Shown: positions 1 through 64,000 of the stretch, in pieces
Layout: the number at the start of each line of letters is the position of its first letter
Numbering within the stretch: the stretch's first letter is position 1
Origin: a virus
Direction: 5' to 3' (one strand)
Length of the DNA stretch: 64,000 nucleotides
IMG/VR virus record: IMGVR_UViG_3300005673_000003
Location: 1-64,000 of that record
The notes under the pieces: generated by a model
Told to the model about the DNA's origin: nothing
The model's database searches: none
What the model saw: the letters and a program-made list of their open reading frames with translations, nothing else
Translations under genes and position numbers: made by a program

Positions 1-154
1 ATATTTCCCTCCAGGCGAATGATTGACTTGGATAGAGATCCAATAAATAAGGACTCTTAAATAATTTTAATATTTTTTAAGAATCGTATAACGGGAGCAT
101 TTCTAGGTTTCAGGGTTCTTATAGAAGCATTGGATTAAGCAGCAATACTGAAAT

Positions 155-664
155 ATGGGAAATTCGGGGAAAGATGGTCAGGTAGCTATTCGGAAGCTTA
201 TCAAAGGTCAGGTCTATTGCGGTGGGCCTGCCAGCAGCGAGGATAATACTGAATCGGTGATTACTGAATTTTTAAGATTAGCTGCTGGCAATATCCGCAG
301 TGCGATCGCTCAAACAATGGCCCATCCAGGAGAGTGCAGTTTGGAGTTTGAGTTTCCGGCTGGCTTTGAACACCGGGGAGTCAAAATGAGAGTTACTACA
401 GAGGGCTTTTTGAATATCGATCAAAATCGGTGCTCTGATTTATGGAGCAGTAAGGCACCTATGATCACTGGGTCGCTCAGTATCCCTCCAAATTTGGCGC
501 GTAGCACTAAACGAGCACTGGGAGTTTGTAAATCTGCCTTGCCGCCGCTCCTGGAGAAAGAGCGCAAAGATGCTGGCACCACTCGGATCCTCTTAGTATT
601 CAAATCCGGCGAATTGATTGCTTGTGATATAACAAAGAGAAATAATTTTGATGCAAAGCATTAG
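155..664 (+). CDS. Hypothetical phage protein
   Basis: 169-aa ORF, first of a co-directional array. Confidence 0.6.
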   Translation: MGNSGKDGQVAIRKLIKGQVYCGGPASSEDNTESVITEFLRLAAGNIRSAIAQTMAHPGECSLEFEFPAGFEHRGVKMRVTTEGFLNIDQNRCSDLWSSKAPMITGSLSIPPNLARSTKRALGVCKSALPPLLEKERKDAGTTRILLVFKSGELIACDITKRNNFDAKH

Positions 665-703
665 GCATCAATAAATCAATCAATTATCCCGGAGGATGAC
701 CCA

Positions 704-1081
704 ATGAGTGACGCAGTAGTTACGGTTACGCTTCCTGTCGGTCAGATGGCTTGGATTAAAAAAGAGCTGGAGAGCGGAGAGATAGAGAACCTGTTTCATG
801 TCAAGCTACCCGGGCCTGGGCAGCACTGGCAGCACTACACCAATATTCCGGCGATCGCTCTACTGGGAGGAATTCCAGCGATGCAAGTACAAGCTGGAGA
901 CACGCCCCAAGCTAAGGACGCAACCAGAGCTACCCTGCAAGACTCAGCAAGGGTAGCAAGCTGGTCGGATGGCTGGTTTGCCTACCTTGCGCTTTTGAAG
1001 CAAGGCTGGAAGCTGATCAGTGAAAAAGAAGTATTAGCCGAAATGCATCAGGCTCTATGCAGTAAAACTGCTAACCTATGA
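704..1081 (+). CDS. Hypothetical phage protein
   Basis: 12-mer repeat plus GGAGG RBS upstream; terminator downstream. Confidence 0.75.
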   Translation: MSDAVVTVTLPVGQMAWIKKELESGEIENLFHVKLPGPGQHWQHYTNIPAIALLGGIPAMQVQAGDTPQAKDATRATLQDSARVASWSDGWFAYLALLKQGWKLISEKEVLAEMHQALCSKTANL

Positions 1082-1108
1082 AAACTATGCTTACAACTAA
1101 CACACCAG

Positions 1109-1134
1109 AAGGGGCCAGCACTGGCTCCTTTTTT
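1109..1134 (+). terminator. Intrinsic terminator
   Basis: AAGGGGCCAG-CA-CTGGCTCCTT stem followed by a T run. Confidence 0.7.
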
Positions 1135-1195
1135 ATTGTCGGTTGCATGAGACAAAAATATGATGTAATGATATAGGAATAGTTCGGGAGAAGGT

Positions 1196-1642
1196 ATGAC
1201 AAACGAGAAGAGGCAGGGGAGCGCTATCTCGCCTCCGGTATGCCCGGAGTGCAAAATCCCAATGATGAGGAATGGTCAGCGGAATGGGGGCATTCAGTAT
1301 CGCTGCACCTGCGGCAAGACCACCACTGTGCGGGTGGTGGAGCGGAAGCGTCCTGGCCGCAAACCCGTTTACCCTCCTGGGTACGACCGCAAGGCAGCAT
1401 GGAGGGAGAGGCAGGGGCAGCTAAACCCAGCGGCTCTGCCTGAATTTATCGGCATAGCGCGGCTGGTTAATCCTCCAGAGTTTTGGAGCGGCGAGGGCTT
1501 TGTATCTGATATAAAGCAGATCAGACCCTACCGCTCCATCCAAGCAGGAAAGGCAGCTATCCATCGCTTGCCGCAAGGGCTGACCAAACTGAAGTTGATC
1601 AGGGTGGTTCGGAGTGATTGGAGTTATTCAATAATCAATTGA
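1196..1642 (+). CDS. Zn-ribbon DNA-binding protein
   Basis: CPEC...YRCTCGK ribbon followed by basic RKRPGRKP motif. Confidence 0.6.
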   Translation: MTNEKRQGSAISPPVCPECKIPMMRNGQRNGGIQYRCTCGKTTTVRVVERKRPGRKPVYPPGYDRKAAWRERQGQLNPAALPEFIGIARLVNPPEFWSGEGFVSDIKQIRPYRSIQAGKAAIHRLPQGLTKLKLIRVVRSDWSYSIIN

Positions 1643-1652
1643 TTAACCAGTT

Positions 1653-2273
1653 ATGAATCAGTTATCGTTACTGCCGTCAGAAGAGGCTCCCGTAGAACCT
1701 TGGAGGAAATGGAGGACTGTAGAGCAGGAAGCCGCTTTTCAGAATCATCTTGCAGGTATTCGTCAGCAAGCGCAAGAGATTCTGGCGATCGCTCATGAGC
1801 AGAACCCTGGCAAGCATTGGGATCGGCTTACCGAAGTCAGGGGAGACGAATTCTCGAACGCTTGCCGGGAATATCACCGTAGGCAGGGCACCTTAATGGA
1901 TACCCTGCCCCTAACTCCCCCCATATCGCTATCCAAACCGTCGCGACCTTATATTCCCTGGTCACTAGAACGCAAGCAACGGGAGCGGGTCAAGAAGTTG
2001 CTGCAACGAATCAGCAAGCGTTACTCTCTGATCGATTTATTCGTTGATGCTGTTCAGGATGAGCTGCTGAGTAATCCCCAGTATTTCGGTGTCTGCCCAT
2101 TGCCGGGAAGCGCTGATAGCTGCAAGATAGTTTTAAGAAATCTGGTGCAAGAAACCGCGATCGCTTATGAGCAGCAACTGCGATTAACTGAGCATCTCCC
2201 AGTAGAACCGCTAGCTATCCCCCTGGCGATTAAACAGCCCGAATATGCTTTGCAGGAAATGCAAACTAAATAG
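1653..2273 (+). CDS. Hypothetical phage protein
   Basis: 206-aa ORF preceded by the 12-mer repeat. Confidence 0.7.
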   Translation: MNQLSLLPSEEAPVEPWRKWRTVEQEAAFQNHLAGIRQQAQEILAIAHEQNPGKHWDRLTEVRGDEFSNACREYHRRQGTLMDTLPLTPPISLSKPSRPYIPWSLERKQRERVKKLLQRISKRYSLIDLFVDAVQDELLSNPQYFGVCPLPGSADSCKIVLRNLVQETAIAYEQQLRLTEHLPVEPLAIPLAIKQPEYALQEMQTK

Positions 2274-2277
2274 ATAT

Positions 2278-2334
2278 ATCCGTAAATATACGGATCCCGC
2301 TATCCTGGGTATGAGACATAATTGTGATGTAAGG
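2278..2334 (+). promoter_or_regulatory. Bipartite phage promoter, copy 1
   Basis: Perfect ATCCGTA-AATA-TACGGAT (2278-2295), 17 nt, GAGACATAATTGTGATGTAAG. Confidence 0.8.
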
Positions 2335-2401
2335 AAATCGGCAGGGGAGTTACAAGCCTCCCCTTTCTACCCCTTCAAATCAATCAATTAATCGTTTAGC
2401 T

Positions 2402-4604
2402 ATGCACCCGAATTACATCAGAAAGGTCACGCCAAGAAAAGCGATGACCGAGAAAAACTTTGCTGCTATTGCAAGAGCGGTGATTGTGACCGAGAGCCGC
2501 ATTATATCTGTCCTAAAGTCAGGAGTGCCAAAGAGTTCTCAGCAGCTCCGGCACTATTGCTTCCAATGCTGCATCGAGCTGAAGGAAGAGCGGCGGGAGG
2601 AGTTTGAAACGCTAATGGGATACACGCTGGAAGATGGGGATGTACCAGCCATTGATCAGCCAAGAAGATCCCATTCCCATGCTTATGATGTAGCTCCAGC
2701 TCTCGATTATGACGGGATTCGCAAATTCCTGGAAGAGGCAGTAGAGCGGTATCAAACCTCTGCCCCCACTGCTGCTCAGCACTGCGATTGGCTCTATCGC
2801 AGACTTGCCGATCAGCCCAAAAACGTAACCTATTACGAACTGGAGAATATCATCAAGCTCAAGATGGATGGGAGCTGGAAAAACCCCCACCAGGCCGCAA
2901 ATCTCGTTTACCATCTACGGAATGATCTCAAGATGGGGCATTCCGTCACCCTACCATTCGATTTCTAATCAAATAATCAATCAATTTAATTTTGGAGGCT
3001 AATTATGATCGTTGGCGAATACCTGGAACATCATCCCGAAGCAGATAAGACAGCTCTGCTGCTCATCGATGAGCATCGCAAGGGTGATGAACCCTACTAC
3101 CTGGCAGAGCTAAAATTCTTTTTCCCAAAGATTGGAACTTTCACTATTACCCTTCGCAAGCAATCCAGTTCGCTGGATGGTGCCCGTCATTATGCTGTCG
3201 GGGTGCTGAAAGAGATTCGTAATGTCGGATTAGTTGACTGGCTGAATGCAGATATAGAGGAAGGCAAGCAAAAAGGAAGGAGTGCTGGATAATGCAACCT
3301 TTCTGCGCGTTTCAGTACGAAAAATTCTCCTATGCCCAGCTCCGTAGAGCTTACTTCGAGCTTGCCAAAGTGCAGAAGTCAAACGGGAAAGAGTTTACAT
3401 TCGGGCATGGAATTGGCTTTAATCGCTCAGAGAGAAGACTTAAGCGCGGTGCAGTTACGGTGCTGAAGCAGGGGCCGATCAAGTCAATCAGCGCTGGCGC
3501 GATCGTATTCATGCAAACGGCCTCCCCAGGAAGCAAGTCCTACATAGTAGGGCAGTTCAAATCATTTATGCCGGGAACTATCCATGACCGGATCTTCACG
3601 ACTGCCCCTGATTATGCATCCTCTGCAATCATGCGAATCCTATTCAGGATGCACCAGGATGGGAGCCATCCATCCTTAAACTTTTACCCAGATAGATCCT
3701 GGAAAGCTATCTCCCTCCACTAGGATGAGGGGCATAGAGAAGCAGTTAGCGCTTGTAAATCAATCAATTAATCGTTGGAGACATCATGAAAGACTTAAGT
3801 GGGTTACTAGAAGCAGAATGCAATACCGAGCCTGATTACCAGGAGCAGGAAGAGTGCAGGCCCATCCTCCCTGGCGATATTATCGAGCTTCAGATAGGCG
3901 ATGAAGTTGTCGAAGTCCAGTTATGCTCCTATGTTGCATCCGATGCAAATCTGGATATTCTTAGACGGTTAGCCGCTGTTGATATTCCGGTCGCGGAAGA
4001 GCATCGGGAAGTGTACGAGCGGCATTATCGAGGGTTAAAAGAAGATGGCATAGACATCTTTTCTAGTTACGCCTGCTGGCTATTCCTGAAGCGTAAAGCT
4101 GCGCTAGATGGGATAGCGAAGGAAAATGAAGAGCTTATATCCCAGGCTTCCCAAGTTGCTTAACTTAATACCTGTTCCCTATTGTAATCAAGTCAATAAT
4201 CAATCAATTCAAGGTACAGAGCTATGATGACTATGCGCAATTATCCAGAAGCGATCGCTACCGCTGCTGAAAAAGTAGCTGAGATAGATCTGGCAATCAC
4301 TCAGGCGAAAAGACTGCTTCACGAAATCGAGTCGGAGATAGATCAAGAAATAGCTTGCGAATCCAATCTGAAAAACGAATTACAGCGTAAAGCAGCCAGA
4401 AGCATAGCGATAGCAGCTCATCCAGATCATCGCAAGCTACTGCAAGCAATGGATAATAACACCTTCAATAAAGCAGTTGCAGCCGCTGAACTAGAGCGAT
4501 TGCGAGGTGAATTCGCTATCCTCAAACTGGAGGCAAAGGAACGTATCTCAGACAAGATGCGTTCTCTTGAAAACGGTGATCTGGTAGCTGTTAGCTTGAC
4601 CTGA
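2402..4604 (+). other. Operon of five hypothetical CDS (2402-2968, 3005-3292, 3292-3723, 3786-4163, 4224-4604 coiled-coil)
   Basis: Tightly packed, same strand, four preceded by the 12-mer repeat. Confidence 0.75.
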
Positions 4605-4623
4605 AGACGTAATAGTGATGTAA

Positions 4624-4680
4624 ATCAGTAGAAATACGGATACTCTTCCCGCCTTATTGGGACATAATTGTGATGTAAGC
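4624..4680 (+). promoter_or_regulatory. Bipartite phage promoter, copy 2
   Basis: ATCAGTA-GAAA-TACGGAT, 17 nt, GGGACATAATTGTGATGTAAG, then the 12-mer repeat at 4684. Confidence 0.8.
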
Positions 4681-4706
4681 AGCAATCAATCAATTACGTC
4701 GCAATC

Positions 4707-7514
4707 ATGAGAGATCTTAGAGACTACGGATTTACAAGGTTTTCAGTTCCCAGCGAAGTAGAAGCTTTTGAGGATGCTTGCTATCAAGCTGGTCGAGGAT
4801 GGGCTAAGACGGGAAATAAAAAGCTCCCCCGCATCGCATCGGTAGACGGCAAGCAGGTGCCTATCCTGCAATCAATCAGCCTCAACTCCAGAGCTTTCGT
4901 CCAAGGATGGAAGGATGGAGGGAGAGGGCAATAATTAATCAGTTAGCGGCTCCTGAGTGGGGCCGCAAGGAGTTCAAATATGCTGACCTACATTTATCTG
5001 CACTGCAATAAGACGGATGCTTCTATCCCATTATTCGAGGGGGAGCAGCCCCCATTCATTCCAGAGGTGGGAGATAATCTATCGGTGGTTATCGCTGGCG
5101 AGGATGGACAGCCTTACGAATGCAAGTATCGAGTTCACCAGCGAACCTATGATTACCAGAACCGGACGATTACGCTTTACAGTGACTGGATGAACCACGG
5201 AGAGTACTTACTCCGATATAGCAATCAATGCACCCCAATGGAAACGCAAGCCATGAGGGAGTGTGCCAATGCTTAGACCCGCAACTGTAGCAATTCCTCG
5301 CCTGGGGAATCTGGCTGGGGAAGTTCCCAAATCGATCGCAGACGCAAGGCTGCTTATCCTATCTTTGGAGCGCGAGATCCGCTCGATAGAAATTGATTTG
5401 ATCAATTCCGGCAGTCGTCTTGAGTTTGATTTTCAAGGGGATGACTTGCGCTGGTCGAATTGGGAGGCAGAGAGACGCAAGCAAGCGCTCAATGCTTTGC
5501 AGCAAAAGACGGCATTAGAAGGCTGGCTGGTACTGCAAGAGTGTAAGGGCAGTAATCAGCAACAGCAAAGCATTCCGAATGATTCAAAGATTCTTGCTAT
5601 CCGCAAATCAACCACCAGATCAAAACAGGAATCAAAACAGGAAGAGGAGATGATTCAGGAACTCAAGGTAGAACTAGCAGCACTCAGAGCTGAGGTAGCT
5701 GCATTGAAGCGGCAGGTAGAGAGCCAGGTAGAGAGCCAGGGTAAAGTTAAAAAGCAGGTTGATAACCTATCAAATATCCTGGAAACCCTGATCCGCCAAT
5801 TCACTGACTACTTTCATAAGGAAACCGTCAGAAATTCAACTCGCTGGGTGCTGTCAACCTTTCCTGGGTACATCCGCTCCCTTCGCAAACATAGAGGCGA
5901 AGATGCAGATAATACCAGCTTTAACGAGCAATCAAATCTGTTTAATTTCCTGATAGCTCAGGGACATAACCCCCCATTCGCAACTGAAGTCTTGCAAAAC
6001 GGAGCAAAGCTTATCAAGCAGGCCAGCGTCCAGTCGAGCGTAAATCAATCAATTAATCCAAGGTAAGCAACTATGTTCGCAACGCTAGAAGATATAGGGC
6101 TTCTCCGCACTATCGAAGGTGCTGCTAAAGTCCGGTCCATCAATCGCGGCCCTCATAAAAAGCCAGTCCTCCTGCCTTCTACCATTCGCGGGATTAGCCA
6201 TTGGCAGGGGGATGAGGAGGCTATTTGCATCTGGACAACCACAGATAGCTTGCAGGTTTACGAGTTGCCGGAGCTGGCTCCATCGGAGATAGAAGCTATC
6301 CAGGAGTTCATTAAGGGCAGATTGCAGGATACTCCCCAGCAATCGATCGCTGGCACTCGCAACCGATTGGAATTAGTCAATAAACGGGTAATCGTGCAAA
6401 CTGCCGCCTTAGCTCCCAGATGTACAGGGAAGCTCTGGGGTCATGCCAAAGAGTATCACTACGATGATCTAGGGGATTCATGGTTGGTCGGTTTTGATAA
6501 CGGGGCCAAGCATTATATCCCGGCAAATATCATCTATCTGGACGACTCGCCTACTCCCACTCGACATCTATCAGTAGTCAGGTAATCATCATGAAACGAA
6601 TATTATTCAATCGGTTTTTCATCAGGATTGACTGGTCAACAGAAGACCTTTGGTGGGATGTGATGGATGACGGACATAAGCAAACCTATCTATTCGATGT
6701 GAGTACCGTCAGCCGCAAGATGGATGGGAAATCATACCAAGGTTTGCAAATCATCATGGGGAAGCTTGCTGTCAGGCTTGCTGATCTCAATAGCATCAAA
6801 CCTGCTTCAGAAATCAATCAATTAACGGAGATAGAAAAGCATGGACAAAGTACTGATAAGGTTCCCCATGAAGAGGGCGATCAACAGGCTGCTACGCTTG
6901 ATTCTCCCCAGTTATGATCTTGCTGGACGAGAGCTTGATGAACTCATCAAAGCACTAAGGAAAGCAAAAGAAAAGAAACAGATCAATCAATTATCAAGGG
7001 AGTAGGGTGTATGCCTTTTATTATTCAGCTTGAAGCTACAAACCCAGATAACGGGGATCTCCTCATTACATACGTAAGCAGGGGTTATTTTAACGGGTAT
7101 CCAGCCTGTATTCCCGGCAAGCCAGGGCAGCGGCCAGCTTTCTGGAAAACAGGAAACGGAGCTACGGGTGCCCTATATAGAAGGGCACCCAGTTTCGCTT
7201 TCGATAGGGGATTGGATAAATCAGACGCAACCCTTCTGGATTGGCTCAACTTCATTGGCGGCCATCAATACACTGGCAAGGCTTTGGAGGTTGATCACGA
7301 TTTCATCATCCCTGGCGAGGTATTACCTCAATTACAGGAACTGCAAGCGATAAAACTGGTTCGTCGATTAAAAGCAGATATTCGCCGTCTGCAATTGCAA
7401 CGCCAAAGAATCGAGCAGCAAATCAATGCTAAGCAGGAAAAACTCGTAATAGCAGAGCAGGAGGTAGAGAGAGAACGGATAAGCAAGATCAGAACTATTG
7501 ATGCAATCGCTTAA
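4707..7514 (+). other. Operon of hypothetical CDS (4707-4934, 4980-5276, 5263-6066 coiled-coil, 6073-6585, 6591-6917, 7011-7514)
   Basis: Co-directional overlapping or abutting ORFs with RBS-like sites and 12-mer repeats. Confidence 0.72.
6841..7005 (+). CDS. Small protein (54 aa, MDKVLIRFPM...), absent from the ORF track
   Basis: 12-mer at 6812 and GGAG RBS precede the ATG; fills the gap before 7011. Confidence 0.6.
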   Translation: MDKVLIRFPMKRAINRLLRLILPSYDLAGRELDELIKALRKAKEKKQINQLSRE

Positions 7515-7540
7515 TCAATCAATTATCAAAGGAGCAGATT

Positions 7541-8047
7541 ATGGTACCAGATATTATCTATTCGGGAGGCCAGACTGGGGCAGACCGGGCCGCATTGGAT
7601 GCCGCTGGATGCCTGCGGATACCGACTGGGGGATGGGCACCAAAGGGATACCGGACGGAGAACGGGAATGAGCCAATCCTTAAAGCTTATGGACTAAAGG
7701 AAACCGAGAGCCGCGAATACCCTCCCAGGACTCGCCTAAACGCTGAGCAGTCCGATGGTACTGCATGGTTCGGGAATACCAATTCTCGTGGCTATGAACT
7801 CACCCTAAGAGCTGCTCGGAGTGCAGGGAAGCATTTCATAGCTAACCCATCCCCGACAGCTCTTAGAGCTTGGGTGGAAGAGCATGGCATCAAGGTTCTC
7901 AATGTAGCTGGCAACCGGGCCAGCATGAATCCTGATGCTTACGGGCAAACGTTTGAGTGTATCTGTGCCGCATTTCGGGATGAGGTTGTTAAGCATCGAT
8001 TTGAAAACTGGGAAGCGATCGCAACTGTCAAGAAATCAATCAATTAA
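7541..8047 (+). CDS. SLOG-superfamily protein (circularly permuted YpsA / putative Mo-carrier family)
   Basis: SGGQTGADRAALDAA, GGWAPKG, YPPRTRLNAEQSDGT, VLNVAGNRAS motifs. Confidence 0.85.
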   Translation: MVPDIIYSGGQTGADRAALDAAGCLRIPTGGWAPKGYRTENGNEPILKAYGLKETESREYPPRTRLNAEQSDGTAWFGNTNSRGYELTLRAARSAGKHFIANPSPTALRAWVEEHGIKVLNVAGNRASMNPDAYGQTFECICAAFRDEVVKHRFENWEAIATVKKSIN

Positions 8048-8061
8048 TGAGGTAGGCAACT

Positions 8062-8673
8062 ATGGTGACGCTAAGCGAGTATCAAACCCTGATCAAAGGT
8101 TGGCATGATCACAACTTCCCGATTGCTCGACCAGGCAAAGCGGAACGGGTGATCTTAAAAATAGGGGAAGAGCTAGGGGAATTGAATCGAGCTTATATCA
8201 ATAAGTTCGACGGCATCAAAGGAACCAAAGCTCATTGGGTGAATAAGGCTTGCGATGCGATCGGGGACATCATCCTGGCTACTTTGGTTTACTGCAACGA
8301 GGGCGGCTACAGTATCAATGAGTGCTTAACTTTATCCTGGGATGAGCTACGGGATGAGGAGAAGCTCCGGCAGGTATGGGATGAGGAGTTAAAGGCATCA
8401 AGCGGGAGATTGCCAAGCTCACCGGAGGAGATTCTAATCAGAGCACTTTGCAGCGCTGCATCAATCGGCCATGTCTACTATGCGTTGCGGGATGACAATT
8501 GGGAAGGCTGGGCTGATGCAACCAAGCTTATGATCTTACGGCTGATCATCCTCCTGGCTCTCTACTGCCTACAAGCTGGATTCGACATTGAGCGTTGCAT
8601 TGCAGACTCCTGGGAGGAGGTTAAGGGTAGGGATTTTAGCAGGTCCAGCAGTACTGAAAATCAATCCTCCTAA
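8062..8673 (+). CDS. MazG-like all-alpha NTP pyrophosphohydrolase with a degenerate second repeat
   Basis: KIGEELGEL...DAIGDI motif; second half repeats the YC..G..I..C...SW.E segment. Confidence 0.8.
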   Translation: MVTLSEYQTLIKGWHDHNFPIARPGKAERVILKIGEELGELNRAYINKFDGIKGTKAHWVNKACDAIGDIILATLVYCNEGGYSINECLTLSWDELRDEEKLRQVWDEELKASSGRLPSSPEEILIRALCSAASIGHVYYALRDDNWEGWADATKLMILRLIILLALYCLQAGFDIERCIADSWEEVKGRDFSRSSSTENQSS

Positions 8674-8679
8674 CAGACT

Positions 8680-8720
8680 AACCCTGACTAATTGCCCATC
8701 ACACGCAATTAGTCAGGGTT
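8680..8720. terminator. 16-bp perfect inverted repeat between convergent genes
   Basis: AACCCTGACTAATTGC-N9-GCAATTAGTCAGGGTT. Confidence 0.7.
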
Positions 8721-8797
8721 CTAGAACTCCCTCTACGAGCTAACCTTCGGGCTTGATAAAAAACGCTGGACTATTTCTGGCCTATCTTAACCTTCCC

Positions 8798-8962
8798 TTA
8801 ACCTGCAATATCCAGCAGGCTTAACTGGGAGATCACTTGATAGGAGTATTCTACCGCAGTGATTCCGATTCCATGCCGCTCCAATGCTTTAATCATCCCC
8901 AGCACTGCATCATCAAAGCTCCTGGCAACCAGATAGCCTTTTTTCACCTTAGCCTCTGCCAT
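8798..8962 (-). CDS. Small protein (54 aa, MAEAKVKKGY...)
   Basis: ATG directly follows the stop of 8963-9430. Confidence 0.55.
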   Translation of the reverse strand: MAEAKVKKGYLVARSFDDAVLGMIKALERHGIGITAVEYSYQVISQLSLLDIAG

Positions 8963-9430
8963 TTAGTTTAGTAGCTGGGTTAAATGTCTGGGCCTTGCCC
9001 TTTCAGCTTTGACCTCGCCAATGTAATGCTTGCCGCGAAAATCGCATCGTAGATCCTCGGATAAGGGTACTTCAATGGATGCTCTTTTGATTTCTGCAAA
9101 CTTCACCTTAACGATGTCATGCTCTGAGAATCCGATGGGTGCAATCTTGGAATCCTCTAATTTGGTCAGTCGGATTGCCTCCTGCTTAGCGCGATCGATA
9201 TTTGCTTTGGTTGCCTTCAGTCGTAGGGAGATTCGCCGCTGCTTCCTGCCGCTACCATCCCCCATATCGAAGTAGCCGCGAAGCGATAGCCTACGGTTTT
9301 TTATATCAATCATGAACTGGGATCCGGATTGCTTCAGCTCTCTGTTTAGCTGCTGTTTGTAATCCTGTAAATAATCGATTGATTCTAGCTCAGCATCTTG
9401 GATGGCATCTGAAGCGTCCATAGAAAACAT
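8963..9430 (-). CDS. Stand-alone integrase arm-type DNA-binding-domain protein
   Basis: NRRLSLRGYF...GRKQRRISL...ANIDRAKQEAIRL resembles the N-terminal domain of cyanobacterial tyrosine integrases; no catalytic domain. Confidence 0.5.
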   Translation of the reverse strand: MFSMDASDAIQDAELESIDYLQDYKQQLNRELKQSGSQFMIDIKNRRLSLRGYFDMGDGSGRKQRRISLRLKATKANIDRAKQEAIRLTKLEDSKIAPIGFSEHDIVKVKFAEIKRASIEVPLSEDLRCDFRGKHYIGEVKAERARPRHLTQLLN

Positions 9431-9556
9431 TATTAATTTCTACAATCTTTCTTGATTCTAGATCCCGGTAATCCGCTATGCCTATACCTTTCGGGATTAT
9501 ATTCAAATCTGATGCAAGATCATTTTAGCAATCTGCGATAAGATTTAATTGCAAAG

Positions 9557-9615
9557 CAAAACCCCACTCAACTTTCCGGGCCGAATGGGGTTTTAGCTAA
9601 TCACTATCATCTTAT
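9557..9615 (-). ncRNA. Putative counter-transcribed antisense RNA over the leader of 9614
   Basis: Minus-strand TTGTCA-N18-TACACT promoter with extended TG (9651-9622) and an AAAACCCCA...TGGGGTTTT hairpin at 9557-9594. Confidence 0.5.
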
Positions 9616-10312
9616 GGAAACAGTGTACCAAAATAGCACTGCTACTGACAACAATTTTTCAAAAGAATCTCCAAAGGGATTCGGTGAAAGAGTTACGAGA
9701 TTCTATAGCCGGATAGCTGACCGGAGTGCGATCGCTGCCACCTGGCACTACATTAGGGGGCTAGATCAAAAAGGGTCAGGCTGGGCCAAGTTTTTATTAT
9801 CAGAAGCCGCTACCACTCTCAGAGTCACCGTTGCCACCATTAGAAGGCATCTGCGCGAGGGTAGGCGAGAAGGATTTATCAATTGGTCCTCGACCAAAGG
9901 CGGCATCGCTACGGCTGCTTATGCGAGTCGAGATAAAGTTTGTTGCAGGTTGGGCCTGGATGATTTTGGCGCGGTTGCCGAAGTCTATCTATCAGATCTA
10001 GCTGCTTCAAAGGAAACGGCTACTGAGTTGGAGGCGATTCGTCTTCAGCGAGGTAGCCAGGTATTAGCGAGAAAGGAGAGCAAGCGGAAGACCGTTGCTA
10101 TTCATGACATACTTAATCCCTCCCTTTATGCTCAAGCTGGCAGCGGCGATAAAGCTGAAGCCAGTTGGGGGACAAGAAGCGGCGTGCTATGGATTAGCAA
10201 TCGGTACACTTTTGTTAGCTCTGACTTTGTAGCTTATGGTGCATCTCAGGCCGGAATCGGCAAGCGGTTGGATCGGATTGACCCAATTTGGAAGTATAGG
10301 CAGGCAGTATGA
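9614..10312 (+). pseudogene. 5' part of an interrupted HTH-containing putative replication initiator
   Basis: HTH-like LSEAATTLRVTVATIRRHL; second HTH (GASQAGIGKRLDR..DRTVKRRL) is split and resumes in the same frame at 12041. Confidence 0.55.
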
Positions 10313-11664
10313 CGAGATACTATGGCGTGATTGGAAACCGTGACCACATCAAATACCAGGGGGAGAAGCGACCATTCTGGGAATTTCTGGATAGACAGCC
10401 TGACGGGTTCCTGTCGTCTCTTGCCTATCTTCCTGTACCGTTTGGCTTACCTGATATGCCGATGATTGGTGACTGTGGGGCATGGAGTTACAAGGCTGCA
10501 ATTATCCCAAAACTAGGCAAGAATTTGGTAACTCCAGAATGGGCATTGAGTCAATACCAGAACTACTTCAAGCTTGGAGATTTGGTGGTTGCGCCGGATC
10601 ATATGCTGATACCAGGAGAGGGGATTGACCTGGACGATCGCCGGAGATTCAATATTCAGTCTGCTCGTGAATTCCTGCCGATCGCAGAAGCTGCGGGATT
10701 CCGCCCGATGGCGACTGTGCATGGCATGGATCTAGAGGAGCGACTGATTAACGTTGGCAGACTCTACGAGATTGGTTATCGCCACTTCTCGTTAGGGGGT
10801 ATGGCAGCAAGAGCAAGCCAGAAGCGGATGCTGCTGGAATCCATTCAAGCTATTTCTGATAAGGTGCGATCGCTCCTCCCTGATGCATGGATTCACGTTC
10901 TAGGGCTTTCCTCCCCCGACTATTTTGCGGCATTTAATCAGATGGGGATTGATAGCTGTGATGGTTCCAGTCACTTTAAGCAGGCATTTACTGCAGGCAC
11001 ATTTTTTGCCTACACAAACGGTAAGCTGGTTAAGCATCAAGCCGCAAGGCCAACTAATGGGGAAGAAATCACCGCACCATTCTGTGAGTGTTTAGCCTGC
11101 TCCAAACTCCGGGAGGAAGGCATAGACACCCGATCCTATGGCAGCAACGAGAACAATATGGGACGGGCAGCACACAACCTCAATATGTTGATGAGGGCGC
11201 AAAAGAACGCGATCGCATCCCTCACCCTCGTCTCCTGTGTTGGGCAGAAGAAATCTAAACCATGTCCAGCGAAGGAACTCTACCAATCCGATTGGTTTCT
11301 TAAAGCCAGATCCTACATGGAGATGCAAGGGTATGACTGGCACATCATTTCTGCTAAGCATGGGCTGATTGACCGGGATGCGATCGTTGAGCCGTATGAG
11401 CAAACCTTGAATAATGCATCTGCAGGGGAGTGTCGGGAGTGGAGCGATCGCACCTTCACTCAAATCATGGAGCGACTGCCCAACGGTGGGTTGGTACGGA
11501 TATTTGCAGGCGATAAATATCGTGAGTATTTGGTGCCTCTACTTGAAAATGCCGGGTACACAGTTGAAATCCCTCTGAAGGGTTTAGGAATAGGTCAGCA
11601 ATTGCAATGGTTCAATCAAGAGATTCAGGGGAGACGGCTAACTCAGTTGTCACTCTTCCAATAG
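10309..11664 (+). CDS. dpdA: DpdA-like tRNA-guanine transglycosylase family protein fused to a DUF6884-like C-terminal domain
   Basis: TGT motifs DCGAWS, VAPDH, TVHG, LGG, HVLG, DSCDGSS, Zn site CECLAC...HNL; C-terminal SCVGQK...ELYQS...ISAKHGL...EPYEQTL; followed by a queE fragment. Confidence 0.75.
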   Translation: MTRYYGVIGNRDHIKYQGEKRPFWEFLDRQPDGFLSSLAYLPVPFGLPDMPMIGDCGAWSYKAAIIPKLGKNLVTPEWALSQYQNYFKLGDLVVAPDHMLIPGEGIDLDDRRRFNIQSAREFLPIAEAAGFRPMATVHGMDLEERLINVGRLYEIGYRHFSLGGMAARASQKRMLLESIQAISDKVRSLLPDAWIHVLGLSSPDYFAAFNQMGIDSCDGSSHFKQAFTAGTFFAYTNGKLVKHQAARPTNGEEITAPFCECLACSKLREEGIDTRSYGSNENNMGRAAHNLNMLMRAQKNAIASLTLVSCVGQKKSKPCPAKELYQSDWFLKARSYMEMQGYDWHIISAKHGLIDRDAIVEPYEQTLNNASAGECREWSDRTFTQIMERLPNGGLVRIFAGDKYREYLVPLLENAGYTVEIPLKGLGIGQQLQWFNQEIQGRRLTQLSLFQ

Positions 11665-11706
11665 TTGAAACATTCCACTCAGTACAGGGTGAGGGCTTCC
11701 ATTCCA
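11631..11706 (+). pseudogene. queE: N-terminal remnant of 7-carboxy-7-deazaguanine synthase
   Basis: TLPIVETFHSVQGEG is the canonical QueE N-terminus; truncated before the CxxxCxxC radical-SAM motif. Confidence 0.8.
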
Positions 11707-12040
11707 GATTCTCCTCAAAGGATGGCGTGAACCGGACTGTTAAATATTTGCCCTGCTCCACCCTGAAATCAAACTTCTCGGCGATCGCGGCTGGGAGCCG
11801 TTCCACTTGTTGGATAAATTCTTCACTCATACGATCCTTCTCCACGGTCAAAATGCCCTCTGCAACCGCTTCATCATAAACCCGCTCAATTTCTAATTTT
11901 CTAATTGATCCATCTCCTCACTAAGGATGTGGGCCTGTTCCCGTAGCTCTACAGCCATCTGGCAGGCTTCCTTGAGGCCATAGATTAACTCGGCCTTGGT
12001 GCCCTTATCCCACTTCTCAGGGGTAACAGCCAGTACTGAC

Positions 12041-12394
12041 CGGACGGTGAAGCGTCGGCTCTCAAATACCCAAAGAGAAAAGAAGGGCTTGCCTCCACTC
12101 GCACGCAGGCAGATTGCTCAGCAAGTAGAGCATCCAGACAGCCTTAAGCTGTACATGCAGTTCTACGAGACTCCCGGCAAGCTATTTTCAGCGGCAGGTA
12201 AGCCATTTATTGCCAGGTGCAACATCTATGATCCCTGCTATGACTTGATTTCAATGCGGTTTGCCAGAAAAGCGCTTGCTAAAAAAGCTGCCGAAAATCT
12301 TACGATCGCAAATCGGGACGCGGGGGAGGGGGGAGAGTGCCTTTTGACCCTAAGAAATCAGGATGCCTCCATACCTGAGCAGATACAGGGGTAA
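12041..12394 (+). pseudogene. 3' part of the interrupted putative replication initiator
   Basis: Same frame as 9614; begins RTVKRRLSN completing the HTH; no credible start of its own. Confidence 0.6.
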
Positions 12395-12459
12395 CTTTTG
12401 TACATGGCCTGCATCCGAAGTAGGAGCATGGAGATTTCTCTAATCTTCATAATTCTCCG

Positions 12460-12500
12460 TTGCATTCTTATTCGATGTGAGACATAATGTTGATGTAAGG
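12460..12500 (+). promoter_or_regulatory. Promoter with the conserved -10 block but a sigma70-type -35
   Basis: TTGCAT-N17-CATAAT within GAGACATAATGTTGATGTAAG. Confidence 0.7.
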
Positions 12501-12516
12501 CGATGGAGATCAATCA

Positions 12517-13711
12517 ATGACCGCTACAGCAGTAGAAAGGACTCAGCTTAAGATTAGTGCTCGTTCCAAGAAAAGCGGGAAGGGATGGGAGAGGATTGGG
12601 GTGGTTACGGTTGGAGCTAAATGCCTTGCTGATAAAGGGGTCAGCGACTTCTTTCCAGCAGGCACATGCGGACGTAAGGAAGTATTGAATATCTGCCGAC
12701 AGATGGAGAAAGATCTCAGATGCAGATCTACTGAGTACCCTTACCGGGGAATGACGGTCATGGTCGAACGAATCTAATTTCCTACAAATTAATCAATCAA
12801 TTATCCAGGAGTAAGGCAATGAAGGCGAGAACCAATAAACCTAAAGTGAAAGTAACTCATAAGTGCGATCGCGCCGATTGCAGCAATCAAACATCCAGCG
12901 AGTCGGGCTACTGCTGTCAGGAGTGCGAGGAAAAGGGTGTAAACCCGTATCTTGACGGCATAGGAGAAGCATTAACATTCAGGATCATGGCCTGGATTCC
13001 TTAGTTCAATAATCAATCAATCATCGGAGAAACTTTATCATGACTACTGCGACCCAAATTCAAGGCTTCGATACCCTGCCCGAACTGATTTCAAATCAAC
13101 CGATGGTAGGCTCTACCGAGTACTACACCTTTGTCCGCCAGCATACCTTAGAGCATCTGGAAGACCGGATGATCATAAAGGTGGAGGAGTTGATCTGGCT
13201 AGCATTGGGCCAGGGTGCGATCGCTGCCCCAACTAGAACCGCTTTGCTCAAGTTTGCAATGGATACCTACATCAACGATTTCCCCTATTACTTCCCGACT
13301 ATTCGCAATGGACGCTGGGGTTATGGGGAGATCTGGTACAAATTCGACGAGAAGGATCAGGGGGTGATCTACAAGTGGGTAGCTGCTATTCCATCCAGGG
13401 AATAGCAGCTATTAATCAATCGATTTTAAGGTAAGCAAAGGAGAAACAGCATGATAGACGATGAGATTGTATTTGGCTCACCTAATGAACCCCGATGGGA
13501 GCCTGACCCGAATGAGATGGATGTGAACTCGAATAAGTTTTATATAGGGGATATGGCAGTAGTGGTATCCACTAAAGAGCAAGGGGAGGTGATTGGAGTA
13601 TGGATGGATGAAAGTCGTCATTGCTGGCGATACCGTCTCCGAGGATTGAATCACTGCGGCGCATCCTGGTGGAAGGAGGATATGCTTAAGCGGCCATCAG
13701 AAATGAGATAA
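12517..13711 (+). other. Operon of four small CDS (12517-12777, 12819-13004 Cys-rich, 13040-13405, 13451-13711 SH3/KOW-like)
   Basis: Each has a 12-mer repeat or variant and an RBS; bounded by a promoter and a terminator. Confidence 0.75.
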
Positions 13712-13723
13712 ATGTAGACACAA

Positions 13724-13751
13724 AAAAGCCCGGTGATAGCTCCGGGCTTTT
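13724..13751. terminator. Bidirectional intrinsic terminator
   Basis: AAAAGCCCGG-N8-CCGGGCTTTT between convergent units. Confidence 0.8.
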
Positions 13752-13897
13752 GCTTGATGTTGTCCCTTACAAGCGAAGGTGTCTCGGTTAGGTCTTCTAG
13801 AGTAAATTTTGGATACTAAATTCGGTTTACTAAATAAGCGGCTTCACTCATTTGGAAGTATAGCAAAGATTGGATTCCCATCCAATATTGCTCCCTG

Positions 13898-14071
13898 CTA
13901 TCTCACTGGTTTCCCTGTGTACCAGGCAACCAGAGCGGTTGCAAATGTCGCGCCAGCATCAGCAACGGGAGCTAGTTCCGCAGGGACTAACCCGCTCTTG
14001 ACAGCTTGATTGACCAGGAAACCTAGCAGGACGATAGCTCCTGCCACATTCGTCACTTTATCTTTCATCAT
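13898..14071 (-). CDS. 57-aa two-helix membrane protein (holin-like), absent from the ORF track
   Basis: MMKDKVTNVAGAIVLLGFLVNQAV...ATFATALVAWYTGKPVR; GGAGG RBS and 12-mer at 14083. Confidence 0.65.
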   Translation of the reverse strand: MMKDKVTNVAGAIVLLGFLVNQAVKSGLVPAELAPVADAGATFATALVAWYTGKPVR

Positions 14072-14150
14072 TCCTCCGACTTAATTGATTGATTATCGCC
14101 ACTGCCAGTATAGCTGCATTGGATAGCTATCCAAGAACTTCACACAATCC

Positions 14151-16193
14151 TTAAGGATCCATCGCAACGAAGGTCAGCTCGGATTTATGCGGCTGATGGT
14201 ACCCAGATATGTAGACTGCCATCTCTGCGAAGTTATCGGCATGAAACCAGTGATCTGGTGCTCCTGGTGTTTTCGTCCATGCCCCTTCATTGGAGCGGGT
14301 AGAGGATAGGTAGTGGTAGAAGACGTTCTGCTCATCTCCTGGAGAGTAGGTTAACCCATCGGGCATACATTGCAGGTGCCTATAGATGCGATTACGAACG
14401 CAATCCAAGCCAAACGATCGGTGCAATGCGAAAACGGGCACCATTTCCCGCTGAATCTCCTGCAACCCTGTCTTGAATTTTTGCCCCTTCAAATTAACTT
14501 GATCCATCCGAAAGAATTGCCCCTTCCTCCCGTTAACGTGCGGCTCTGGGTAGATAGGGTGGGTCAAAGCAAACTCGGAGCACTTCTCATACTCCGGCTC
14601 CCCATCGCAACCAATCAGATTGACTTCCCATTTATCAATCAATTCCTGCAAGCTATCAAACCCAGCCGCTTCCCCGTACCAGACGACTTGCTTGATTGCC
14701 TTCTTCCAGCGTTGATCCCATTCATCTTTCCCGCTATTGGGAGGGAGCCACCAATGCTGAATACATACCCAGTGGAACGCTTTACCCTGGTCAATGCCCA
14801 TGACAACTAAATCTGGCTTAGAGCCAAGTAGATGCTGCTCTGGATTAACCTCTGGGTAGTAATGACGGAAAACATCAATCGGCTTCCGGCCCGAACACTT
14901 GCGTAGAGCATCCAGCTCAATCTTCCCTCCACCAATACTGACCGCAAGGCCCAACCCTTGCTGATATTGGTCGGTCGGGTCTACCGCATTAATCAAGAGC
15001 CGGATACGCTCGACTGGATTGAAGTTTGTGAAAGCCAGGGTTGGCACTCGCAATGCCACCGCATAAGGGAACGGCTTCTGATCTTTAAGTAGCTTCTGCT
15101 CGAATTCGTCTGCCGTCTCATTAAATGATCCATCCTTAAACTCGCCTTTGCAGATTACCTCCCAGCTTAAGGGGGCATCGCAATGGCTGCAGCCGATATA
15201 GGCAGTATCGATCGCTAAATCTCGCTCTTGCTGGGTATCACCATTGGGCACCCCTTGAGAGCTAAACCATTTGAGCGGCTTCCCTACCGCATCCCAAAAC
15301 GCCTTCTCTTGCACTCCATCATCACGCTGTAACCAGACGGGCTTAAGGAAGTTGCCCAATGGGTGCAGCGCTTGCTCCTGCTGGCAAGACGGGCAGACAA
15401 TATGCCATTCAAATAGTCTTCCTGATTGCTTAACCTGGGAGTCCACTACCCCTCCCTCAAATCCTGGAGTCGAGCCAAGTCTTAGCGGCTTGCTGGGGAG
15501 CTGGGTAGCCATAAAGCGCTCTCTGAAGATACCGATCGCCTTCTCGCTCCATAGCTCCACTTCATCCCCTGCCCCAATCATGCAAGGGAACGATCGCATA
15601 GATGACGGAGCTTCTGCCTTCTTATTGTTGCCGCTGCTTACTGTACTGGTGTAAAACAGGGTCAACTCGATTCCCCCTGCTGTTATTTTTCTTTGTTGAA
15701 AATCTGTATCCTTGCGTCTGGTAGCGGCAAAGCGCTCCTCTCTAAGTTTTTTGATTGGCTCGGTATAGTCAAAGCTTGGCTGAATCCGAGGATTTACAAT
15801 ATCGCGAAGTTTACCCTCCGCCTCGAATCCGAACGCGCAGGGCACCCGGATTTCAGAAATCCCAAAGGCCATAAAAGCTACCATGCATTCTGTAAACCCT
15901 CTTTGCGCGGCTTTATCAATTATTAAAGTCTCAATCCAAGGGTTTCCCACAACGCGATACATTCCGGGCATGTACGGCTCTTTCCAGGAGAGCTTAGCTC
16001 CATTACTCATCCTGAAGTGAGTCATAGCCCAATACTGAAAGTAATTGCCGCCAATGGAATACCAGCGCTTAATAGCTTCCTCCCTATATCGTAGAAGCGA
16101 TTCAGTGAAGTTCTTTTGAGCGGCCTGGATGGTGCTGGCTACCTTCCCCCAGGCGTGCGGGGTTAGTCCTTTGCTGGTTCTAAGCTGGGGCAT
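14151..16193 (-). CDS. Terminase large subunit (lambda GpA-like)
   Basis: KAAQRGFTE Walker A, GDEVE Walker B, STP motif, CPSC/CSHC Zn ribbon, GIDQG...HWFHAD nuclease. Confidence 0.9.
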   Translation of the reverse strand: MPQLRTSKGLTPHAWGKVASTIQAAQKNFTESLLRYREEAIKRWYSIGGNYFQYWAMTHFRMSNGAKLSWKEPYMPGMYRVVGNPWIETLIIDKAAQRGFTECMVAFMAFGISEIRVPCAFGFEAEGKLRDIVNPRIQPSFDYTEPIKKLREERFAATRRKDTDFQQRKITAGGIELTLFYTSTVSSGNNKKAEAPSSMRSFPCMIGAGDEVELWSEKAIGIFRERFMATQLPSKPLRLGSTPGFEGGVVDSQVKQSGRLFEWHIVCPSCQQEQALHPLGNFLKPVWLQRDDGVQEKAFWDAVGKPLKWFSSQGVPNGDTQQERDLAIDTAYIGCSHCDAPLSWEVICKGEFKDGSFNETADEFEQKLLKDQKPFPYAVALRVPTLAFTNFNPVERIRLLINAVDPTDQYQQGLGLAVSIGGGKIELDALRKCSGRKPIDVFRHYYPEVNPEQHLLGSKPDLVVMGIDQGKAFHWVCIQHWWLPPNSGKDEWDQRWKKAIKQVVWYGEAAGFDSLQELIDKWEVNLIGCDGEPEYEKCSEFALTHPIYPEPHVNGRKGQFFRMDQVNLKGQKFKTGLQEIQREMVPVFALHRSFGLDCVRNRIYRHLQCMPDGLTYSPGDEQNVFYHYLSSTRSNEGAWTKTPGAPDHWFHADNFAEMAVYISGYHQPHKSELTFVAMDP

Positions 16194-16228
16194 AAATTGA
16201 TTGATTATTGTATTAGCTCATCATCACA

Positions 16229-17005
16229 TCAAATCTCTGGATCTCCACCCTCTTCGGGTTTTGGCGGTTGCGAATCTGAAGGTTCTGCGCTCTTAAGGTC
16301 AGGCAGATTAGCAAAGTCTGGTAGAGCGGTTGGATTTTCGAGAGCAAGGCCCATACTGTTTAGCTCATCAATCCCTGCTCCCTCCAGGTAAACCGAGGGA
16401 TCGCTAGCTACGGTAGGATCAACGACTTTGAAGCCTTTTTGGGTAATCAAGTTTACGGCTGCATTGGCATCACCGATGACCATTGCTCCGATTTCCATCG
16501 CATCTTTGATCATCTTCATGGGTACCAAGAACTGTCTCCACTCGGTTGCGGTGATGGTGGTTAGGGTGACTTTCCCTCCCTGGTTCTGGGTGATAGATTG
16601 CTCGACGAACGGCATTCTGAGCATCGGCTCTGCCTTTTCCATCAGCAACTCAAAATACTCCCAGCCTTTATCTCGCCATTTATTCCAGCGTTCATCCCAT
16701 ACCTGATCTTCCATCTCCTGCTTATGGAGATCCCAGGCTTGGAACCGCTCATCCCATCGGAAGCGAATTCTAGCCCTGCTCCAAGTGCCCGGATGACTGC
16801 GTGGGAGCTTCCCTTTCCTACCCTTCTCCTCGCATTCAGCACGATATGCGGCCAGGAAATTTCTGGTGCCAATCTGATTCCTGACGCGGCAGAAGCGCTT
16901 AAACCATTCGATCGGCTCCCCTGGCTGTTGCTCCCATAGCGGCTCAATTAGCTCGATTAGCTCGATAACCTTCTCATTTCCTCCAGTACCTTTCTTGGGC
17001 GGCAC
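16229..17005 (-). CDS. Putative terminase small subunit
   Basis: Directly upstream of TerL; WEQQPGE...WDERFQAWD motif. Confidence 0.65.
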   Translation of the reverse strand: MPPKKGTGGNEKVIELIELIEPLWEQQPGEPIEWFKRFCRVRNQIGTRNFLAAYRAECEEKGRKGKLPRSHPGTWSRARIRFRWDERFQAWDLHKQEMEDQVWDERWNKWRDKGWEYFELLMEKAEPMLRMPFVEQSITQNQGGKVTLTTITATEWRQFLVPMKMIKDAMEIGAMVIGDANAAVNLITQKGFKVVDPTVASDPSVYLEGAGIDELNSMGLALENPTALPDFANLPDLKSAEPSDSQPPKPEEGGDPEI

Positions 17006-17041
17006 GATGAAACTCCTAAGTGCAGTACGCGATCGCTACCC

Positions 17042-17425
17042 TTAGAACTTGCAAACTTTATCCCCTGAGTGGTCATCTGCTTTCGATTGCAGAGCAATTG
17101 ACTTACCCTGCTCGTTATAGACAGATTCCCCAAACTGGCTTGCAAGCTCTCCGCTCTGCCAGGTAACCGTTGCCTTCCCATCAAATGTATAGGTGCCTGT
17201 AGCAGTCCCTAGCTTGTAGTTAGAGCCTTCGAGTTCCAGTACTCCGGCAGGCTGATAGGCGAGCGTTTCACAGGTGTACTTCCCTGCTAAAGCTGGCTTA
17301 TCGGCTGATGCTTGGGTGGTTGCCTGGGATGGCTCTGGAGCTATCTGCGCGGTGTCAGATTTGGTCTGAGTGCATCCGACTGCAGAGGTGAGCAGGATCA
17401 AGGCTAGGACTGTTTTGGCTAACAT
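17042..17425 (-). CDS. Lipoprotein (start reassigned to ATG 17425)
   Basis: MLAKTVLALILLTSAVGC lipobox; 12-mer at 17438 lies just upstream. Confidence 0.75.
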   Translation of the reverse strand: MLAKTVLALILLTSAVGCTQTKSDTAQIAPEPSQATTQASADKPALAGKYTCETLAYQPAGVLELEGSNYKLGTATGTYTFDGKATVTWQSGELASQFGESVYNEQGKSIALQSKADDHSGDKVCKF

Positions 17426-17561
17426 TTCCGGCACAAAAATCGATTGATTATCCAACTATAACCTGAGAAAGAGGTTTGAGAAGCTAGGAGGGTATAGCAG
17501 CAATAAAAAAGCCAGCTCCCAGGTAAGAGCTGGCCCATGTAAGCAATAATTAATCGATTAT

Positions 17562-17771
17562 CTATCCGATTGTAGGAGAGCCAGGGTTAAACCATCTTGC
17601 TCCAGAAGGGCGGCTTCTCCTGGGGCCGCCGATACCTTGAGGGCTATAGGTAAGCCGGAAGCGAAGACTGTGAGAAGGCATAGGCGTGTACGGCTGAGTG
17701 TCGGGCCAGGTGGCAACAGCAGAAAGGATGAGTGTAAGAAGGATGATAGATGAGTTGAGATGTGGTTTCAT
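17562..17771 (-). CDS. Small secreted peptide
   Basis: Signal-peptide-like N-terminus; terminator hairpin at ~17505-17534 downstream. Confidence 0.5.
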   Translation of the reverse strand: MKPHLNSSIILLTLILSAVATWPDTQPYTPMPSHSLRFRLTYSPQGIGGPRRSRPSGARWFNPGSPTIG

Positions 17772-17877
17772 TGAGATACCTCATGATGTGGGGTCGGTGC
17801 CGATCAGCTTTTCGAGAGGTAGGTCGGCACCGTTTGAATTTAGTTCAACAGGGAATACTTAAGTCTCTAAGTAGCTC

Positions 17878-18624
17878 TCAGCAAACTAGCCGCCAGAAGT
17901 ATCCAGCGCATTCCTGCCCGTTTTTTACAGCTCTAGAGATTGATTTCTTGCAGATATGGTTAGCTTTGCCAGCCTTGGTAAGGCTTGGATATACAGCTCT
18001 ATCATCAGGAGCGTCCGGCTTCCAGCGCTCGACCTTAGCAGCCATACTCTTTTTGATCGGAGCAGGCTGAGCAGCTTGGATGACTTCGAGAATATCATCG
18101 CCTAGCGCCCAGGTTAGCCATTCAAGATCAATATCGTGCATTTTGATTTCTAGTGGATTCGAGGCTACCCACTCTCTAAAGTCTTTATTAGAGATAGCCG
18201 CTCGTTTAGATGTGATGCGGCTGCAAGGCAACCCAAGTTTAGCGATCCACCGTTTAACGACTCCAAGAGACACTCCCAGATTTCTGGCAAGGCTTGCTAT
18301 CGAATAGTTGTCATAAATAGCTGATCTATGACAGCCAAGCTGATGGATACGGGAGCTGATGCTCTCTTCTGAGCGAATGGGCCATCCATTTTTCTTGCCA
18401 AGTCGCCGGATAGCTTTACAGATAAGCTTGAATGGCTTGGAGCCGGATAGCTCCTCAATCAGATCATCTTCTTCTTTGCGCCAAACCTGACATCCTGATT
18501 TTGTCGCGCTTAAATTGTGAGCGCATTTACTAGAGCAGGTTCTGCGCTTGTAGGAGAGGGTTTCAAAAGGGTTTTGGCAATACTCGCAAATTCGAGTGGC
18601 AGGCTTTGCTCGTCTTCTTGGCAT
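17878..18624 (-). CDS. Multi-domain DNA-binding protein (Zn finger, HTH, NUMOD1-like)
   Basis: CEYC...CSSKC; SIASLARNLGVSLGVVKRWI; VYPSLTKAGKANHICKKSISRAV. Confidence 0.7.
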   Translation of the reverse strand: MPRRRAKPATRICEYCQNPFETLSYKRRTCSSKCAHNLSATKSGCQVWRKEEDDLIEELSGSKPFKLICKAIRRLGKKNGWPIRSEESISSRIHQLGCHRSAIYDNYSIASLARNLGVSLGVVKRWIAKLGLPCSRITSKRAAISNKDFREWVASNPLEIKMHDIDLEWLTWALGDDILEVIQAAQPAPIKKSMAAKVERWKPDAPDDRAVYPSLTKAGKANHICKKSISRAVKNGQECAGYFWRLVC

Positions 18625-18633
18625 AGCTCCCCC

Positions 18634-18966
18634 TTAAACTGGAACCAGAATTCCGAGGGAGCGCACCAATGCCTCAGCAGTCCGCTTTTGGCAGACCGGG
18701 CAAAGCAGCACGCGATCGCTCACATAGTCATAGACAATGCCAATCTCTAAACCCTTCCAAGTCTCTGCTGCGACCAGACTCCGAGCTTTGAAGACAGCGA
18801 GCTTGTAATCATCTCGCTCTTTTAACGCTTGCTCCAGAACAAATGCTGGGACAGTCAAGGGAGTGGGATGAGACTCTGTTTCGTAACGAGCTTGGGCACG
18901 CAATACGCCAGCCATTAACTCTTCAGCGAGGATGTCTGTGAATCCTGAAGACCATTGCATATTCAA
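18634..18966 (-). CDS. Hypothetical protein
   Basis: 12-mer and GGAG RBS upstream. Confidence 0.65.
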   Translation of the reverse strand: MNMQWSSGFTDILAEELMAGVLRAQARYETESHPTPLTVPAFVLEQALKERDDYKLAVFKARSLVAAETWKGLEIGIVYDYVSDRVLLCPVCQKRTAEALVRSLGILVPV

Positions 18967-19002
18967 TATCTCCGGCTAAATTGATTGATTATTGATGAGA
19001 AG

Positions 19003-19170
19003 CTACTGGCCGAGTTCTTTGACGTAGAACTGACCATCTTTAACCACAAGAGCTTTGCTGCCGCTGAGGAATTGGCACGCAAAAACCGTCAGGTAGATGA
19101 AGAATGCAATTCCTACGATCGCTCTAACTACTGCTAGCGTGAAGACGATTGGACTTTGATCTTCGCCCAT
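19003..19170 (-). CDS. 55-aa single-pass membrane protein, absent from the ORF track
   Basis: MGEDQSPIVFTLAVVRAIVGIAFFIYLTVF...; GGAGG RBS and 12-mer at 19183. Confidence 0.65.
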   Translation of the reverse strand: MGEDQSPIVFTLAVVRAIVGIAFFIYLTVFACQFLSGSKALVVKDGQFYVKELGQ

Positions 19171-19241
19171 AATTACCTCCGAAATCGATTGATTATTGCT
19201 TGATTAGCAGGCTACCCACCAGTGAGCGGCAGGTAGCTCAT

Positions 19242-20545
19242 TGAGTCTCCGGGGGTTGAGGAGAACGCCCTCCCACGCCTGCGGAAGCAGGCAGAGTCTA
19301 ACTTGCATGATGAAACCTCCATGAGTTGTAGGACAAAAACTTGATATCTTCCGGTTTGGCGTTTTGGCAGAGCCGCTTACCAGTTTCCAGGGAATGCAGA
19401 CTGACGCGTCCCTTACTAGAACCGCCGATATAGACCGTTCCATACTTGGGGTACTTAGCAATGCCACCCCGCTTGAACCCCATCGATAATGTGCCGCCAT
19501 AAGGGGAGCGGATATGTCCCTTAGCGTGTTCAAGGCGGTGCAATTGCCGTCTGTGGAATCGCAGCGGAATAAACTCCATGACCGTTTGATTCTCTGGCTT
19601 AGGTTCACCACCCGCGACCAGATACGCTAGCACCCAGGAATCGACGCAATGAGCGTGAAAATCGGTAGATAGCTTATTTTTAAGCTTCTTTAATCCCAAC
19701 TCTTGACGGGTTTGATAGGTATGTTCAAACCCGTCAAACAGCTCCAGGGTTGCCAGCCTGCGGCACTCCGAATAAAACCACAGCTTCCCAACCTCCAGTG
19801 GGCTGAATGAAGTATTCCATCGTCTTGCACCCTTCCAAGTTCTAGCTTTCACATCCTCCACCGCTATGCGGGAAACAGGAAACAATTGCGCCAGGAATTT
19901 AATCAGCCGTAACTTTGCTTGCCATCTAGCTTTGGTGGAAGGAGGTAGAAATTCACCTCTGTCGTAGTTCTTTTTAGGGGAACGACAGGGTGTTTTACGG
20001 AATCTTCTAGCCCTCCGCATATTCGTGCTGACCTCCTCTGCGTCCTTGACCCAATCTACCGCATGGGACTGGATGTTGAAATAGGTATGGGCTTGAGACT
20101 TGACGGTGAACGCCTCGCGCTTGGAGCCTGGATCGACACCAATACAAATGGGTTGGAGGTGACGCGATGATGGTTCAATATTGAGTCGAATACACCATAC
20201 CCCTTTCTTCCAAAATGGAGTAGCTTTACCACTCTTAACCCACCTATCCGCCCGTTGGGGCTTAGTAGGCATTAGCGGTCGGTTATTGGAATCAAAAACT
20301 GGAACAAACTTTTGCATAGCGGTAAGCCTAAATATGTACATCCCTTCGTCTCTGACCAGCCAAACAATTCCAAATTAGGGAGGCGTTTGGTGCTTGTTAG
20401 GATGCCACTCCCACTGGTTCAGTTGTATCTCGAAGACCTAGACTAGACAACCTTTTAATTGCTTAGAACCATTAGCTTTGGTTCGATCCCGCTCGTAGAG
20501 CTGGACTATCCGCAAACCCCTAGCTTTAGCTACGGGGTGGCTGAC
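19242..20545 (-). mobile_element. Non-autonomous IS200/IS605-family IsrB (OMEGA) element
   Basis: End hairpins (GCCTGC-GGAA-GCAGGC ~19277-19292; CCCCTAGCT-TT-AGCTACGGGG ~20517-20537); TCAT on the left flank and CTGAC at the right end; no tnpA; ends ambiguous by about 4 nt (TGAG on both sides). Confidence 0.8.
19298..20341 (-). CDS. isrB: IsrB RNA-guided nickase (likely start MQKF at 20317)
   Basis: PLMP domain, RuvC-I GVDPG, RRARRFRK bridge helix, RuvC-II VEDV, RuvC-III HCVDS; ~340 aa and no HNH domain. Confidence 0.88.
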   Translation of the reverse strand: MYIFRLTAMQKFVPVFDSNNRPLMPTKPQRADRWVKSGKATPFWKKGVWCIRLNIEPSSRHLQPICIGVDPGSKREAFTVKSQAHTYFNIQSHAVDWVKDAEEVSTNMRRARRFRKTPCRSPKKNYDRGEFLPPSTKARWQAKLRLIKFLAQLFPVSRIAVEDVKARTWKGARRWNTSFSPLEVGKLWFYSECRRLATLELFDGFEHTYQTRQELGLKKLKNKLSTDFHAHCVDSWVLAYLVAGGEPKPENQTVMEFIPLRFHRRQLHRLEHAKGHIRSPYGGTLSMGFKRGGIAKYPKYGTVYIGGSSKGRVSLHSLETGKRLCQNAKPEDIKFLSYNSWRFHHAS

Positions 20546-20565
20546 TGAGCTACTTCCTTGATTTG
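20330..20565 (-). ncRNA. omegaRNA (5' guide from the flank plus scaffold)
   Basis: Structured non-coding region directly upstream of isrB starting GTCAGCCACCCC; guide predicted from 20565-20546; 3' end approximate. Confidence 0.72.
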
Positions 20566-20577
20566 ATTGATTATCGC

Positions 20578-20634
20578 CTTACATCATCATTATGTCTCAT
20601 GATGGGGGAAAGGCGTATCCGTATTTCTACTCAT
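20578..20634 (-). promoter_or_regulatory. Bipartite phage promoter, copy 3 (points into the omegaRNA)
   Basis: Operator 20617-20634 (imperfect), 18 nt, GAGACATAATGATGATGTAAG on the minus strand. Confidence 0.78.
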
Positions 20635-20646
20635 CTTGCAAAAGTA

Positions 20647-20676
20647 TTGACAATTTTCTGGGGTATCAGCTATAAA
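20647..20676 (+). promoter_or_regulatory. Divergent sigma70-type promoter
   Basis: TTGACA-N18-TATAAA followed by TGTAAG and the 12-mer at 20687. Confidence 0.65.
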
Positions 20677-20713
20677 TGTAAGCAGCAATCAATCAATTCT
20701 CTCGGAGGTAGAT

Positions 20714-21112
20714 ATGGTAACGATTCAAGGGATTCAGCAAGCGCTCGATATTATCGCTCTTCTGCCGATTGGGGCAGCATTCGCCCTCTTTGGGTGCCAC
20801 ATGGTCAACTGCTGGAATCGAGCGGGTCAGGTACAGGTAGCCCAGGTTGCGCTCATGCCGGAGCAGGAAGATAGCGATAATTTGGCAGATGAAGCGGAAG
20901 CATTGACCCAGCAATGGGCAGCGATGGCAATGGAGTCAGCAGAAGCTACCCTGACGGTCGAGATCAAACAGGAGGCTATCAGCTACGACGATATGAATAT
21001 CACTCAGCTACGGAAGGAGTGCAAGTCTTTGGGGATTTGCTGGAAGGATGCTCATGGCAAAGGGAAGCATCTGAAGCGTGCCGAAATCCTAGAGGCGATC
21101 GCTGCTATCTAA
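20714..21112 (+). CDS. Membrane-anchored protein with C-terminal SAP/Rho-N-like domain
   Basis: N-terminal hydrophobic helix; YDDMNITQLRKECKSLGI...KRAEILEAI. Confidence 0.65.
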   Translation: MVTIQGIQQALDIIALLPIGAAFALFGCHMVNCWNRAGQVQVAQVALMPEQEDSDNLADEAEALTQQWAAMAMESAEATLTVEIKQEAISYDDMNITQLRKECKSLGICWKDAHGKGKHLKRAEILEAIAAI

Positions 21113-21331
21113 TCTAATCCTGGGAGGGGTTACCGCGCTCCTCCCAGTCAATCAATCAGTTCAATCGGAGGCGTTATGAACTACCAGCACTACTATGCCC
21201 AAATTCAATATCAGCAACGAATCATTCACGAACAGGGGAGAATCCCGCCCGAAATCGAAGTATTGATAGCAGTACAGAAGTACAGAATGAACCAAGCAAT
21301 CATCAAATCGTGAATTCGGGGAATCAATCGA

Positions 21332-21832
21332 TTGACGGGGAACCCAGCAATGCTGAATAGGAAAGATGAGGAAGCGGTGCCGCGAGTGGTTTACGTTTGG
21401 CAATGGGAGCAATGGTGGAGCATCCCAATTGATGCTTGGCTGGAGCTAGCATTGGAGCCAAAGTATTACAACCTGGATGAGATGGGGAAGCGAATCAAAC
21501 CGCCTTACAAAGCGGTTTGGAACGCTGGCTCTAAGGATTCCAGTCAAATCTCACCCAGGCCCGGAGTACTGATTGCAGTCATGCCGTGTGATTGGTCGGA
21601 GGATGACTGGAGGCTGCAAGCGGAGGAGCTATTGAAGCTGAATCAGGAGCTACTGCAGAGCTTCTTAGATGCCCTGGCAGAGCAAGGGAGCACCCGTAAG
21701 GCAGCGGCAGCGCTGGGATGCTCCCATGAGCTAATCAGCAAGCGGTTCCGCTTGCTGCCGGATAATCACCCATTAAAGGAGCGCTATCAAAAGTTTCAGG
21801 GGAAGCCAGGGAGGAAGAAAAAGAGCGATTGA
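21332..21832 (+). CDS. Hypothetical protein with C-terminal HTH
   Basis: GSTRKAAAALGCSHELISKR. Confidence 0.6.
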   Translation: MTGNPAMLNRKDEEAVPRVVYVWQWEQWWSIPIDAWLELALEPKYYNLDEMGKRIKPPYKAVWNAGSKDSSQISPRPGVLIAVMPCDWSEDDWRLQAEELLKLNQELLQSFLDALAEQGSTRKAAAALGCSHELISKRFRLLPDNHPLKERYQKFQGKPGRKKKSD

Positions 21833-22151
21833 GCCTGCTCTCAGAAATCAATTGATTAACTAAATCCTCCAGAATTGCAACTCTTTGCTTAAGGGTTGCA
21901 ACTTCCGTTTCCAGGGAGCCGGACTCCTCTCTCAGGAACGCTGCGATCGTCTGACGATCATCTTTCGCTAGCATCCTATCAAGCCTATCTAATCTGTCAC
22001 GCTGCTTCTCCGTGATATAGGATTGCCGTCCTATCCGTACAGGCTTGATGCCTATGTCACGCATTCTTCTCCAAACGCCGCTTCTAGCTACCTTGTAGCG
22101 TCTTACCAGGGTTGTAACTGCAACTATCGGCTCATCAGGCGAATCAGTCAT
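21735..22151 (-). CDS. Excisionase/MerR-like HTH protein with coiled coil
   Basis: VTTLVRRYKVARSGVWRRMRDIGI...SYITEKQ. Confidence 0.55.
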   Translation of the reverse strand: MTDSPDEPIVAVTTLVRRYKVARSGVWRRMRDIGIKPVRIGRQSYITEKQRDRLDRLDRMLAKDDRQTIAAFLREESGSLETEVATLKQRVAILEDLVNQLISESRLNRSFSSSLASPETFDSAPLMGDYPAASGTAC

Positions 22152-22169
22152 ACGTCCTATCTGTGCAGG

Positions 22170-22829
22170 TCAATAACCCGATAATAGCTCAGCAGCTAGC
22201 GCTTCTACTACCAGGCCCCAGGCTATCTCGTCATCTTCTGGTAGCGGCTCTCCCCGAACCTCCTCGACCTTGAGGCGTGCCCGTTGGATTGTTGCCATTG
22301 CGCCGATGGGGATTTTGAGCTTAAGAGTTACCCACTTTTCGCTGGAGGAGTCGCGCCTGCGTTTACCCTTCGGTTGCTGCTCTGCTGAGCGAGATTGTTC
22401 GATTAAGGCTAGCAGTTCATTCTCTGGGATTGGCATAGTTGAGGCCACCTGATTCAATCCAACCTCAAGCTCAATCTCCCCCAGCAGTTGCATTAAGTCA
22501 TTTTGGGCTGCTTCCCCATGAGTTGAGTTCATGACGATAGAGAGATGCTTTGCTTCGGCATCGCTTAGCCCATGAATGATGTTGGCGTACACATCACCCG
22601 ATAACTCCCTGGCCCGATGTTCTCCTGAGAGTATCTGGTAGAAGCCAGGGAGTAAGGGATGATGTCTAACCAGTAACTCTTCCACCTGTCCAAAGAATCC
22701 AAGGGAGCCAGCGATCGCCCGTTGCTGGATTTCGTCGGTTTGCTGGATATTCCAGGGGTTTGGCACCAGCTTATCAACTGGTACTAAAACCGCTCTCTCA
22801 ATCCGAAAGTGACTCCCTAAAGGCTCCAT
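22170..22829 (-). CDS. ParB/Srx N-terminal domain protein
   Basis: VPVDKLVPNPWN...FGQVEELLVR...YQILSGEHR. Confidence 0.8.
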   Translation of the reverse strand: MEPLGSHFRIERAVLVPVDKLVPNPWNIQQTDEIQQRAIAGSLGFFGQVEELLVRHHPLLPGFYQILSGEHRARELSGDVYANIIHGLSDAEAKHLSIVMNSTHGEAAQNDLMQLLGEIELEVGLNQVASTMPIPENELLALIEQSRSAEQQPKGKRRRDSSSEKWVTLKLKIPIGAMATIQRARLKVEEVRGEPLPEDDEIAWGLVVEALAAELLSGY

Positions 22830-22831
22830 GA

Positions 22832-23314
22832 TTAGGCAGCTACCACCCCAGAGCTTTCTCCCAGATGCTTTTCAATTTCGTAGCGACTGAAGCCCGACAT
22901 TTTCTTGATTCGGTAAAACAGGTGATCATAATACTGCTCCAGCCTGATTCGCGATTGCACCAGGGAGTCAATCAGGTAGGCTGGCTGATCCGCATCATGA
23001 GCATCGTTAATCAATCGATTCAAGGTATGACGATGTTTCCAGGCATCTATCAGGCATTTAGCTTCCGAGTTGCTCTGAAAGTAATCCGAAATATCGCTAA
23101 TCGGGGCAGTACTAAAATAATCGGCAGAAGGGATCCCGTACTGATAAGCTAGAGCCTTGATTTTTTCGATCGTAATCCCTGCTGCGATGCCAAGCTGTAC
23201 TGCGCTCTCATTCATCCGAGTGGCACAACGATTCATCTCCTCTATCTGTTCAGGCGCAATATTGAGCAATCCTAAGTTTTCAGATGCATTAATCGATTGA
23301 TTATTTGATGTCAT
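22832..23314 (-). CDS. Hypothetical protein
   Basis: In operon after the tape measure gene; AGGT RBS. Confidence 0.6.
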   Translation of the reverse strand: MTSNNQSINASENLGLLNIAPEQIEEMNRCATRMNESAVQLGIAAGITIEKIKALAYQYGIPSADYFSTAPISDISDYFQSNSEAKCLIDAWKHRHTLNRLINDAHDADQPAYLIDSLVQSRIRLEQYYDHLFYRIKKMSGFSRYEIEKHLGESSGVVAA

Positions 23315-23343
23315 TTCGTATTACCTAGCGAGTTTTTTTAACT

Positions 23344-26300
23344 TTACCGCGTCCGTTCAACTTCTGACCTTAAGATGTCTACGATCGCTCGTTTTAATTG
23401 CGGTTCAATCATATCCAAAAATTCCATTGCCGATGCTCTGATTGATTGCTGGCTATCCTGTCCTCCCTCGATATTGATATTAATATCTCCAAAATTGATT
23501 TGAATGGGTGGCAGCTCTGCTCCCCCTATAGATGCGCCAGCAGGAGCGAGGACGGGCTGAGGGATGGGGATTGGGATTGGCGGGAGCATCTGCAGGAGCG
23601 AGGTAGCTCCAGAATTCATCTGCTCCAAAATCGGGGCAAATAGGCGAGAAGCGGCAGGATTGACCACATACTCGCCAGGGGTAAGCATTGCTGGCACGCT
23701 ATCTGTCTTACCAGAACCTGCAACCAAGCCCCCTACTGCAAACTTCTGGACTGGGGTTTCTGGATTAGTATTCCCTCCACCGAATAGCGCTCCAACGACA
23801 GGTAGATTCGCGGCAAACTGCCCAATATTGGCAACTGCGCTGACAATACCCTGCACGATATTAGCGATTAATTGGAATGGAGCAACCAAGCCCTCAACCA
23901 CCGGGGTCAGCACGAACGAGACTGCATCTGCAACAAATCCAATTACATTGAAGATGCCCTCTAGCACCCAAGCAACCAATTTTAAGGGGCCGAGCAGGGC
24001 ATTAGTAATCGCCCCAGCAATGCCGATGAAGACCTGGCCCAATCCACCATCGCCCTGGCCGCCAAATAAAGGAGCTAGAGCATTCATAAGAGCCTGCCCG
24101 ACTCTTATGACCGGAGCAATGATGCGGCCAATTGCAGCTCCTATCCGGTTGATCATAGAGTTGAATGATTGCCAAACCTCATTAGCAATCCCCATAACTG
24201 ACCCAATGAAGTTGCCGATGATGGCATTGATCACCCCAAAGACTCCATCAACCAGAGTCCTGATGCCCAGGAAGTTATTTTGGAATCCCTGATAGAGAAG
24301 ATAGATTGCACCAGCAACCAATCCTATTCCCGCGATAAAGGGAAGCATCGGCCCGGTGATTGCGGCCCAGGCTACAGAAGCGATGGATCCCAATGCGGCA
24401 AAGCCAGCGCTGACGATTCCAGTGATACCTCCCATCGCTGCAAGCCCAGATACTAGAGCAGGGATTGCCCCAGCTAAGCTGATCACACTGGAAAATACCA
24501 TGCTGATGGTTCCCAGTAGTCCTCCCAAGGCAGGGTTAACCACGCTTACCAGACTGGTAATCGCATTCGCGGCTTGTCCTACTGCTCCCCTGGCTTGCTC
24601 TTCAGAATTTTGGAAATCTAAATTTTTAGAATTCTGAACTTCTGGAGGTTGAGCAGGGGTAGCCGCTGCTTCTACACCCGTTGCAATGGGAGGAGCGTTC
24701 TTTTTGAATAATCGATTGATTAGTGACGGCTTAGGCTGTTTAGAGTTGAGTTCGGAATCAAACTCAGCCATTGTTACGCCTTCAGGGACGGTGCCTACTT
24801 TTCCAGTGACAACGTTAGCGGCTCCCCTGACAAATTTGCCAACCGGAGAGCTGGAGATCGCTTCTCCAATCCCCCTGATTTTCGCTTCTATTGCCTCCAG
24901 CATTCTGACAAAGCTTTCCCATGCCTGCTTGGGTCGCTGGAGCGACAAACCGATAGCTCCAGCGACTGTATTAATGACCTGGCCGAGGGCTTGGAACATC
25001 CCCTGCACTGCTCTGGTAGCCCCGCTAAAAACAGCTCTCATGATGCTGGCAGTACCATCAAAGACTTGCCCGAATCCCATAAAGATTTGAGCGATCGCAT
25101 CCCTCATTCCCTGGAAATCGAGTCGCACCAGCGAAACGAGGGTTTGAAGGGTGCCGCGAATCACATCAGACACGCCCAAGACAATCTGAGCTAACCCTTC
25201 AAAGGCTCCCGAAATCGCCAGCATGACTCCGATGAAGATAGAGCGCAGGCCCAAGAAGTTTCGCGATACCAGATAGATGGCAACACCCACACCAGCCAAT
25301 AGCAAGATCACCGGAGAGAAGGAGAACAGAGCGGAAGCTCCGAATGCGAGGACAGACCAAATTAGATTATTGAGTGCTTTGCCTACGGTATCGGTTAGCA
25401 CGCTGCCGATTGCTGAGAAGGTTCCAGTCAATTTATTTTCGGAGGCCGCAATATTGCCAAAGAAGTTTTTGAAGCTGGTATAGATACCACCGAAAGAGGC
25501 ATCCCAGGCCGCATGAACATTTGCCATGACTGGATGCAGAGCGCTCGACATTGCACCTTCGACAGATGAAGCAACGCCGCTAAATAGCCCGGTCAGAATA
25601 TTTCCGCTCTTTGCCGCATTAGATACCAAATTGACAAAGCCCCCACCAATTTGATGGATTGCCTTATCCCAGGCAATTGGTATCCAGACCGTCGGTGAGT
25701 GATTTAAGGCGTTAATCAACCCTTGCCCTGCCTGTACACCCATTCCAACTAATCCACCCATCAATCCACCAAACCAATCGCCAAACCCCTGCCATGCCCC
25801 CTGGATGAGCTGAGCAGCGAAGGAAAGGGTATTAGCAACCCCTGACGCTATCCCTTGCAGGATATTTAAGGGATTCAGGATGAAGGTGATGGCATTAAAG
25901 AGCGTCCCGAATACTCCGGTTGTAAATTCGATAGCAGTGCGGATACCCAGGAAATTGGTTTTGAAGATCAGCGCTCCCACTGCAACCGCTGCCCCTACTG
26001 CCGCAATGATAGGTAGAGCAGGGAGTAACGCTGTTCCAATTGCAGCTCCCACGCTCATCAATGGGGGGATCATGCTGAGCATACTGGCTCTGACGATAGG
26101 AGCCAGCTTAATCAAGAGGGTGAAGCCCTGCCCTGCCAGGGAGCTAAGCAATCTTCCAGCGCTGGCGATAAATGGAGTAATTGCCCCGAATGCTGTTTTC
26201 AATCCTGGGAGCGATTGCATTAACCCTTCTACGCTACTGGTGAGTGCGGCGAAGCCCATGATGGGTGCAGCGAATTGAGGGGCGATGACGCTCAGTACAC

Positions 26301-29300
26301 CTCCCATCGAATTAGACATATTGCTGGCAGTGCTTAGCGCTTGCGAGTGGATAGCATTCAGCTTTTTCAAATTCTCTTGCTGAGAAGGCAGCTTAGGAGC
26401 CTGAGCAGGTTTGACTGGGGAAGCTACAGGAGCAGCATGAATTGATTGATTTACAGGGGCAGCAATTGCTTTCTTGGTGCCGCCCATTATCTTTTCTGTG
26501 TCGATACCAATGCCTTTCAGGATGCCACCGATGGTTGTTCGCATCCCAGCAAATACTCCCTCGACTGTTTGAGCCAGGGAGGAAAGGGCAGATTTAATGC
26601 CATTAAAAATCAGCTTAGCCCCCTGCTCGATCCGCTCAAAATCGAGAGTGATAGCTCCAGCGAGGATACTAAAAGCACCTTTGATCATCTCTGCAACAGA
26701 AGCAGCGATTTGCAGGATTCCTCGGAAGACTGCGAACCCAGCTTGACCAATTCCAATTAGAGCGGTACGAATGCCCAGAAAATTAGTGGCGATCGCCACC
26801 CCTGCCAGTACTACCCCTCCCATGATTGCCAGGAATGGAAGCAGCGCTGTAGAAGCAGTTACTCCAAAGAATACGGCTCCCGCTCCTGCTGTAAAGAACT
26901 GCTGGGTTGCTTTGCCGATTACATCGATCAGGGAGCCAATCCCAGAGATCACAATATCGATACCCTTGGATAATCCCTGGCTAATCAATGGGCCAGCCGC
27001 GCCCAGGACTCCGGTTAACTTGCCTCCAGTTTGAGCGCCAGCATCAACCAGGGAGGTAAGACCTCCTCCAATCTTCTGGACAGCCTCTGACCAGGCAATC
27101 GGAATGCGAACCGTTGGCGAGTGATTTAAGGCGTTGATCAGCCCCTGCCCAGCTTCTGCACCCATGCCAACCAATCCACCCATCAGATTACCAAAGAATC
27201 CAGCGAACCCTTCCCAAGCTCCTTGGATCATTTGAGCGGCAGAGGTAAGCGCGAAGGCGATGCCCGATGCTATCCCTTGCAGGATATTTAGAGGATTCAG
27301 TACAAAAGTGACGGCATTGAAGAGTATCCCGAATATCTTAGCGGTCAATTCGACTGCACTACGGATTCCCAGGAAATTGGTCTTGAAAACCAGGGTGGTA
27401 ATAGCAACCGCTGCTCCCACTGCGGCAATCACTGGAAGGATAGGCATTAGCGCTCCAACTACCGCTGCACCCATGCTCATGAGTGGGGGAATCATGCTGA
27501 TGACGCTAGCTCTCAAGATGGGAGCATAGCGGATCAATGCTCCAAACCCCTGGACTGCCAATTTACTCATCAATTGAGCAGTGCTGGAGAGCGTTGGCAG
27601 GATAGCTCCGAATGCGGTTTTAATGCCGGGAATCGAGGTAATCAATCCCTCGATATTGGAGGTAATAGCCGCGAATCCAGCGAGGGGAGCGGCGAATTGG
27701 GGAGCCACCATGCCCAGCATTCCCGCTAGCGAGTTTGATAGATTGCTGGCACTATTGAGCGCTTCTGAATGCAGTGCTTTGATCTTGGCTTGATGATCTA
27801 TGCCTTGAGCGATCGCTGGCTTCTTCTCTGCACTTTGTACCGGAGTAGGAGCAATAATCGATTGATTTTTAGCCTGCACTTTACCGAGTAGTTTATCAGT
27901 GTCCAAGCCAATTCCTTTGAGGATGCCGCCGATAGCAGTTCGCATTCCCCGGAAGATTCCCTGAATGGTTTCAGCAAAGGCTGAGAGTGTATTCTGTAAG
28001 CCAGAGAAGACGAGTTTTACACCCTGCTCGACTCGCTCAAAATCGAGGGTGATTGCACCAGCGAGGATACTAAAAGCACCCTGGATAAACTCGACCGCAG
28101 ACATTGCGACTCTGAGAATACCTTGGAAAACAGAAACACCTGCCTGCCCAATCCCGACGATCACGGTACGCAGGCCCAGGAAGTTGGTAGCCAGCGCAAT
28201 CGCTCCCAGTACTGCTCCTCCCAGGATTAATGTAAAGGGTAGAAATGCAGTGCTAGCAGTGATACCGAATAGGATTGCACCCAATCCAGCTACCGAGAAC
28301 TGATGCTGTACCCCTCCGATGGCATTCGATAGAGACTGGATGCCTGCACCCATTAAATCCCCACCTTGCTTAACAGATCCCATCAGATTCCCCATCAGGG
28401 AAGCACCCACCGATTGAATGCTGTCAAATTTGCCAATCAGCCAATCAGCAAATCCCGTCCACGCTGCTTTTAAGGGCTGAGGAGATAGTTCTGCTATTGG
28501 AGGGGTAACGGGCTGTACAACGGGCTTAATGACGGGCTGGATAACTTGCTCTACAACTGGCTGAGCAACGGGAGCCGCTGCAACCGGAGTAATGACTGGA
28601 GCGGGAGCAGCGGCAACAGTAGGAGCGGTGGGAGCAATCGGAGCAGGCACCATTGGAGCAATGGGAGCGGGAGTAGTAACCTGCTCGACTGGGGGAGCGG
28701 ATGGGGAAGCTTTTTCTGCTGGCTTGCCGGGAATAAGTTTGGTGATTCCAGAGATTACCTGCCCTGCCTTTTGGAATGGGCTAATTAAGAAGGTGGAGAT
28801 GGTTGCTCCAATTTGGGCGATCGCTTGCTGGACAGCCTGCACCCCTTGCAATAAGAATCCGATGAGTGATAGCGCTGCTCCGAATGGGGAGGTGATAGTA
28901 CGAGCTGCCGCGCTTACTCCCTGCCATGCAATTGACAAGAGGTTGATTGGATTAATCAGTCTGAAGATAACTCCTCCGACCAGGCCCAGGAGATTAAACA
29001 ATCCTCCCACTACCACTCTGATTCCCTGAAAATTATTTCTAAATGCCAAATACAGCACGCCGGAAGCTAATGCAATGCCAGCAATAATAGGCAAGAACGG
29101 CATCATCGCTGCCATCATTGGGGCCATCGCTGAGATAGCGCTGGTTGCCAGTGTGATCAAACTCCCCCGCAAGCTTCCAATCATCCCGATCACTGCCGGG
29201 AGTTGGCCCTTAAGAGCGATCGCCTGTCGGGTAAGAATTTGGAAACCCCCCTTAGCAGCGGTCACGCCAATTTGGGCGACACTACCAGCAATCTGCTGGC

Positions 29301-32300
29301 TAACTTGAATAATGGAGGGTAGCTGCCCTTTGAAGGTAATTGCCTGCTGAGTCAGGAACTGCAACCCACCTTTAGCAGCGGCCATAGAAAGAGATGCAAT
29401 ACCACCGGAAACCTGTCGTGTAGCTGCCAGCATCGAAGGAATCTGACCCTTAAACGCAACCGCTTGCTGGCTTAAGAATCCAAGCCCTTGGCCCATTGCC
29501 GCTTTACTTAGCGCTGGCAATTGAGCAGTAAGCGATTTTGCTCCCTGGACGATCGCGGGAATCTGGCCCCTGAAGTTTCCAGCTTGCTCCAGAATCCCTT
29601 TGCCGACATTCTTCAGCGAGGGCAGCGCATTTCGCAGGCTACCAATCCCATCAATCAGCGAGGATACAGCCAGCAAGGGAGTCGCTAATCCCGGAGCAAA
29701 GCCGCTGAGTGCTACTCCTATGCCGCTCACCGCTTGATTAGTAGAGGCCAGCATTCGCTTCTGATGAATAGCTACTTTACCCTCCAGCTCTGCCATCGCA
29801 CTAATAGCCAGCCGAGCGTCAGGGGGATGCACGATTGGTGCTGGGATAACTGGAGCGGGATGGATAATTGATTGATTTATCGGCTTGATGACCGATTTCT
29901 CGATAGTCGATTTTTCGATGTTCGCGATGGGCGATTTTCCGACTATCGGGGATAGGGTATTTTTAACCTTCCCGGCGATACGCTCAGCATCTAACCCAAT
30001 CCCTTTCAGGATTCCACCTACAGCCGTTCTAGCTCCCGCAAAAATCCCCTTGATTGTTTCAGCTAGAGTTGCGGCGGCTGACCGGACAGCATCAAAAGCG
30101 AGTTTAGCCCCTTGCTCAATTCGCTCAAAGTCAAGCGTGACTGCTCCTGCAAGGATATTAAATATCCCCTGGATTAACTCCGCAGTCGAGCTGATAACTC
30201 CTAAGATTCCTTTGAAGACTGCAATACCTGCTTGCCCGACTCCGACCAATACCGTCCGCAGGCCCAGGAAATTAGTGGCGATCGCTACTCCAGCCAGCAC
30301 AACCCCAGCCATAATCGCAGTCACCGGAAGGAATGCAGCGCTAGCCGTCACTCCAAAGATGACAGCACCAATCCCAGCCAGCGAGAATTGCTTGGAGATG
30401 CCGCCGATGATACCCGTCAGGGAAGACACTCCAGCAGAGACAGTATCAACTCCTTTCTGGACGCTGCCAGCCAGGGCAGGCATGATGGCAGCACCAGCCG
30501 CCCGAATCATGGAGAATCTGCCAGATAGCCAGTTAGAGAAAATTGACCACTGCGCTTGCAATGGATTGGGAGCTAATTCAGCAACCGGAGATGCTTCTGG
30601 GGGCTTAACTCTGGCTTCTATCGCCTGGGTCACTACTTGCTGGATGGGCTGCACTACTGGAACTGGAGCAGGGGGAGGCTCAATAATTTGCTGTACTACA
30701 GGTTGTACTACAGGCTCAGGAGTAACCACCGGAGCGGCAGCTATGGCAGGTTTAGGCTCTGCTTTCTTGCTAGGCAATAATCGATTGATTCCTGCACCAA
30801 TGCCAGAGGCAACCTGTCCAGCCTTTTGGAATGGAGCTACCAGGAAGGTGGAGATAGTGCCTCCCATGCCAGCGATCGTCTTAGCTAAGCTGAGCGCTCC
30901 TGTCACCAGGAACCCGATTAGCGAGAGGATCTTGGTAAATGGGAACTCCAGCAAGCGTACTGTCAAGCCGATCCCCTGCCAAACCAAAGAGATTAGATTC
31001 AGCGGATTCAAGAGGCTTAGCACCCTCCCAGCCATGCCGCCGATAACGCCTATGACTCCTTCGAGCAAGCTCCGAATACCCAGAAAATCCTTAGCAAAAA
31101 TCAGATAGAGTGCTCCGACTGCCAATCCCACCCCGGCAATGATGGGCAGGAATGGAACTATCGCGGCCATCATTGGGGCCAGGGCAGAGACAGCAGTACT
31201 GCCCAGAGTTAGGACGCTGGCCCGGAGATTACCAACCAATCCAAGCACTGCTGGAAGCTGCCCCCTAAGCGCTCCCACTTGCCGGATTGCTATCTGGAAG
31301 CCGCCTTTTGCGGCGGTTGACCCAAGCTGAATTAATCGATTTGAGAATCCCTGAGTAGCCTGGAGGATAGCAGGAAGCTGGCCCCTAAGAGCGATTGCTT
31401 GGCGAGTAGCGATTTGCAGACCTCCCCTGGCAGCGGTTATGCCAAGCTGAGCGAATCTGCCGGAGAATGCCTGAGCAGTTTGCATCAGGGCGGGTAATCG
31501 GCCCCTAAGTATCCCAATCTGATTTACCGCAACCTGGAAGCCGCTCTTTGCAGTGCTTATGCCAATTTGAGCTATCTTGCCGGAAAAATCCTGAGCGAGT
31601 TGCTTGACCAATGGAAGCTGCCCTCTTAAAGCGATCGCTTGCCGTTCCATGAATCGCAACCCGCTCTTACCAGCAACCGCGCCCATGCCTGCAATCGAGC
31701 TGGCAATCTGCTTTGTCCCTGCCAGGATGCCGGGGAGCTGCCCCTTGAATGTAGTTGCCTGCTGGGAGAGGAAAGTTAACCCCTTGCCTGCAGCCAGCTT
31801 ACTTAACGCTGGGAGTTCAGCGGCTAATGATTTGGCACCGGATACGATCGCAGGAATCTGACTCTTAAAGCTGCCAGCCTGCGTCAGCAATTCTTTCCCG
31901 GTATTCTTGAGCGATGGCAGCGCACCTTTTAGCCCTGATACCCCATCAATCAGCGAGGATACCGAGAGGATAGGCGCGGCTAATCCAGGAGCGAATCCGC
32001 TTAAGGCTACTCCCACCGAGCTTACAGCTTGGTTTGTAGAGGCCAGCATTCGAGTCTGACGCCCTGTGACCTCATGCTCTAATTTTGTCAAGGCATTAAG
32101 AGCTTGATGAGTATCAGGTGGTTTTACCTCTATTTTTGAAACTGCTGGCGGGAGTAGCTTTGGAGCTTCGATTGGAGAGTTTGCTAATCGAATAATTGAT
32201 TGATTATTGACTGGCTTAGCTAAAGCTGGCAGGGTTGGCTCTGAAGGTAGAGCCAGGTTAGGAGTAGGGCGAGGAGTGAGGGATGGGGAGTGGGGAGTAG

Positions 32301-35300
32301 TAAGTAGCTGAGCAGGAGGCTGCACCGGAGCGGGAGTAGGAACGGGCTTGGCAGTAAGAACATCGGGAGCGTGAGGTACTTCTGTAGAAACTTTAGGAGC
32401 TTCCAAGGTTTCTACAACGGTTGCTCTTTTGCCAAACCCAAACTTAGATTTCACGGTTTCCACTGCTTTGGCGGGAGCAGTGGAGATAGAAGAAACTAGA
32501 TTTCTAAATTTCTGCTGTATCTGGTCGAGCAGGCTCATAAATCCTTTCCAGGCAGCTTCAGGAGCAGCGAGGACGGAGGCCATGAGAGCGGCGGCAGCGC
32601 TGGCAGATGATTCAATGAAGTGGAATACTGCCTGTCCGGTCTTGCCGATGAATTGCAGCGATGCGGCTGGAGCTTTGAAGGTGATTGCGATCGCTCCAAA
32701 GGTGCCTCTGATGATGCCTTCTAACCCCTCGAAAACACCTTGCAGTAACTGCGCTGCACCCCGGAAGACTCCGGTTAGGGCATTAGCTACTCCCTGCCCG
32801 ATTCGTAAAATGCCGGAGAATGCGAGATGCGCGGCTTCCTGGATGGCACTGAAATCACCTCTGATAGCAGAACCGATGGAAGTAAAGATCTGCACTACTC
32901 CCTTTGCAGTCTGCACCAGCCCTTGAATGATTTCATAAATCCCTCGGCCCAGTGATCCGATAATTTGGATCACTCCTCCCAGGACGGTACGCAAGCCCAG
33001 GAAGTTGGTAGCGATCGCCAATACTGTGAGCGCTATCCCTCCCAGGATTAAAAGCATCGGAGAAAAGGCACCCAATGACGCAATCCCGAATAACCCTACC
33101 CCGAACGATAAGCCGCTCATGGTCTTACTGATTCCGTCGAGCGCTCCTGAGAACTTAGCGCTGAATCCGGTTGCCAGCTCGAATACCCCTGATAACCGCT
33201 CCTTGAGCTTGTCGATTAGCGGCTGTACGCCTGTTTCTACCGCTTTGCCGATGGGAGTTAGTTCAGCTTGCTTAATCCCAGCATCCCAGGTTGCTTTGAC
33301 TGCCCCTACCAGTTGCGTGATAGCGGCTTGCACCAGTGGAGCATTAGCCTGAATGGATGCTGCCTGCTGAGCAATCACTTGGGTTACAACCGGGGTCACA
33401 GATTGTTCTGGAATGACTGGAGCAGGCAGTACCGGAGCAGGTAAGCCCGGAATTGTTTGCTGCAAGAATTGATTGATTTGCCCGGTTATCCCTGCCAGGT
33501 CAACGCTGGGGGCTGGGATAGGAGGCATCTCAATTTGGGGGAAGGTAAATTTGGGTGCTTCTGGTGTTCCAGTATTGATGACGGGATTACCGGGAGCAGG
33601 CACCGGAGCGGCTAATGCTGGCGCGAGAGCTGGGGTTTGCTGATTGAAAAATTGATTGATTTTATCGGTGACTCCAGAAAGATCTACTACTGGCACCATT
33701 GCCATGCCAGGGATCTTCCCAGTCAATGGCGCTTGCTCTACTACCTCTGCTAAGGGCTGAGCGACCGCAGTTTTGATCTCTCTTGCATCCTCTTTTTTGC
33801 GCAGGAAGGGAGGGATGATATTTTCAAAACTATCCTTAATGCTATTGGGCACAGCCATCAAAATATCAGTCAGCCAGCCTGCGAAAATCCTCCAAAGAGT
33901 CTTGATTGAATCGATTGCGGCATTAGCGATGCTTGGGAGGATCATGAACGGGAAAGCGATCGCCCTCCCAATCATCTGCCCAACGATTTCGCCTGATGCT
34001 GCCATTTTGGTGAAGGAGGCGATCGCCATTCCAACCGCTTCCCCAATGCCGCCAAATGCCGCTTGCATTGCTCCGGTGAATGGGGATAGAGCTACCGTTG
34101 CCACCTCGATCGCTGGCTTTAACCCCTGGTAAATTCCCTCTGCAATCCCTTTGACTAATCCCCAGACAAATCCCAAGGGAGCAACGATTGCGCTCAGTAC
34201 AGTACCCAGGACATTGATTCCAGGGGTCAGATACTCGATTGCAGCATACAGGCCCAGAATTGCTCCAATCGCTAGCGTGACCGGATTAAAGATCAGCGCC
34301 AGCGCTCCAGTAATAAATCCGGTCACGGTGGTTGCCAGCCCAGTAAAACCTCCCCCCAGAGCGACCAGGGCACCCATTAATCCCTGCTCCCCAATCGCAA
34401 CGGTAACAGTCTGGAAAAATCCAGTCAGGGGGATTAGCCCAGTTCGCATAACGGTGGAAGCGATACCAGCTTCAGCTATCGCTGCTTGCAGTCCAAAGAA
34501 AGCAGCGGCTGCAGTACCTAGAACGACTGCTAGCGAGGCGATTCCAGCGGTCAGAGTTGCAGCAATAGCGATTGAATTTTTGATTGGATCTGGGAGGCTT
34601 AGGAAAGTGCGGATCAGTTGCGAAATAGTATCTACAGTAGTTTTTATTGCAGGATTAAGAGCTTCCATGAATTGAATTTTTAAGCCCTCAATCGCAGAGG
34701 AAAGAGAGCGCATAGAGCCACCGATGCCGGATTCCATGATTCCCGCTTGACGCTTTGCCGCTCCTTCTCCCTGACTGGAAGCAAGAGCATCTCTGGTCAT
34801 GCTTCTAATATCTTTGGTATGGGAGGCCAGGTAAGTTGCAGCGCTCGAACCTTCTGTACCAAAGATAGATTTCATCTTCTGGATTTTCTCGGCTTCCGTA
34901 AGCCCTGCCATACTGCGGTTTAATTCACCGAGTACCACATCAACCGATTTCAGTTTACCTGTGTCATCTACTGTCTCTACTCCCAGCTCTGCCATCGCAC
35001 TCTTGGCGCGAGTAGTGGGAGCAGCAAGGGAGGTAAAAACTGTTCTTAATGCAGTACCTGCCATACTGCCTTTAATCCCTGCATTCGATAGCAGGGCAGT
35101 CATAGCAGCGGTTTGCTCCAAGGTAGCTCCGTAGCTCTGAGCAGAAACACCCGCATACTTCAGCGTTTCGCCCAAGTCTGCTACTTCAAGCTGACCCGCT
35201 CCGGCAGCGTAGGCTAACACATCCGCGACATGGTTTGCTTTCCCTGCCTGCAACTGGAATTGACCCAAAGTGGAGACGGTAATATCGGTGGCTTGAGCTA

Positions 35301-36156
35301 ACCCCAGATTTCCGGCAGCGGCCAGGTTTAGCGTGCCTCCGATCGCAGCCATTTGCTGATCCACCTTGTACCCAGCTTGGGCCAGTAGCACAAAACCGCT
35401 AGCAGCTTCAGAGGCAGAGAATCGAGTTTCCGCGCCCAATTGCTTTGCTTTGGTGCGGATCTTATCCATATTGTCAGCGGTTGCCTGGAGCGGATCCAGA
35501 ACCGCTTTCACTTGCAGCATCTGATCATCGAAGCTCTTGAAGACATTGAAGCTATCAATGCCAGCGCCAATCAGAGGAGCAGCAACTTGCATCCCGGTAT
35601 CAGCAATACTTTGAGCAACCCCTTGCCGACGCTGAGCAATTACGGCAGAGCGTTGATTCTCATGCAAATCAATCTTGTCGCCTGCTATCCGCTGCTCCCG
35701 CTGCAACTGCGCTCTAAATTCGCGCTCCGCTGCTGTATCCCCCTGGATTTGCAACTCCAGCCGCTTCAATTCAGCGATATACTCAGCAACCGATTGCTTA
35801 GCCTGATGGAATGCCTTAGCATCCCCAATGTCTCCAAAATCGATATTTCTAGATTCTGCTCGGAGCGCTCGGAATTCCCCCTTGAGTGGCATCAGAGCTT
35901 TCCCAACAGAAGAAAGCGCGGTTCCAGTATGAGCAATATTGTTCGCTGCCTGCTTAGCGGCAGTCCCTGCTCCCTGGAAGGCAGACTTTAGCCCAGAGCC
36001 TAGATCTGATGATTTGACAATGGTAGCAACCCGCTTTACAGCATCCTCGATATTTTTTAGGCCGCGCTCTGATTTATCCATATTGCTGAGAGCGGCTGCT
36101 CCCAACTCGAAATCGAAGACCGCTTGTAACCCATATCTATCTTGATTGTCAGCCAT
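23344..36156 (-). CDS. Giant tail tape measure protein (~4,270 aa, TP901-type core; start reassigned to MADNQD)
   Basis: AKQLGAETRFSASEAA...LAQAG, LGETLKYAG, AGIKGSMAGTALR core; many NFLG(L/I)R repeats; C-terminal FAVGGLV...DSVPAMLTPGEYVVN. Confidence 0.93.
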   Translation of the reverse strand: MADNQDRYGLQAVFDFELGAAALSNMDKSERGLKNIEDAVKRVATIVKSSDLGSGLKSAFQGAGTAAKQAANNIAHTGTALSSVGKALMPLKGEFRALRAESRNIDFGDIGDAKAFHQAKQSVAEYIAELKRLELQIQGDTAAEREFRAQLQREQRIAGDKIDLHENQRSAVIAQRRQGVAQSIADTGMQVAAPLIGAGIDSFNVFKSFDDQMLQVKAVLDPLQATADNMDKIRTKAKQLGAETRFSASEAASGFVLLAQAGYKVDQQMAAIGGTLNLAAAGNLGLAQATDITVSTLGQFQLQAGKANHVADVLAYAAGAGQLEVADLGETLKYAGVSAQSYGATLEQTAAMTALLSNAGIKGSMAGTALRTVFTSLAAPTTRAKSAMAELGVETVDDTGKLKSVDVVLGELNRSMAGLTEAEKIQKMKSIFGTEGSSAATYLASHTKDIRSMTRDALASSQGEGAAKRQAGIMESGIGGSMRSLSSAIEGLKIQFMEALNPAIKTTVDTISQLIRTFLSLPDPIKNSIAIAATLTAGIASLAVVLGTAAAAFFGLQAAIAEAGIASTVMRTGLIPLTGFFQTVTVAIGEQGLMGALVALGGGFTGLATTVTGFITGALALIFNPVTLAIGAILGLYAAIEYLTPGINVLGTVLSAIVAPLGFVWGLVKGIAEGIYQGLKPAIEVATVALSPFTGAMQAAFGGIGEAVGMAIASFTKMAASGEIVGQMIGRAIAFPFMILPSIANAAIDSIKTLWRIFAGWLTDILMAVPNSIKDSFENIIPPFLRKKEDAREIKTAVAQPLAEVVEQAPLTGKIPGMAMVPVVDLSGVTDKINQFFNQQTPALAPALAAPVPAPGNPVINTGTPEAPKFTFPQIEMPPIPAPSVDLAGITGQINQFLQQTIPGLPAPVLPAPVIPEQSVTPVVTQVIAQQAASIQANAPLVQAAITQLVGAVKATWDAGIKQAELTPIGKAVETGVQPLIDKLKERLSGVFELATGFSAKFSGALDGISKTMSGLSFGVGLFGIASLGAFSPMLLILGGIALTVLAIATNFLGLRTVLGGVIQIIGSLGRGIYEIIQGLVQTAKGVVQIFTSIGSAIRGDFSAIQEAAHLAFSGILRIGQGVANALTGVFRGAAQLLQGVFEGLEGIIRGTFGAIAITFKAPAASLQFIGKTGQAVFHFIESSASAAAALMASVLAAPEAAWKGFMSLLDQIQQKFRNLVSSISTAPAKAVETVKSKFGFGKRATVVETLEAPKVSTEVPHAPDVLTAKPVPTPAPVQPPAQLLTTPHSPSLTPRPTPNLALPSEPTLPALAKPVNNQSIIRLANSPIEAPKLLPPAVSKIEVKPPDTHQALNALTKLEHEVTGRQTRMLASTNQAVSSVGVALSGFAPGLAAPILSVSSLIDGVSGLKGALPSLKNTGKELLTQAGSFKSQIPAIVSGAKSLAAELPALSKLAAGKGLTFLSQQATTFKGQLPGILAGTKQIASSIAGMGAVAGKSGLRFMERQAIALRGQLPLVKQLAQDFSGKIAQIGISTAKSGFQVAVNQIGILRGRLPALMQTAQAFSGRFAQLGITAARGGLQIATRQAIALRGQLPAILQATQGFSNRLIQLGSTAAKGGFQIAIRQVGALRGQLPAVLGLVGNLRASVLTLGSTAVSALAPMMAAIVPFLPIIAGVGLAVGALYLIFAKDFLGIRSLLEGVIGVIGGMAGRVLSLLNPLNLISLVWQGIGLTVRLLEFPFTKILSLIGFLVTGALSLAKTIAGMGGTISTFLVAPFQKAGQVASGIGAGINRLLPSKKAEPKPAIAAAPVVTPEPVVQPVVQQIIEPPPAPVPVVQPIQQVVTQAIEARVKPPEASPVAELAPNPLQAQWSIFSNWLSGRFSMIRAAGAAIMPALAGSVQKGVDTVSAGVSSLTGIIGGISKQFSLAGIGAVIFGVTASAAFLPVTAIMAGVVLAGVAIATNFLGLRTVLVGVGQAGIAVFKGILGVISSTAELIQGIFNILAGAVTLDFERIEQGAKLAFDAVRSAAATLAETIKGIFAGARTAVGGILKGIGLDAERIAGKVKNTLSPIVGKSPIANIEKSTIEKSVIKPINQSIIHPAPVIPAPIVHPPDARLAISAMAELEGKVAIHQKRMLASTNQAVSGIGVALSGFAPGLATPLLAVSSLIDGIGSLRNALPSLKNVGKGILEQAGNFRGQIPAIVQGAKSLTAQLPALSKAAMGQGLGFLSQQAVAFKGQIPSMLAATRQVSGGIASLSMAAAKGGLQFLTQQAITFKGQLPSIIQVSQQIAGSVAQIGVTAAKGGFQILTRQAIALKGQLPAVIGMIGSLRGSLITLATSAISAMAPMMAAMMPFLPIIAGIALASGVLYLAFRNNFQGIRVVVGGLFNLLGLVGGVIFRLINPINLLSIAWQGVSAAARTITSPFGAALSLIGFLLQGVQAVQQAIAQIGATISTFLISPFQKAGQVISGITKLIPGKPAEKASPSAPPVEQVTTPAPIAPMVPAPIAPTAPTVAAAPAPVITPVAAAPVAQPVVEQVIQPVIKPVVQPVTPPIAELSPQPLKAAWTGFADWLIGKFDSIQSVGASLMGNLMGSVKQGGDLMGAGIQSLSNAIGGVQHQFSVAGLGAILFGITASTAFLPFTLILGGAVLGAIALATNFLGLRTVIVGIGQAGVSVFQGILRVAMSAVEFIQGAFSILAGAITLDFERVEQGVKLVFSGLQNTLSAFAETIQGIFRGMRTAIGGILKGIGLDTDKLLGKVQAKNQSIIAPTPVQSAEKKPAIAQGIDHQAKIKALHSEALNSASNLSNSLAGMLGMVAPQFAAPLAGFAAITSNIEGLITSIPGIKTAFGAILPTLSSTAQLMSKLAVQGFGALIRYAPILRASVISMIPPLMSMGAAVVGALMPILPVIAAVGAAVAITTLVFKTNFLGIRSAVELTAKIFGILFNAVTFVLNPLNILQGIASGIAFALTSAAQMIQGAWEGFAGFFGNLMGGLVGMGAEAGQGLINALNHSPTVRIPIAWSEAVQKIGGGLTSLVDAGAQTGGKLTGVLGAAGPLISQGLSKGIDIVISGIGSLIDVIGKATQQFFTAGAGAVFFGVTASTALLPFLAIMGGVVLAGVAIATNFLGIRTALIGIGQAGFAVFRGILQIAASVAEMIKGAFSILAGAITLDFERIEQGAKLIFNGIKSALSSLAQTVEGVFAGMRTTIGGILKGIGIDTEKIMGGTKKAIAAPVNQSIHAAPVASPVKPAQAPKLPSQQENLKKLNAIHSQALSTASNMSNSMGGVLSVIAPQFAAPIMGFAALTSSVEGLMQSLPGLKTAFGAITPFIASAGRLLSSLAGQGFTLLIKLAPIVRASMLSMIPPLMSVGAAIGTALLPALPIIAAVGAAVAVGALIFKTNFLGIRTAIEFTTGVFGTLFNAITFILNPLNILQGIASGVANTLSFAAQLIQGAWQGFGDWFGGLMGGLVGMGVQAGQGLINALNHSPTVWIPIAWDKAIHQIGGGFVNLVSNAAKSGNILTGLFSGVASSVEGAMSSALHPVMANVHAAWDASFGGIYTSFKNFFGNIAASENKLTGTFSAIGSVLTDTVGKALNNLIWSVLAFGASALFSFSPVILLLAGVGVAIYLVSRNFLGLRSIFIGVMLAISGAFEGLAQIVLGVSDVIRGTLQTLVSLVRLDFQGMRDAIAQIFMGFGQVFDGTASIMRAVFSGATRAVQGMFQALGQVINTVAGAIGLSLQRPKQAWESFVRMLEAIEAKIRGIGEAISSSPVGKFVRGAANVVTGKVGTVPEGVTMAEFDSELNSKQPKPSLINRLFKKNAPPIATGVEAAATPAQPPEVQNSKNLDFQNSEEQARGAVGQAANAITSLVSVVNPALGGLLGTISMVFSSVISLAGAIPALVSGLAAMGGITGIVSAGFAALGSIASVAWAAITGPMLPFIAGIGLVAGAIYLLYQGFQNNFLGIRTLVDGVFGVINAIIGNFIGSVMGIANEVWQSFNSMINRIGAAIGRIIAPVIRVGQALMNALAPLFGGQGDGGLGQVFIGIAGAITNALLGPLKLVAWVLEGIFNVIGFVADAVSFVLTPVVEGLVAPFQLIANIVQGIVSAVANIGQFAANLPVVGALFGGGNTNPETPVQKFAVGGLVAGSGKTDSVPAMLTPGEYVVNPAASRLFAPILEQMNSGATSLLQMLPPIPIPIPQPVLAPAGASIGGAELPPIQINFGDININIEGGQDSQQSIRASAMEFLDMIEPQLKRAIVDILRSEVERTR

Positions 36157-36278
36157 ACTGCCCCAGCACGCAAAAAATAAGCACCGCAAAGAGGGTGCTC
36201 CTTGCAGTGCTGGTTCATATCTTAATTTTGTGAGGATTGCACTCCGGCATTCCTGCTCAGATTATATCAAGAGGCTAC

Positions 36279-36533
36279 TCAGCCGCTGACTCTATCGGCG
36301 TTGCTTCTGATGCCGATAGAGTCAATCATGTATTCCTTCCCAGGTTCAAAAAAGGCGAACGCACCAGGATTTAAGAGGCCCATTCGGAGCTGACCGCTGG
36401 GGGTGTACTTAAAGAATGAATCGTTCTCATCGCTGCCGCCTGTTACAGCTTCCAGACGGACTTCTCCATGATTCGGATCGTGAGTACTATGCTCTTTACT
36501 GATACAAACAAACTTTGCTCTAACTACTGTCAT
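36279..36533 (-). CDS. Conserved small phage protein (start MTVVRAKF)
   Basis: VRAKF...ENDSFFKYTPSG...FEPGKEY pattern; AAGGAG RBS and 12-mer at 36550. Confidence 0.7.
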   Translation of the reverse strand: MTVVRAKFVCISKEHSTHDPNHGEVRLEAVTGGSDENDSFFKYTPSGQLRMGLLNPGAFAFFEPGKEYMIDSIGIRSNADRVSG

Positions 36534-36559
36534 TTTTAGCTCCTTCGATAATTGATTGA

Positions 36560-36799
36560 TTAAGCTGCTTCCAAAAGGCATTGCAGCGATCGGCCCAACT
36601 CATTCTCAGCTATCTCGAATACTTCGGCAAGCGTCCTCCCAGAACCATCCTCAGAAAGTGATTTAACCCTCTGCATGAAATCATTGAACGCGCTAACCCC
36701 TTCTGGCGGCAAGGAGTAAATGTAGTCGATAAACTCTCCTCCCAATGGGCCGCACTGCTTAATGATTTCTGCTCTTTCTAATGGTTTCATAGGTATCAC
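36560..36799 (-). CDS. Hypothetical protein
   Basis: 12-mer at 36810 upstream. Confidence 0.6.
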   Translation of the reverse strand: MIPMKPLERAEIIKQCGPLGGEFIDYIYSLPPEGVSAFNDFMQRVKSLSEDGSGRTLAEVFEIAENELGRSLQCLLEAA

Positions 36800-36847
36800 C
36801 GATAGCGATAATTGATTGATTTCGAAAGGGGACGCGATCTGCTTTGA

Positions 36848-38689
36848 TTAGTAGCTCCACCTGCGCCTTGGGGAACCCGGCAAGCCGTTAGCTCCGGGCA
36901 CCCCGATAGCGTCCAAGTGTATGAACGAATTTGGAGAAATTGCTACTCCCCCCTCCCATGATTTCGCATAATCCGCATGAATCCGGCTCATTTTTGGGTG
37001 ATAAAAATCCACTGCGCTGCCAGTCGTATGCGGCCCGGACAGGCCAGAACTAGACACCCTAGCATTCTCTCTGGGAGGGCGATACCAGGAAGTGACTTCG
37101 ATTCCTGCACCATATTTCTGCTCGATAGCAATCAGGTTTTGAGCGGCCAGGATGATCCCTTTCATCACCGACTCTGATTCAGGCACCCTTTGCCCATTAC
37201 GGGTTGCATCACCCCATGTCCACTTCCCGCCAGGAACGATCGCATCTTTAAGGTTGACCTGGCCCCACTTCGGCACCTGGATATTTCCGGTTGGATGCGG
37301 AGAGGTTGGCGAGGTAGTCACCACCGTAGCACTTACCATCGCCTTATCATTGGGACTCCAGCCCTGTACTGTTACCGCTCCGTAGCCGCTCTGGAGCTGA
37401 TAGGGCGTTTTCTTGGTGATAGTTGGAGGCCGGATAAAAGCATTCCGGTGCTCCTGCCAAGACAGAACCAATCCGGTTGATTCCCCCTGCCCTGGCCCAA
37501 CCTGTTTGATGGTATTCCCTTCGGCAATGATCACATCGCCTTTAAGTGCAGCCTCCCTGACTGCGGCAGATAGAGCGCTTTGAGACATCGCAATCACGCC
37601 AGCATCCCCCGTTTTATTGCCCTGGGTAGCCGCAATATATTTGAGATCTGGAGTCAGAGCAGTTACCGTATCAAGTACGCCGCTTGTAGGCTGGCCCGAT
37701 TTCCCAAGGGCAGCGTCAGCCGCTTTTTTCTGCTGCTCTAATGCTTTCCCTTGGGTGGTAGAGGTATCAACCGATGATTGCGCTGTAGAAGCTTTGGGAG
37801 GGGTAATAGGGGAGGTGTTAGCATTCTGCCCTCCAGTACCAGAGCCAGCGCTGAACAGGTCAGGGGATGCGCTGCTAATTGATAGATTTCCAGTAGTGGG
37901 AGCCGCGATAGTATTCGCAGGGTTGAAAGTCTGCAAGCTGGCTCCCTGAGCTACTTTAAGGGTGCTCGGATCTGCGCTGGTGAATGAATCCTTATCAACA
38001 GGCTTTTCTCCAGTAGCAACCACGGTGGAAATGGTGGAGTTACCCAAAGTTGCCGAATTATCAACCAATTCCAGGATTACTCCATCGGGAAACTTGCGGC
38101 CCACTCGGTATAGCTTGCCTGAGAATATGGTTTGCACTTTATCGGGTGGGTATCCCAGCTCGATCGCCACATCAGAGCCGATATTAGCGTTGATCCTGCT
38201 CCAGAGCGAACCATCTAAGCTTTGCTCTGTACTTTTACTTTGAGGAGTATTCGCCTGGGTAGTGCTGGCGGCTGGCTTGCCTTCGTCAGGTTTTCCGGTT
38301 TGATTCTGCCCAGCATTATTCGGTAAAGCGGGAGGGATAGCGGCTGGCGGCTGGTTGGTAACAGCTTGAGGATTGTCAGTCGTGCGAGTCTCCCCTGATG
38401 AATCATTTAGCACCACGCATACTTCCGAGTACTGGCGCGTGCGAAGGGAGATGACTGGCTCCCCCAGAAAATCACCCCTCAAATTAGAGAATGATAGGTT
38501 GCCTACTTGGATCCGGAGTAAATAAGTATAACGCCCCTCTTCCCGGTTCTGGGAGGAAGGGCTGGCAGGTTTATTAGCTGTGGTAGCAGTCGATTTTGAT
38601 GCGGCTGCGGCTGATGATTGACTTAAACTGCTTGGCTTTACTGGTTGCGTCGTTGTTGTAGCAGGCTGAGCAGCGACCTTATCAGCCAT
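36848..38689 (-). CDS. Baseplate hub / late-control-D-like protein fused to a peptidase M15 domain
   Basis: VAIELGYP...IFSGKLYRV and VTVQGWSP hub-like segments; C-terminal VTSWYRP...H.TGSAVDF...FIHLD. Confidence 0.72.
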   Translation of the reverse strand: MADKVAAQPATTTTQPVKPSSLSQSSAAAASKSTATTANKPASPSSQNREEGRYTYLLRIQVGNLSFSNLRGDFLGEPVISLRTRQYSEVCVVLNDSSGETRTTDNPQAVTNQPPAAIPPALPNNAGQNQTGKPDEGKPAASTTQANTPQSKSTEQSLDGSLWSRINANIGSDVAIELGYPPDKVQTIFSGKLYRVGRKFPDGVILELVDNSATLGNSTISTVVATGEKPVDKDSFTSADPSTLKVAQGASLQTFNPANTIAAPTTGNLSISSASPDLFSAGSGTGGQNANTSPITPPKASTAQSSVDTSTTQGKALEQQKKAADAALGKSGQPTSGVLDTVTALTPDLKYIAATQGNKTGDAGVIAMSQSALSAAVREAALKGDVIIAEGNTIKQVGPGQGESTGLVLSWQEHRNAFIRPPTITKKTPYQLQSGYGAVTVQGWSPNDKAMVSATVVTTSPTSPHPTGNIQVPKWGQVNLKDAIVPGGKWTWGDATRNGQRVPESESVMKGIILAAQNLIAIEQKYGAGIEVTSWYRPPRENARVSSSGLSGPHTTGSAVDFYHPKMSRIHADYAKSWEGGVAISPNSFIHLDAIGVPGANGLPGSPRRRWSY

Positions 38690-38925
38690 ACGAGAACTTC
38701 CTAACTCTGCCAGTTCATTCTAACTGCCTCTTGGATCTAGATACAATGATGGAGACTTGCCTCTTTTAAGTTCATCCAGCCTGACCAGTTCAGCCATGAG
38801 TATATCTATCTGGCCAGGAGAAAGGGTTTCAAATACTTGCTTGGCAAGGCTGACAGGATTAACTGGCTGAGTTGATTTCGTCATCGGATTGGATCTCTAT
38901 GCTAAAAATCAGGAAAAATTAACCG

Positions 38926-39402
38926 ATGGCACTTGACAATAAAGAAGGCGATACCACTGATTTTAATCGAATATTCCGAGAATCGTTCATCTCAGAGGAT
39001 TTACGGTTAAAGATACAAGAATTAGATCCCATTTTACGGGACGCATTCCTGGAGATGGAAAATCAATTGATTTTGTTCTGCGACCGTATCGAAACGCTTG
39101 AATGCGTGACAGATCAGCATCTCAAAGAGGAGCGGGAGCAAACCGAGATTGACATGGAGCGAGTGAGCAAGCGGATTGGCCGGAAAGCGTTAGCCTACAG
39201 CAAACAAGTAGCAGCATTAGCGCTCTCCTTATTTGGTGCAGCGATTTTATGGGGGAATCTTACCGAGGATCAAAAACAGAAGGTTGCAGGCAGCTTCTAC
39301 GAACAAGCCATTGGACAGATAGCCCCTGCCGCCTTCGCGACGATCGCGGGTGCTCTCCTGGTCAATAGCCGAAAAGCCGCAAAGGAGTCGAAGGATGAAT
39401 GA
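38926..39402 (+). CDS. Coiled-coil plus two-TM membrane protein
   Basis: Two hydrophobic helices near the C-terminus, charged tail. Confidence 0.65.
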   Translation: MALDNKEGDTTDFNRIFRESFISEDLRLKIQELDPILRDAFLEMENQLILFCDRIETLECVTDQHLKEEREQTEIDMERVSKRIGRKALAYSKQVAALALSLFGAAILWGNLTEDQKQKVAGSFYEQAIGQIAPAAFATIAGALLVNSRKAAKESKDE

Positions 39403-40153
39403 GCTACTTCTCTGGCTCAGGGATTTAGTTAATTGGTTGCGTGAAGCAGTGGGGGGAGGAGTCTCTAGCACCTTTCACGTTGCAGAACATCTGAAGGGGT
39501 TAGATGGTGAATGCGAGGCTTGGCTAATTGGGACAGAGGAGTATGATTGCGGCATCCCCGGAATGACTGCTTGCTGGTATATTCGCCGGAATAGTGCATC
39601 CAAAGACTTCATTCTTCTGTGCTTCAATATCGCCCAAATTAAGGAGGCTTACAAACCCGCTGGAGATGGCTACCTGCCGGATGAATGGAGACGCAAATTC
39701 GAGGTTAATGCTCGACTACATCTCAAGCTACAAAAGAATGTGGGTGGCTCCCACTTATTTATGGTGTGCTCGGTGCAGCGTGAACCAGCTACCGTTAAAT
39801 TCACAGCAAATCAAGCGATCGAGTATAAATCGATTGATTGTGAATCCTGCTTTTCTGTAGATCTCCAGGGAGCATCGGTTGCCTGGATGGGCGCAAACGG
39901 CAGCGCTATCAAAATCGTTCGAGCAGTTGCAGAGCGAGTGCTGCAAATCCCAGCGATCAACTCCAGAGGATACCTCTGGGAGCAGGTAATTCTTTCGCTG
40001 TCAGATGCGGATGCTCGGCATACATGGTTGACCTGGCTCAATTACTTTTGCCGGGAGTACCGAGCAACCCGGATTGATGCGGAACACATCTTGCAGCCGC
40101 CGATCGGCAAGGCTTACTTCCAGCGTAAGCGTGCTAAGCAGCCCAAAGAATAA
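39395..40153 (+). CDS. Hypothetical protein (start MNELLL)
   Basis: Overlaps the upstream stop; AAGGAG RBS. Confidence 0.65.
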   Translation: MNELLLWLRDLVNWLREAVGGGVSSTFHVAEHLKGLDGECEAWLIGTEEYDCGIPGMTACWYIRRNSASKDFILLCFNIAQIKEAYKPAGDGYLPDEWRRKFEVNARLHLKLQKNVGGSHLFMVCSVQREPATVKFTANQAIEYKSIDCESCFSVDLQGASVAWMGANGSAIKIVRAVAERVLQIPAINSRGYLWEQVILSLSDADARHTWLTWLNYFCREYRATRIDAEHILQPPIGKAYFQRKRAKQPKE

Positions 40154-40594
40154 TCAATCAATTTCTAGCTCTAGCTTGGGTTCAACTCTTGCGAATCTGG
40201 GATTACCGTCGCGGTTAATGCCATACCAGGATTCTAAACTGCGTCGTCGATACGCTCCGGTCGGCATATCATCCGAGCGGTAAAGCACTTCCCAATCATC
40301 ATCAGAATCGCTCTCGCAATGGGAAACCCTGCCAACTACAATGTAGACTTTCTTCCTTCTATCATTGAGCCAACGGGAGCCGATTGCAGGGAATTCTAGA
40401 TTATCTTTCATGATTAAAAAAATAGGCTGCATGTTGCGTTGCAGCCGGAAACGATCTTGTTGCGTAGTCTTATAAGCCTGATTATATCGCAAACCAAAGG
40501 CTCCAGAAATAATCCCCCATTCTGGAGCCTTTGGAACCCGTGTTGACGAGGTATTGCCCAAATACAGTTTATGGAATGCTCTAAATATCGTCAA
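40154..40594 (-). CDS. DUF1653-like SH3-fold protein
   Basis: KVYIVVG...HCES...VLYRS...RSLESW...RF. Confidence 0.55.
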   Translation of the reverse strand: MTIFRAFHKLYLGNTSSTRVPKAPEWGIISGAFGLRYNQAYKTTQQDRFRLQRNMQPIFLIMKDNLEFPAIGSRWLNDRRKKVYIVVGRVSHCESDSDDDWEVLYRSDDMPTGAYRRRSLESWYGINRDGNPRFARVEPKLELEID

Positions 40595-40708
40595 GAGCCT
40601 GGATTAGAGTTGTTTCCGTAAACACTGTCAAACCCAGCTTGCCTTGCCGCTGCACATCCCCCCAGATACTTATTGTAAGTGCCAGCAGTATTGGTGCCCC
40701 ACATCGCA

Positions 40709-41248
40709 TCACGAACAGCTAGGGTTCTTAAATAATTGGTTTGGCGATATTGTTGAACGATTTCGCCTGCTAGTTCTCGCCTTGCTCGCTGAACTTGCTG
40801 TAGCTGATCTCCGTACTCTTCGATAATTATTCTTTCTAGGTCGTTTTCTAACATCTCTTTCGCTCCCGGCAGAAATCAATCGATTATTCGATAGCTGCTT
40901 AAATCCTAGCGTAAGTTTGAATATCCATACATCCGTATTATGGTTATTCAATGCTGGATCTACTTTGCAGCGAACCCAAACATCCTTCCGATGGGAACGC
41001 TTATGACAACGTAGGCAGAGCGGGAAAACATCTCTCCCTGGCACTTCGCGGCCAGCGATCGCTCCCCACTCATCCTTGTAGCGAACATGATGAATTTCTG
41101 CGCTCTTACGCTTCAGACAATTGCAGCACTTATTCCCGGTCAACCGATGACTAAACGCTACGATATACCGATAGTTTTTAGCATATCGAGCTTCATAAGC
41201 TAGATCTAAAAGAGTCGATGATAGAGTTGCTTGCGCCACATTAATCAA
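40709..41248 (-). CDS. HNH endonuclease
   Basis: CCNC...EIHHVRY...DVFPLCLRCHKRSH. Confidence 0.78.
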   Translation of the reverse strand: MINVAQATLSSTLLDLAYEARYAKNYRYIVAFSHRLTGNKCCNCLKRKSAEIHHVRYKDEWGAIAGREVPGRDVFPLCLRCHKRSHRKDVWVRCKVDPALNNHNTDVWIFKLTLGFKQLSNNRLISAGSERDVRKRPRKNNYRRVRRSATASSASKARTSRRNRSTISPNQLFKNPSCS

Positions 41249-41463
41249 TCAATTTCTATCGAAGGCTGGCGAGGAGTATTCTCCTGGTTGGGAGCTGGAA
41301 AGTATGAGAATACAATCATCAGCAATACAGTGCTAATCAAAGCGATCGTCACGACGACATCCCAGAGATTCGGCTTCGCTTTTTTCTCCTCGACGGCTTC
41401 CCACTTAACAATGCCGTCTTTGTTGATAGTTACCTTGAATTTTTGCTCTTTTTTCTCCGTCAT
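41245..41463 (-). CDS. Small single-TM protein
   Basis: VVVTIALISTVLLMIVFSYF. Confidence 0.65.
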   Translation of the reverse strand: MTEKKEQKFKVTINKDGIVKWEAVEEKKAKPNLWDVVVTIALISTVLLMIVFSYFPAPNQENTPRQPSIEID

Positions 41464-41471
41464 AATTGCCC

Positions 41472-42107
41472 CTATAAACGATTCAAAATATTAGCCATTG
41501 CCTGCCATTGCCAGGGGTGTTGCTGCATAACCGGATCATTCAAAATCGTCTTAGCGCACGCTTCAGCAAATCCCTCGCCAATCTTCCAGGCTGCATAGCT
41601 GGACATCTTTTTCTCCCAATAGTAAGCTCTGCCAAACTCGCTATTAATCGGCACTCCAGAGGGGCCATGCATTTCTAAATCTAGAACGTGGCAGTACTCG
41701 TGAATAAAGTAAGTGGGAATAATTGCACTCTTAAGGGTATTCGGATAAATCCTGAGTTCGCGTTTCATGGAAATGATAGATAGATACTTCGGAGTAGGAG
41801 GGATGTAGTCATCTATCATTTCGTCTTTAGGATGCAAAACTACTTTATTGACATAGCTTTGCATCTTACGGGGGAGTAGGGAGGTAGCTTGACAGTTCGC
41901 ATCTTTGAACTGCTGGGGAAGCCTGTTATCAAACGCGATGCCGCACTGATAAGTAAAAATCGGCTCAGCATCAGGGAGCGATTGAGCGGGGAGAGAGGGA
42001 GGAGCAGGCATTGCTGATTCCAAAGGATTTTCCATGGATCGGTTAACCTCAAAAGAAGCTAGTCCAGCCAAACAAGCAATGCCTGCAATCACTCCAAACT
42101 CTTTCAT
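41472..42107 (-). CDS. Exported zincin metallopeptidase
   Basis: Signal/anchor; HEYCH followed by SSYA...EGFAE. Confidence 0.72.
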   Translation of the reverse strand: MKEFGVIAGIACLAGLASFEVNRSMENPLESAMPAPPSLPAQSLPDAEPIFTYQCGIAFDNRLPQQFKDANCQATSLLPRKMQSYVNKVVLHPKDEMIDDYIPPTPKYLSIISMKRELRIYPNTLKSAIIPTYFIHEYCHVLDLEMHGPSGVPINSEFGRAYYWEKKMSSYAAWKIGEGFAEACAKTILNDPVMQQHPWQWQAMANILNRL

Positions 42108-42111
42108 GACA

Positions 42112-44025
42112 CTACGCCTTCAACATTGCTGGCAGATTCTTGAGCAGAAACTCCATATCCTTAACACTGACTTCCAGGCCGGAAAAACCCTGATAAGCCT
42201 TCTGAATTTCTTCAATTTTTGGAGTAGAACCAATATCATGCTGAGCTTGGAGCCAAAGACTTAACGCTTTGTAAGGATCTCCCTTAGCTCCCTTCAGAAA
42301 AGGCGCATAAGGGTCACTACCGCTAGGCTGATTAGACGCTTGAGGCTGGGGAGCATTAATCGATTGATTATTGCTTCGAGGGGGAGTTGGGGGAGCAGTA
42401 GGGGTGAACCAAAAATCCTCTATCTCTTGCTGGGTAAATTCCGGCGAGGTATTCGCAACGGGCTTAGGAGGGGGAGGGGGAGGGGGAGCCTGGGGAACTT
42501 GCTGAGCGGGAACCTCTACCGTCATTTGGCTTGCGGCAGGGGGAGGGGAATCTGGGGGAGCGCTGGCAGATTTCGCAGGGGTAGCAGGAGCGGCAGGGGT
42601 GCCCGGAATGATACTCCCCGTCCAATTGCTCCCAGGCACCCAGTTAAGCCGCAACTCTTCCAGGCCATTAATCGGAGGAGTAGGCAGGTAGCCCATATCG
42701 ACGGGCAGCGAGGTAGCAAATCCGGCTGGCCTACCAACCTGCCGATAGATAGATTGAGCATACTCAGCCGCGCTATCTGGGATAGTGCGAGGAGAGAGTT
42801 TCATTTGAATCTTATCCTGAGTCATTTCAGCACCCATGATGATATGGGCCTGACGTAAAGCCTTCCGCTTGATGCCCATCTCTTCGAGCGTTAGAGTGTG
42901 CATCATTAGCCAGAAATAGATTCCGAACTTTTTAGCTTCTGTTGCCAGTTTATTTAGAGTCTTATTGACCTCCTCCCGCTCGTCGTCATCCAGCTCCTCT
43001 AATTGGTTGGTGAATTCATCAACCCCAACAACAACAGGAGGGTAGTTAATATTATTCTTTTTGCGATACTCAAACAGCTCTCGAACACGCAAAAGAAACT
43101 GATTAAGATCCTTTGCATCGCCTTTGAAAATACCACTTTGAACTGCCTTGGGAACGCTCTGCATTAATGGGATTCCAAGCCAGTTTGATCGAAATTCAGG
43201 AGTCGAGCCATTGCCGTAATGGCTATCGAACACATACAGCACCAAATTAGGCTCAGCAGTAGCCCATTGATAGAGCGCATAATGCGCGGCCACTGTTTTC
43301 CCTTCCTGGGAGTTCGCCGCAAAAACGCAATGCTCTTTGGCGCACTTAGCATACAACTCGTAGGCATCCTTGGGCCGCGCTAGCTCAGCTTGGTAAGCGG
43401 CTACTTCATCAAAGGAGGTCAGGTAATTTTGCTCCGGCATCCCTCCACCTGGCGCGGCTTCTAAAGCGGGTTGCTGATAAGGCAGCTCAAGCAGTCCATG
43501 TAATTGGAATTTTTCAAGGTAGCGAGGCTGCTTATACTCCGGCAGAGTCGAGATATAGCCTGCTAGATTATCCTCTGCGCTAATCATATCCACTGCATCA
43601 TTGAAAGCTTGGTTGTGAGCCAGCTTCTTGGCAAGCGAGATTTGATCTGCTCTCCGTAACTTGGAATGCGTCTCTTCTTGTGTTTGCTGGAGGTAGGAGA
43701 CATAGGAAAATGCGCCAGCGCTAATCGTGCTGGTAGCCAGCAGAAGGAAATTGGCAGCTTTGGGAATATGAAAAATAGGGGTCAGGATTAGTGATGCTCC
43801 GTAAGTGACGATCGCTAATCCTGCCAGCTTCCACATCGCAGAGCGCTGATCAGCAATCGATTGCCGGATAGCGTCAGTTTTAGGATCTCGAATGTAGCCC
43901 GTCTCATCGTAGACCTGATTAGCTCCTGGTATTGGTAGATAAGGATTGCCCTCAAACTGAGTGGAGCGGTAGTAATGGGGATTTTGAATTTCCTGATAGT
44001 AAGGATCGTATCCGTAAGTCATCAC
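42112..44025 (-). CDS. Membrane-anchored FtsK/HerA-superfamily ATPase (coupling-protein-like)
   Basis: Two N-terminal TMs; ANSQEGKT P-loop; VVVGVDEF Walker B; EAKKFGI motif; Pro-rich linker and small C-terminal domain. Confidence 0.72.
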   Translation of the reverse strand: MMTYGYDPYYQEIQNPHYYRSTQFEGNPYLPIPGANQVYDETGYIRDPKTDAIRQSIADQRSAMWKLAGLAIVTYGASLILTPIFHIPKAANFLLLATSTISAGAFSYVSYLQQTQEETHSKLRRADQISLAKKLAHNQAFNDAVDMISAEDNLAGYISTLPEYKQPRYLEKFQLHGLLELPYQQPALEAAPGGGMPEQNYLTSFDEVAAYQAELARPKDAYELYAKCAKEHCVFAANSQEGKTVAAHYALYQWATAEPNLVLYVFDSHYGNGSTPEFRSNWLGIPLMQSVPKAVQSGIFKGDAKDLNQFLLRVRELFEYRKKNNINYPPVVVGVDEFTNQLEELDDDEREEVNKTLNKLATEAKKFGIYFWLMMHTLTLEEMGIKRKALRQAHIIMGAEMTQDKIQMKLSPRTIPDSAAEYAQSIYRQVGRPAGFATSLPVDMGYLPTPPINGLEELRLNWVPGSNWTGSIIPGTPAAPATPAKSASAPPDSPPPAASQMTVEVPAQQVPQAPPPPPPPKPVANTSPEFTQQEIEDFWFTPTAPPTPPRSNNQSINAPQPQASNQPSGSDPYAPFLKGAKGDPYKALSLWLQAQHDIGSTPKIEEIQKAYQGFSGLEVSVKDMEFLLKNLPAMLKA

Positions 44026-44031
44026 AGCCCC

Positions 44032-44331
44032 CTAACTTGATTGAGAGGCGATATACACCCCGATAGCTACAACGAAACCAAGAGCCATACACCCCAGGAA
44101 ACCAGGGATGCCAGCCGCAATAAAATCGCTCGGTCGGGCACGCACCCCTTTATTAGCCTTCAGTAGCACCATCATGACCAGCGAGAGGGCAAAGAATGCC
44201 AGGAATACGCCAATCAGAATCACATTGGTACCGCCGCTAAACTGCGGGAATGCCCTGGCGATGAATCCGAGCAATGTAACTAAACTAATTCCTGTGAAGA
44301 ATAAGCCCAGGAATGGGAAAGCCTTAACCAT
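44032..44331 (-). CDS. Three-TM membrane protein
   Basis: Three hydrophobic segments in 99 aa. Confidence 0.75.
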   Translation of the reverse strand: MVKAFPFLGLFFTGISLVTLLGFIARAFPQFSGGTNVILIGVFLAFFALSLVMMVLLKANKGVRARPSDFIAAGIPGFLGCMALGFVVAIGVYIASQSS

Positions 44332-44333
44332 AG

Positions 44334-46835
44334 CTACATTCCTCCATTTGGATCGTAATCATTAATCAGGTAAAGGTTTTGATCAAACGAGTAACTGTAG
44401 CTATCCGTCACCGGATTGTAGGAGTTCGCCATCCGGTTCATTGCGGCCATGTACCCTTGCATATTCTGAGCATTTTGCTCAGAATATGCAAGGGGTTTCT
44501 TGCAACCATTCAGGATGGCTGCAACTCGCTGTTGATGCTGTTGACGGATAGCCTCTGCTCGGCTTACTGCATTTTGCCCCCGTTGTAGTTCAGCCTGGAT
44601 ACTCTCTTGAGTTCCGTCGAACATAGGGTAAGGATACTGGTTGTAGTCGATTGGCTGGGAATCGTCCTCATACTCCCAGTCGATAACCTCTGCGTCAATC
44701 ACGTCGCTATTCTGAAAGGATTGCGATTGCGTTGGCCGCGCCTGCGGCGAGGATGGTACACCCTGAGAATCATCTAAGTCTGGAGGATTGCAGAGGTTTT
44801 TAAGTACACCCAAAAATGAAAGGCTATTCGCGCTCATAATTTAATGCTCCTTGATTGCTTGACCGATTAGAAATTGATTGATTATTGCTGGTACAAGAAG
44901 GGGCTACAGGAAGTGATTGAGAGCATCTCCATAGATAGCGTTATAGCCCTCCGCTTTGGCTTGATGACCGCCAAAGACAAAGTTTTGCCGTTGGTAAGAC
45001 CGATTAAATTTCTCCTGATGACCCGCGATCTGATTATTAACTCGCATCATTGCCGCCGCATGGTTCACTTCAATTCCGACTTGCCGAGCAAGCGCATTGG
45101 CTTGCTGAATCCTGGCTTGAGATAAATCCTGCAATAACTCTGCTGTTGCCTGAGATTTCGCTGCATCCTGCATGGCCTGATGGACGCTCTGAGGAGTCGT
45201 GGTATAAGGCAGAGATGCAATACCACCGATTTCACCTAGCCAGGTTGGGGCATTTGCTAATTGCCCAGGATTGTAATTAGGCAAGCCAGTAACTATAGAA
45301 GATCCACTACTCCCACCTACAAGGGAGCTAAACATGCCGCTTACAGTTCTAACAAGATCTAATCCAAAGGCCATTACTCTATCTCCTGGTTAAATTTCTA
45401 GATTTCTATCGAACTTGAGCGGTATAACCACCGCTGGGGGTGCCTACAGTTTGATAGGGTGCTGTCGGTGGAGGCGCGACTGGTGCTATCGGCTGCTGGC
45501 CGCCATAAGGATCAGGGGTAGTGGGAACCGGAGGTAAGCCAGGAGCGGGAGCCTGGTATGGATATGAAGGCTGAGCAGGCTGACCATAGGGAGGCTGATA
45601 CTGTTGCTGCAATGACTTTGTTGCTTCTTTAGCTGCATCGCCGCACCCAAATAAGCAATTCACCGAAACACTTGGAGGAGGGCGCTTAGCTGCCTCGACT
45701 GCGGCTTGAGCATTAAGCTTGGCAATCTCCATCATTTGATTGGATGGGGATGCACTGGTCAGGTAAGACAAGAACCATGCTCCACCGCACCCCAGAATGA
45801 CAATCCCAGCCAATCCGAACGTCCAGAGCTTCTCTGGAGCATGAACAGGAGTATTTTGAATAGGGCGCGGCTGCAAGCGTTGCTGAGCCATTACCTGCTC
45901 ATAAACGGGCCTGGGCACCATTCCCACTCCAGGCATCTCAACCATCTGCCCTGCCGCTTGTCGCTGCATTAACGCGGCTTGCTGCGCTTGCATCTGACGA
46001 GGATCATACCCAGGAGGCAGAGAAGGTACTTGGGCTATATTCGCTGGATAGCGAGGGGGAGGAGGAGCCTCTTCGTCAGCCAATTGCGGTTGTTGAGGTA
46101 GAGCTGTTTTGAGTTTTTCCAGAATTTCCATTAATTGCTCCAAATACCGAGAGGGCGATCGCGATAATTACCAAAGCTGCAAGAATTTTGTAGAGAGCTG
46201 CCAACCAAGTTGGCTGACCAGGAAATAATCGATCAATTAGTAGGTGCTCCGCCAAAGATTTGGGCAGATAGCTCTTTGCCCCGAGAACGAAAGTGGGTCA
46301 GCCTTGGCTGACTACCTCCCGCTTTATTCATAAATTTGTCTATGGTCAAGTCAGCAGTATTGAGAGCAATGCCTATCAATAAGTCCGAGTAGCCTTCTGC
46401 AAACTCATGACTTCCAGCTAAAAGCTCCTCTTTAATAACCGTGAGTTCTTGATCGACAATTCGAGCAATGTTCCTCATTCCATCCTGATTGCCGCCGCTA
46501 TCTTGCGCGTCTTGAGGTTGATCCCCCAAAGAAACTTCATCCGCTTTAACTAAGCCGCCAGCTTGAGCATCCTCAGCTTGAGGATTGCCAGCATCATCGC
46601 TTTTGCCGCTCTTCTTAGAATTAGATTTTGCTAGTTTGCTTTTGTTAGTCTGCTCCCGCTGATCATTGATTGATTGACCAAGAAGCAGAACATCCTCGTC
46701 ACCATTGATAACCCATCCTGCATCCAAGCATTTCTGGACTAGCTTTTCGTCGGCTTCTACGCCGACATCTGCAAGCTTGGCAATAATGTCTAAAGTGTTC
46801 ATAACCATTCCTTGAGTGCTACTGAGGCGATGCAC
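44334..46835 (-). other. Four co-transcribed Gln/Pro-rich or coiled-coil CDS (44334-44837, 44904-45374, 45406-46143 single TM, 46233-46835)
   Basis: Tight operon upstream of the ATPase gene with RBS-like sites. Confidence 0.72.
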
Positions 46836-46911
46836 CCGATTGGGGCACTGAACACACTCTAAACGGTTAAGATAAACCTGTCAACATGACAGGATAAAAA
46901 TATCTCGAAAA

Positions 46912-47268
46912 TCAATCGATTTTCTTGGTTCGCTTCCTGGCTCTCTTCGTCAAATTACCTGTCCGCTCAGCTTCAATCCTCCTGGCGCGGGCTATCTCGT
47001 AGATCTCCCGTTGCTGGGGAGGCATGATGTTATCCTGAGCATCCCAAGCCAAAAAGAGTGCATGAAGGTTATCCAGGTGATTTAGAAGCGACTGGGGAGG
47101 GCTTACTGGGTTTTCCTTCCTGAACCAATGCTGCACCCCATCAACGGTGTAGCCGCCAATCAAGTCAGCCAGCTCAGGGTACGTGAGCCGCCAATGCTCC
47201 TTGAATTCTTTCGGGTGCATTATTAGCTCAAGCTCCTGAACCGCTTTTGCAGAGCTTGAGGGGAGCAA
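46912..47268 (-). CDS. XRE-like HTH regulator (likely start MHPKEF)
   Basis: LTYPELADLIGGYTVDGVQHWF. Confidence 0.7.
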   Translation of the reverse strand: MLPSSSAKAVQELELIMHPKEFKEHWRLTYPELADLIGGYTVDGVQHWFRKENPVSPPQSLLNHLDNLHALFLAWDAQDNIMPPQQREIYEIARARRIEAERTGNLTKRARKRTKKID

Positions 47269-47936
47269 TCCTTAGCTCCATAGAGATCCAAGCCATCGGG
47301 CAGCTTAGAGCCTGGGGTAACTACCTTTAACCCAAATAGCTCCAATGCCTTGCGGCCCATTTCGGTCTGAGCTTGACCGTACATATAGCAGGGATAGGCA
47401 ATGTGCCCCGAATTCCTCCAAGCGCCGATCGCGCATCGCATCAAAGGCCGCGCCAGTCCAGCATTTCTCCACTTCTCGACAATCACAATGCCGCTAAAAT
47501 ACCAATGCTTCGCCCCATATTCGAGGCAATCCCATTCGCTAAACGGGAAGAGATCTTCCTCCCGGATTTCTCCAGCAATAAATTGAGCAGCCTGCTTCTC
47601 GCTCAAGGGATAAATGCCAAGAGATCCAACTATCCGGCCCCCAATTAGCAGGCAGCGGCCAGCGTTAGGGTATTGAGTCCACCATCGCTCAAAGCTCTCA
47701 AACTCAATTGAGTGATCCTGGTAAGCTTCTTTGTCTATCTCCCAAAGTTCCCGGAGCATTGATAGATCTTGTACTGCCGATACTTGGATCAGTGAAGGAG
47801 CGGATACGGTTTTCACTAGCTCTTCGCAGGCTGCATCCCTTGAGGATAGTACACTTGAACTCATTAGACTGACCGGGATATGAATGATTACCTTCATCAC
47901 ACTCGCTTTCGTCTTATCTGTCAATAATTGGGTCAA
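47223..47936 (-). CDS. GNAT-family acetyltransferase
   Basis: YFSGIVIVEKWRNAGLARPLM motif A; TEMGRKALELFGL motif B. Confidence 0.75.
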   Translation of the reverse strand: MTQLLTDKTKASVMKVIIHIPVSLMSSSVLSSRDAACEELVKTVSAPSLIQVSAVQDLSMLRELWEIDKEAYQDHSIEFESFERWWTQYPNAGRCLLIGGRIVGSLGIYPLSEKQAAQFIAGEIREEDLFPFSEWDCLEYGAKHWYFSGIVIVEKWRNAGLARPLMRCAIGAWRNSGHIAYPCYMYGQAQTEMGRKALELFGLKVVTPGSKLPDGLDLYGAKDCSPQALQKRFRSLS

Positions 47937-48054
47937 CTATTCTGTCAAAAATATCTTAAGTTTCTGTTTATAGCTACTGACAAATTAAGACATTATTGGT
48001 AGAATCCTGGCATGATTACAGGATAAACCCCATCAATACAAGGGAACTACACCA

Positions 48055-48594
48055 ATGGGAAAAACTATCTACAGCATTGATAACGAATTGCAAATTTGCG
48101 ATTCAGCTTATATCCGAGTCCTCTGCGGATCACCTTCAGACCCAACCTGGGCAAAGTATCGGAGACTGGCAGGAGTGCCCAAAAAGGCTAAGAGAATCAC
48201 TCTGCGGCAAAGCTTCTTACTCTGGACGACTGCCAACCTATACCATAACGGGGAGAGGGGATTGACCCGCTTCAAAGTAGCATCGATCGCGAACGAGTTG
48301 CTCCAGGTACATCCAGAGGTAAGCGACTTGATGACGACGCTAGCCGGAGGGGATGGCATCGAAGGCCGCAATCTAGCGCAGGCTATCTCCAATTTAATCG
48401 GGAAAGAAGTATCAACCAGAACGCTTTACCGGAGGGGATCTGCACTCAGCCTCCCAAAGTTCCAGATGAATAAGCGGTACTCGCTGGAGCAGGTTCGCAG
48501 ATTTGCCGCCTCCTTCCCGGAGCGACAACCCAGACGGAAGCGCGCCCCAAAGAAGCGGCAGGAAAAAGAAGCTCCTGAAGCCAAAAGAGCTTAA
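48055..48594 (+). CDS. Putative wHTH DNA-binding protein
   Basis: NLAQAISNLIGKEVSTRTLYRRG...YSLEQV; basic tail. Confidence 0.55.
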   Translation: MGKTIYSIDNELQICDSAYIRVLCGSPSDPTWAKYRRLAGVPKKAKRITLRQSFLLWTTANLYHNGERGLTRFKVASIANELLQVHPEVSDLMTTLAGGDGIEGRNLAQAISNLIGKEVSTRTLYRRGSALSLPKFQMNKRYSLEQVRRFAASFPERQPRRKRAPKKRQEKEAPEAKRA

Positions 48595-48653
48595 CCCTAG
48601 CTCAGCACTTAATCGACTATCAATAATCAATCAATTTCACATCGGAGTCAGAT

Positions 48654-49229
48654 ATGAATCCAATCAAGAGCCTCTTTAAGTTTTTCCTCCAGATAGGCAT
48701 CCTGGGAGGGATTCTGATCGGCATGATGCACATGGTTAGCCAGAGTGACCAGAGACAAGCAGCAAAACTGGCCGCGCAGAGTCAACAATCCCAACAAGAA
48801 GGAAGACAGCAGGAGGGGCAAGGGGGAATAGTTACCGTGGTACCCAGCCCAGGCACTACGGTAACGCAACCTGGCGATAGCCGGATCATTATTCAGGCTA
48901 ATCCTACTCCTACCCCTCAAGCAATCGCGCCATCTCCGGTTGCACCAGCACCTATCCCCACTCCTGCTCCTACTCCTCAATCTCCTGCGCAAGGGATTGG
49001 AACCCCTATCTTCAGTCAACCAAATACATCTGCAGCAAATCAATCGGGCTACCTGCCCAGCCGCTCTCCAATCTCGTTACCCAGCAATCCACAAACCGGG
49101 CAACCCTATCGGCAGAACGGCATGATCTGGATTGTGTCTGGGGGGCAGTCAGGCTGGATCATGGAGGGAGCGATCGCTGCCCCTGCACCCGTAGCACCGC
49201 AGGCGGCTCAGCCCTATCAAGCTCTCTAA
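48654..49229 (+). CDS. Single-TM Pro/Gln-rich protein
   Basis: N-terminal TM; PAP repeats; 12-mer and RBS upstream. Confidence 0.7.
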   Translation: MNPIKSLFKFFLQIGILGGILIGMMHMVSQSDQRQAAKLAAQSQQSQQEGRQQEGQGGIVTVVPSPGTTVTQPGDSRIIIQANPTPTPQAIAPSPVAPAPIPTPAPTPQSPAQGIGTPIFSQPNTSAANQSGYLPSRSPISLPSNPQTGQPYRQNGMIWIVSGGQSGWIMEGAIAAPAPVAPQAAQPYQAL

Positions 49230-49310
49230 GCTCTTTTTTAGCTGTTCTAGATTTCTAGAAATCTGAATTTCTAGATTCGCAATAATCAATCAATTCATGG
49301 AGGTAAGAAG

Positions 49311-49643
49311 ATGCTGGGAAGATTGCTGGTGATTTTATTAGCTGTGCCGTTTTTAATCGTCCTGACCGCTGGCGTTGCTGGGGTGTTCAAGGCTGGCAAG
49401 TATGCAGAGGTTGCTAAGGATGCTGGCAACCTCCTAGATAGCATCGGCAGGTTAGATTCTGGCGGCTTGCCAGTATTTGATCAGCCTTACGGGTCGAATC
49501 GGGTTGCAATCCTGCCTAAAGGCTCTCAGGTGCAAGTTAGTGCCTACAAAGAAAACGGGAGGGTATTTATCCAATCTGGCAGCACTTCTGGATGGGTGCA
49601 GGAAAGCGCTCTAACTCCGGTGACTGGCTCATCTCCCCGGTGA
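49311..49643 (+). CDS. Membrane-anchored SH3b-like domain protein
   Basis: N-terminal TM; LPVFDQP...ILPKGSQVQV...SGWVQESAL. Confidence 0.7.
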   Translation: MLGRLLVILLAVPFLIVLTAGVAGVFKAGKYAEVAKDAGNLLDSIGRLDSGGLPVFDQPYGSNRVAILPKGSQVQVSAYKENGRVFIQSGSTSGWVQESALTPVTGSSPR

Positions 49644-50109
49644 CGCTTTTTGTCAAAAAATTTCGCTTAAGATAGAGTTGTCACGGCTGAAACCCGCTCT
49701 GGGCTTGGATCTCTATTTTTGACAAACTTAAGACATTTTTGAAAGTCGATAATTGATCGATTATTGCAAAGATGGCTGAAACGCCCAGCCAGAGCGTTAA
49801 TCAATCGATTTTCGAGAGCTAAAAAAGAGGGCAAAAGGGGTTAAGATAAACTTTGCAGAAAATGGCAGTTTGTCACAAGACAGCCCTCAAACACTCTCTG
49901 GGTATGGCCTGCGAGGTTATCTTAAGTGTTTTTCGGATCTGGAAAAACCCCAAAAAACCAGGGGTTTCCTATAAGGGGATCTGGCGATCGGCCAGCGCTG
50001 CCAAACCGAGCTGAGGTTAGCCAGGGCTGCCACGACTCGCAAGAGATACCTCACCAGGATGTCTACCAGGACAACCAAGCATCAATAATCAATCGATTTT
50101 GGAGGATAG

Positions 50110-51099
50110 ATGATCACAGCAAAACGATTGGCTTACTCTCTACTCCAGGCACTTTTACTGCAAGGAGCTAGCGGGGCAGAACTGGATCCAGATGATCCAG
50201 AAACCGATCCAACCAGCCCAAATTATTTAGCCTGGATGTGCCATCAGGTTATCAATGCACCGGAGCATCCAACGGTAGAGGAAAATGAAAAACTACATCG
50301 CTGGATTGGCTGCATTCAGGGAGTACTTATCTCCTCAGGGCAGACAATTGAGGAGCGTCGAGCGATCCTTCAGCATGAACGGGATAGAACCCGGAATATA
50401 GTCAAACCTTTAAGCAGCCAATAATCAATCGATTTTGAAGGAAGTATCGGAGGAAGTATGGGAGCAGCAAAACAGAAGCGATTAGCCAATAAAGATACTG
50501 GTCGAGCTGCCAGGTATTGCATCTGGTTTTGGCATGACCTTGATCCAGGGGCAGGGAAGTACAACTGGTTCAGCAAGATTATTTTTTATACGAGAACAGA
50601 TAGCGGCGTTTGGAGCGGCGACTTGCAGGCCATCCACGATACCAATATCCGGGCGGTTGGTTGCCTGGGAATCATCACTGCTTTCATGCGGTTCCCCGGC
50701 AACAAGAACTACAGAGAAGCGCTGATAAAAGCATTGGGCCAGGAGAGCTTAAAGCAGCTTGAAGGATTAGCTGCTGATAGGCCCATTGGGAAAACCTTTG
50801 TAATGCAGCTCCGAGGCAGGCTAATCAATATCGATAATGAGAGTTTTGACTCGGTGGGGATCTACCCCTACCTGGAAGGGGTGCCGGACGGAGATGGGAT
50901 CAAAGCTGGGGAATATGCTCTAAATTTAGAGCGATCGCTGGCGCTGGCGACCGAGAGTACCGCTAATAAGGTAAAGCGGATTGATTACGACAAAGAAGCA
51001 GCAAAGCTGGATGAGCTTGGAGATCTTGCTGAAAAGCTGCATCAGATGGGAGTCAGCGCCCCAGTCCCTATCGAGCATCGAATTATGAAGCTTGCGTAA
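50110..51099 (+). other. Two hypothetical CDS (50110-50424, 50458-51099)
   Basis: Each preceded by a 12-mer and a GGAGG RBS. Confidence 0.72.
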
Positions 51100-51123
51100 A
51101 TCAGGTGCCCCTCCCTACCCGTT

Positions 51124-51145
51124 GAGACATAATAGGGATGTAAGC
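51124..51145 (+). promoter_or_regulatory. Conserved -10 block promoter
   Basis: GAGACATAATAGGGATGTAAG, then the 12-mer, RBS and a 53-aa ORF at 51177-51338. Confidence 0.7.
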
Positions 51146-51603
51146 GCGAATCAATCAATTATCGGAGTAAGCAGCCATGTCTAATCAATACGCTAATCTG
51201 ACCGCTTCTGAGCTGAGAGCCGAATTCGAGCGTTTAACCGCTGTAATGCAAGAGGTTGCTCAGCGGATCTCCAATGACTACAAAGGGTATCTTTCCCCGA
51301 CTGCGGAGCAGATGCATGAAGCTCACACCACCTGCTGACGCGAGGTGGTGTGAGCTTCATTACCAGCATGGAGGCGAGGGGCACCCGTTAAGGTTTTCTC
51401 AATACCAGAATAATTAATCGATTATTGCCCTAAAAATTCTTGTAGTCAGATCCAATCAAAATCAGATACAATCAATTCGCTCGGAGCTTCTAACCAACTC
51501 TAAGCAACGCTGATAACTGTACTTCAAGCCGTAGTCCATCCTGCGGCTTATTTTTGTATTTTTATCCAATTACCCCTCGCTAGAATAGTGGCAAGCAAAT
51601 TTA

Positions 51604-52350
51604 ATGAGGGATAGGGATATGCAGACAATCACAGCAAAAATTGCAACCAAGCTTAAGAGGCGGCCCATCGATTCATCCCAGTTGCAACCCAACGAATTTA
51701 TCTCAGTGCCTGTCGGGAAGAGCTATGGAGTAGATAAAATCTCTCCCATTGAAAACGGGCATTACAAAGTAACTCTGGCAGCTAATAGCGGTACCTTCTT
51801 TGTCTTTGGTGGACATTGGGATGGGATAGCTACCCAGTTAATCTCTAAAAAGCAAGCAGAGATTATCTTCGGGAATCCAATCTACGATAACGAGCTGAAC
51901 GATTTGAATGCCTGCTTAAATCGCTACCAGATCAATACAGCTCTAAGGATGCGGCATTTTATGAGCCAGATTGCCCACGAATCGGGTGGTCTGCGCTGGA
52001 TGAAAGAGCTGGCAGATGGCTGGGATTATGAATGGAGGAGCGACCTGGGAAATAATCGGCCCGGTGATGGCCCCAGATACAAAGGGGCAGGAGTAATTCA
52101 GCTCACCGGACGGGCAAATTACCAGGCATTCAGCAAAGCGATCGGAGATCCCAGGGTTATGGAAGGTTGCGATTATGTTGCCTCCACCTATCCGTTTACC
52201 AGCGCTGGATTTTTCTGGAGCCGGAACAGGTTAAACGATTTGTGTGACTCTAGTGCTTCGGTTGAGCAAATCACCAGAGTCATTAATGGCGGAGTTAACG
52301 GCTTAGACGATCGTATTCACTACTACAACCTGGCCTGCAAGGTTATTTAG
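51604..52350 (+). CDS. Glycoside hydrolase family 19 endolysin
   Basis: HFMSQIAHESGGL, LGNNRPGDGPRYKGAGVIQLTGRANY, ITRVINGGVNGLDDR. Confidence 0.92.
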   Translation: MRDRDMQTITAKIATKLKRRPIDSSQLQPNEFISVPVGKSYGVDKISPIENGHYKVTLAANSGTFFVFGGHWDGIATQLISKKQAEIIFGNPIYDNELNDLNACLNRYQINTALRMRHFMSQIAHESGGLRWMKELADGWDYEWRSDLGNNRPGDGPRYKGAGVIQLTGRANYQAFSKAIGDPRVMEGCDYVASTYPFTSAGFFWSRNRLNDLCDSSASVEQITRVINGGVNGLDDRIHYYNLACKVI

Positions 52351-53017
52351 TGCCGTTTCCCTTGAACGCTCTTGTCGGAGGGAGTGAAATCGCTTCCTCC
52401 GTATTCCATCCGCAATTCAACCTAGTTTTAAGCGACTCCCGCCCGATATTGCATCGCTGGTCTTTTAGCCACATCGCAAGGGTTTTAGTCTCTCCCCATG
52501 CGGTTACATACCTGCAAGCCGCTTTATTGTTTTGCTGTGTAACCCAATCAGCCCATCTGCAATTTTCAGGGCAGTAATCTTTTGAGCCATCCTTGCGATC
52601 CAAAGTCAGATTATCCTGATACCCATTCTGCAAAGCCCAATCTCTAAAAGACTCATAGCTTTCGCTCCATTCATCGCAAACCTTAATCCCCTTACCAAAA
52701 TAGTGCCTATTCTTGCCGTCGCGACGATGGTTTTTACACCTATCTTTCATCCCATGCCAAATACTATAAAGCCTGGTATACGTCTCCCCATGCGTTTTAC
52801 TGGGATGCTTCTTTTTGATTGCTTCAACTCTTAAGCACCCGCATGATCTTGTAGGCCGAGCTTTACTACGCAATCTAGATTGTCTAATCACGACTGGATT
52901 AGGATTACCACAATCGCAGGTGCATTCCCATAGGCCATCCTTTTGACCGCCCGGAGAAATGTGAAACCCCAAAAATTTAACAGGGTTCAAACGCCCAATT
53001 TTTGATATCGTGTCCAT
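52343..53017 (-). CDS. Free-standing HNH homing-endonuclease-like protein
   Basis: WECTCDCG, SCGC, LYSIWHGMKDRC, TLDRKDGSKDYCPENCRWA. Confidence 0.85.
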   Translation of the reverse strand: MDTISKIGRLNPVKFLGFHISPGGQKDGLWECTCDCGNPNPVVIRQSRLRSKARPTRSCGCLRVEAIKKKHPSKTHGETYTRLYSIWHGMKDRCKNHRRDGKNRHYFGKGIKVCDEWSESYESFRDWALQNGYQDNLTLDRKDGSKDYCPENCRWADWVTQQNNKAACRYVTAWGETKTLAMWLKDQRCNIGRESLKTRLNCGWNTEEAISLPPTRAFKGNGTK

Positions 53018-53240
53018 AGTCCCTCAATAGATGAAGCTGTTGATGGATTAGAGACTGCTCGATTAAAAACCACTAAAACCGAGCAGTCTTGCTAGTTCAA
53101 TTGTACTTTATGTATATATGCTGTTATGCATAAAACACAATTAAAAATGGAGTCTATCTAAAAGCATAAAGAAATCGATGCAGCCCATGATTAGGCGCTG
53201 CATCGATATATCGGAGTAAAATCAATCAATTTTAGCAATG

Positions 53241-53417
53241 CTATCGCAACCTCTTGAAGGCACTTGGCTTATGAGTATCCCAGGCAACCCAAGCTGTCAG
53301 GGCTATCGCTGCCAGTAGCATTATCCATCCTGGGAGCTTGAAGACAGCAAGTATGAGGGCGATAACTGCAATCGATAAATAGACGATGACCATCTGACGG
53401 ATGAGCTTCTTAAGCAT
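53241..53417 (-). CDS. 58-aa two-TM protein, absent from the ORF track
   Basis: MLKKLIRQMVIVYLSIAVIALILAVFKLPGWIMLLAAIALTAWVAW...; start overlaps the upstream stop. Confidence 0.6.
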   Translation of the reverse strand: MLKKLIRQMVIVYLSIAVIALILAVFKLPGWIMLLAAIALTAWVAWDTHKPSAFKRLR

Positions 53418-54620
53418 TACGAACTACCTGCCATTCATGCAGAGTTATTCTATCAGCTCCAATAAACTCCCAGTAGGGCTTCCCTAGCGGCTGGCAGGAT
53501 AACTTAAACTTGCAGAGCCAGCCTTCGCCCCATACCATCGTTTGATAGCCAATGTAGTGAGTTTCTGGATTATTCAATAATTCGCAAGTCCTAAGCAACC
53601 TGGCGACCAGTTCGGTTGATGGCTGCTCCTGCTCTATCTCTATAAGATCACTTGATGGAATCACCTTACCTTTCTTCCCGATTTTGGTTTCATTGGTGCA
53701 GCTATCAAGCTCCTGAATTTGCTGTCTGACATAATCCGGCGTTGCATGATCTTCAGGGGTTACTGCAGTTACTGCGGCGTTCTTGCGGTTATCAAGTATG
53801 CGGTCAGGAATGCGATCGCGGAACGGGTAAACATCCATCACTCGCGTATCTAGCAGGTTAATCAATTCCCAGATGTAGCCGATAGCTGGATTACCTTCAC
53901 CGTAAATAATCACATGCTTGATGCAGCGTGCCATTAGAAGCGCTATCTTCGCCCTGGCTGGCAGTATCTCCCATCCTGGGCAATTAGTCCCGGCATCGAA
54001 AGCAATGCTAAGTAATTCCGATGCATCCTCTGATAACTGCGGCAGCTCATCCCCTTCCTGACAAAAAACGCACAGATCCTTGTACTCGTAATATCCACGT
54101 TTCATGATTTGATTGCTCCTTAAAATCGATTGATTATTGTGATGACTGAACTGTAGATGCATCCCTGATAGAGCTAGAAGCGGCTGGAAGGATTGCTACC
54201 TCCAGCTAGGTAATCGTAAACCTGAGCAGCAACCGGAGCTGATTGCGGCTCGGTAGACTGCAAGCTAATGCCAGGGAAATCTCTGACTACCTGAATTTCC
54301 TCGACGATACTTCTATCGGTTCCGCCGCTCTTAAATCTGCGGCAAAGTTCAGCCTTGGAAAAGATAGCTTCATCGGCATCTGCTTGCACTACCAAGTACA
54401 GATCTTGAAGCTCTGATTTGCCTACAGATTGCTTCAAATCGTAAGTCCTGATGAAGCCGCCATGAGGATACTCTAGTTCCTTGACTGCTACCACCTCACA
54501 GTAGTAAGTCTCCAGGATTGCGGATGGCCGCATTTCATAGGTAGGGATTCCAAGCTCATGAGTCGGCTCTTGCGGCTGACCAGCTTCGATTTTAGCTCTA
54601 GCTCTGATTCTTAGAATCAT
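53410..54620 (-). other. Two hypothetical CDS (53410 to ~54105, start MKRGYY; 54174-54620)
   Basis: RBS-like sites; 12-mer at 54124. Confidence 0.65.
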
Positions 54621-54652
54621 GATTACTTACTCCGATGAATCGTTTGAGTCGA

Positions 54653-54945
54653 TTATTTACCTTCAAACCGCTCTACGCGATCGTAGTATTGGTTAGCTAC
54701 AAACTCCCTGGCTAATGCTGCTCCGTTATCAACATACTCGACTAGATTCAGCTCTTGCCAAACCTCTCTCGCTTCTACAAGCTCCGAGGGGTCACTCTCT
54801 AACTGACTCCAGAAACCATCCTTAAAAGAGCGCTCCCAATTCCCGCGACACCACAATCCCTTTTCTTTTAGCTTGCCTAGCAGGAATAAACGGGCAGCCT
54901 CGAAATCGTAATCTTTGGGGGGGGAATAAAGGTGGGGGTGGTCAT
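54653..54945 (-). pseudogene. Hypothetical gene frameshifted at a G8/C8 tract
   Basis: ATG at 54945 downstream of the promoter is out of frame with the long ORF; adding one C at 54917-54924 restores MTTPTFIPPPKDYDF... Confidence 0.55.
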
Positions 54946-54965
54946 AGCGCTTAAGGTTTGATTGG

Positions 54966-55021
54966 CTTACATCACTATTATGTCTCGCACTCTTGAAAGG
55001 GGGATCCGTATTTCTACGGAT
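54966..55021 (-). promoter_or_regulatory. Bipartite phage promoter, copy 4
   Basis: Perfect ATCCGTA-N4-TACGGAT (55004-55021), 17 nt, GAGACATAATAGTGATGTAAG on the minus strand. Confidence 0.82.
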
Positions 55022-55050
55022 ATTTGCAGAAGCCGCAGAAATCAATCAAT

Positions 55051-55548
55051 TTATAGATCCTTCTTTCGGATTGCTGGGATTCCGGCATACAATCCGTTCG
55101 GAGCGGTGGAGTGGGTAACTACGGCTCCTGCCGCAATCACGCATCCAGAAGCTATCTGCACTCCAGGGAGGATGGCAGCTCCCGCGCATATCCAGCTTCC
55201 CTGCCCAATCACTACAGATTTAAGGATTAAGCCGCCCAGCTTGACTCGGCAAGCGCTGCCGCCAATCTCATGCGAAGTAGTAAGGATCCGGACTCCTGGC
55301 CCCAATCTGGCGCAATCTTCCAGGATGATTGACGCTCCATTATCCAGAAAGCAATCCCGGTTTAGATAGGATTTATGCCCCATGTAAATATTGCTTAAAT
55401 CAGGATGAGCGAAGGTGCAGCGAGGGGAGATATATGCATCTTCTTCCAGATGCATCCCGCCAAATAATCGATAGATTATTGCCCTCTCCTCGCTGGATAA
55501 CAGTTCTGACCCAGCGATCGCGTTAATTAGGAATGATTTGAATTTCAT
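55051..55548 (-). CDS. Hexapeptide-repeat (LbH) sugar O-acetyltransferase
   Basis: LGPGVRILTTSH, VVIGQGSWICAGAAILPGVQIASGCVIAAGAVVT, LYAGIPA. Confidence 0.9.
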   Translation of the reverse strand: MKFKSFLINAIAGSELLSSEERAIIYRLFGGMHLEEDAYISPRCTFAHPDLSNIYMGHKSYLNRDCFLDNGASIILEDCARLGPGVRILTTSHEIGGSACRVKLGGLILKSVVIGQGSWICAGAAILPGVQIASGCVIAAGAVVTHSTAPNGLYAGIPAIRKKDL

Positions 55549-55569
55549 AATACTGCCTTAAATCATCAA

Positions 55570-55600
55570 AAAAGGCTGTAGCAATCATCGCCACAGCCTT
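55570..55600 (-). terminator. Terminator after tail tube
   Basis: AAGGCTGT...ACAGCCTT stem with a T run on the minus strand. Confidence 0.6.
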
Positions 55601-55700
55601 AAACTAGCACCTAGAAGAAATTTGCTTGGAGTATCTAAAACTGGAAGCATAAACCTATCAAAACGGCAAACTTATGCTTCCAGTCACACTCATTTTGACT

Positions 55701-56204
55701 CTAGTTCTCCAACATCACATCATCGTAGTTGATAGTGACCTTGAGCATGGTATCTCCATCTTCGCCATTATCAGCCTTCACATCCAGAGCGGGAAGCTCC
55801 ATTTTGGACGGGAAGCAGCCGAATAACCGAGCGCGAACAGGGGGAAGATCTGAACCAGAATCGTAAGTCCCTGGAGAACCCCGGAAAAGCCGGAAGTAGA
55901 TCAGGGTTGCATCTCGCTTGTATTTGGGGTTAATCCCCTTGTCACCAGAAACGTCTTTGCACATATTGAACCATTCGCTGTAAGCTTGACGGTCTTCATT
56001 ACGTGCAAACTGAATCTCGATAGTGAAATCACCCGCTCTCACCCGACCACCAGGCACCCTGGTTTGGTCTGCAAGGTTAATAACTCCGATTTCCATTGGG
56101 ATGGGATCGCGGGTCAGGTGAATAATTACTTCAGGAAGCCCGTTTACCAAAAAGCGTTGCTTCGCCTTTGGTAAAATATTGCCCTCTAATGTTCTCTTCT
56201 GCAT
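55701..56204 (-). CDS. Tail tube protein
   Basis: Directly after the sheath gene; KRDATLIY...ARLFGCFPSKMELPALD...VTINYD (T4 gp19-like pattern). Confidence 0.8.
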   Translation of the reverse strand: MQKRTLEGNILPKAKQRFLVNGLPEVIIHLTRDPIPMEIGVINLADQTRVPGGRVRAGDFTIEIQFARNEDRQAYSEWFNMCKDVSGDKGINPKYKRDATLIYFRLFRGSPGTYDSGSDLPPVRARLFGCFPSKMELPALDVKADNGEDGDTMLKVTINYDDVMLEN

Positions 56205-56258
56205 TGCTTGAATATCTCCTTTGTTGAGTTTATTGCACCAAGTTATTAGATGCTTTGA

Positions 56259-59200
56259 TTAGTACAGAGAACCAGAGAGGCTATTTCCGTACTGGCTTAC
56301 CAGAATATCCGGGCCTAAGTTGATGCTCAGTTCTTCGATAATTCCGGTTGGGACGTAGCTGATTGCAATTTGCAATTTACCGTTGATGATGTCCACCAGC
56401 CCGATCGACTGATTAGCGTCAGTGATTACGCCAGTACCCACGCTGGGGCCGCTGATCTCAACGGCTTGTTGAAAGCTTAGATACTGGGTGAAAACCCCTT
56501 TGGCATACTCTTTGCGTGCCCATGCATTGAGTACCATGATGATTTGCTCGACCGTGTAAGGCTGAGCAGGCTTAAACATCTGCTCCAGCAACTCCCGCGC
56601 TTCCAGGAATACCCGAACGTAATTGGTCTGAATCCGCCGAATATGCAGAAAATCGTAGAGAGGAGAAATCGAGGTAGCCCGACCACCCCAGACAACGCAA
56701 TTGCCATACATCATTTTGATTGGCTGAATGCCTGCCAGGTTAAGTACCGCTTCATCCTGGGGTTTCACATCAATCGGCAGCTTAATCACTCGCGCCATCA
56801 ACGCATCGACCCCGGCAAAGGGAACATGGTAGCCTTGCGCGACATTACTGCGTGCTGCTTCTCCACCAGCGATTTCACCGCTCAGGGAAATGAATCTTTC
56901 ACCATTTCCGAGAGGGTTACTGATATAGCCATAACTTGGGAAAGCGATTGATTGGAAATCATTGCGGCCCAAGTATTGATTTACGAATACTTCAGCCGTA
57001 GAAGCGCTGTAGTAGTTAGAGGGCACTTCTGCTCGATACTCGAATGCCCGTTGCTCCGCATAGAAGCTGCCAGCTTTCTGGACAACGGAATCAGATACAC
57101 CAGGGGTCATAGTGCGGACTAATCCGAGGTTTTTACCCCACACGGCATTCTCGATGATATTGGCATCAACATCAAAGTATTTCGTGTAGTAGTAAGGAAT
57201 GATTCCTCCAAGATCCCCATCGTATCCCTTGGAAAGGAATTGCGGGAACTGCACCAGGAATCGCTTGCCAACCTGGGTTGCAACTCTGAGATCATAGCCG
57301 CGAGAGACTTCCAGGTATCCGGTTTTCTTGGTTTTAGTCAACGCTGGCAGGTTTGTAGTAAACGCAGATTCCAGCACCAGCGAGGTATTGCTAACAACTG
57401 AGCGAATCTTACGGGCCTGGTTATTAACTGGGTCATACAGGTAATCGCCAGCTTTGAGCGCTGCTTGGAAGTTGGTGGAAGTTCCAGTTACATTTACGCC
57501 AGTAGAGGAGATGGTACCTTGCAAACCAACTGGAGCCTGGTAGCCAGTCACCCGGAAATAGGAGCGTGCTACCTGATAGGGATTCGGGTAGAGTAAATTA
57601 CCCATCGCTCCCGCATAATCAAAATCCCCGACTGTGTATAGGCGGGTCGCAGTTAATGCCAGGACGATACCAGAACCGTTAGCGGGTCGCACATCTGCGG
57701 ACGAATGGGTGGTGTAGGCAGAAGTCCACAGGTTGGTGGTGGTAATCCACTTCTGGTAGTTCATGCTGCCAGTCCGGTAGGCGATATTTTTGCCGTCCGA
57801 ATTGACGTAGGTATCAACAAATAAGCCTTTAGGATCTGACGGATCTAAACTTACGTCAGGAGCCTGATAAACCAGGGAGCCATTAAAGCGGACGTTGATC
57901 GAGAAGTGAGTCGAAGGGTATTTGGTACCCTGCCCAACGTCGATCGATAGCCCAGCATTGCCAACCTGGGGAAGGCTAACCTTAGCGCTCAGTGATTGCT
58001 TGGTAATTTGAGCGTCAGTGAAGTCATAAGAGAAAGCTTTCTCGATTTCGATCGAGGTCGCATCGGTGATTGTCACCACTCGAACCGCATTCCCTGCTCG
58101 ATTGGGATCTACGATGTAGGAAACGCCAGCCTGCAACTCGGTCGTAAACTGGGTAGTTGTCCCAGTTACAGTCAAATTATCTTGCGAGAGCTGAGCAGCA
58201 GTTAGAGCTTCCGTGAAGCCAGAGGTTAGCTTCATGGAGGTTTCGCTGGTGATGCTGGCGATCGTTCGGCCTTGACGTACTCCACCAATCATGGCGTAGA
58301 CGGTTTGACCGACCGCAAGCTCGGTTTGAAATTTGGAGCCGACCGCACCAGTAACCGTGACGTTATCGCGCTCAATGGTAACGCTAGCAGCATCCAAAGC
58401 GAATGGAGCATCCACGGTCATCGTGGTGTCAGAGGTAACGGAGGTGACTACTCGTGCCTCCCCGTTGTAGTAAACGTTATGACCTACTTCAAACTCGGTC
58501 AGGAAGGTAGTTCCAACCCCGGTGATTACACGATCTCGCAGAGTCGCGGTGCCAGTTGCATCGACGGTTAGCTCAAAGCTAGCAGTACCAGTCAGGTTGC
58601 TGTATCGGGTGTAACTGGCAGTACCTGTCAAGGTGGTGGGGCCAGAGACATTATCAGCAATCAAGCTATACTGAGCGGCCAGCGTAAATACCACTTCACC
58701 AGAAACCGGATCGGCTTCGGTGTTGCCAACGATTTCATAGGTCTTGCCAGTATCATTGCTGAATTCAGCAATGCCTCCGACAAACTCATTAGAGAGCGTT
58801 CCGGGAGCTGAGAGGGTAAAGGTATTGATAGTAGCGAAGATGATCGGGCGATAGCTGATTTCATTCGCTTGACCACCCCAGCGGCCTTCATTTGCTGCCT
58901 CGATTTTCAGGCAGTCTGTACCCAAAGAGTTCTTGAGGATGACGGATGATTTTCTTGCTTTGCCGTCCAGGTCTAAGCGCACTAACCAGAGCTGGCCTGC
59001 TCCTCCGCCTGTTTTGTAATAGCCGTCGATCGCATCAGGTAGGAGCTGGCTACCATCCTGGAATAAGTGCCAGGTTTGGTCGCGAGGATCCCCACAAATA
59101 TCTTGATACTCAGCGTAGTTATTAAATGGAATGGGAAGCCCCATTGGGCCACGCTGTAGCACCCCAAACATCATTGTGGTGCCGTATCGGGGATCCTGCA

Positions 59201-59288
59201 TTGCATTGAATCCGGCACGCTCGACCACCCGTACACCGGGAGCACCCTTCGGCACGCCAAATACTCGGACGTTATCTTGAATTGCCAT
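56259..59288 (-). CDS. Contractile tail sheath protein with inserted repeat domains
   Basis: PGVRVVE...RGPMG N-terminus; LNLAGIQPI...VVWGGRAT...FLHIRR C-terminus; internal VTG..T.F..EL..G repeats. Confidence 0.92.
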   Translation of the reverse strand: MAIQDNVRVFGVPKGAPGVRVVERAGFNAMQDPRYGTTMMFGVLQRGPMGLPIPFNNYAEYQDICGDPRDQTWHLFQDGSQLLPDAIDGYYKTGGGAGQLWLVRLDLDGKARKSSVILKNSLGTDCLKIEAANEGRWGGQANEISYRPIIFATINTFTLSAPGTLSNEFVGGIAEFSNDTGKTYEIVGNTEADPVSGEVVFTLAAQYSLIADNVSGPTTLTGTASYTRYSNLTGTASFELTVDATGTATLRDRVITGVGTTFLTEFEVGHNVYYNGEARVVTSVTSDTTMTVDAPFALDAASVTIERDNVTVTGAVGSKFQTELAVGQTVYAMIGGVRQGRTIASITSETSMKLTSGFTEALTAAQLSQDNLTVTGTTTQFTTELQAGVSYIVDPNRAGNAVRVVTITDATSIEIEKAFSYDFTDAQITKQSLSAKVSLPQVGNAGLSIDVGQGTKYPSTHFSINVRFNGSLVYQAPDVSLDPSDPKGLFVDTYVNSDGKNIAYRTGSMNYQKWITTTNLWTSAYTTHSSADVRPANGSGIVLALTATRLYTVGDFDYAGAMGNLLYPNPYQVARSYFRVTGYQAPVGLQGTISSTGVNVTGTSTNFQAALKAGDYLYDPVNNQARKIRSVVSNTSLVLESAFTTNLPALTKTKKTGYLEVSRGYDLRVATQVGKRFLVQFPQFLSKGYDGDLGGIIPYYYTKYFDVDANIIENAVWGKNLGLVRTMTPGVSDSVVQKAGSFYAEQRAFEYRAEVPSNYYSASTAEVFVNQYLGRNDFQSIAFPSYGYISNPLGNGERFISLSGEIAGGEAARSNVAQGYHVPFAGVDALMARVIKLPIDVKPQDEAVLNLAGIQPIKMMYGNCVVWGGRATSISPLYDFLHIRRIQTNYVRVFLEARELLEQMFKPAQPYTVEQIIMVLNAWARKEYAKGVFTQYLSFQQAVEISGPSVGTGVITDANQSIGLVDIINGKLQIAISYVPTGIIEELSINLGPDILVSQYGNSLSGSLY

Positions 59289-59344
59289 TTCTGCCTTCTT
59301 CCTTGAATTAATTGATTGATTAGCGGCTTAGTAGAGTCAGCGGA

Positions 59345-59869
59345 TTAGCTAGCCTCTGCCAGCATGAGCTTCCCGTTGCCTAAAAAGCCTTGTTCACGAA
59401 TGATCAACACCCGCTCGTAAAGCGTGCGTCTCCCTGAGCCTGGAGCGAATTCCGTAATTTGCAAGCCGTTTTCTGCTTCGACTTTGCTTAATCCTTCATG
59501 ATCCAATTCCAGGAGCGGATCATCCGAATCAATCATGATTGCCCCTTTCACCAGTACTTGAGAGTAGGGCAGGGTAGGCAAGTAAGCTTCGATTACTTGC
59601 TGCTCGTCAAGCGTAAATAGCCCGGGTTGCGTCGTGATCCAGAGGTCTGGCGCATCTGGATCTCCGCGCTCTCCCTGGAAATCCTCTGGAATGGGAACCT
59701 GAAGCGGCTCCCGACCGTACCGTAGAGATAGATATTGCTTCATAAAATCCCCCAAAAACGCCAAAAGGAGCCGCCCATAAATGGGTGACTCCCGGTTAAT
59801 CAATCGATTTTCTGCAATGGCTACCTGGCGGCTCTCAAATAAGCCATATCCGAGCGCTGTAAGTAGCAT
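59345..59869 (-). CDS. Hypothetical protein (probable start MKQYLSL)
   Basis: ORF upstream of the sheath gene; 12-mer at 59798. Confidence 0.55.
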   Translation of the reverse strand: MLLTALGYGLFESRQVAIAENRLINRESPIYGRLLLAFLGDFMKQYLSLRYGREPLQVPIPEDFQGERGDPDAPDLWITTQPGLFTLDEQQVIEAYLPTLPYSQVLVKGAIMIDSDDPLLELDHEGLSKVEAENGLQITEFAPGSGRRTLYERVLIIREQGFLGNGKLMLAEAS

Positions 59870-59932
59870 CTGAATTGTAACTTAATCCAATGATTTTTTG
59901 CCAGAAATACTACAAGCCGCTTGCAGGTATTA

Positions 59933-59957
59933 AAAAAGCCAGGATCTCTCCTGGCTG
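59933..59957 (-). terminator. Intrinsic terminator
   Basis: AGCCAGGA-TCTC-TCCTGGCT stem with a T run on the minus strand. Confidence 0.7.
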
Positions 59958-60275
59958 GTTAATCAATCTGTTTCTCGGTAAGCAATCAAGCAGGCAAATC
60001 AATCAATTCTCTAATGCAACCAGTGTCTAGCTTGGCTTTTTCCGCTTCTAATCGAAGTGCCAGCTAAGCTGCTCCGATGTACCTAAAAAACGGCATTAAA
60101 GAAGAATTTACCAATCGCATGACCATAAAATTAATGTTAACTCAAAGAATCAAGAGCTGCAATCAAGGTTCCCCAGCCCTCTTAAAGGCAGCAATCGCCA
60201 GAATAATTCCAGCGACAAAGCAAAAAGATACTACAGCAAACAGAATCCATCCAAATACGGTTAGCAGGATAGACA

Positions 60276-61364
60276 TTATTTGGTAACTCCTATAAATAAA
60301 GGTTTCATTTGAGCGCTATCCATTCCGATGATATTTTGAGCGATCGCTTCTTGCGGCCTGCCCGGAATGGAAACCAGCGTGAGAGTGAAGGTAGCAGATT
60401 GCAGTTGCCCTGATTCCAAATTATCGCCCAAAGAGCTAGATCGCTCCCAGTCAAGATCCTGGCTGTAGCGAACACCGTAGCGAATACCAAAGGGGGGAGC
60501 ATCAACTGCTCCATACTGATCCACCTTTGAGATGATCGAAGTAGCAATGCTTTCCACATCATCTACCGAATAGCCAACTACAGTTACAGAGAACCGCTGG
60601 TCGAAAGCTCGATTGAAGCTGAGCAGCTTGGATTGACTGGGGGAAATCCGAATAGAATCAACCTCGCTAATCTGATGATGGTTTTCCGTCTCCTGCAATT
60701 GCAGGAGGACACAGGGAATATCCTGCAATTGGTAAAACTCGTTATTACCGATCGAGAGGAAAGGTACTTGGTAGTCAATACCAGCCAGGTATCTCCCGTC
60801 AAATTGAGTTGTATTCCTGCTCAAAACTAAATCAGGATTAATCCCCTCAACTTCATCATCAGGAGCCTCTAGCCAGCGATTTAAGATGATTGGAGGAGTG
60901 CTTAGGAACTGAGCTATCCCAAAATTAAAGAGGTAGCTGAGCGGGTTATTGTAGAGGGAGGAGCACCCAAACTTGATTTCCTTCAGGAGCGGCGAGATAT
61001 TATCCAGCCGTTGCAGCTTTAAGCGAATCTTGAGGGGGAGCTTCCAGGAGGGCAGGCCAGCTCTGATCTGATCTGGAGTATTGTAGGGAGGATTGGCACC
61101 AGTAGGTTGCTGCGCCCAAGCCGAGCCATTCCAGATCCAAGGGGTTCCAGATTGGTCGAGCAGCGCTACAGAAATACCCCTTTCCGAGGGCTGAACCTCA
61201 AATCCAGCATAACTATCGAGCAACTTAGCCTCAAAGGATTGCAGGTCGATCATGCCGGAGTTAGCGCTCCCCCTGAGCCGGATAGTATCGGCATCTCTGA
61301 TTACTCCCTCAAAGCGACTGCATTGCCAGGGCAGGATAGGTAGTGTATGAATCCAGAAGCTCAT
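60276..61364 (-). CDS. Putative tail completion / structural protein
   Basis: Between the neck-like gene and the sheath; C-terminal PCVLLQL...FSVTVVG...ATFTLTL pattern. Confidence 0.5.
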   Translation of the reverse strand: MSFWIHTLPILPWQCSRFEGVIRDADTIRLRGSANSGMIDLQSFEAKLLDSYAGFEVQPSERGISVALLDQSGTPWIWNGSAWAQQPTGANPPYNTPDQIRAGLPSWKLPLKIRLKLQRLDNISPLLKEIKFGCSSLYNNPLSYLFNFGIAQFLSTPPIILNRWLEAPDDEVEGINPDLVLSRNTTQFDGRYLAGIDYQVPFLSIGNNEFYQLQDIPCVLLQLQETENHHQISEVDSIRISPSQSKLLSFNRAFDQRFSVTVVGYSVDDVESIATSIISKVDQYGAVDAPPFGIRYGVRYSQDLDWERSSSLGDNLESGQLQSATFTLTLVSIPGRPQEAIAQNIIGMDSAQMKPLFIGVTK

Positions 61365-61870
61365 AGTTTACCCCTCATGATTTGCTTTAATTTTGCTCGA
61401 CTCCTAGAGCGCACTTGATTCCAGGATTTACGCCAGAAGCGTCTTGCTGGAATGCGAATTACTTTCGTCTTAGGATTCAAGTGGATGCCGCGATAATGCA
61501 GCCACCCGCGCATCTTGTCAGTGACTCGGATAGTTGCGCCCCTGTCTTGCACTTTAGCAATCATGGAGGGCTTCCCGTCAGGAATTCCTACGGTAGAAAT
61601 TGATTGATTTTTGGTGCGATGATGGGTTTTCTGGATATGGTCACGGATGCCTGAACCATCCGGCTCACCCTCATGAGAATAGATTTGATGGGTTGCGGTA
61701 GATAGAAGTGGAGCTGCACCCCTGCCCTGCTTTTCCAGGGTATCTTGCAACGTATCGTACATATCCCTCGCGCTATTCTCTGCCCACCGCTGCCCTGCAA
61801 CCCGCATCCGCTTCATATTCTGGAGCTTAACGAAAAGCATATCGAGTTCTGACTTAACCCTAAAATCCAT
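61361..61870 (-). CDS. Virion morphogenesis / neck protein (Mu gpG / HK97 gp10-like)
   Basis: IAKVQDRGATIRVTDKMR...IRIPARRFWR. Confidence 0.7.
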   Translation of the reverse strand: MDFRVKSELDMLFVKLQNMKRMRVAGQRWAENSARDMYDTLQDTLEKQGRGAAPLLSTATHQIYSHEGEPDGSGIRDHIQKTHHRTKNQSISTVGIPDGKPSMIAKVQDRGATIRVTDKMRGWLHYRGIHLNPKTKVIRIPARRFWRKSWNQVRSRSRAKLKQIMRGKL

Positions 61871-61879
61871 GGCTTGCCT

Positions 61880-62434
61880 CTACTTAATTTTTGAAGTCAT
61901 CCCGATTTGATGGGCATAGGCAACCGCGATCGCGTCTGCCGCATCATCAGGTTGAGGGATTTCTGGCAGTCCATAAGTGACCATCACGGCATACTGGACA
62001 TCCTCCTTCTCAGCTCTACCATTGCCAGTCATGCCCTTCTTTACCTGGGACTGGTGCAGGTAGGCAGGAATTAACCCCTTCTGGCCCAGCGACATTTCGA
62101 CGATTCCCAGCGCTTTTAGAACCTTGGCAGCATTGTAATTATCACGGTCAAAAAACGGATGCTCTATGCAAACCGCATCCGGCTTGAAAGTATCGCAGAG
62201 CGTGTAAATATCATTCTGAATCTGCTCTAATCGCTGCCAGGGTGCGACTTTGCGCTTCTCTTTTTTCTTGCCATTGAGTACCGTTACAGTGGCGGGAACA
62301 GTGGCGGGAGTAGTGATCACGCCATACTCTAGGATTCGATTCCCTTGAATAATGCCAAAACCCATTGTTGCGTAGCCCACATCTAATCCCAGAATAATCC
62401 TATTGTCGCCCATATCCTTAAAGCTGTCCTTCAA
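61880..62434 (-). CDS. ruvC: Holliday junction resolvase RuvC
   Basis: ILGLDVG, VCIEHPFF, VKKGMTGNGRAEKEDV, PDDAADAIAVA. Confidence 0.93.
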   Translation of the reverse strand: MKDSFKDMGDNRIILGLDVGYATMGFGIIQGNRILEYGVITTPATVPATVTVLNGKKKEKRKVAPWQRLEQIQNDIYTLCDTFKPDAVCIEHPFFDRDNYNAAKVLKALGIVEMSLGQKGLIPAYLHQSQVKKGMTGNGRAEKEDVQYAVMVTYGLPEIPQPDDAADAIAVAYAHQIGMTSKIK

Positions 62435-62518
62435 AGCTGTCCTTCGCTTTCTCGAACTGAAAAGGATTGTAGAAGTCTACAATCCCTATACCCCTCTTTT
62501 GAATTAATTGATTGATTT

Positions 62519-63628
62519 TTACTCAGCTTCTATTGGGATGCCTTGAAACTGCTCTCTGGGGTCTACGGCAACCCTAAAATCACTGAGATACAACTCATAC
62601 TTGGTTTCCGCGTGCAGGTTTGCCTTAACCCATAGCTCCAGAAAGCCTCGATTAAGGCTCCCTCTGCGCTCCTGGATAGCATCTTGCACCGCTTCAGGTA
62701 AAACCAGGGTAGGGATAAAGACCAGTGTATCGGGCTTCCAATCCTGGATGATAACGCCAATCGAGTGATCGCTGACGATGCTCACCCGAACTCTCACGTC
62801 GAACATCGTCCGATTTGCATCCAGCTCACTTAAATCCTTAAGGGTCAGCGCTTTCTTAAGCATACTCTCGAAAGCGAGTGACTCGCCGCAGGGAAGCTTT
62901 TTCACGAAGGCATACAGGGAGGATTCTGGATTCTGAAAATCAGGATGAGCCATAGCCGCATACTTTTGCTGGCGATAGCCGTACCAAAAGCGCGAGACTG
63001 TCATAAGAGCTGCTTTCAGCTTGACTACCTCTTCTTGCTGCTCGATTGGAGTGCTAGGGGCGCATGTACCTGCACCAGCAGCGTGATACTGGAAAGCAGC
63101 TCCATGCAATCTTAGGAGGGCAAGGCAAAGCGCGATCGCTGGATTATCCAGATGAAACCCATAGAAGCGTTGATGCTCGCCTGGGTTTTCTGGATCTGGA
63201 TGCTCAAGGATTGCCCAGGTTCCCTGCTTATCTGAATGAATATGCAAAGATAAATCCAATCCGAATAAGTTTTGCCGCTCCCACTCCAGAATCCTCATGC
63301 AGGCATCAAAATTCTGATGCAATTTAGGGATAGGGGAAATTGATTGATTCAGCCAATCTGCGGCCAGGGGAACAGCTACGCTTACTTCTTCTAGAAAACC
63401 GCTGCCAAGCATTCGCTGGATATCATCCGATTGCGGATCTAATAGCCAGCGGCAAACAGGTGCATCTCCAGAGCTGTTCACTCTGGCATACCATCTCCAG
63501 CCAAAGATATCGCGACAAACTAATGCATCTAGCTCTCTGGGGGATTGAATGATTTGAGGTATTTTTTCCATGACTTGAATTTTGCAAAATTGATTGATTA
63601 TTGACTTCAGGGTTTTAGATCGATGCAC
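62519..63628 (-). CDS. Hypothetical protein with an N-terminal phage ABA-sandwich-like domain
   Basis: RELDALVCRDIFGW...PKLHQNFDACMRILE...PAIALCLALL. Confidence 0.5.
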   Translation of the reverse strand: MHRSKTLKSIINQFCKIQVMEKIPQIIQSPRELDALVCRDIFGWRWYARVNSSGDAPVCRWLLDPQSDDIQRMLGSGFLEEVSVAVPLAADWLNQSISPIPKLHQNFDACMRILEWERQNLFGLDLSLHIHSDKQGTWAILEHPDPENPGEHQRFYGFHLDNPAIALCLALLRLHGAAFQYHAAGAGTCAPSTPIEQQEEVVKLKAALMTVSRFWYGYRQQKYAAMAHPDFQNPESSLYAFVKKLPCGESLAFESMLKKALTLKDLSELDANRTMFDVRVRVSIVSDHSIGVIIQDWKPDTLVFIPTLVLPEAVQDAIQERRGSLNRGFLELWVKANLHAETKYELYLSDFRVAVDPREQFQGIPIEAE

Positions 63629-63630
63629 TC

Positions 63631-63927
63631 TTAAGGGGTCAGGATGAAGCTGAGTTCTTTATCTGAGACTGGTTGCCCATACTGAGCCGCAATATCTCGA
63701 AGCTTGATGATTGAGTAAATCATAACCGCTCTATCTACCGGACTCTGACTCCCACTAGCCAGCACTGTAGCCAGAGTAGCCATCCCATTTCGGCAGGCAG
63801 CACCATCAAAATTGAGTCGTTCCATCCGCGCCCCTACTTCCAATAGGAGCGCAGTGTTAGCTAATTCCTGAGAGTAATCGAATTCTTGAGCGGCTTGCAT
63901 AATTCGGATTCCTTTGTTGACAATCAA
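63631..63927 (-). CDS. Hypothetical protein
   Basis: Probable start MQAAQEF after an AAGGA RBS and the 12-mer at 63922. Confidence 0.55.
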   Translation of the reverse strand: MIVNKGIRIMQAAQEFDYSQELANTALLLEVGARMERLNFDGAACRNGMATLATVLASGSQSPVDRAVMIYSIIKLRDIAAQYGQPVSDKELSFILTP

Positions 63928-64000
63928 TTGATTTTAAGGCAGCTATTTAATCAGAGTAGCTGCCAGGTTAATTAGCGGGAAGTGAAGTACCCGACGCTCA

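Follow-up and report, generated by a model that had tools for sequence, protein, structure and literature searches.

The 12-nt word AATCAATC(A/G)ATT, repeated throughout a phage genome, is asymmetric and not a palindrome, and it is probably a phage-private gene-expression signal. As the best of several readings we tentatively propose that it is a strand-specific, start-associated element of mRNA leaders that influences translation initiation via a sequence-specific factor.

Identity and abundance of the word

A preliminary description of the window, i.e. the whole 64,000-nt stretch of DNA analysed, had reported about 65 copies of a self-complementary consensus, far above chance. The abundance was borne out. 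The degenerate consensus AATYRATYRATT matched 66 times in the window, whereas 100 shuffles with dinucleotides preserved gave 0.13 matches on average and never more than 1, and a copy was present at every position quoted (674, 16195, 40152, 41243, 46910 and 63922). The palindromic framing, however, did not hold, as the degenerate consensus had hidden an asymmetric word: among the 121 matches over the whole virus record (148,728 bp), 103 correspond to AATCAATC(A/G)ATT or its reverse complement, with A at position 9 in 71 copies and G in 32. For these exact copies about 0.1-0.6 were expected, and other one-mismatch variants number only 27.

Truly palindromic forms are scarce, AATCAATTGATT occurring four times. 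Palindromic variants in the window lie at 1633-1644 (AATCAATTGATT, 8 nt before ORF 1653-2273), at 21846-21857, at 39061-39072 within ORF 38926-39402 and at 63922-63933 at the 5' end of ORF 63631-63927; degenerate variants were found at 17548-17559 (AATTAATCGATT), 46227-46238 (AATCGATCAATT) and 51412-51423. The word is G-free and consists of 4-nt units in direct repeat (AATC-AATC-AATT), which together with the scarcity of palindromic forms argues against a symmetric duplex-DNA site. The source of the motif is a 149-kb cyanobacterial phage, and the copies are spread over every module of its genome.

Placement before gene starts and behind promoters

Relative to the local gene strand, 81 exact copies are in sense, 15 in antisense and 7 in ambiguous orientation (binomial p = 4e-12). 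The orientation reverses at every small gene island, indicating that the motif follows transcription and not replication. Fifty-two of the 103 exact copies end 0-30 nt 5' of a called same-strand start codon, compared to 5.2 ± 2.3 for random positions and 5 for strand-flipped sites, which confirmed the sense-strand reading and the link to gene starts that had been suggested. The median distance from the motif end is 15.5 nt to the start codon and 4 nt (typically 2-5 nt) to the Shine-Dalgarno sequence. The place of the motif follows the downstream start and not the upstream stop: even where the spacer is long, with the upstream stop as much as 412 nt away, the motif is still located 10-20 nt from the downstream start, and some copies lie inside the final codons of the upstream gene because this register is kept. 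Co-directional gaps of 26-60 nt carry the motif in 63% of cases, and overlapping (coupled) junctions in one out of 27.

Leader copies on the (+) strand clearly reflect this register. The start codon follows 18 nt behind the copies at 674-685 (ORF 704-1081, ATG), 2975-2986 (ORF 3005-3292) and 6043-6054 (ORF 6073-6585), the last within the final codons of ORF 5263-6066, and 17 nt behind 48625-48636 (ORF 48654-49229). A distance of 16 nt was observed for 3758-3769 (ORF 3786-4163), 7513-7524 (ORF 7541-8047; 2-nt overlap with the upstream stop), 8034-8045 within the end of that ORF (ORF 8062-8673), 12791-12802 (ORF 12819-13004) and the G variant 21322-21333 (before ORF 21332-21832, ATG). Somewhat shorter distances separate 49284-49295, which has a hairpin 5' of it, from ORF 49311-49643 (15 nt), 4198-4209 from ORF 4224-4604 (14 nt), 2378-2389, whose upstream stop lies 104 nt back, from ORF 2402-2968 (12 nt) and 50087-50098 from ORF 50110-50424 (11 nt). 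The copy at 50423-50434, which overlaps the upstream stop, precedes ORF 50458-51099 by 23 nt, and the G variant at 13414-13425, also with a hairpin 5' of it, lies 25 nt before ORF 13451-13711. In a (+) gene island a variant (49751) and an exact copy (49799) occupy 49751-49810 before the small ORF 49853-50014.

On the (-) strand, 14083-14094 is followed by GGAGG and the ATG of ORF 13898-14071 (57 aa), and the start lies 12 nt behind 18979-18990 (ORF 18634-18966) and 19183-19194 (ORF 19003-19170), 10 nt behind 36810-36821 (ORF 36560-36799) and 34 nt behind 44872-44883 (ORF 44334-44837). An ATG of the respective ORF follows 16 nt after 36550-36561 (ORF 36279-36581) and 63588-63599 (ORF 62519-63628) and 18 nt after 54124-54135 (ORF 53410-54162). 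A variant and an exact copy overlap at 59306-59321, 21 nt before the 1,009-codon ORF 56259-59288, and likewise at 62502-62517 between ORFs 62519-63628 and 61880-62434. The copy at 16195-16206 (-) adjoins the TerL ATG (16191-16193), as previously noted, with a 1-nt spacer too close for any Shine-Dalgarno sequence, and none is present. This ATG is the true start, since the protein and a homologue of 59% identity align from residue 1 of each onwards.

At least eight exact and three one-mismatch copies start 10-16 nt past the -10 box of host-type TTGACA/TAnnnT promoters, consistent with the earlier remark that copies directly follow conserved promoters, and all copies stay clear of the -35 and -10 boxes. 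The cassette at 20647-20698 (+) consists of TTGACA (20647-20652), an 18-nt spacer, TATAAA (20671-20676), 10 nt and the motif (20687-20698), with ORF 20714-21112 beginning 15 nt on. At 4663-4695 (+) the -10 box CATAAT (4663-4668) is followed by ATGTAAGCAGC and the motif (4684-4695), 11 nt before ORF 4707-4934, and at 51128-51160 (+) CATAAT (51128-51133) is separated by 15 nt from the motif (51149-51160), behind which GGAG and the ATG of ORF 51177-51338 are located. A divergent intergenic copy at 59997-60008 (+), preceded by GTAAGCAATCAAG, probably belongs to the leader of a (+) transcript with ORF 60077-60286. The position 10-16 nt past predicted -10 boxes and between genes of co-directional arrays thus shows that the motif would be transcribed, either in the 5' untranslated region or between cistrons.

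By prediction, the motif region is more unpaired (0.65) than the corresponding region in genes that lack the motif (0.47; p = 1e-7). Predicted accessibility of the Shine-Dalgarno sequence was no better in motif genes than in motif-less genes, and a search for complementarity of the motif to cyanobacterial 16S rRNA yielded none. All 12 positions are exact, which argues for specific recognition beyond a mere A/U-rich 'standby' tract. In its RNA form (AAUC-AAUC-AAUU; G-free, poorly paired) the 12-mer may be recognised by a protein or small RNA of the phage, or by a single-strand RNA binder of the host. Such a factor would govern how ribosomes load onto more than 50 phage genes, and the motif would thereby extend the ribosome-binding site in a phage-private manner. 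No RNA binder of the KH, S1, Sm or cold-shock type emerged when nearly all ORFs of at least 60 aa were scanned with Pfam. The four ORFs previously put forward as binders did not gain in credibility: neither 8963-9430 nor 21735-22151 matched anything in Pfam or PHROG, the only match of 17878-18624, to HTH_17, is sub-threshold, and 22170-22829 encodes a ParB-like protein of the kind found beside terminases. Among the roles listed in the preliminary description a translation or RNA signal fits best, and its overall reading is partly supported.

Copies within genes and reversed copies

A pure translation-start signal accounts for neither the antisense copies nor the sense copies inside ORFs. About 20 sense copies sit within ORFs, eight of them in the giant structural gene ORF 23344-36189 (4,281 codons, 12.8 kb). 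These span 24710-33661 (-), with exact copies at 24710, 26440, 27856, 29866, 30779, 32194, 33467 and 33650 and a variant at 31330; they are located at the edges of Pro/Ala-rich linkers and occur in two reading frames, one giving NQSI and the other INQF/INRL. The copy at 6812-6823 (+) lies within ORF 6591-6917, where an alternative small ORF (6841-7005) begins 17 nt on. On the (-) strand, 9373-9384 is close to the 5' end of ORF 8963-9430, 17438-17449 is at the 5' end of ORF 17042-17455, and 23291-23302 is at that of ORF 22832-23314 with an ATG 1 nt past the copy, whereas 42358-42369, 61598-61609 and 63338-63349 are within ORFs 42112-44025, 61361-61870 and 62519-63628, respectively.

The 15 antisense exact copies are mostly found at stop codons or directly past them. 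It was correctly noticed before that three inverted copies supply stops, with ORFs ending at 40154, 41245 and 46912. At a convergent junction 40152-40163 (+) overlaps the TAA of ORF 39350-40153 (+) while its complement forms the TGA of ORF 40154-40594 (-); 41243-41254 (+), at a junction of (-) genes, supplies the TGA of ORF 41245-41463, the next ATG being 1 nt past the copy; and 46910-46921 (+) supplies the stop of ORF 46912-47268 (-). Two further reversed copies lie directly past a TAA stop of the (-) strand (53220-53231, +) and at the junction of the (-) ORFs 55051-55548 and 54653-55045 (55040-55051, +). Antisense copies inside genes were observed at 23009-23020 (+) in ORF 22832-23314 (-), 39828-39839 (-) in ORF 39350-40153 (+), 40874-40885 (+) in ORF 40709-41248 (-) and 59798-59809 (+) in ORF 59345-59869 (-).

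The motif had also been described as absent from recent acquisitions. Indeed, it occurs neither in the DpdA block (9385-12790) nor in the IsrB gene (19298-20341); nevertheless, GC, GC3 and codon usage are no different between genes that carry the motif and genes that lack it.

Alternative readings and known systems

A DNA-level operator would yield an equal strand bias and intergenic placement. In this case a phage repressor, as a monomer or head-to-tail, would bind the asymmetric 12-bp site at more than 100 places and block RNA polymerase in an orientation-dependent manner, silencing a prophage (possibly a plasmid-prophage), which we regard as possible but rather unlikely. Asymmetry, a copy number above 20 (far above it for the phage word), a location chiefly in short intergenic spaces genome-wide, and an orientation tied to transcription are shared with the published 12-13-mer stoperators of Cluster A mycobacteriophages (L5 gp71; PMC9283540). 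Copies directly 3' of promoters could serve as operators, sense copies in long genes such as the eight in the 12.8-kb gene would suit roadblocks on long units, and one promoter family carries the ATCAATC core of the motif in an inverted repeat around the -35 box. The phage also encodes ParA, ParB-N, DnaB and DnaG, making plasmid-like lysogeny possible; no integrase or repressor homologue was recognised in the phage, however, so lysogeny is hypothetical. A roadblock would not need the tight register with Shine-Dalgarno sequence and start that is kept even in long spacers and that distinguishes the phage word from stoperators, and a 4-bp direct-repeat period is odd for duplex recognition. Moreover, the L5 stoperator site also overlaps the early promoter and its repressor is known (PMC9283540), whereas the phage word spares both promoter boxes and has no identified repressor.

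Cleavage of polycistronic transcripts within the motif or next to it, whether by RNase E of the host or by an endoribonuclease of the phage, would provide each gene with its own short leader and stability but appears improbable. In its favour, the motif lies between cistrons in sense orientation and is predicted to be single-stranded, and hairpins 5' of several copies (13414, 49284, 81608) could shield the upstream product. The minimal RNase E consensus is R-N-cut-W-U-U, which the 3' half of the motif (C-R-A-U-U-W) suits, the sole tolerated variation (A/G, position 9) being the R. On the other hand, the coding-region sense copies would get their messages cut, eight times in one gene, RNase E sites do not need 12 exact bases, and a nuclease candidate was not found.

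Still more doubtful is a phage-specific promoter element used by host RNA polymerase with an unrecognised phage factor. T4 late TATAAATA and Mimivirus AAAATTGA are words 5' of the transcript start that depend on virus-encoded transcription proteins. Like them, the phage word is a highly conserved, oriented word before a large share of genes; it is lineage-specific and occurs in all modules and before genes of co-directional arrays. Unlike them, it lies within the transcribed leader, 3' of good host-type promoters in at least eight cassettes, and has scant resemblance to a -10 box. As the ATG is only about 16 nt away, transcription begun past the motif would start at or inside the Shine-Dalgarno sequence, and no RNA polymerase or sigma factor was found in the Pfam scans, nor a DxDGD motif in any ORF.

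A DNA-rearrangement site, i.e. a recombinase cassette boundary or an IS200/605-type target word with fossil fused gene junctions in the giant gene, is very unlikely. The complement of the motif contains TTGAT twice, copies occur at gene boundaries in both orientations and at module/linker boundaries of the giant gene, and the phage carries three IsrB genes and one TnpB. None of these genes directly adjoins a copy, however, the sequence inspected around copies holds no additional repeat, and the strong strand bias and fixed Shine-Dalgarno register are unexpected for a recombination site. The relatives are too distant for breakpoint mapping; six terminase relatives contain 0-1 copy each.

A HIP1-like palindrome stemming from the host genome is largely refuted: although the non-palindromic word is about ten times commoner than a reversed control word in 405 cyanobacterial genomes, its density there does not exceed about 5 copies per Mb compared to 692 per Mb in the phage, the surplus in the densest genome is due to one tandem coding repeat, and none of 20 cyanobacterial copies examined lies near a start or is followed by a Shine-Dalgarno sequence and ATG. 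The expected phage specificity was thus supported, but 'phage counterpart of HIP1' is a misnomer. HIP1 (GCGATCGC) is also a short word that is over-represented in a cyanobacterial setting, but a true palindrome and a host-genome property, spread in coding DNA without a link to strand or start codon, and the phage contains 68 genuine HIP1 sites separate from the 12-mer.

With respect to the favoured leader element, upstream translational enhancers such as T7 gene 10 epsilon, A/U-rich S1 sites and the CAA-rich TMV omega leader are degenerate or pair with 16S rRNA. They have in common with the phage word a G-poor unstructured tract directly 5' of the Shine-Dalgarno sequence, but not the 12 fixed positions without 16S complementarity. 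The earlier statement that no described system with this word was known misses two close analogies, the stoperators and the start-associated sequences (SAS) of Cluster K mycobacteriophages (Pope et al. 2011, PMC3203893; 188-genome survey, PMC12699233). SAS (GGGATAGGAGCCC) include the Shine-Dalgarno core 3-7 bp from the start and occur in 11-19 copies in the non-structural arm only (PMC3203893; PMC12699233), whereas the phage word is G-free, lies 5' of the Shine-Dalgarno sequence 10-21 nt from the start, has 103 exact copies in all modules including the giant structural gene and shows no counterpart of the SAS inverted-repeat extension (ESAS). For both, a role in translation initiation was proposed and the binder is not known. 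Nevertheless, both are short, asymmetric, lineage-wide repeats, nearly always in one orientation immediately 5' of start codons and essentially missing from the host genome and other phages, and in these respects the phage word resembles the unexplained start-associated sequences of some mycobacteriophages.

A 12-nucleotide word in register with gene starts

The degenerate pattern AATYRATYRATT is matched 66 times in the window, where 0.13 matches are expected. The complete genome has 121 matches, and each 10 kb of it contains 2-12 of them, a fairly even spread. The preliminary description took the repeat to be a palindrome, which proved wrong: 103 of the 121 matches carry the asymmetric sequence AATCAATC(A/G)ATT or its complement, with A at position 9 in 71 and G in 32, and only four have the perfectly palindromic form AATCAATTGATT. 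Conservation of this 12-mer is sharp, 103 perfect copies standing against just 27 other copies with a single mismatch. It is built as a 4-nt direct repeat, often extended both ways (CAAT-AATC-AATC-AATT-AATC), and its flanks are uninformative farther out than about 4 nt on the 5' side and 4-9 nt on the 3' side. A tandem pair of one-mismatch copies (AATCAATCAATA twice; positions 2215-2243 of L147, a later stretch of the same genome, genome ~86.22-86.24 kb) precedes the first gene of a (+) strand replication block to which DnaB belongs. Even spacing was rejected as an organising rule: the copies show only weak regularity (CV 0.80), and gaps reach 7.2 kb.

Relative to the local genes, 81 exact copies are in sense orientation, 15 are antisense and 7 are ambiguous (p = 4e-12). 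The orientation reverses at every small gene island, as at 20.6-21.8 kb, 48.6-51.2 kb, 88-90.5 kb and 119.7 kb, and the 12-mer therefore tracks transcription rather than replication. For 52 exact copies, a called start on their own strand lies 0-30 nt past the end of the copy, compared with 5.2 ± 2.3 copies for random positions and 5 when the strand is flipped; a few additional copies precede ORFs below the size limit of the gene list used. The earlier proposal of an expression signal at gene starts was correct in this part. About one third of all phage genes have a copy in front. The distance from copy to start is tight (mostly 10-21 nt, median 15.5). In most cases a tetramer resembling a Shine-Dalgarno sequence starts 1-5 nt past the 12-mer, with a median gap of 4 nt. 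The register is set by the downstream start and not by the upstream stop; the downstream distance holds steady at 10-20 nt while the gap to the upstream stop varies from -2 to 412 nt, and several copies form part of the final codons of the preceding gene. Between co-directional neighbours, the 12-mer occurs in 63% of the gaps of 26-60 nt but at only 1 of 27 overlapping junctions. Two other ideas were rejected: an upstream stop codon built into the 12-mer (T + AA) holds at just ~6-8 junctions, and genes lacking the motif do not stand out as recent imports, as GC, GC3 and codon usage are the same with and without it.

The gene for the large terminase subunit TerL (window 14151-16193, -) has its ATG one base after the 12-mer, without a Shine-Dalgarno sequence. 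When TerL was aligned with a 59%-identical homologue, the match opened at residue 1 in both proteins, and the ATG abutting the 12-mer is therefore the real start, as the preliminary description had it. The gene call of the record uses an internal TerL start (606 aa); homology supports 680 aa.

The phage and its likely host

The window, 64 kb long, opens a single virus record of 148,728 bp. Its virion genes include a GpA-type large terminase, portal, baseplate and tail genes and a tape-measure-like ORF of 4,281 codons, and replication and partition are represented by DnaB, DnaG, ParA and a ParB-N protein. An RDF-like protein is encoded as well, no integrase was recognised in the whole genome, and the phage may be kept as a plasmid-prophage. 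The DNA derives from one bioreactor-sludge study. The public runs listed as containing the phage include none of RNA; four DNA runs, all from this study, contain the same phage with zero sequence differences over 20 kb. The likely source run assembles it as two contigs of 19,710 and 128,760 bases with the joint at position 69/70 (window 1-70), which suggests that the record ends are arbitrary and the genome circular or permuted.

Three features make a filamentous cyanobacterium the most likely host: the phage genome carries 68 HIP1 octamers, the terminase relatives are contigs rich in HIP1, and the IsrB most closely matches those of Tychonema and Microcoleus. Mobile genes comprise three IsrB (RRXRR) and one TnpB. 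One IsrB gene lies at window 19298-20341 (-), and a HEARO (omega) RNA (4757-4991 of the later stretch L149, -), the sole Rfam match in the phage, is found next to one of the three; a tRNA search returned none. The motif is missing for longest at 63.6-68.4 kb and 126.5-130.3 kb, and both intervals coincide with putative mobile genes, as judged from gene size and the HEARO match. The genome further encodes a Dam-class methyltransferase, two DpdA-type transglycosylases and a GTP cyclohydrolase I (FolE) split by an intein with a LAGLIDADG domain (L149:824-2491, genome 124,824-126,491, -); the split FolE together with the two DpdA/DUF6884 genes points to a putative 7-deazaguanine modification of the phage DNA. 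A ParB-like protein (PHROG 723; window 22170-22829, -) is encoded in the interval from the giant gene to the terminase region, and L227, the locus of one terminase relative, has a 216-aa gene at the equivalent position, directly before TerL.

Possible roles of the 12-mer

At least eight exact copies (4684, 20687, 51149, 71671, 74334, 75764, 105142 and 119708), plus three with one mismatch, start 10-16 nt past the -10 hexamer of good TTGACA/TAnnnT promoters, and many of them are preceded by a conserved ATGTAAGCAGC. Six belong to members of an eight-member, near-identical family of (-) strand promoters, AAAAAGATTGATAGAT(G/A)TTGACATTTT, located at genome 66.1-134.1 kb in the later stretches L146-L149 (e.g., L146:7660-7740, -). 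The promoter at ~71.7 kb contains a perfect 10-bp inverted repeat around its -35 box (AAGATTGATA / TATCAATCTT), which looks like a classical operator and has an ATCAATC core in common with the 12-mer. No copy overlaps a -35 or -10 box. Assuming that transcripts start ~7 nt past the -10 box, the 12-mer falls roughly at +3 to +21 of the message, and it is therefore unlikely to act as a promoter itself.

We tentatively favour, at somewhat less than an even chance, recognition of one strand, most simply as mRNA leader, by a sequence-specific factor. In favour of this are its strand specificity, a fixed register relative to the ribosome-binding site, its transcribed position, a G-free 4-nt period predicted to be unpaired and the letter-perfect conservation; the predicted unpaired probability is 0.65 for the 12-mer region versus 0.47 for the same region of genes that lack the motif. 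The candidate mechanism would be a 12-mer in the leader that is read by this factor. No binder was found, and Pfam and PHROG searches gave no backing to the DNA-binding proteins listed as candidates in the preliminary description. An enhancer pairing with 16S rRNA was rejected, since the 12-mer formed no better duplex with two Oscillatoriales 16S rRNAs than shuffled words did. Going further, the 12-mer could be a private 12-nt 'address' by the ribosome-binding site, whose dedicated reader would grant privileged ribosome loading in infection or switch translation on and off genome-wide; this more specific proposal is unlikely as it stands. Such a reader might come from the phage, as a protein or small RNA, or be an RNA-binding protein captured from the host and having a 4-nt register, e.g., tandem KH. 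Should the 12-mer prove to act in translation or as an RNA signal through a dedicated reader, phages could run a private expression code atop that of the host, and a compact orthogonal control element would be at hand for cyanobacterial engineering. A private address with its reader would add a second layer, virus-specific and genome-wide, to the code for translation initiation in bacteria.

The main facts that recognition in leaders does not explain are the sense copies inside ORFs and the antisense copies. About 20 sense copies lie within ORFs, eight exact ones and one variant in the giant gene alone (window 23344-36189, -), which consists of repeated modules (e.g., GILKGIG-DT-K...NQSI) parted by Pro/Ala-rich linkers. 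These copies lie at the linker edges, where they encode NQSI in one frame or INQF/INRL in another, and some pairs are clearly internal duplications. As the 12 bases are identical while the adjacent residues have diverged, the comparison points to a probable constraint at the nucleotide level. The giant-gene homologue of L227 (>3,662 codons, PhageMin_Tail domain) has a recurring ESI peptide encoded by AGAATCAATT. Eleven of the 15 exact antisense copies lie at or directly past stop codons, some directly precede terminator hairpins (78606, 85599), and the reversed copies at 40152, 41243 and 46910 each supply a TGA stop, as previously noted. With the 12-mer as a private address, the reversed copies found at gene ends might base-pair with the leaders. 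The reverse word AATTGATTGATT stands directly before a strong intrinsic terminator (L147:1566-1700, -, genome ~85.57-85.70 kb) and edges a 650-nt gene-free region beside the replication genes; this site could encode a candidate small RNA complementary to leaders, predicted to fold somewhat better than shuffles (z = -2.8).

The main rival to a word read in the leader is a stoperator-like DNA operator, which we hold to be rather unlikely but still a serious contender. It accounts better for the copies within genes, and perhaps for the reversed ones too, and would suit a possibly plasmid-like prophage, but it leaves the register with the Shine-Dalgarno sequence unexplained. That the 12-mer is an RNA-processing site appears improbable. 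A virus-specific promoter word, to which we give little credence, would precede the transcript start and be recognised by a virus-encoded polymerase or sigma factor, whereas the 12-mer is found inside the leaders of host-type promoters. A Pfam search of the ORFs found no phage RNA polymerase or sigma factor and no ORF contains a DxDGD motif, although a divergent factor may have escaped the search. That the 12-mer is a target for recombination or insertion sequences is highly improbable.

Specificity and relation to known systems

In a panel of 405 cyanobacterial genomes, which may not include the phage's own host, the 12-mer occurs in 0-38 copies per genome, at most ~5 per Mb compared with 692 per Mb in the phage. 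The outlier with 38 copies is due to a tandem coding repeat, and none of 20 cyanobacterial copies inspected was followed by a Shine-Dalgarno sequence and ATG. A signature of the host, against which the preliminary description had proposed counting the motif in host chromosomes, was rejected on these grounds and retains hardly any probability. The reversed control word occurs in 0-9 copies per genome, about tenfold less commonly than the 12-mer in these chromosomes; this excess is probably compositional, and some chromosomal copies adjoin AAAATCT-type simple repeats. Six terminase relatives (39-59% identity) contain 0-1 copy each, and none of their loci showed a leader word of its own, L227 having just the weak peptide-coding AGAATCAATT repeat. 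The best TerL homologue among 5.8 billion proteins is 59% identical. No near match to the phage was found in the phage collection, and neither a TerL pattern nor the promoter-plus-motif 21-mer had a match in IMG/VR. A 16-mer scan of IMG/VR gave single (chance) occurrences per contig among the matches listed, and the motif-plus-Shine-Dalgarno pattern matched 76 contigs of JGI metagenomes singly and by chance, none of them motif-rich. In the literature search, the literal 12-mer appeared just as primers or microsatellites. Being near-absent from the cyanobacterial genomes, the six relatives and the metagenome and IMG/VR matches listed, the word appears specific to this phage lineage within that set.

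HIP1-like words are true palindromes, abundant in the host chromosome and indifferent to strand and gene starts. The 12-mer is asymmetric, rare in cyanobacterial genomes and tied to both, so that its earlier framing as a HIP1 counterpart has to be abandoned. Replication-polar words such as Chi and KOPS follow replication direction, with one or two switches per replicon, whereas the 12-mer switches with every small gene island. It also lacks the 16S rRNA complementarity of epsilon-like enhancers.

The stoperators of Cluster A phages are asymmetric sites in more than 20 copies, intergenic and oriented with transcription (PMC9283540), and the 12-mer shares all of these hallmarks. However, the stoperator site is also the operator over the early lytic promoter, which has no parallel in a word that begins past the -10 box, and a cognate monomeric two-domain repressor halts elongation there; no Pfam or PHROG match in the phage points to such a repressor. 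Were the 12-mer a stoperator analogue after all, genome-wide elongation roadblocks would have arisen independently outside mycobacteriophages.

The closest described phenomenon is the start-associated sequences (SAS) of Cluster K mycobacteriophages (PMC3203893). Iterated start-associated words have been known in phages since 2011, and their function was still untested as of 2025 (PMC12699233). Like the SAS, the 12-mer is an asymmetric short word with many copies, mostly in one orientation. The SAS are near-absent from host genomes and unrelated phages; the 12-mer is rare in the cyanobacterial genomes, the six relatives and the matches listed above. However, the SAS consensus GGGATAGGAGCCC is unrelated in sequence, holds the Shine-Dalgarno core and lies 3-7 bp from the start, whereas the G-free 12-mer precedes the Shine-Dalgarno sequence. 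The SAS are confined to one arm, while the 12-mer is genome-wide with ~10 times more copies, and its carrier is a cyanophage, not an actinophage. Since sequence, Shine-Dalgarno relation, spread and copy number differ while the logic is common to both, we class the 12-mer as outside the SAS family, yet not categorically new. With more than 100 letter-perfect copies, it is the most extreme start-associated word that we found, and its separation from the Shine-Dalgarno sequence makes its effect testable independently of ribosome pairing. The pattern has precedents, but it is striking, clean and experimentally tractable.

Follow-up and report, generated by a model that had tools for sequence, protein, structure and literature searches.

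A dpdA insert between 5-bp repeats splits a putative replication initiator gene in a large cyanophage and is probably a recent capture

How does a gene come to be divided by DNA that could be taken out again without a trace, and does such an arrangement record a switch or an accident? The question is posed by a 64,000-nt stretch (positions 1 to 64,000 of IMG/VR virus record IMGVR_UViG_3300005673_000003; here called the window) from a tailed cyanophage of 149 kb (148.7 kb). A sequence-only reading of the window had proposed that a putative Rep gene is split precisely by a 1,758-bp cassette between two TGACC repeats, and had offered three explanations: an excisable replication switch, a microhomology capture that inactivated the gene, or an assembly chimera. 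We find that the split is as described, and that capture is the best fit of the three.

The first open reading frame, 9614-10312, reads through into the insert and encodes a truncated Rep of 232 aa that ends in GIGKRLDRID-PIWKYRQAV, with its stop codon at 10310-10312. Its Rep part (the N-half, 9614-10279, plus strand, codons 1-222) is 79% identical at the amino acid level to the intact homolog P0002 and covers the first winged helix and the long helix, extending as far as helix 2 of a second helix-turn-helix. The same frame, still open, resumes as ASTD-RTVKRRLSN from 12038. This C-half (12038-12394, plus strand, 118 codons plus the stop at 12392-12394) begins with RTVKRRLS, the recognition helix of the second helix-turn-helix. 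The two TGACC copies lie at 10279-10283 and 12037-12041, and their start-to-start distance is 1,758 nt, or 586 codons; the bases directly outside and inside differ between the copies, so the direct repeat is exactly 5 bp long. Joining 9614-10279 to 12038-12394 gives 1,023 nt with a terminal stop only, that is, a 340-aa reading frame in which the second helix-turn-helix is restored, as had been claimed.

Full-length homologs were expected for the rejoined protein, and they exist: P0002 to P0005 (279-361 aa) are colinear with both halves across the junction, with zero indels. In a family HMM of 70 members, the N-half corresponds to positions 6-195 and the C-half to positions 196-296, so that not one residue is missing or extra. 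In the syntenic relative L004 (79% amino acid identity), the same genes lie upstream and downstream, and the gene between them is uninterrupted. Judged by these alignments, the two frames are the halves of one gene, and the uninterrupted gene is the ancestral state. The seamless fit is not attainable by chance, and the probability that a blunt insert would carry the matching 5-mer is about 1 in 1,000. Lineage-specific changes number four in the C-half, compared with eight in P0002, and the C-half shows neither a stop nor an excess of substitutions; the few changes and the absence of a stop indicate that the event is recent.

We next consider what the gene encodes. A tblastn search with P0002 reached the annotated RepA of the 6,361-bp plasmid of Nostoc PCC 7524 (25% identity, 91% coverage, E 4e-18), as well as the sole large ORF of a 4.3-kb Calothrix plasmid, and the family HMM matches these proteins at E 3.5e-56 and E 5.8e-60, respectively. 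The AF2 model of intact P0002, made from the 70-sequence alignment, has a pLDDT of 88.7 (with four sequences alone it was 34). Its top ~30 Foldseek matches are all pi, Rep or RepE iteron initiators, at weak scores (E 6e-4 to 3e-2, TM 0.25-0.36), and VIA-align backs only a generic winged helix-turn-helix at residues 30-110 (Z up to 10.7). Positions 8000-14200 contain no tandem or clustered direct repeats that would mark iterons or an origin, and GenBank phages gave no tblastn match to either Rep half. Family membership and model together support the earlier assignment of the split gene as a putative Rep-type, plasmid-type replication initiator. The family is large and unannotated (392 cluster representatives at E<=0.001); it can now be linked to the annotated Nostoc PCC 7524 RepA, and such initiators occur on large cyanophages. 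From its size and strain, we take the Nostoc plasmid, pNOS7524.02, to be most likely pDU1. The pDU1 replicon underlies many cyanobacterial shuttle vectors (PMC4176158).

The insert proper (10284-12036; 1,753 bp, or 1,758 bp with one repeat copy) has no second copy in the 148.7-kb genome. Most of it is dpdA (10309-11664, plus strand), which encodes an intact 451-aa DpdA-like transglycosylase (TGT) fused to DUF6884 (PF01702, E 1.6e-6; PF21818, E 8.9e-45). The translation contains CVGQK and ISAKHG, in agreement with the CxxxK and LSAxxG-type motifs defined for DUF6884 (PMC11701544). There are 347 relatives, of which the best are full-length matches at 83%, 77% and 75% identity that all differ in their gene neighborhoods, and DNA similarity to the closest dpdA loci ends at the coding sequence. 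As the sequence-only reading had noted, the insert holds no recombinase: this is its sole large ORF, and the small ones have no family match.

The edges of the insert are less orderly. Ahead of the dpdA ATG lie 25 nt (the leader, 10284-10312, plus strand) that also read as nine foreign codons (PIWKYRQAV) at the end of the truncated Rep; the new TGA stop of Rep overlaps the ATG as ATGA. The 25 nt had been taken for the tail of another gene, a claim that the sequence does not bear out: close dpdA relatives likewise start ATGAC (Met-Thr), so the reading frame by itself accounts for the overlap, and the stretch could be no more than the leader of dpdA. At the other end, gene fragments had been proposed, and one of them is genuine. 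A 31-codon queE 5' stub (11607-11699, plus strand, ending in TLPIVETFHSVQGEGF) overlaps the 3' end of dpdA and matches the QueE N-terminus of locus L010 in 14 of 18 residues (tblastx E 3e-6), until similarity is lost at about 11699. The remaining ~335 bp (11700-12036, minus strand) hold two orphan antisense frames (11705-11917 and 11896-12036), truncated on either side, which have no relatives in phage, plasmid, protein (5.8-billion-cluster), viral, metagenome or genome collections. The plasmid search with 11705-11917 returned one chance-level match (E 0.7). Four HIP1 sites in 1,753 nt put the insert at the genome maximum for density, a level reached by 1.4% of genome windows, and this hints at a foreign source; trinucleotide composition is ordinary (74th percentile). 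A promoter and terminator scan gave background level.

The interruption is seen well beyond a single assembly. Assemblies of other samples, from JGI, ENA and Logan, contain the left junction as well, and both junctions are present in three long contigs, namely two full-length assemblies and one 42x Logan contig. The phage is abundant and assembles complete with the interruption in place. For individual sequencing runs, the comparison covered Logan contigs from four runs of 2015, all belonging to one study. Of these runs, only the deeply sequenced X1, probably the source, has a contig that spans the right junction. A fork of the k=31 graph at the right junction was considered for an X2 contig that stops exactly at 12036 and an X3 contig whose first base is 12067, which is 12037+30; it was given no weight, because contigs of this study are also broken at Nextera adapter sites (at 7834 and 10373) and depth is 3-6x. 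We likewise rejected L017 as a 0.7% divergent strain, nearly all of its differences being Ns and adapter ends.

With moderate confidence, we favor a single recent illegitimate insertion of about 1.75 kb of foreign DNA into the Rep gene, with no programmed excision. The target would be a pDU1-RepA-type initiator gene and the source cyanophage or cyanobacterial DNA. The donor piece would be an arbitrary chunk of another genome, running from 25 nt before dpdA-DUF6884 to 31 codons into the adjacent queE and on into antisense debris left by an earlier rearrangement; the donor itself was not found, and it is the queE stub and the orphan debris that suggest an arbitrary chunk. Entry may have occurred at TGACC by a single crossover or a double template switch at the 5-bp microhomology, or else by fill-in of a 5-nt staggered break at that site. 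Any of these would leave TGACC on each side with no target bases removed. Homology of 5 bp rarely recombines.

On this insertion account, the consequences for the two genes would differ. In the second helix-turn-helix of Rep, the cut would separate helix 2 from the recognition helix and leave nine foreign codons at the end, and by analogy with RepE and pi the truncated protein is probably dead as an initiator. The intact dpdA would now sit behind the Rep promoter and start, and this position together with the ATGA stop-start overlap suggests that it is probably expressed by translational coupling. The phage has its own DnaB gene at 88,096-89,490 (the ORFs upstream of it have no Pfam match, and the genome has no DNA_pol_A) and a 7-deazaguanine pathway elsewhere, in a queC/D/E-dpdA cluster at about 120-128 kb. 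With a separate DnaB and the full pathway at hand, the phage could tolerate the loss of Rep and may benefit from one more DNA transglycosylase. The insert is most likely a foreign accessory gene, or 'moron', seen shortly after acquisition.

The strongest competitor holds that the insert is a transposable cassette of the non-autonomous kind, for which a host or co-infecting source supplied the transposase in trans, and that TGACC is the 5-bp target-site duplication. A transposase also leaves a 5-bp flanking repeat without loss of target. The duplication is precise, the target is intact, and the genome is rich in mobile DNA, including three IscB/IsrB elements. However, the insert has no terminal repeats beyond TGACC and no terminal inverted repeats, it is single-copy, and no conserved ends were found beside related dpdA genes in relatives. 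In content it is one gene with remnants of truncated genes, which does not make a defined element, and none of the transposase families was detected in the phage. We regard transposition as unlikely, if the least so of the alternatives. The attC hairpin at the 3' end of integron gene cassettes is lacking as well: the region 11900-12045 contains neither an imperfect palindrome nor a stable fold.

The replication switch of the sequence-only reading would be a programmed, reversible interruption, in which a host site-specific recombinase excises the insert at TGACC and restores Rep, switching replication or lifestyle. Removal would indeed be exact, in-frame and scarless, the fdxN element likewise has a 5-bp core, and the C-half is undecayed, which also fits ongoing selection for a restorable gene. 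Against this, neither serine nor tyrosine recombinases (PF00239, PF00589) were found in the whole phage, let alone in the insert, and the ends lack symmetry or structure (folded as single-stranded DNA of either strand, both ends gain nothing over shuffled sequences, z -0.2 to +1.7). The insert is unique to this phage and full of debris. Exact-match scans for the empty-site junction, GGATCGGAT joined to TGACCGGACG, found none in viral, metagenome or genome contigs outside the record itself, and scans for the circle junction, CCAGTAC-TGACC-CAATTTGG, found none in viral contigs outside the record; the same holds there for the occupied right junction. Neither joint occurs in the contigs of the four runs, and no intact near-identical Rep protein is present among 5.8 billion cluster representatives. 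As the data on this phage are contigs only, all from one study, a minor excised allele could still be present. We therefore hold a programmed element to be quite improbable. Its most specific form, a recombinase-less, promoterless DNA-modification cassette driven by the host, which integrates and excises at the 5-bp core and toggles Rep while using Rep expression signals for dpdA, is more doubtful again. If it were correct, the cyanophage would switch between plasmid-like carriage and lytic replication.

It is just as hard to credit a gene in pieces, with both halves translated and reassembling as a working Rep. Both halves are open, and the gene caller picked GTG 12047 as the start of a 115-aa C-piece, but the break lies within a helix-turn-helix and off any domain boundary, the C-half has no convincing ribosome-binding site or promoter ahead of it, and no other member of the family is split in this way.

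The sequence-only reading had also raised TnpA-type mobilization, which would make the insert a cargo element of the IS200/IS605 type ('peel and paste'), akin to the IsrB elements of the phage. The observation behind it is literally true: the insert and the IsrB element at 19242-20545 both have CTGAC as their right end. However, the second IsrB element ends in GTTGAA, the ends are otherwise unlike those of the insert, the left flank differs from the TCAT target of the IsrB element, subterminal hairpins are lacking, and no Y1 TnpA (PF01797) was found in the whole phage. A host-supplied TnpA acting on the insert is possible, but the CTGAC match is a coincidence, and we give this reading very little credence. 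Precise removability alone would suggest an assembly chimera or a self-splicing intron, and both can be dismissed, the former by the junctions recovered in several independent assemblies including the 42x Logan contig, and the latter by the absence of any Rfam match in the insert even at E 10 and of any register within the repeat that gives group I (U|...G) or group II (GUGYG...AY) boundaries.

The locus offers an unusually clean before-and-after view of accessory-gene acquisition in a phage. A syntenic relative has kept the gene intact, the insert ends are defined to the base, the broken gene is undecayed, and the intact cargo, a predicted DNA 7-deazaguanine transglycosylase fused to DNA-binding DUF6884, appears to be placed on Rep expression signals. 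A reversible insert would amount to a new kind of phage lifestyle switch, and nothing that we found points there.

Several known systems resemble parts of this arrangement. By sequence, the split gene is in one family with Nostoc PCC 7524 RepA, and the model, with a possible tandem winged-helix fold, has weak best matches to pi, Rep and RepE, but in contrast to those plasmid initiators the gene lies on a 149-kb tailed phage with no iterons seen nearby. IS200/IS605 elements and their non-autonomous PATE relatives also insert precisely beside short motifs, and related IsrB/IscB elements reside in this genome, whereas the insert is single-copy, has neither end hairpins nor TnpA, and has ends unrelated to those of the resident elements. 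In Aeromonas phage Aeh1, nrdA-a/mobE/nrdA-b is likewise a phage gene divided by inserted DNA with open halves; our insert has no homing endonuclease, and its break falls inside a DNA-binding helix-turn-helix. The Anabaena fdxN (5-bp core, XisF), nifD (XisA) and hupL (XisC) elements and the B. subtilis skin element also interrupt reading frames between short direct repeats and restore the gene by precise removal. Those elements are 10-60 kb long, carry their own recombinase and excise, whereas the insert is 1.76 kb, the recombinase is absent from both insert and phage, and no excised form was found in the contigs and collections searched.

The reading favored here has its parallel in phage morons and mosaic joints, which arise by illegitimate recombination in the Hendrix-type model. 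Like them, the insert brings in a foreign accessory gene through few-base microhomology joints without dedicated machinery, and in both cases the cargo would be useful against host defence. Unlike them, it has its joint in the middle of a conserved gene, where theirs fall between genes, and carries the same 5-mer on both sides, which suggests that we are seeing the event before selection has tidied it up.

The Rep gene in the window is split by an insert bounded by two copies of TGACC, at 10279-10283 and 12037-12041. Because the bases adjacent to the two copies are not alike, the repeat is exactly 5 bp. The ORF at 9614-10312 reads ...GIGKRLDRID, passes into nine unrelated codons (PIWKYRQAV) and stops. 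Its frame is picked up again at 12038, with D-RTVKRRLSN, and runs through to the stop at 12392-12394. Joining 9614-10279 to 12038-12394 yields a 340-aa ORF, which confirms the sequence-only reading of a gene split by an insert with a 5-bp repeat at its borders.

That reading also expected full-length homologs, and these exist. Searching with the N-half protein returned intact proteins of 279-361 aa, namely P0002 (79% identity), P0003, P0004 and P0005, which align with the window continuously over the junction and with no indels (P0002 ...GIGKRMDRHERTIKRRLS...). Among 1.84 billion representatives, a profile search identified 392 members of the family (E ≤ 0.001); most are 290-360 aa long and match as a single stretch over the junction position. 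In a 70-member family HMM, the N-half occupies positions 6-195 and the C-half positions 196-296, exactly abutting; this HMM found no Rep paralog in the phage. The 2.2-kb contig encoding P0002, L004, is syntenic with the window: its upstream gene matches 9294-9371, its Rep gene 9617-10273 plus 12038-12391, and its downstream 84-aa gene 12526-12765. By homology, then, the halves are one gene, and the intact homologs, the abutting HMM matches and the synteny with L004 indicate that the uninterrupted gene is ancestral and the insertion peculiar to this phage.

Assignment of the gene as ‘Rep’ is well supported by homology, and here the sequence evidence is stronger than the structural matches. Pfam recognizes only generic HTH families in P0002, at approximately residues 57-80 and 208-232. 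An AF2 model built from a 70-sequence alignment is confident (pLDDT 88.7, pTM 0.87), and its top ~30 Foldseek matches in the PDB are all iteron-type initiators, including pi (2nra, E 5.9e-4), Rep (8ac8) and RepE54 (1rep), but they are weak (TM 0.25-0.36); VIA-align confirmed nothing beyond a generic winged helix, located at residues 30-110. In a tblastn search of plasmids, P0002 matched the protein annotated as RepA on pNOS7524.02, a 6,361-bp plasmid of Nostoc sp. PCC 7524, as well as the only large ORF on a Calothrix plasmid of 4.3 kb (family HMM E 3.5e-56 and 5.8e-60, respectively). From its size and strain, pNOS7524.02 is most likely pDU1 (PMC6933252, PMC4176158). We found no iterons adjoining the phage Rep gene. 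The pDU1-RepA-like proteins (P0127-P0273, and those of L003 and L004) form a large unannotated family, the 392 members being cluster representatives. One 54-kb contig, L003, carries such a gene together with RuvC and RusA genes, which suggests that initiators of the plasmid type are widespread among cyanophages or phage-plasmids.

In P0002 the junction maps to E222|R223, where helix 222-229 begins; in the AF2 model this helix serves the second HTH as its recognition helix. The truncated Rep extends through the first winged helix to helix 2 of the second HTH; the recognition helix and everything beyond it are lost. In RepE and pi, iteron binding is the task of the second winged helix. By analogy, the truncated Rep is probably inactive as an initiator.

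The insert carries one intact gene, dpdA-DUF6884 (10309-11664, 451 aa), preceded by a 25-nt leader and encoding a TGT domain fused to DUF6884, a YaaA-like, putative DNA-binding and base-flipping domain (PMC11701544). The fusion is a large family (347 hits). Its nearest relatives, 83%, 77% and 75% identical, lie in contexts that all differ (downstream of DnaJ, of QueC-QueE and of an intein-bearing DnaB), and DNA similarity to these loci ends at the limits of the coding sequence. In L012, the contig of one relative, the DnaB helicase with a LAGLIDADG intein (3221-5845) is directly upstream of dpdA-DUF6884. Overlapping the 3′ end of dpdA is a queE stub, which starts at ATG 11607 and matches the N-terminus of the QueE of contig L010 to ...QGEGF (~11699), with no similarity after that. 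For the last ~335 bp the minus strand gives the best reading, two truncated frames without relatives in any collection searched. Rather than a tidy element, the insert is therefore one gene together with the debris of one or more earlier rearrangements. Neither its GC content nor its trinucleotide use stands out. HIP1 (GCGATCGC), with 68 sites in the record, occurs four times in its 1,753 nt, the genome maximum; this density is reached in 1.4% of windows, many overlapping the insert itself, and is a weak hint that the donor was richer in HIP1.

The record is a large cyanophage of 148,728 bp, rated 100% complete, with genome ends repeated over 150 nt; the window is its first 64 kb. It encodes a gpA-type large terminase (14151-16193), a putative tape-measure protein (4,281-aa ORF) and DnaB (88,096-89,490). 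The runs containing it all come from one 2015 bioreactor-sludge study. A 12-mer, AATYRATYRATT, has 121 exact copies in the 148.7 kb and none within 9373-12791, the stretch with the Rep gene and insert. A resident 7-deazaguanine cluster (genome 120,479-128,805) comprises a stand-alone DUF6884, DpdA-like genes (one at 122,927-123,652), QueC, QueD and QueE; a 448-aa RRXRR (IscB-like) ORF overlaps the upstream end of queE. The stand-alone DUF6884 shares 35% identity with the C-terminal domain of the protein encoded in the insert. Given its own DnaB and a full cluster, the phage could plausibly grow lytically without a pDU1-type Rep; the captured dpdA-DUF6884 would be an extra transglycosylase, of a different lineage. 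The stop of the truncated Rep ORF and the dpdA ATG overlap (ATGA), which makes it probable that dpdA is translated through coupling to the Rep start.

We favor, with moderate confidence, a recent, one-off illegitimate insertion, in which microhomology or staggered-break fill-in would have brought a foreign piece into the Rep gene, killing Rep and installing dpdA. With P0003 and P0004 as outgroups, unique changes in the window lineage versus P0002 number 7 versus 6 in the N-half and 4 versus 8 in the C-half, which contains no stop. The undecayed C-half points to a recent event; continued selection is less likely.

The TGACC pair could instead be the 5-bp target duplication of a cassette mobilised in trans. 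This appears unlikely, as the insert has no second copy in the genome and no terminal inverted repeats. Programmed excision, the excisable element proposed earlier, is quite improbable and found no backing: Y1 TnpA and serine and tyrosine recombinases are absent phage-wide (positive controls were detected in each search), and neither end folds better than shuffled sequence on either strand. None of the contigs examined joins across the insert, the intact proteins from the protein search reach 79% identity at most, and neither empty-site nor circle-junction strings occur in the collections scanned, although contigs drop rare variants and these negatives do not cover a minor excised allele. That the gene is split but functional is a shade more doubtful still. 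An IS200/605-type element is scarcely credible, with no Y1 TnpA in the phage and no more folding at the ends than in shuffled sequence. As reported, CTGAC stands at the right end of both the insert and the IsrB element spanning 19242-20545 (IsrB gene 19298-20341), but this is the sole likeness, and a second IsrB element (~66358-67803) terminates ...GTTGAA. An artefact or intron can be set aside, since the junctions recur over JGI, ENA and Logan assemblies (the left in contigs of other samples from all three; both in two full-length assemblies, 148,728 and 148,578 bp long, as well as in a Logan contig of 128,760 bp with 42x coverage), contrary to the suggested assembly chimera, and no register within the repeat meets the boundary rules of group I or group II introns, with no Rfam match to the insert even at E 10.

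Two side observations deserve mention. In several assemblies, public contigs of the source study (L017, L018, L019) end in Nextera adapter sequence at window 7834 and 10373, so contig ends here are not biological breakpoints. Three copies of the 27-nt motif TGAGACATAATGNTGATGTAAGGCGAT were noted, at window 12478-12504 (+) and 20573-20599 (-), these two 26/27 identical, and at genome 119,685 (+). Each copy translates as a start plus M-R-H-N-(D/V)-D-V; one is a 9-codon mini-ORF adjoining the IsrB element and another begins ORF 119683-120501. The motif may be a common leader or regulatory module.

Taken together, the split Rep gene, probably the product of a recent illegitimate insertion, makes a clean and instructive case. 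It is no new kind of system, but provides a useful family link to the RepA of pDU1.

Follow-up and report, generated by a model that had tools for sequence, protein, structure and literature searches.

The IsrB protein of Desulfovirgula thermocuniculi (DtIsrB; PDB 8DMB) is served by an omegaRNA that is encoded directly upstream of it and carries the guide at its 5' end, and the TAM, on the 3' side of the target, is NTGA (PMC9581776). TAMs of the NTGA or NTG type have been measured for DtIsrB and for cyanobacterial IsrB proteins, the guide being 5' (PMC9581776). The cyanobacterial CwIsrB and DsIsrB, and K2IsrB from a viral metagenome, are active nickases with NTG-type TAMs, and K2IsrB shows that a virus-borne IsrB can function (PMC9581776). 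Most IsrB elements are non-autonomous (PMC13565253). The transposase TnpA and the nuclease IscB have one TAM in common, and donor joints are cut (10.1101/2023.03.14.532601); spread of such elements into co-infecting phages has been proposed under the name of 'non-restorative homing' (PMC13565253).

The DNA analysed here (the window, 64,000 nucleotides) is the first 64 kb of a virus record of 148,728 bp that is complete, with terminal repeats. Judged by its sequence, the segment 20545..19242 on the minus strand is an intact, non-autonomous IS200/IS605-type IsrB (ISC1) element without a transposase. The element is 1.3 kb in size and comprises an omegaRNA gene, a gene for a RuvC-only nickase of 339 residues and a 3' end of 56 nt; it is located just behind a promoter-like motif of a 149-kb cyanophage (Table 1). 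No match to TnpA (PF01797) was found anywhere in the 148.7 kb of the phage. Protein, RNA and ends all agree on an IsrB OMEGA element with the limits that had been proposed in the first-pass annotation. It is another example of a known family, and the insertion of an IsrB element into a cyanophage at ATGA has already been published.

Table 1. Features of the IsrB element and its flanks (window coordinates)
Feature	Position	Strand	Basis
Bipartite promoter-like motif (putative promoter)	20576..20630	-	Recurrence in the window and genome; conservation in the related phage contig L056
Gene-start 12-mer copy in the leader, upstream of the guide	20563..20574	-	Genome-wide motif count
Predicted guide, last 20 nt of the 5' flank	20546..20565	-	Directly 5' of the conserved start of the scaffold
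omegaRNA scaffold	20318..20545	-	GTCA start, then first hairpin, up to the isrB start codon; covariance model, alignment
isrB, 339 aa	19298..20317	-	ATG at 20317, stop at 19300-19298; PDB 8DMB, Pfam RRXRR, fold search, motifs
Element 3' end, 56 nt	19242..19297	-	Alignment with relatives; folding
Predicted TAM and transposase target motif, ATGA	19238..19241	-	Start of the 3' flank; ATGA in 39 of 42 loci
Right palindrome arm TGAGCTAC (19240-19233) and intergenic hairpin (19237-19211)	19211..19240	-	Sequence; folding; hairpin of L056

The open frame of the element runs from 20341 to 19298 on the minus strand (347 codons); in relatives the start codon is the second in-frame ATG (20317), from which the protein has 339 residues, 8 fewer than from the ATG at 20341. 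By sequence the protein matches DtIsrB (8DMB) with an E value of 3.4e-35, and IscB structures far more weakly. RRXRR is the sole Pfam family in the frame (E 5e-28, at a cut-off of E up to 1), and the NCBIfam IscB model, which the frame matches with its N-terminal half alone, scores it under the cut-off. The PLMP motif, nearly invariant among relatives, is present at the N-terminus, and the RuvC residues D70, E162, H231 and D234 (numbered from the ATG at 20341) are present, align with the motifs of DtIsrB and are conserved in 30-31 aligned relatives. A search for similar folds with an AlphaFold model (mean pLDDT 73) gave 8DMB as the top match (E 2e-23, TM 0.65/0.67, 337 columns against a chain of 328 residues), with IscB structures ranked below it; an HNH domain is absent, as judged by Pfam and by the 339-residue length. 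The C-terminal 40 residues have no sequence alignment to DtIsrB, and a conserved R-x-x-Q (R323, Q326) matches the DtIsrB reader residues in spacing. Sequence and model together identify the frame as an intact IsrB, for which nickase activity is predicted.

The ends of the element are sharply defined. Read along the minus strand, the left flank runs up to GTAGCTCA, whose last base is 20546, and the element opens with GTCA at 20545; it closes with ACTCA at 19242, and ATGA follows at 19241-19238. Because CTCA is present at both junctions, the cut can be moved by up to 4 nt without changing the rebuilt empty site. The conserved block opens at GTCA in all 41 other aligned loci used for the comparison of boundaries (40 cellular and one viral; 42 with the window), the sequence before GTCA being unrelated between loci, and ATGA immediately follows the last conserved base in 39 of the 42 loci, the window included, with ATAA in two and ATGG in one. 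These GTCA starts and ATGA-adjacent ends show that the 5' boundary, the guide taken from the 5' flank and the ATGA 3' motif had been read correctly in the first-pass annotation. Sharp ends at independent sites, without target duplication and with a conserved motif beside one end, are of the IS200/IS605 type, and by analogy with the working of that family ATGA would be counted as flank. The 5' subterminal hairpin is clear and covarying. At the 3' end, folding gives a clear hairpin immediately behind the stop codon and a second, with a TAAA loop in relatives, that is weak here; to go by the sequence, this weakness may impair TnpA-driven mobility. In the Microcoleus, Tychonema and Scytonema genomes G001-G005, the 3' end hairpin of IsrB elements (~47 nt) is present as dozens of solo copies per genome, which far outnumber the full elements.

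An Rfam scan of positions 18000-22000 gave no match at E up to 1, HEARO (RF02033) being unmatched. As this omegaRNA matched none of the Rfam families, a covariance model was built for the purpose. A block of about 230 nt upstream of isrB is common to all the loci collected (7 viral and 41 cellular), and RNAalifold, applied to an alignment of 39 sequences, predicted 28 base pairs, of which 25 have compensatory changes. The covariance model (R1), made from 28 relatives with the window left out, matches 20545..20297 over its full length (model positions 1-237) with 95.4 bits and an E value of 5e-24. The match starts exactly at 20545, and the IsrB omegaRNA that had been proposed upstream of the gene is thus recovered. 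Within the predicted guide are a Shine-Dalgarno-like word, AAGGAAG, and the left arm of the palindrome, GTAGCTCA (20553-20546); the position of the guide is modelled on DtIsrB (PMC9581776) and its length of 20 nt is assumed. The omegaRNA of the element and the HEARO RNA of the IscB of the same phage have the first hairpin alone in common.

In the promoter-like motif, the upstream half (20630-20615) includes TACGGAT, and the downstream half, which ends at about 20577, includes a -10-like CATAAT (20594-20589); the predicted transcription start is at about 20582. Six exact copies of the downstream half are present in the window, compared to none in 100 shuffles, and four of the six have the TACGGAT half 19-20 nt upstream. 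Further copies of the motif are found elsewhere in the phage genome, and the other copies are followed by the gene-start 12-mer, a ribosome-binding site and a gene. Both halves are kept, with a different spacer, in L056, a related phage contig in which the flanking genes are 74-76% identical. Recurrence and conservation of the motif are good evidence for a functional promoter-like signal, and the bipartite promoter reported previously thus corresponds to a recurrent motif about 33 nt upstream of the element. The variant of the 12-mer that had been noted in the leader belongs to a set of 67 genomic copies, each with no more than one mismatch, and most of these copies are located 15-25 nt before start codons. 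Transcription beginning about 7 nt after CATAAT would start about 37 nt before the scaffold, so that a guide of 16-20 nt would need trimming or processing. On the plus strand, at 20640-20712, a sigma-70-like promoter (TTGACA, 17 nt, TATAAA-type) faces the opposite way, toward a 132-aa gene at 20714; it is kept in L056 with a diverged spacer, and similar TTGACA promoters recur in the genome.

With AAGGAAG on one side of the element and an ATG on the other, the insertion site resembles a gene start in its layout. Of 40 independent relatives, 29 have a frame of 60 codons or more beginning at the TAM's ATG, compared to 21% of control ATGA sites, and a Shine-Dalgarno-like word is present in the flank of 30% of relatives, compared to 12% of controls; this excess of frames and Shine-Dalgarno-like words over controls indicates that insertion at start codons is a habit of the IsrB family. 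In the window, the frame beginning at the TAM's ATG has just 9 codons, and the stretch between the promoter-like motif and a 248-aa gene differs between the window phage and L056; the site is thus variable, and as a gene start it is atypical.

The rebuilt empty site consists of GTAGCTCA, one base and TGAGCTAC, and the palindrome that had been claimed for it is real: 8+8 with a one-base centre, unique to this site among the loci compared. The palindrome score by the same measure is at most 4 in all other loci, from which it follows that the palindrome is not due to chance and is no family trait either. A search of the genome led to rejection of the palindrome word as a repeated phage motif. The hairpin at 19237-19211, which the right arm overlaps, has a homologue at the equivalent place in L056, with a different stem (compensatory changes) and a similar loop, and to judge by these sequences the palindrome more likely reflects phage intergenic structure than IsrB biology. 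The hairpin, which in L056 is at ~2612-2650, has the loop word CTC(A)CTGGTGG and is located just upstream of a gene-start 12-mer; the loop word is present once more in the phage genome, at ~83601 (G000:C1). On the opposite strand of the rebuilt site, the guide matches 8 contiguous and 10 of 20 positions, with TTGA following; nicking of both strands would thus depend on an 8-nt seed and appears unlikely. To our knowledge, nicking from an 8-nt seed has no precedent.

The cellular relatives of the window IsrB belong mostly to filamentous cyanobacteria (55-65% identity), those of Poribacteria being 46-49% identical; the nearest relatives of all are 64-67% identical, the best identity being 67%. 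In a phylogenetic tree, the window IsrB forms a deep branch inside the cyanobacterial IsrB proteins, whose sister group is a clade of Microcoleaceae with one viral sequence in it. Among 50,697 deposited phage records, only 9 have a gene for a relative, and six of the 9 are records of Microcystis phages; IsrB is therefore uncommon in phages, yet known there. The 6-kb neighbourhood of the element has no nucleotide match among deposited phages.

Several relatives are altered or misplaced. The viral contig L011 (2950-3100, compared with 2790-4100 of L005) carries an IsrB element shrunk to a miniature, in which the first omegaRNA hairpin is joined via short microhomology to the last ~55 nt of the open frame and the 3' end; as an internal deletion derivative that keeps both transposon ends, it was rejected as an empty site. 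The viral IsrB copy of L009 and L010 (~2800-3645) has an intact omegaRNA-like leader and lacks residues ~20-130, including RuvC motif I, and is probably dead. A 3-kb contig of an Aeromonas MAG (JBOFSK010000047.1) has a cyanobacterial-type IsrB element, 65% identical, within the Oscillatoriales/viral clade, and its binning with Aeromonas is probably an error.

The element-free sibling phages envisaged in the first-pass annotation were not encountered: the rebuilt 24-nt junction had no match in viral_contigs, and the 23-nt left flank had none in metagenome_contigs. L056, which is without IsrB, was rejected as an empty allele, being non-orthologous between the promoter and the 248-aa gene, and empty sites in Microcoleus were ruled out, the flanks of the locus L019 not being kept in three other genomes. 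Two neighbour genes of the element have no relatives in viral_contigs, and by comparison with PHROGs most of the neighbours are ORFans. For the 55-aa neighbour the sole homologue is the protein itself; its record lists a second contig, one in which this protein and the 132-aa neighbour are encoded in identical form.

The explanation that best accounts for the whole, with a probability of roughly 0.65, is entry by way of a host TnpA, expression of the omegaRNA by the phage, and nick-driven homing into element-free sites. During infection, TnpA of the cyanobacterial host would have inserted the element as a single strand beside ATGA, a route seen in experiments with phage Mic1 (PMC11237433), landing it 33 nt downstream of the promoter-like motif, between the Shine-Dalgarno-like AAGGAAG and the ATG. 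Given this position behind the motif, phage transcription would read through the flank into the scaffold and isrB, yielding an omegaRNA with the flank as its 5' guide. The complex of IsrB and omegaRNA would recognise the uninterrupted site by its guide match and ATGA and nick the non-target strand, whether the genome had lost its element or belonged to a co-infecting sibling that had always been without one, and replication and recombination with an element-bearing copy would then restore or copy the element. The occupied allele would be spared, because the guide match there precedes GTCA and not NTGA. As IsrB is a nickase only, the homing step, driven by a nick, is hypothetical.

A possible but considerably less probable explanation is that the element is a passive passenger, dropped by a host TnpA and persisting at a tolerated spot, with an IsrB that is useless for spread among phages; its position at a promoter and an ATG would then be due to the ATGA target motif and to selection against disruptive insertions. 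The observed jump of an IsrB element into Mic1 was a harmful accident (PMC11237433). Two collection scans gave no empty allele, and nucleotide comparison over 148.7 kb shows the element to be present in a single copy in the phage genome. With the closest relatives only 64-67% identical, the insertion is not demonstrably recent or spreading; the GC content of the element equals that of the phage, and the second 3' hairpin is weak. On the other hand, old as the insertion appears to be, the element has kept its open frame, its catalytic residues and its RNA fold intact, which suggests selection on the element's own function, and three different OMEGA elements in one phage of 149 kb are many for pure accident, given the rarity of IsrB relatives among deposited phage records.

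It is improbable that IsrB and its omegaRNA have been domesticated for the benefit of the phage, to damage competitor phages with an uninterrupted site or to regulate by binding DNA. The element does lie within a predicted transcription unit of the phage, one that follows the conserved promoter-like motif, and phage homing endonucleases are known to exclude competitors (reviewed in PMC13565253), but the guide has no other match in the phage, where the 8-nt seed recurs yet never with a longer match and NTGA, the guide is unmatched at the equivalent site of L056, and standard transposon ends have been kept. Finally, the suggestion that one guide directs nicks at the ATGA and TTGA strands of the palindromic empty site, and thereby a double-strand break, is very improbable. 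The opposite strand does have GTAGCTCA with TTGA after it, a TAM that DtIsrB accepts (PMC9581776); but the guide matches there at no more than 8 contiguous and 10 of 20 positions, known IsrB proteins were assayed with 20-nt duplexes (PMC9581776), no relative has such a palindrome, and the right arm belongs to a phage hairpin of which L056 has a version with another stem.

The homing explanation may extend to other loci of the same genome. The window phage has three OMEGA elements, all on the same strand, each with its 3' end adjoining NTGA. The second, outside the window (G000:C1 ~66358-67795, minus strand), is IsrB-like and of another subfamily, with a 386-aa frame at 67581..66422; its structured leader overlaps the end of the upstream gene, and its 3' end is followed by ATGA, the start of a gene of ~57 aa. 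The third (G000:C1 ~127363-128991, minus strand; L053) combines a HEARO omegaRNA (RF02033, 155 bits) with an IscB in which HNH motifs are present; by its insertion it separates a GGAGG-type ribosome-binding site from the GTG(A) start of a queE-like radical-SAM gene. A 32-nt stretch following the stop codons is 94% identical between the IsrB element (window 19268-19299) and the IscB element (G000:C1 127428-127459); its sharing by elements of different families suggests, from sequence comparison, a common transposase or recombination between elements.

Only tentatively can all three nucleases (two IsrB and one IscB), each beside an NTGA, two of which begin known genes, be regarded as being expressed from phage promoters and as acting as transposase-free RNA-guided homing elements that move between co-infecting phages. 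If this were true, a nickase would suffice for homing in a replicating phage genome. The locus is a well-defined natural case for RNA-guided nickase homing between phages, an idea that the literature has as a proposal: the guide and its TAM, the target site and a candidate promoter can all be read from the sequence, with the two further elements as possible internal comparisons. Beyond the question of homing, it is one more example of the IsrB family and of the family's start-codon insertion habit.

Among described systems, DtIsrB is the best match of the window IsrB both by sequence and by fold, and the two have the same domain order of PLMP, split RuvC without HNH, and C-terminal TAM-interacting domain, the last being putative in the window protein, as well as the upstream omegaRNA with 5' guide and the NTGA-type motif; they differ in that identity is ~30%, the scaffold is ~230 nt in the window compared to 262 nt for DtIsrB, and the window element is phage-borne. 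CwIsrB, DsIsrB and K2IsrB are likened to the window IsrB by their published description, the window protein nesting among cyanobacterial IsrB proteins. The TnpB and IscB nucleases of the IS605 family likewise have a guide from the flank, a TAM common to transposase and nuclease, and the uninterrupted site as target (10.1101/2023.03.14.532601; PMC13565253); the experiments on them concerned double-strand cutters in bacteria and on plasmids, whereas the window IsrB is a predicted nickase. The element that entered gp49 of the cyanophage Mic1 at ATGA came from the host, with ~200 nt upstream and ~59 nt downstream (PMC11237433), and the window element is similarly built, its isrB ATG being preceded by 228 nt and its stop codon followed by 56 nt. 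The insertion into Mic1 broke a gene and crippled the phage (PMC11237433), whereas the window element is located in a leader before a tiny open frame, where it appears to be old and tolerated.

Follow-up and report, generated by a model that had tools for sequence, protein, structure and literature searches.

A giant tape-measure gene and the word it carries

The 64-kb window analysed here (the whole stretch of DNA, 64,000 nucleotides) comes from a complete, 148.7-kb cyanobacterial phage genome, and it contains a tape-measure gene of 12.8 kb. The identity of its product is supported by a match to the Pfam family PhageMin_Tail (PF10145) over residues 246-444 (E = 2e-47; 162 bits against a cut-off of 33). 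The protein is built from large paralogous modules, 40-65% identical to one another in pairwise comparison, with Pro-rich linkers between them, and giant homologues of 2471-7005 amino acids occur in cyanobacterial metagenomes. One exact 12-base word, AATCAATCRATT (the tag), is found in sense orientation eight times within this gene, and further copies flank it.

23344..36189, minus strand: giant tape-measure gene, 4281 amino acids in a single open frame
33650..33661, minus strand: A-form tag copy, frame 2 (KINQF), residue 843, at the start of a Pro-rich tract
33467..33478, minus strand: A-form tag copy, frame 2 (QINQF), residue 904, tandem 61-residue paralogue of the copy at 33650
32194..32205, minus strand: A-form tag copy, frame 0 (NQSI), residue 1329; its downstream flank is homologous to the residue 2105 site, its upstream flank is not
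31330..31341, minus strand: two-substitution variant of the wider YR family, of uncertain status
30779..30790, minus strand: G-form tag copy, frame 2 (GINRL), residue 1800
29866..29877, minus strand: A-form tag copy, frame 0 (NQSI), residue 2105, at a chimeric module junction
27856..27867, minus strand: G-form tag copy, frame 0 (NQSI), residue 2775
26440..26451, minus strand: A-form tag copy, frame 0 (NQSI), residue 3247
24710..24721, minus strand: G-form tag copy, frame 2 (LINRL), residue 3823
42358..42369, minus strand: G-form tag copy, frame 0 (NQSI), in a Pro-rich linker near the C terminus of a 637-residue protein
36550..36561, minus strand: typical leader tag copy, 16 nt 5' of the start of the small gene that immediately precedes the tape-measure gene; a Shine-Dalgarno sequence lies in this gap
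36810..36821, minus strand: typical leader tag copy, 19 nt 5' of a start codon
23291..23302, minus strand: tag copy at the 5' end of the next gene, downstream of the tape-measure gene

An earlier, sequence-only reading of this DNA had listed nine copies in the tape-measure gene. Eight are exact; the ninth, at 31330, departs from the tag at position 5 (A to G) and position 8 (C to T) and lies in a structured repeat rather than a linker. Two reading frames are used, not three: frame 0 encodes NQSI, and frame 2 encodes INQF from the A-form and INRL from the G-form. The placement in linkers held for all eight exact copies, each of which directly precedes a Pro-rich tract, at its N-terminal edge. 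Over the next 25 residues Pro makes up a fraction of 0.22, compared with 0.054 overall, and 0 of 20,000 permutations came up to 0.22. The copy at 42358, said to lie in an ATPase linker, is likewise exact and in a Pro-rich linker; its protein has a Walker-A-like motif but matched no Pfam family. The linker at residue 2483, paralogous to that at residue 1800, lacks the tag (7 of 12 bases match). None of the eight tape-measure copies has a Shine-Dalgarno sequence and start codon behind it, so the internal copies do not resemble ribosome-binding sites, in agreement with the earlier argument against a purely RBS-like role.

A genome-wide tag that follows gene direction

The window holds 55 copies of the tag, compared with 0.05 ± 0.22 expected from dinucleotide-preserving shuffles, and the whole genome holds 103 exact copies, for which the chance expectation is far below 1. 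They are spread evenly at about 0.7 per kb, and 72 of the 103 are intergenic. In the tape-measure gene the density is 0.62 per kb, equal to the genome average, whereas in all other coding sequence, which has eleven further embedded sense copies, it is seven times lower (0.09 per kb). The excess has a Poisson p of 3e-5 if the copies are independent and of 0.03 if only four origins are counted. Stripped of its internal copies, the gene would form a tag gap of 12.8 kb, compared with a maximum of 5.3 kb elsewhere. A need for periodic sites, suggested earlier, therefore has the density and this gap in its favour; against it, spacings outside the gene look exponential rather than regular, and one gene of 3.0 kb and several of about 2 kb have no internal tag, so that periodicity is suggestive only.

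Variation in the tag is tightly confined. There are 32 G-form copies and 12 further single variants (A to G or C to T on the sense strand), and the tolerated changes are limited to two YR steps, a position-specific pattern; the wider YR family, AATYRATYRATT, which includes the variant at 31330, is itself enriched. T to C changes at internal positions were never seen, A to G changes at positions 2, 6 and 10 are almost absent, and the A-form contains no G. The word is a degenerate palindrome in which the asymmetric form predominates: one perfectly palindromic version occurs at 4 sites and three others at 0. The tag was absent from all relatives found.

Orientation follows gene direction, with 81 sense and 15 antisense copies (p = 4e-12), and it reverses at every small block of opposite genes, even at single-gene strand switches. 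This ties the tag to transcription rather than to the polarity of the DNA molecule and disfavours the DNA compaction or ejection roles raised earlier. The 81:15 bias is also present in non-coding spacers, and avoidance of stop codons accounts for only part of it.

About half of the copies lie 10-21 nt 5' of a start codon, upstream of the ribosome-binding site; 49 of 103 have both a Shine-Dalgarno sequence and a start codon after them, with a modal tag-to-start gap of 16 nt, and 19 sense copies, eight of them in the tape-measure gene, lie within coding sequence without these elements. At least four genes, including that for the large terminase, begin 0-2 nt past the tag without a Shine-Dalgarno sequence, a hint that the tag takes part in initiating translation there. 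Six of the conserved sigma-70-type promoters have the tag, or a version with one mismatch, 5-16 nt past the -10 box, the classical position of an operator, so the tag is not the promoter in these cases. Other sense copies, at genome positions 107989, 134134 and 72595, lie just upstream of sigma-70-type promoters or just past terminators with no gene start behind them. The genome has several promoter-proximal terminators (for example, at genome position 66164), and where a leader has a terminator the tag is found downstream of it, not upstream; 5 of the 15 antisense copies are directly 5' of terminator hairpins. Tagged genes span all functional classes and include maintenance genes such as a ParA-like gene, and the first genes of several direction blocks have no tag. 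The genome encodes both ParA-like and ParB-like genes, and no tyrosine integrase was found in it.

Selection on the nucleic acid and how the tag may be read

Synonymous sites between the tape-measure modules are near saturation, with 38-48% identical codons at identical residues, and in four paralogous linkers that are otherwise unalignable the 12-mer is the sole conserved island. Across the predicted proteome, the exact 12-mer encodes 16 of 17 NQSI tetrapeptides, compared with 3.4% expected from codon usage, and 9 of 13 IN[QR][FL] peptides. Descent of all tape-measure copies from one duplicated segment without synonymous excess, which the sequence-only reading had set against its own claim of selection on the nucleic acid, does not describe these data: the copies fall into at least four positional classes, in two frames, and the synonymous excess is extreme. 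The tag is thus almost certainly selected at the nucleotide level and tied to transcription. The tape-measure copies are real members of a phage-wide 12-nt tag maintained by selection. What is read is the nucleic acid, in the sense direction with respect to transcription; retention of the tag in linkers means that it is read on DNA or RNA rather than as protein. The gene amounts to a natural experiment in which the tag is separated from gene starts and still kept at genome-average density, at the cost of linker peptides that the tag dictates. Since it is kept away from gene starts, a purely ribosome-binding role is ruled out, and control of the transcription unit or of the transcript is indicated.

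As to mechanism, we tentatively favour, by analogy, a stoperator-like DNA roadblock that exerts orientation-dependent silencing or elongation control. A binder encoded by the phage would recognise the tag as an asymmetric site on DNA and, depending on orientation, block RNA polymerase or control it; a tag close behind a promoter would serve as an operator, and one inside a transcription unit as a roadblock. The phage puts the tag into almost all short gaps between genes and at the start of its primary transcripts; in a 12.8-kb frame with no intergenic space, the tag has gone to the only places that tolerate it, where the Pro-rich linkers between modules have their N-terminal edges, which raises the gene to the genome-wide density. 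Roadblock control of this kind would keep a plasmid-like prophage silent, and a 12.8-kb stretch free of sites would escape it. The ParA-like and ParB-like genes and the lack of a tyrosine integrase fit a plasmid-like carrier state that needs silencing, the sharp definition of the tag and its absence from all relatives found resemble the specificity of repressor sites, and the sense copies upstream of promoters or past terminators fit an operator or roadblock. A six-frame, sequence-level search of the whole genome found no homologue of L5 gp71 at E <= 1, although a non-homologous binder is possible; the sole nearby regulator candidate has a sub-threshold helix-turn-helix match, and no solved relative of it was found. 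Tags on maintenance genes such as the ParA-like gene are not obviously expected of a lysogeny silencer, and both the tags that abut starts without a Shine-Dalgarno sequence and the untagged genes of 3.0 kb and about 2 kb count against the roadblock.

A predicted small RNA offers an RNA-level reading of the same facts that we consider nearly as likely as the roadblock, although still doubtful in itself. Here an anti-tag RNA of the phage, possibly together with anti-tags in 3' UTRs, would recognise the tag in the message through base pairing; in leaders the duplex would cover the ribosome-binding site and block translation, and at tape-measure sites it would lead to cleavage or to titration of the small RNA. 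The predicted gene, on the genome minus strand at about 85690-85565, has a sigma-70-like promoter and a transcript of ~125 nt that ends in a 9-bp GC hairpin and a T-run, with an exact, single-stranded anti-tag just 5' of this terminator; the anti-tag's flanks are complementary to the consensus leader and include an anti-Shine-Dalgarno-like sequence. No Rfam family matched this predicted RNA. The frequent tag variants (the G-form and the single variants) keep pairing through G:U wobble, in line with the lack of internal T to C changes, yet the A to G changes at positions 2, 6 and 10, which wobble should also tolerate, are almost absent. The antisense copies beside terminator hairpins occupy the usual seed site of 3'-UTR-derived small RNAs, and tags at the 5' ends of primary transcripts suit recognition in RNA. 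At the tape-measure copies, however, pairing spans 12-14 nt (17 in one case), as random extension would give, compared with an average of 15 nt in leaders, and the predicted duplex energies are barely above those of random sites; ribosomes should clear so short and A/U-rich a duplex within a translated frame, and the sense copies upstream of promoters would have no role.

The remaining explanations seem to us less probable. The tag might be a positive elongation signal, a site in the non-template strand or the nascent RNA where a factor for processivity or antitermination is loaded or re-loaded, with boosters needed along a 12.8-kb gene. Its sense orientation, its early position in transcripts, its 12-nt length, the internal copies that restore genome-average density and the promoter-proximal terminators that need read-through all suit this idea. 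We think it improbable: a tag downstream of a leader terminator is in the wrong order for loading an antiterminator, and more than 100 copies, before almost every cistron, are far above any known ops, nut or put system. To our knowledge, cyanobacteria lack Rho, which removes the main reason for an antitermination system. An orientation-independent DNA signal (a parS-like partition site, a packaging or self-recognition mark, a guide for an FtsK-like pump or a target of 7-deazaguanine DNA modification), with the bias as a by-product, would explain the even density, the use of tolerated coding positions in several frames and the degenerate palindrome, and ParB-like genes are present. It too has a low probability, given that the bias extends to spacers, that stop-codon avoidance is only a partial cause and that perfect palindromes are not favoured. 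Polar translocase guides of the Chi or KOPS/SRS type were rejected because orientation follows individual genes, not the polarity of the molecule or replichore.

We consider it very unlikely that the tape-measure copies are functionless, whether as scars or microhomologies of module recombination or as relic leaders of fused genes. Some features invite that view: the four NQSI copies occupy homologous linker positions; the residue 2105 site, with an upstream flank resembling those at residues 2775 and 3247 and a downstream flank resembling that at residue 1329, is an exact homology breakpoint between module types; and a 39-nt patch identical between two modules shows ongoing gene conversion. 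Yet all 12 bases are fixed where the linker flanks have diverged past alignment, the two frames and multiple positional classes are hard to derive from scars, no relic Shine-Dalgarno sequence or start codon follows any copy, and both the linker placement in the unrelated protein at 42358 and the eleven embedded copies in other genes repeat the pattern elsewhere. Least probable of all is a phage-specific promoter with booster copies inside the gene, although the tag is sharp, asymmetric and sense-oriented, needs no -35 element and precedes many genes, and in this it resembles the late promoters of T4. At the conserved sigma-70-type promoters it lies past the -10 box and within the transcript, the first genes of several direction blocks are untagged while all functional classes are marked, and transcripts from the tape-measure copies would have no translation start site.

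On a broader view, which we hold as a possibility, an undescribed, phage-specific control system may require tags per unit of distance: one 12-nt word, sense-read by its own binder, by a master anti-tag RNA or by both, would mark the entire genome so that it is silenced collectively or recognised as self. If so, long tag-free stretches are selected against, and the need to carry a regulatory word of nucleic acid has shaped the linkers of the tape-measure protein and of at least one other protein. The system could show how about 190 genes of a 149-kb, plasmid-like phage of filamentous cyanobacteria are silenced or coordinated through one word.

Comparison with known systems

The uptake signal sequences of Haemophilus and Neisseria (USS/DUS) are words of 9-12 nt that occur at ~1 per kb, use tolerated coding positions in several frames and shape peptides. 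They act in either orientation and in cellular genomes, whereas the tag is oriented with transcription and concentrated before gene starts. The ops element of RfaH and the lambdoid nut and put sites are orientation-dependent elements (12 nt) read during transcription early in long operons; these number one or a few per operon and lie upstream of terminators, whereas the tag has more than 100 sites, typically past terminators. With lambda OOP RNA and small-RNA seed regulons the phage shares a predicted short RNA that ends in a terminator and has an unpaired stretch complementary to messages of the phage. Here, however, one seed would match about 100 sites, coding-region sites included.

The start-associated sequences (SAS) of Cluster K mycobacteriophages are phage-specific asymmetric repeats of no known function that stand in one orientation directly 5' of start codons and do not occur in the host or in other phages (PMC3203893). 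The tag is similarly phage-specific, asymmetric, singly oriented and associated with gene starts. The SAS, however, is 3-7 bp from the start and has the Shine-Dalgarno core within it, whereas the tag is upstream of the Shine-Dalgarno sequence (10-21 nt) or abuts the start; SAS number 11-19, in the non-structural arm only and virtually all at gene starts, compared with 103 tags genome-wide, structural genes included, of which only 49 precede a Shine-Dalgarno sequence and start.

Phage L5 has more than 20 stoperators, asymmetric 13-mers that occupy short intergenic spaces, whose orientation is linked to transcription and which are inactive when reversed (PMC9283540); some are located inside genes (PMC6550527). 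Like these Cluster A gp71 sites, the tag is a short asymmetric site (12 rather than 13 bp) with tens of copies genome-wide, in short intergenic spaces and near promoters, transcription-oriented, lineage-specific in sequence and occasionally intragenic. Unlike L5, this genome has no gp71 homologue, and its host is a cyanobacterium. The tag is about four times as numerous, keeps tightly to a place just 5' of the ribosome-binding site and recurs systematically in the linkers of a single giant protein. Outside actinobacteriophages, oriented repeats that span a phage genome, such as stoperators and SAS, are hardly known, and the cyanophage tag is denser and sharper than either.

Distribution of the tag across the phage genome

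The 12-mer AATCAATCRATT, read on the coding strand and here called the tag, occurs 55 times in the window compared with 0.05 expected from shuffles. The whole genome contains 103 copies, with A at position 9 in 71 and G in 32, and only 27 one-mismatch relatives, mostly altered at the two end positions; the flanking sequence shows hardly any conservation. Copies are predominantly oriented with the genes (81 sense, 15 antisense and 7 ambiguous), and at each small block of oppositely directed genes the tag orientation flips too. A Shine-Dalgarno sequence and a start codon lie 10-34 nt downstream of 49 copies, with a mode of 16 nt. The large terminase start codon is 1 nt past a tag (window 16193-16206) and lacks a Shine-Dalgarno sequence; this long N terminus is backed by a 59%-identical homologue at 99% coverage, and at least three other genes begin 0-2 nt past a tag, likewise lacking a Shine-Dalgarno sequence. 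Some sense copies instead follow a stop codon or terminator and precede the next promoter, and no gene start comes after them. Antisense copies often lie immediately past a stop codon, and five immediately precede a terminator hairpin. Two antisense tags (window 40152-40163 and 41243-41254) provide the TGA stop of minus-strand genes, and at 41243 the next gene may start at a TTG that overlaps this stop.

The record, of which the window is the first 64 kb, is a single contig of 148,728 bp that has direct terminal repeats and a CheckV completeness of 100%, and its sequence is rich in the cyanobacterial octamer HIP1 (68 copies). The closest relatives of its IsrB-type (RRXRR) gene (window 19298-20341), 60-65% identical, are found in Tychonema, Microcoleus, Heteroscytonema and Oscillatoriales genomes, which points to a filamentous cyanobacterium as the probable host. 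ParA-like and ParB-like genes are present and no tyrosine integrase was found in the genome, a combination that would be compatible with a plasmid-like lifestyle. One ParB-like gene (window 22170-22829) lies downstream of the tape-measure gene, one small gene away, and a ParB_N gene also adjoins the giant tape-measure gene of a distant relative (locus L004). Upstream, two small genes separate the tape-measure gene from that of a 613-aa protein (window 36848-38689) with a C-terminal peptidase M15 (endolysin-like) domain.

Neither viral contigs nor 405 cyanobacterial genomes yielded a relative that carries the tag, and none turned up among the closest relatives of the terminase and the tape measure. 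Searches of viral and genome collections with the tape-measure protein and terminase recovered no tag-bearing relative, and five fetched relative loci (L001-L005) had zero copies and no comparable over-represented word apart from HIP1. Scans of viral contigs for the tag pattern gave just single chance matches, 401 cyanobacterial genomes had at most two matches each to the tag plus GGAG, and four filamentous cyanobacterial genomes had 9-16 scattered bare 12-mers per 5-8 Mb. Searched for in the literature, the exact 12-mer turned up only in eukaryotic and primer contexts that are unrelated. Small cyanobacterial genomes of 1.6-1.7 Mb (G136, G171, G229, G262, G342, G349 and others) share one conserved site, the 12-mer followed by TATGGAG, probably a leader belonging to a single conserved gene and unrelated to the phage. 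Tape-measure homologues from cyanobacterial metagenomes (P0057-P0061) have lengths of 4894-7320 aa, the upper limit also being put at 7005 aa, and imply a phage clade whose tails may exceed 0.7 micrometre; the tag was absent from all fetched loci.

Copies inside the tape-measure gene

The tape-measure gene (window 23344-36189, minus strand) is one open frame of 4281 aa with a PhageMin_Tail domain. The sequence-only reading had placed nine copies within it, eight of which are exact; the ninth, at 31330, is a double variant. A further copy at 42358, outside the gene, is exact as described. The copies had also been taken to use several frames, and they do use two, one encoding NQSI (aa 1329, 2105, 2775 and 3247) and one encoding INQF or INRL (aa 843, 904, 1800 and 3823); INQF and INRL are one and the same frame rather than a second and a third.

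Because the homologues were too distant (the best being 28-40% identical for the tape measure and 54-59% for the terminase) and the relatives tagless, we tested selection by comparing codons between paralogues and by a proteome-wide codon test rather than with orthologues. The tape-measure protein consists of large modules, paralogues with 40-65% identity to one another. Where NQSI-carrying modules have the same residue, they use the same codon in only 38-48% of cases, and their nucleotide sequences are 60-64% identical, which puts synonymous sites close to saturation. In codon alignments of the four homologous NQSI linkers, the 12-mer is the sole island of identity and the rest is unalignable. 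Across the predicted proteome, the exact tag encodes 16 of the 17 occurrences of NQSI, whereas codon usage predicts 3.4% per occurrence, and it encodes 9 of 13 occurrences of IN[QR][FL]. Judged from codon choice, the DNA word is the reason for the peptide and not the reverse. These results uphold the earlier proposal that selection acts on the nucleic acid rather than on the peptide, and they run against derivation of all copies from one duplicated segment with no excess synonymous conservation.

The site at aa 2105 is a homology breakpoint, its upstream flank resembling those at aa 2775 and 3247 and its downstream flank that at aa 1329, and the paralogue of the aa 1800 linker has no tag. Together with the frames, these comparisons place the internal copies in at least four positional classes. 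Separately, the modules around aa 2775 and 3247 are the same over a run of at least 39 nt despite 64% identity otherwise, which suggests gene conversion between tape-measure modules. The noted placement in linkers proved general: each of the eight copies is at the N-terminal border of a Pro-rich tract (Pro fraction 0.22 versus 0.054; reached in 0 of 20,000 permutations), five of the seven Pro-rich tracts of the protein carry a copy, and the copy at 42358 occupies the same position in an unrelated protein.

Counting sense copies that lie deeper than 100 nt within coding sequence, the 12.8-kb tape-measure gene has 8 (0.62 per kb) compared with 11 in the other 122 kb of coding sequence (0.09 per kb), an excess with a Poisson p of 3e-5 for independent copies, rising to 0.03 when the copies are reduced to four origins. 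Across the genome, the 74 gaps separating co-oriented copies have a median of ~1 kb, and the largest spans 5.3 kb. The proposed need for periodic sites gains some support in that the internal copies fill what would be a 12.8-kb gap, leaving none larger than 2.9 kb, but not as strict periodicity, as spacing elsewhere is no more regular than an exponential and the largest gap is close to the ~5.6 kb expected by rough estimate. Given these irregular gaps, and as a 3.0-kb gene and several ~2-kb genes have no internal copy, a requirement for a tag per distance is only suggested.

Candidate roles of the tag

Two predicted features bear on how the tag might act (genome coordinates):

Near 66164, 71740, 74398, 83560 (locus L135:1061), 105208, 107968, 110808 and 134112, minus strand: conserved sigma-70-type promoters
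85565-85690 (locus L006:1066-1191), minus strand: predicted small RNA (~125 nt) that has a promoter-like site and a strong terminator and bears an exact anti-tag (the complement of the tag) in a single-stranded stretch

The promoters share an upstream box, an A-run followed by an 11-mer that partly mirrors the anti-tag, right against the -35 box. In six cases the tag, or a variant with one mismatch, follows the -10 box at a distance of 5-16 nt. Here it forms part of the transcript's 5' end and so is not itself the promoter; a promoter role is thereby contradicted and is the least probable of the readings. A pure translation-initiation role fails to explain why internal copies with no start site are under selection; as had been argued, the tag is not purely a ribosome-binding element, and none of the tape-measure copies has a Shine-Dalgarno sequence and start codon behind it. 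A symmetric dimer site based on the degenerate palindrome was also rejected, as perfect palindromes are not favoured. That the tag is a positive elongation signal seems improbable, and to much the same degree so does another DNA-level role, including a polar or orientation-free signal, against which stand the 81:15 bias and changes of orientation at the scale of genes. Slightly less probable still is that the internal copies have no function.

Two readings remain close. We tentatively favour the tag as a DNA site for a putative orientation-dependent binder, which would act as operator and roadblock, because this best fits the internal copies, those next to promoters and terminators, and a YR tolerance that is specific to position. 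The stoperators of mycobacteriophage L5 offer a precedent (PMC9283540, PMC6550527). No binder was identified, and a neighbouring regulator candidate has no solved relative. Possible, though rated somewhat lower, is that the tag is the RNA target of the predicted 125-nt anti-tag RNA, which is convergent with the gene (genome 85121-85564) of a 147-aa protein that weakly matches a helix-turn-helix, and which matches no Rfam family at the gathering threshold. G:U wobble would keep pairing with most of the common tag variants, and anti-tags adjoin terminators, but pairing at the tape-measure sites would be minimal.

In its mode of working, the tag would be most like the stoperators, although no homologue of gp71, the repressor that defines those of L5, was found in the phage genome. 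It sits where the start-associated sequences of Cluster K mycobacteriophages sit (PMC3203893) but, unlike them, has no Shine-Dalgarno core and has many copies away from gene starts. In shaping peptides it is like uptake sequences. By analogy, the tag may be placed among phage-wide oriented regulatory repeats.
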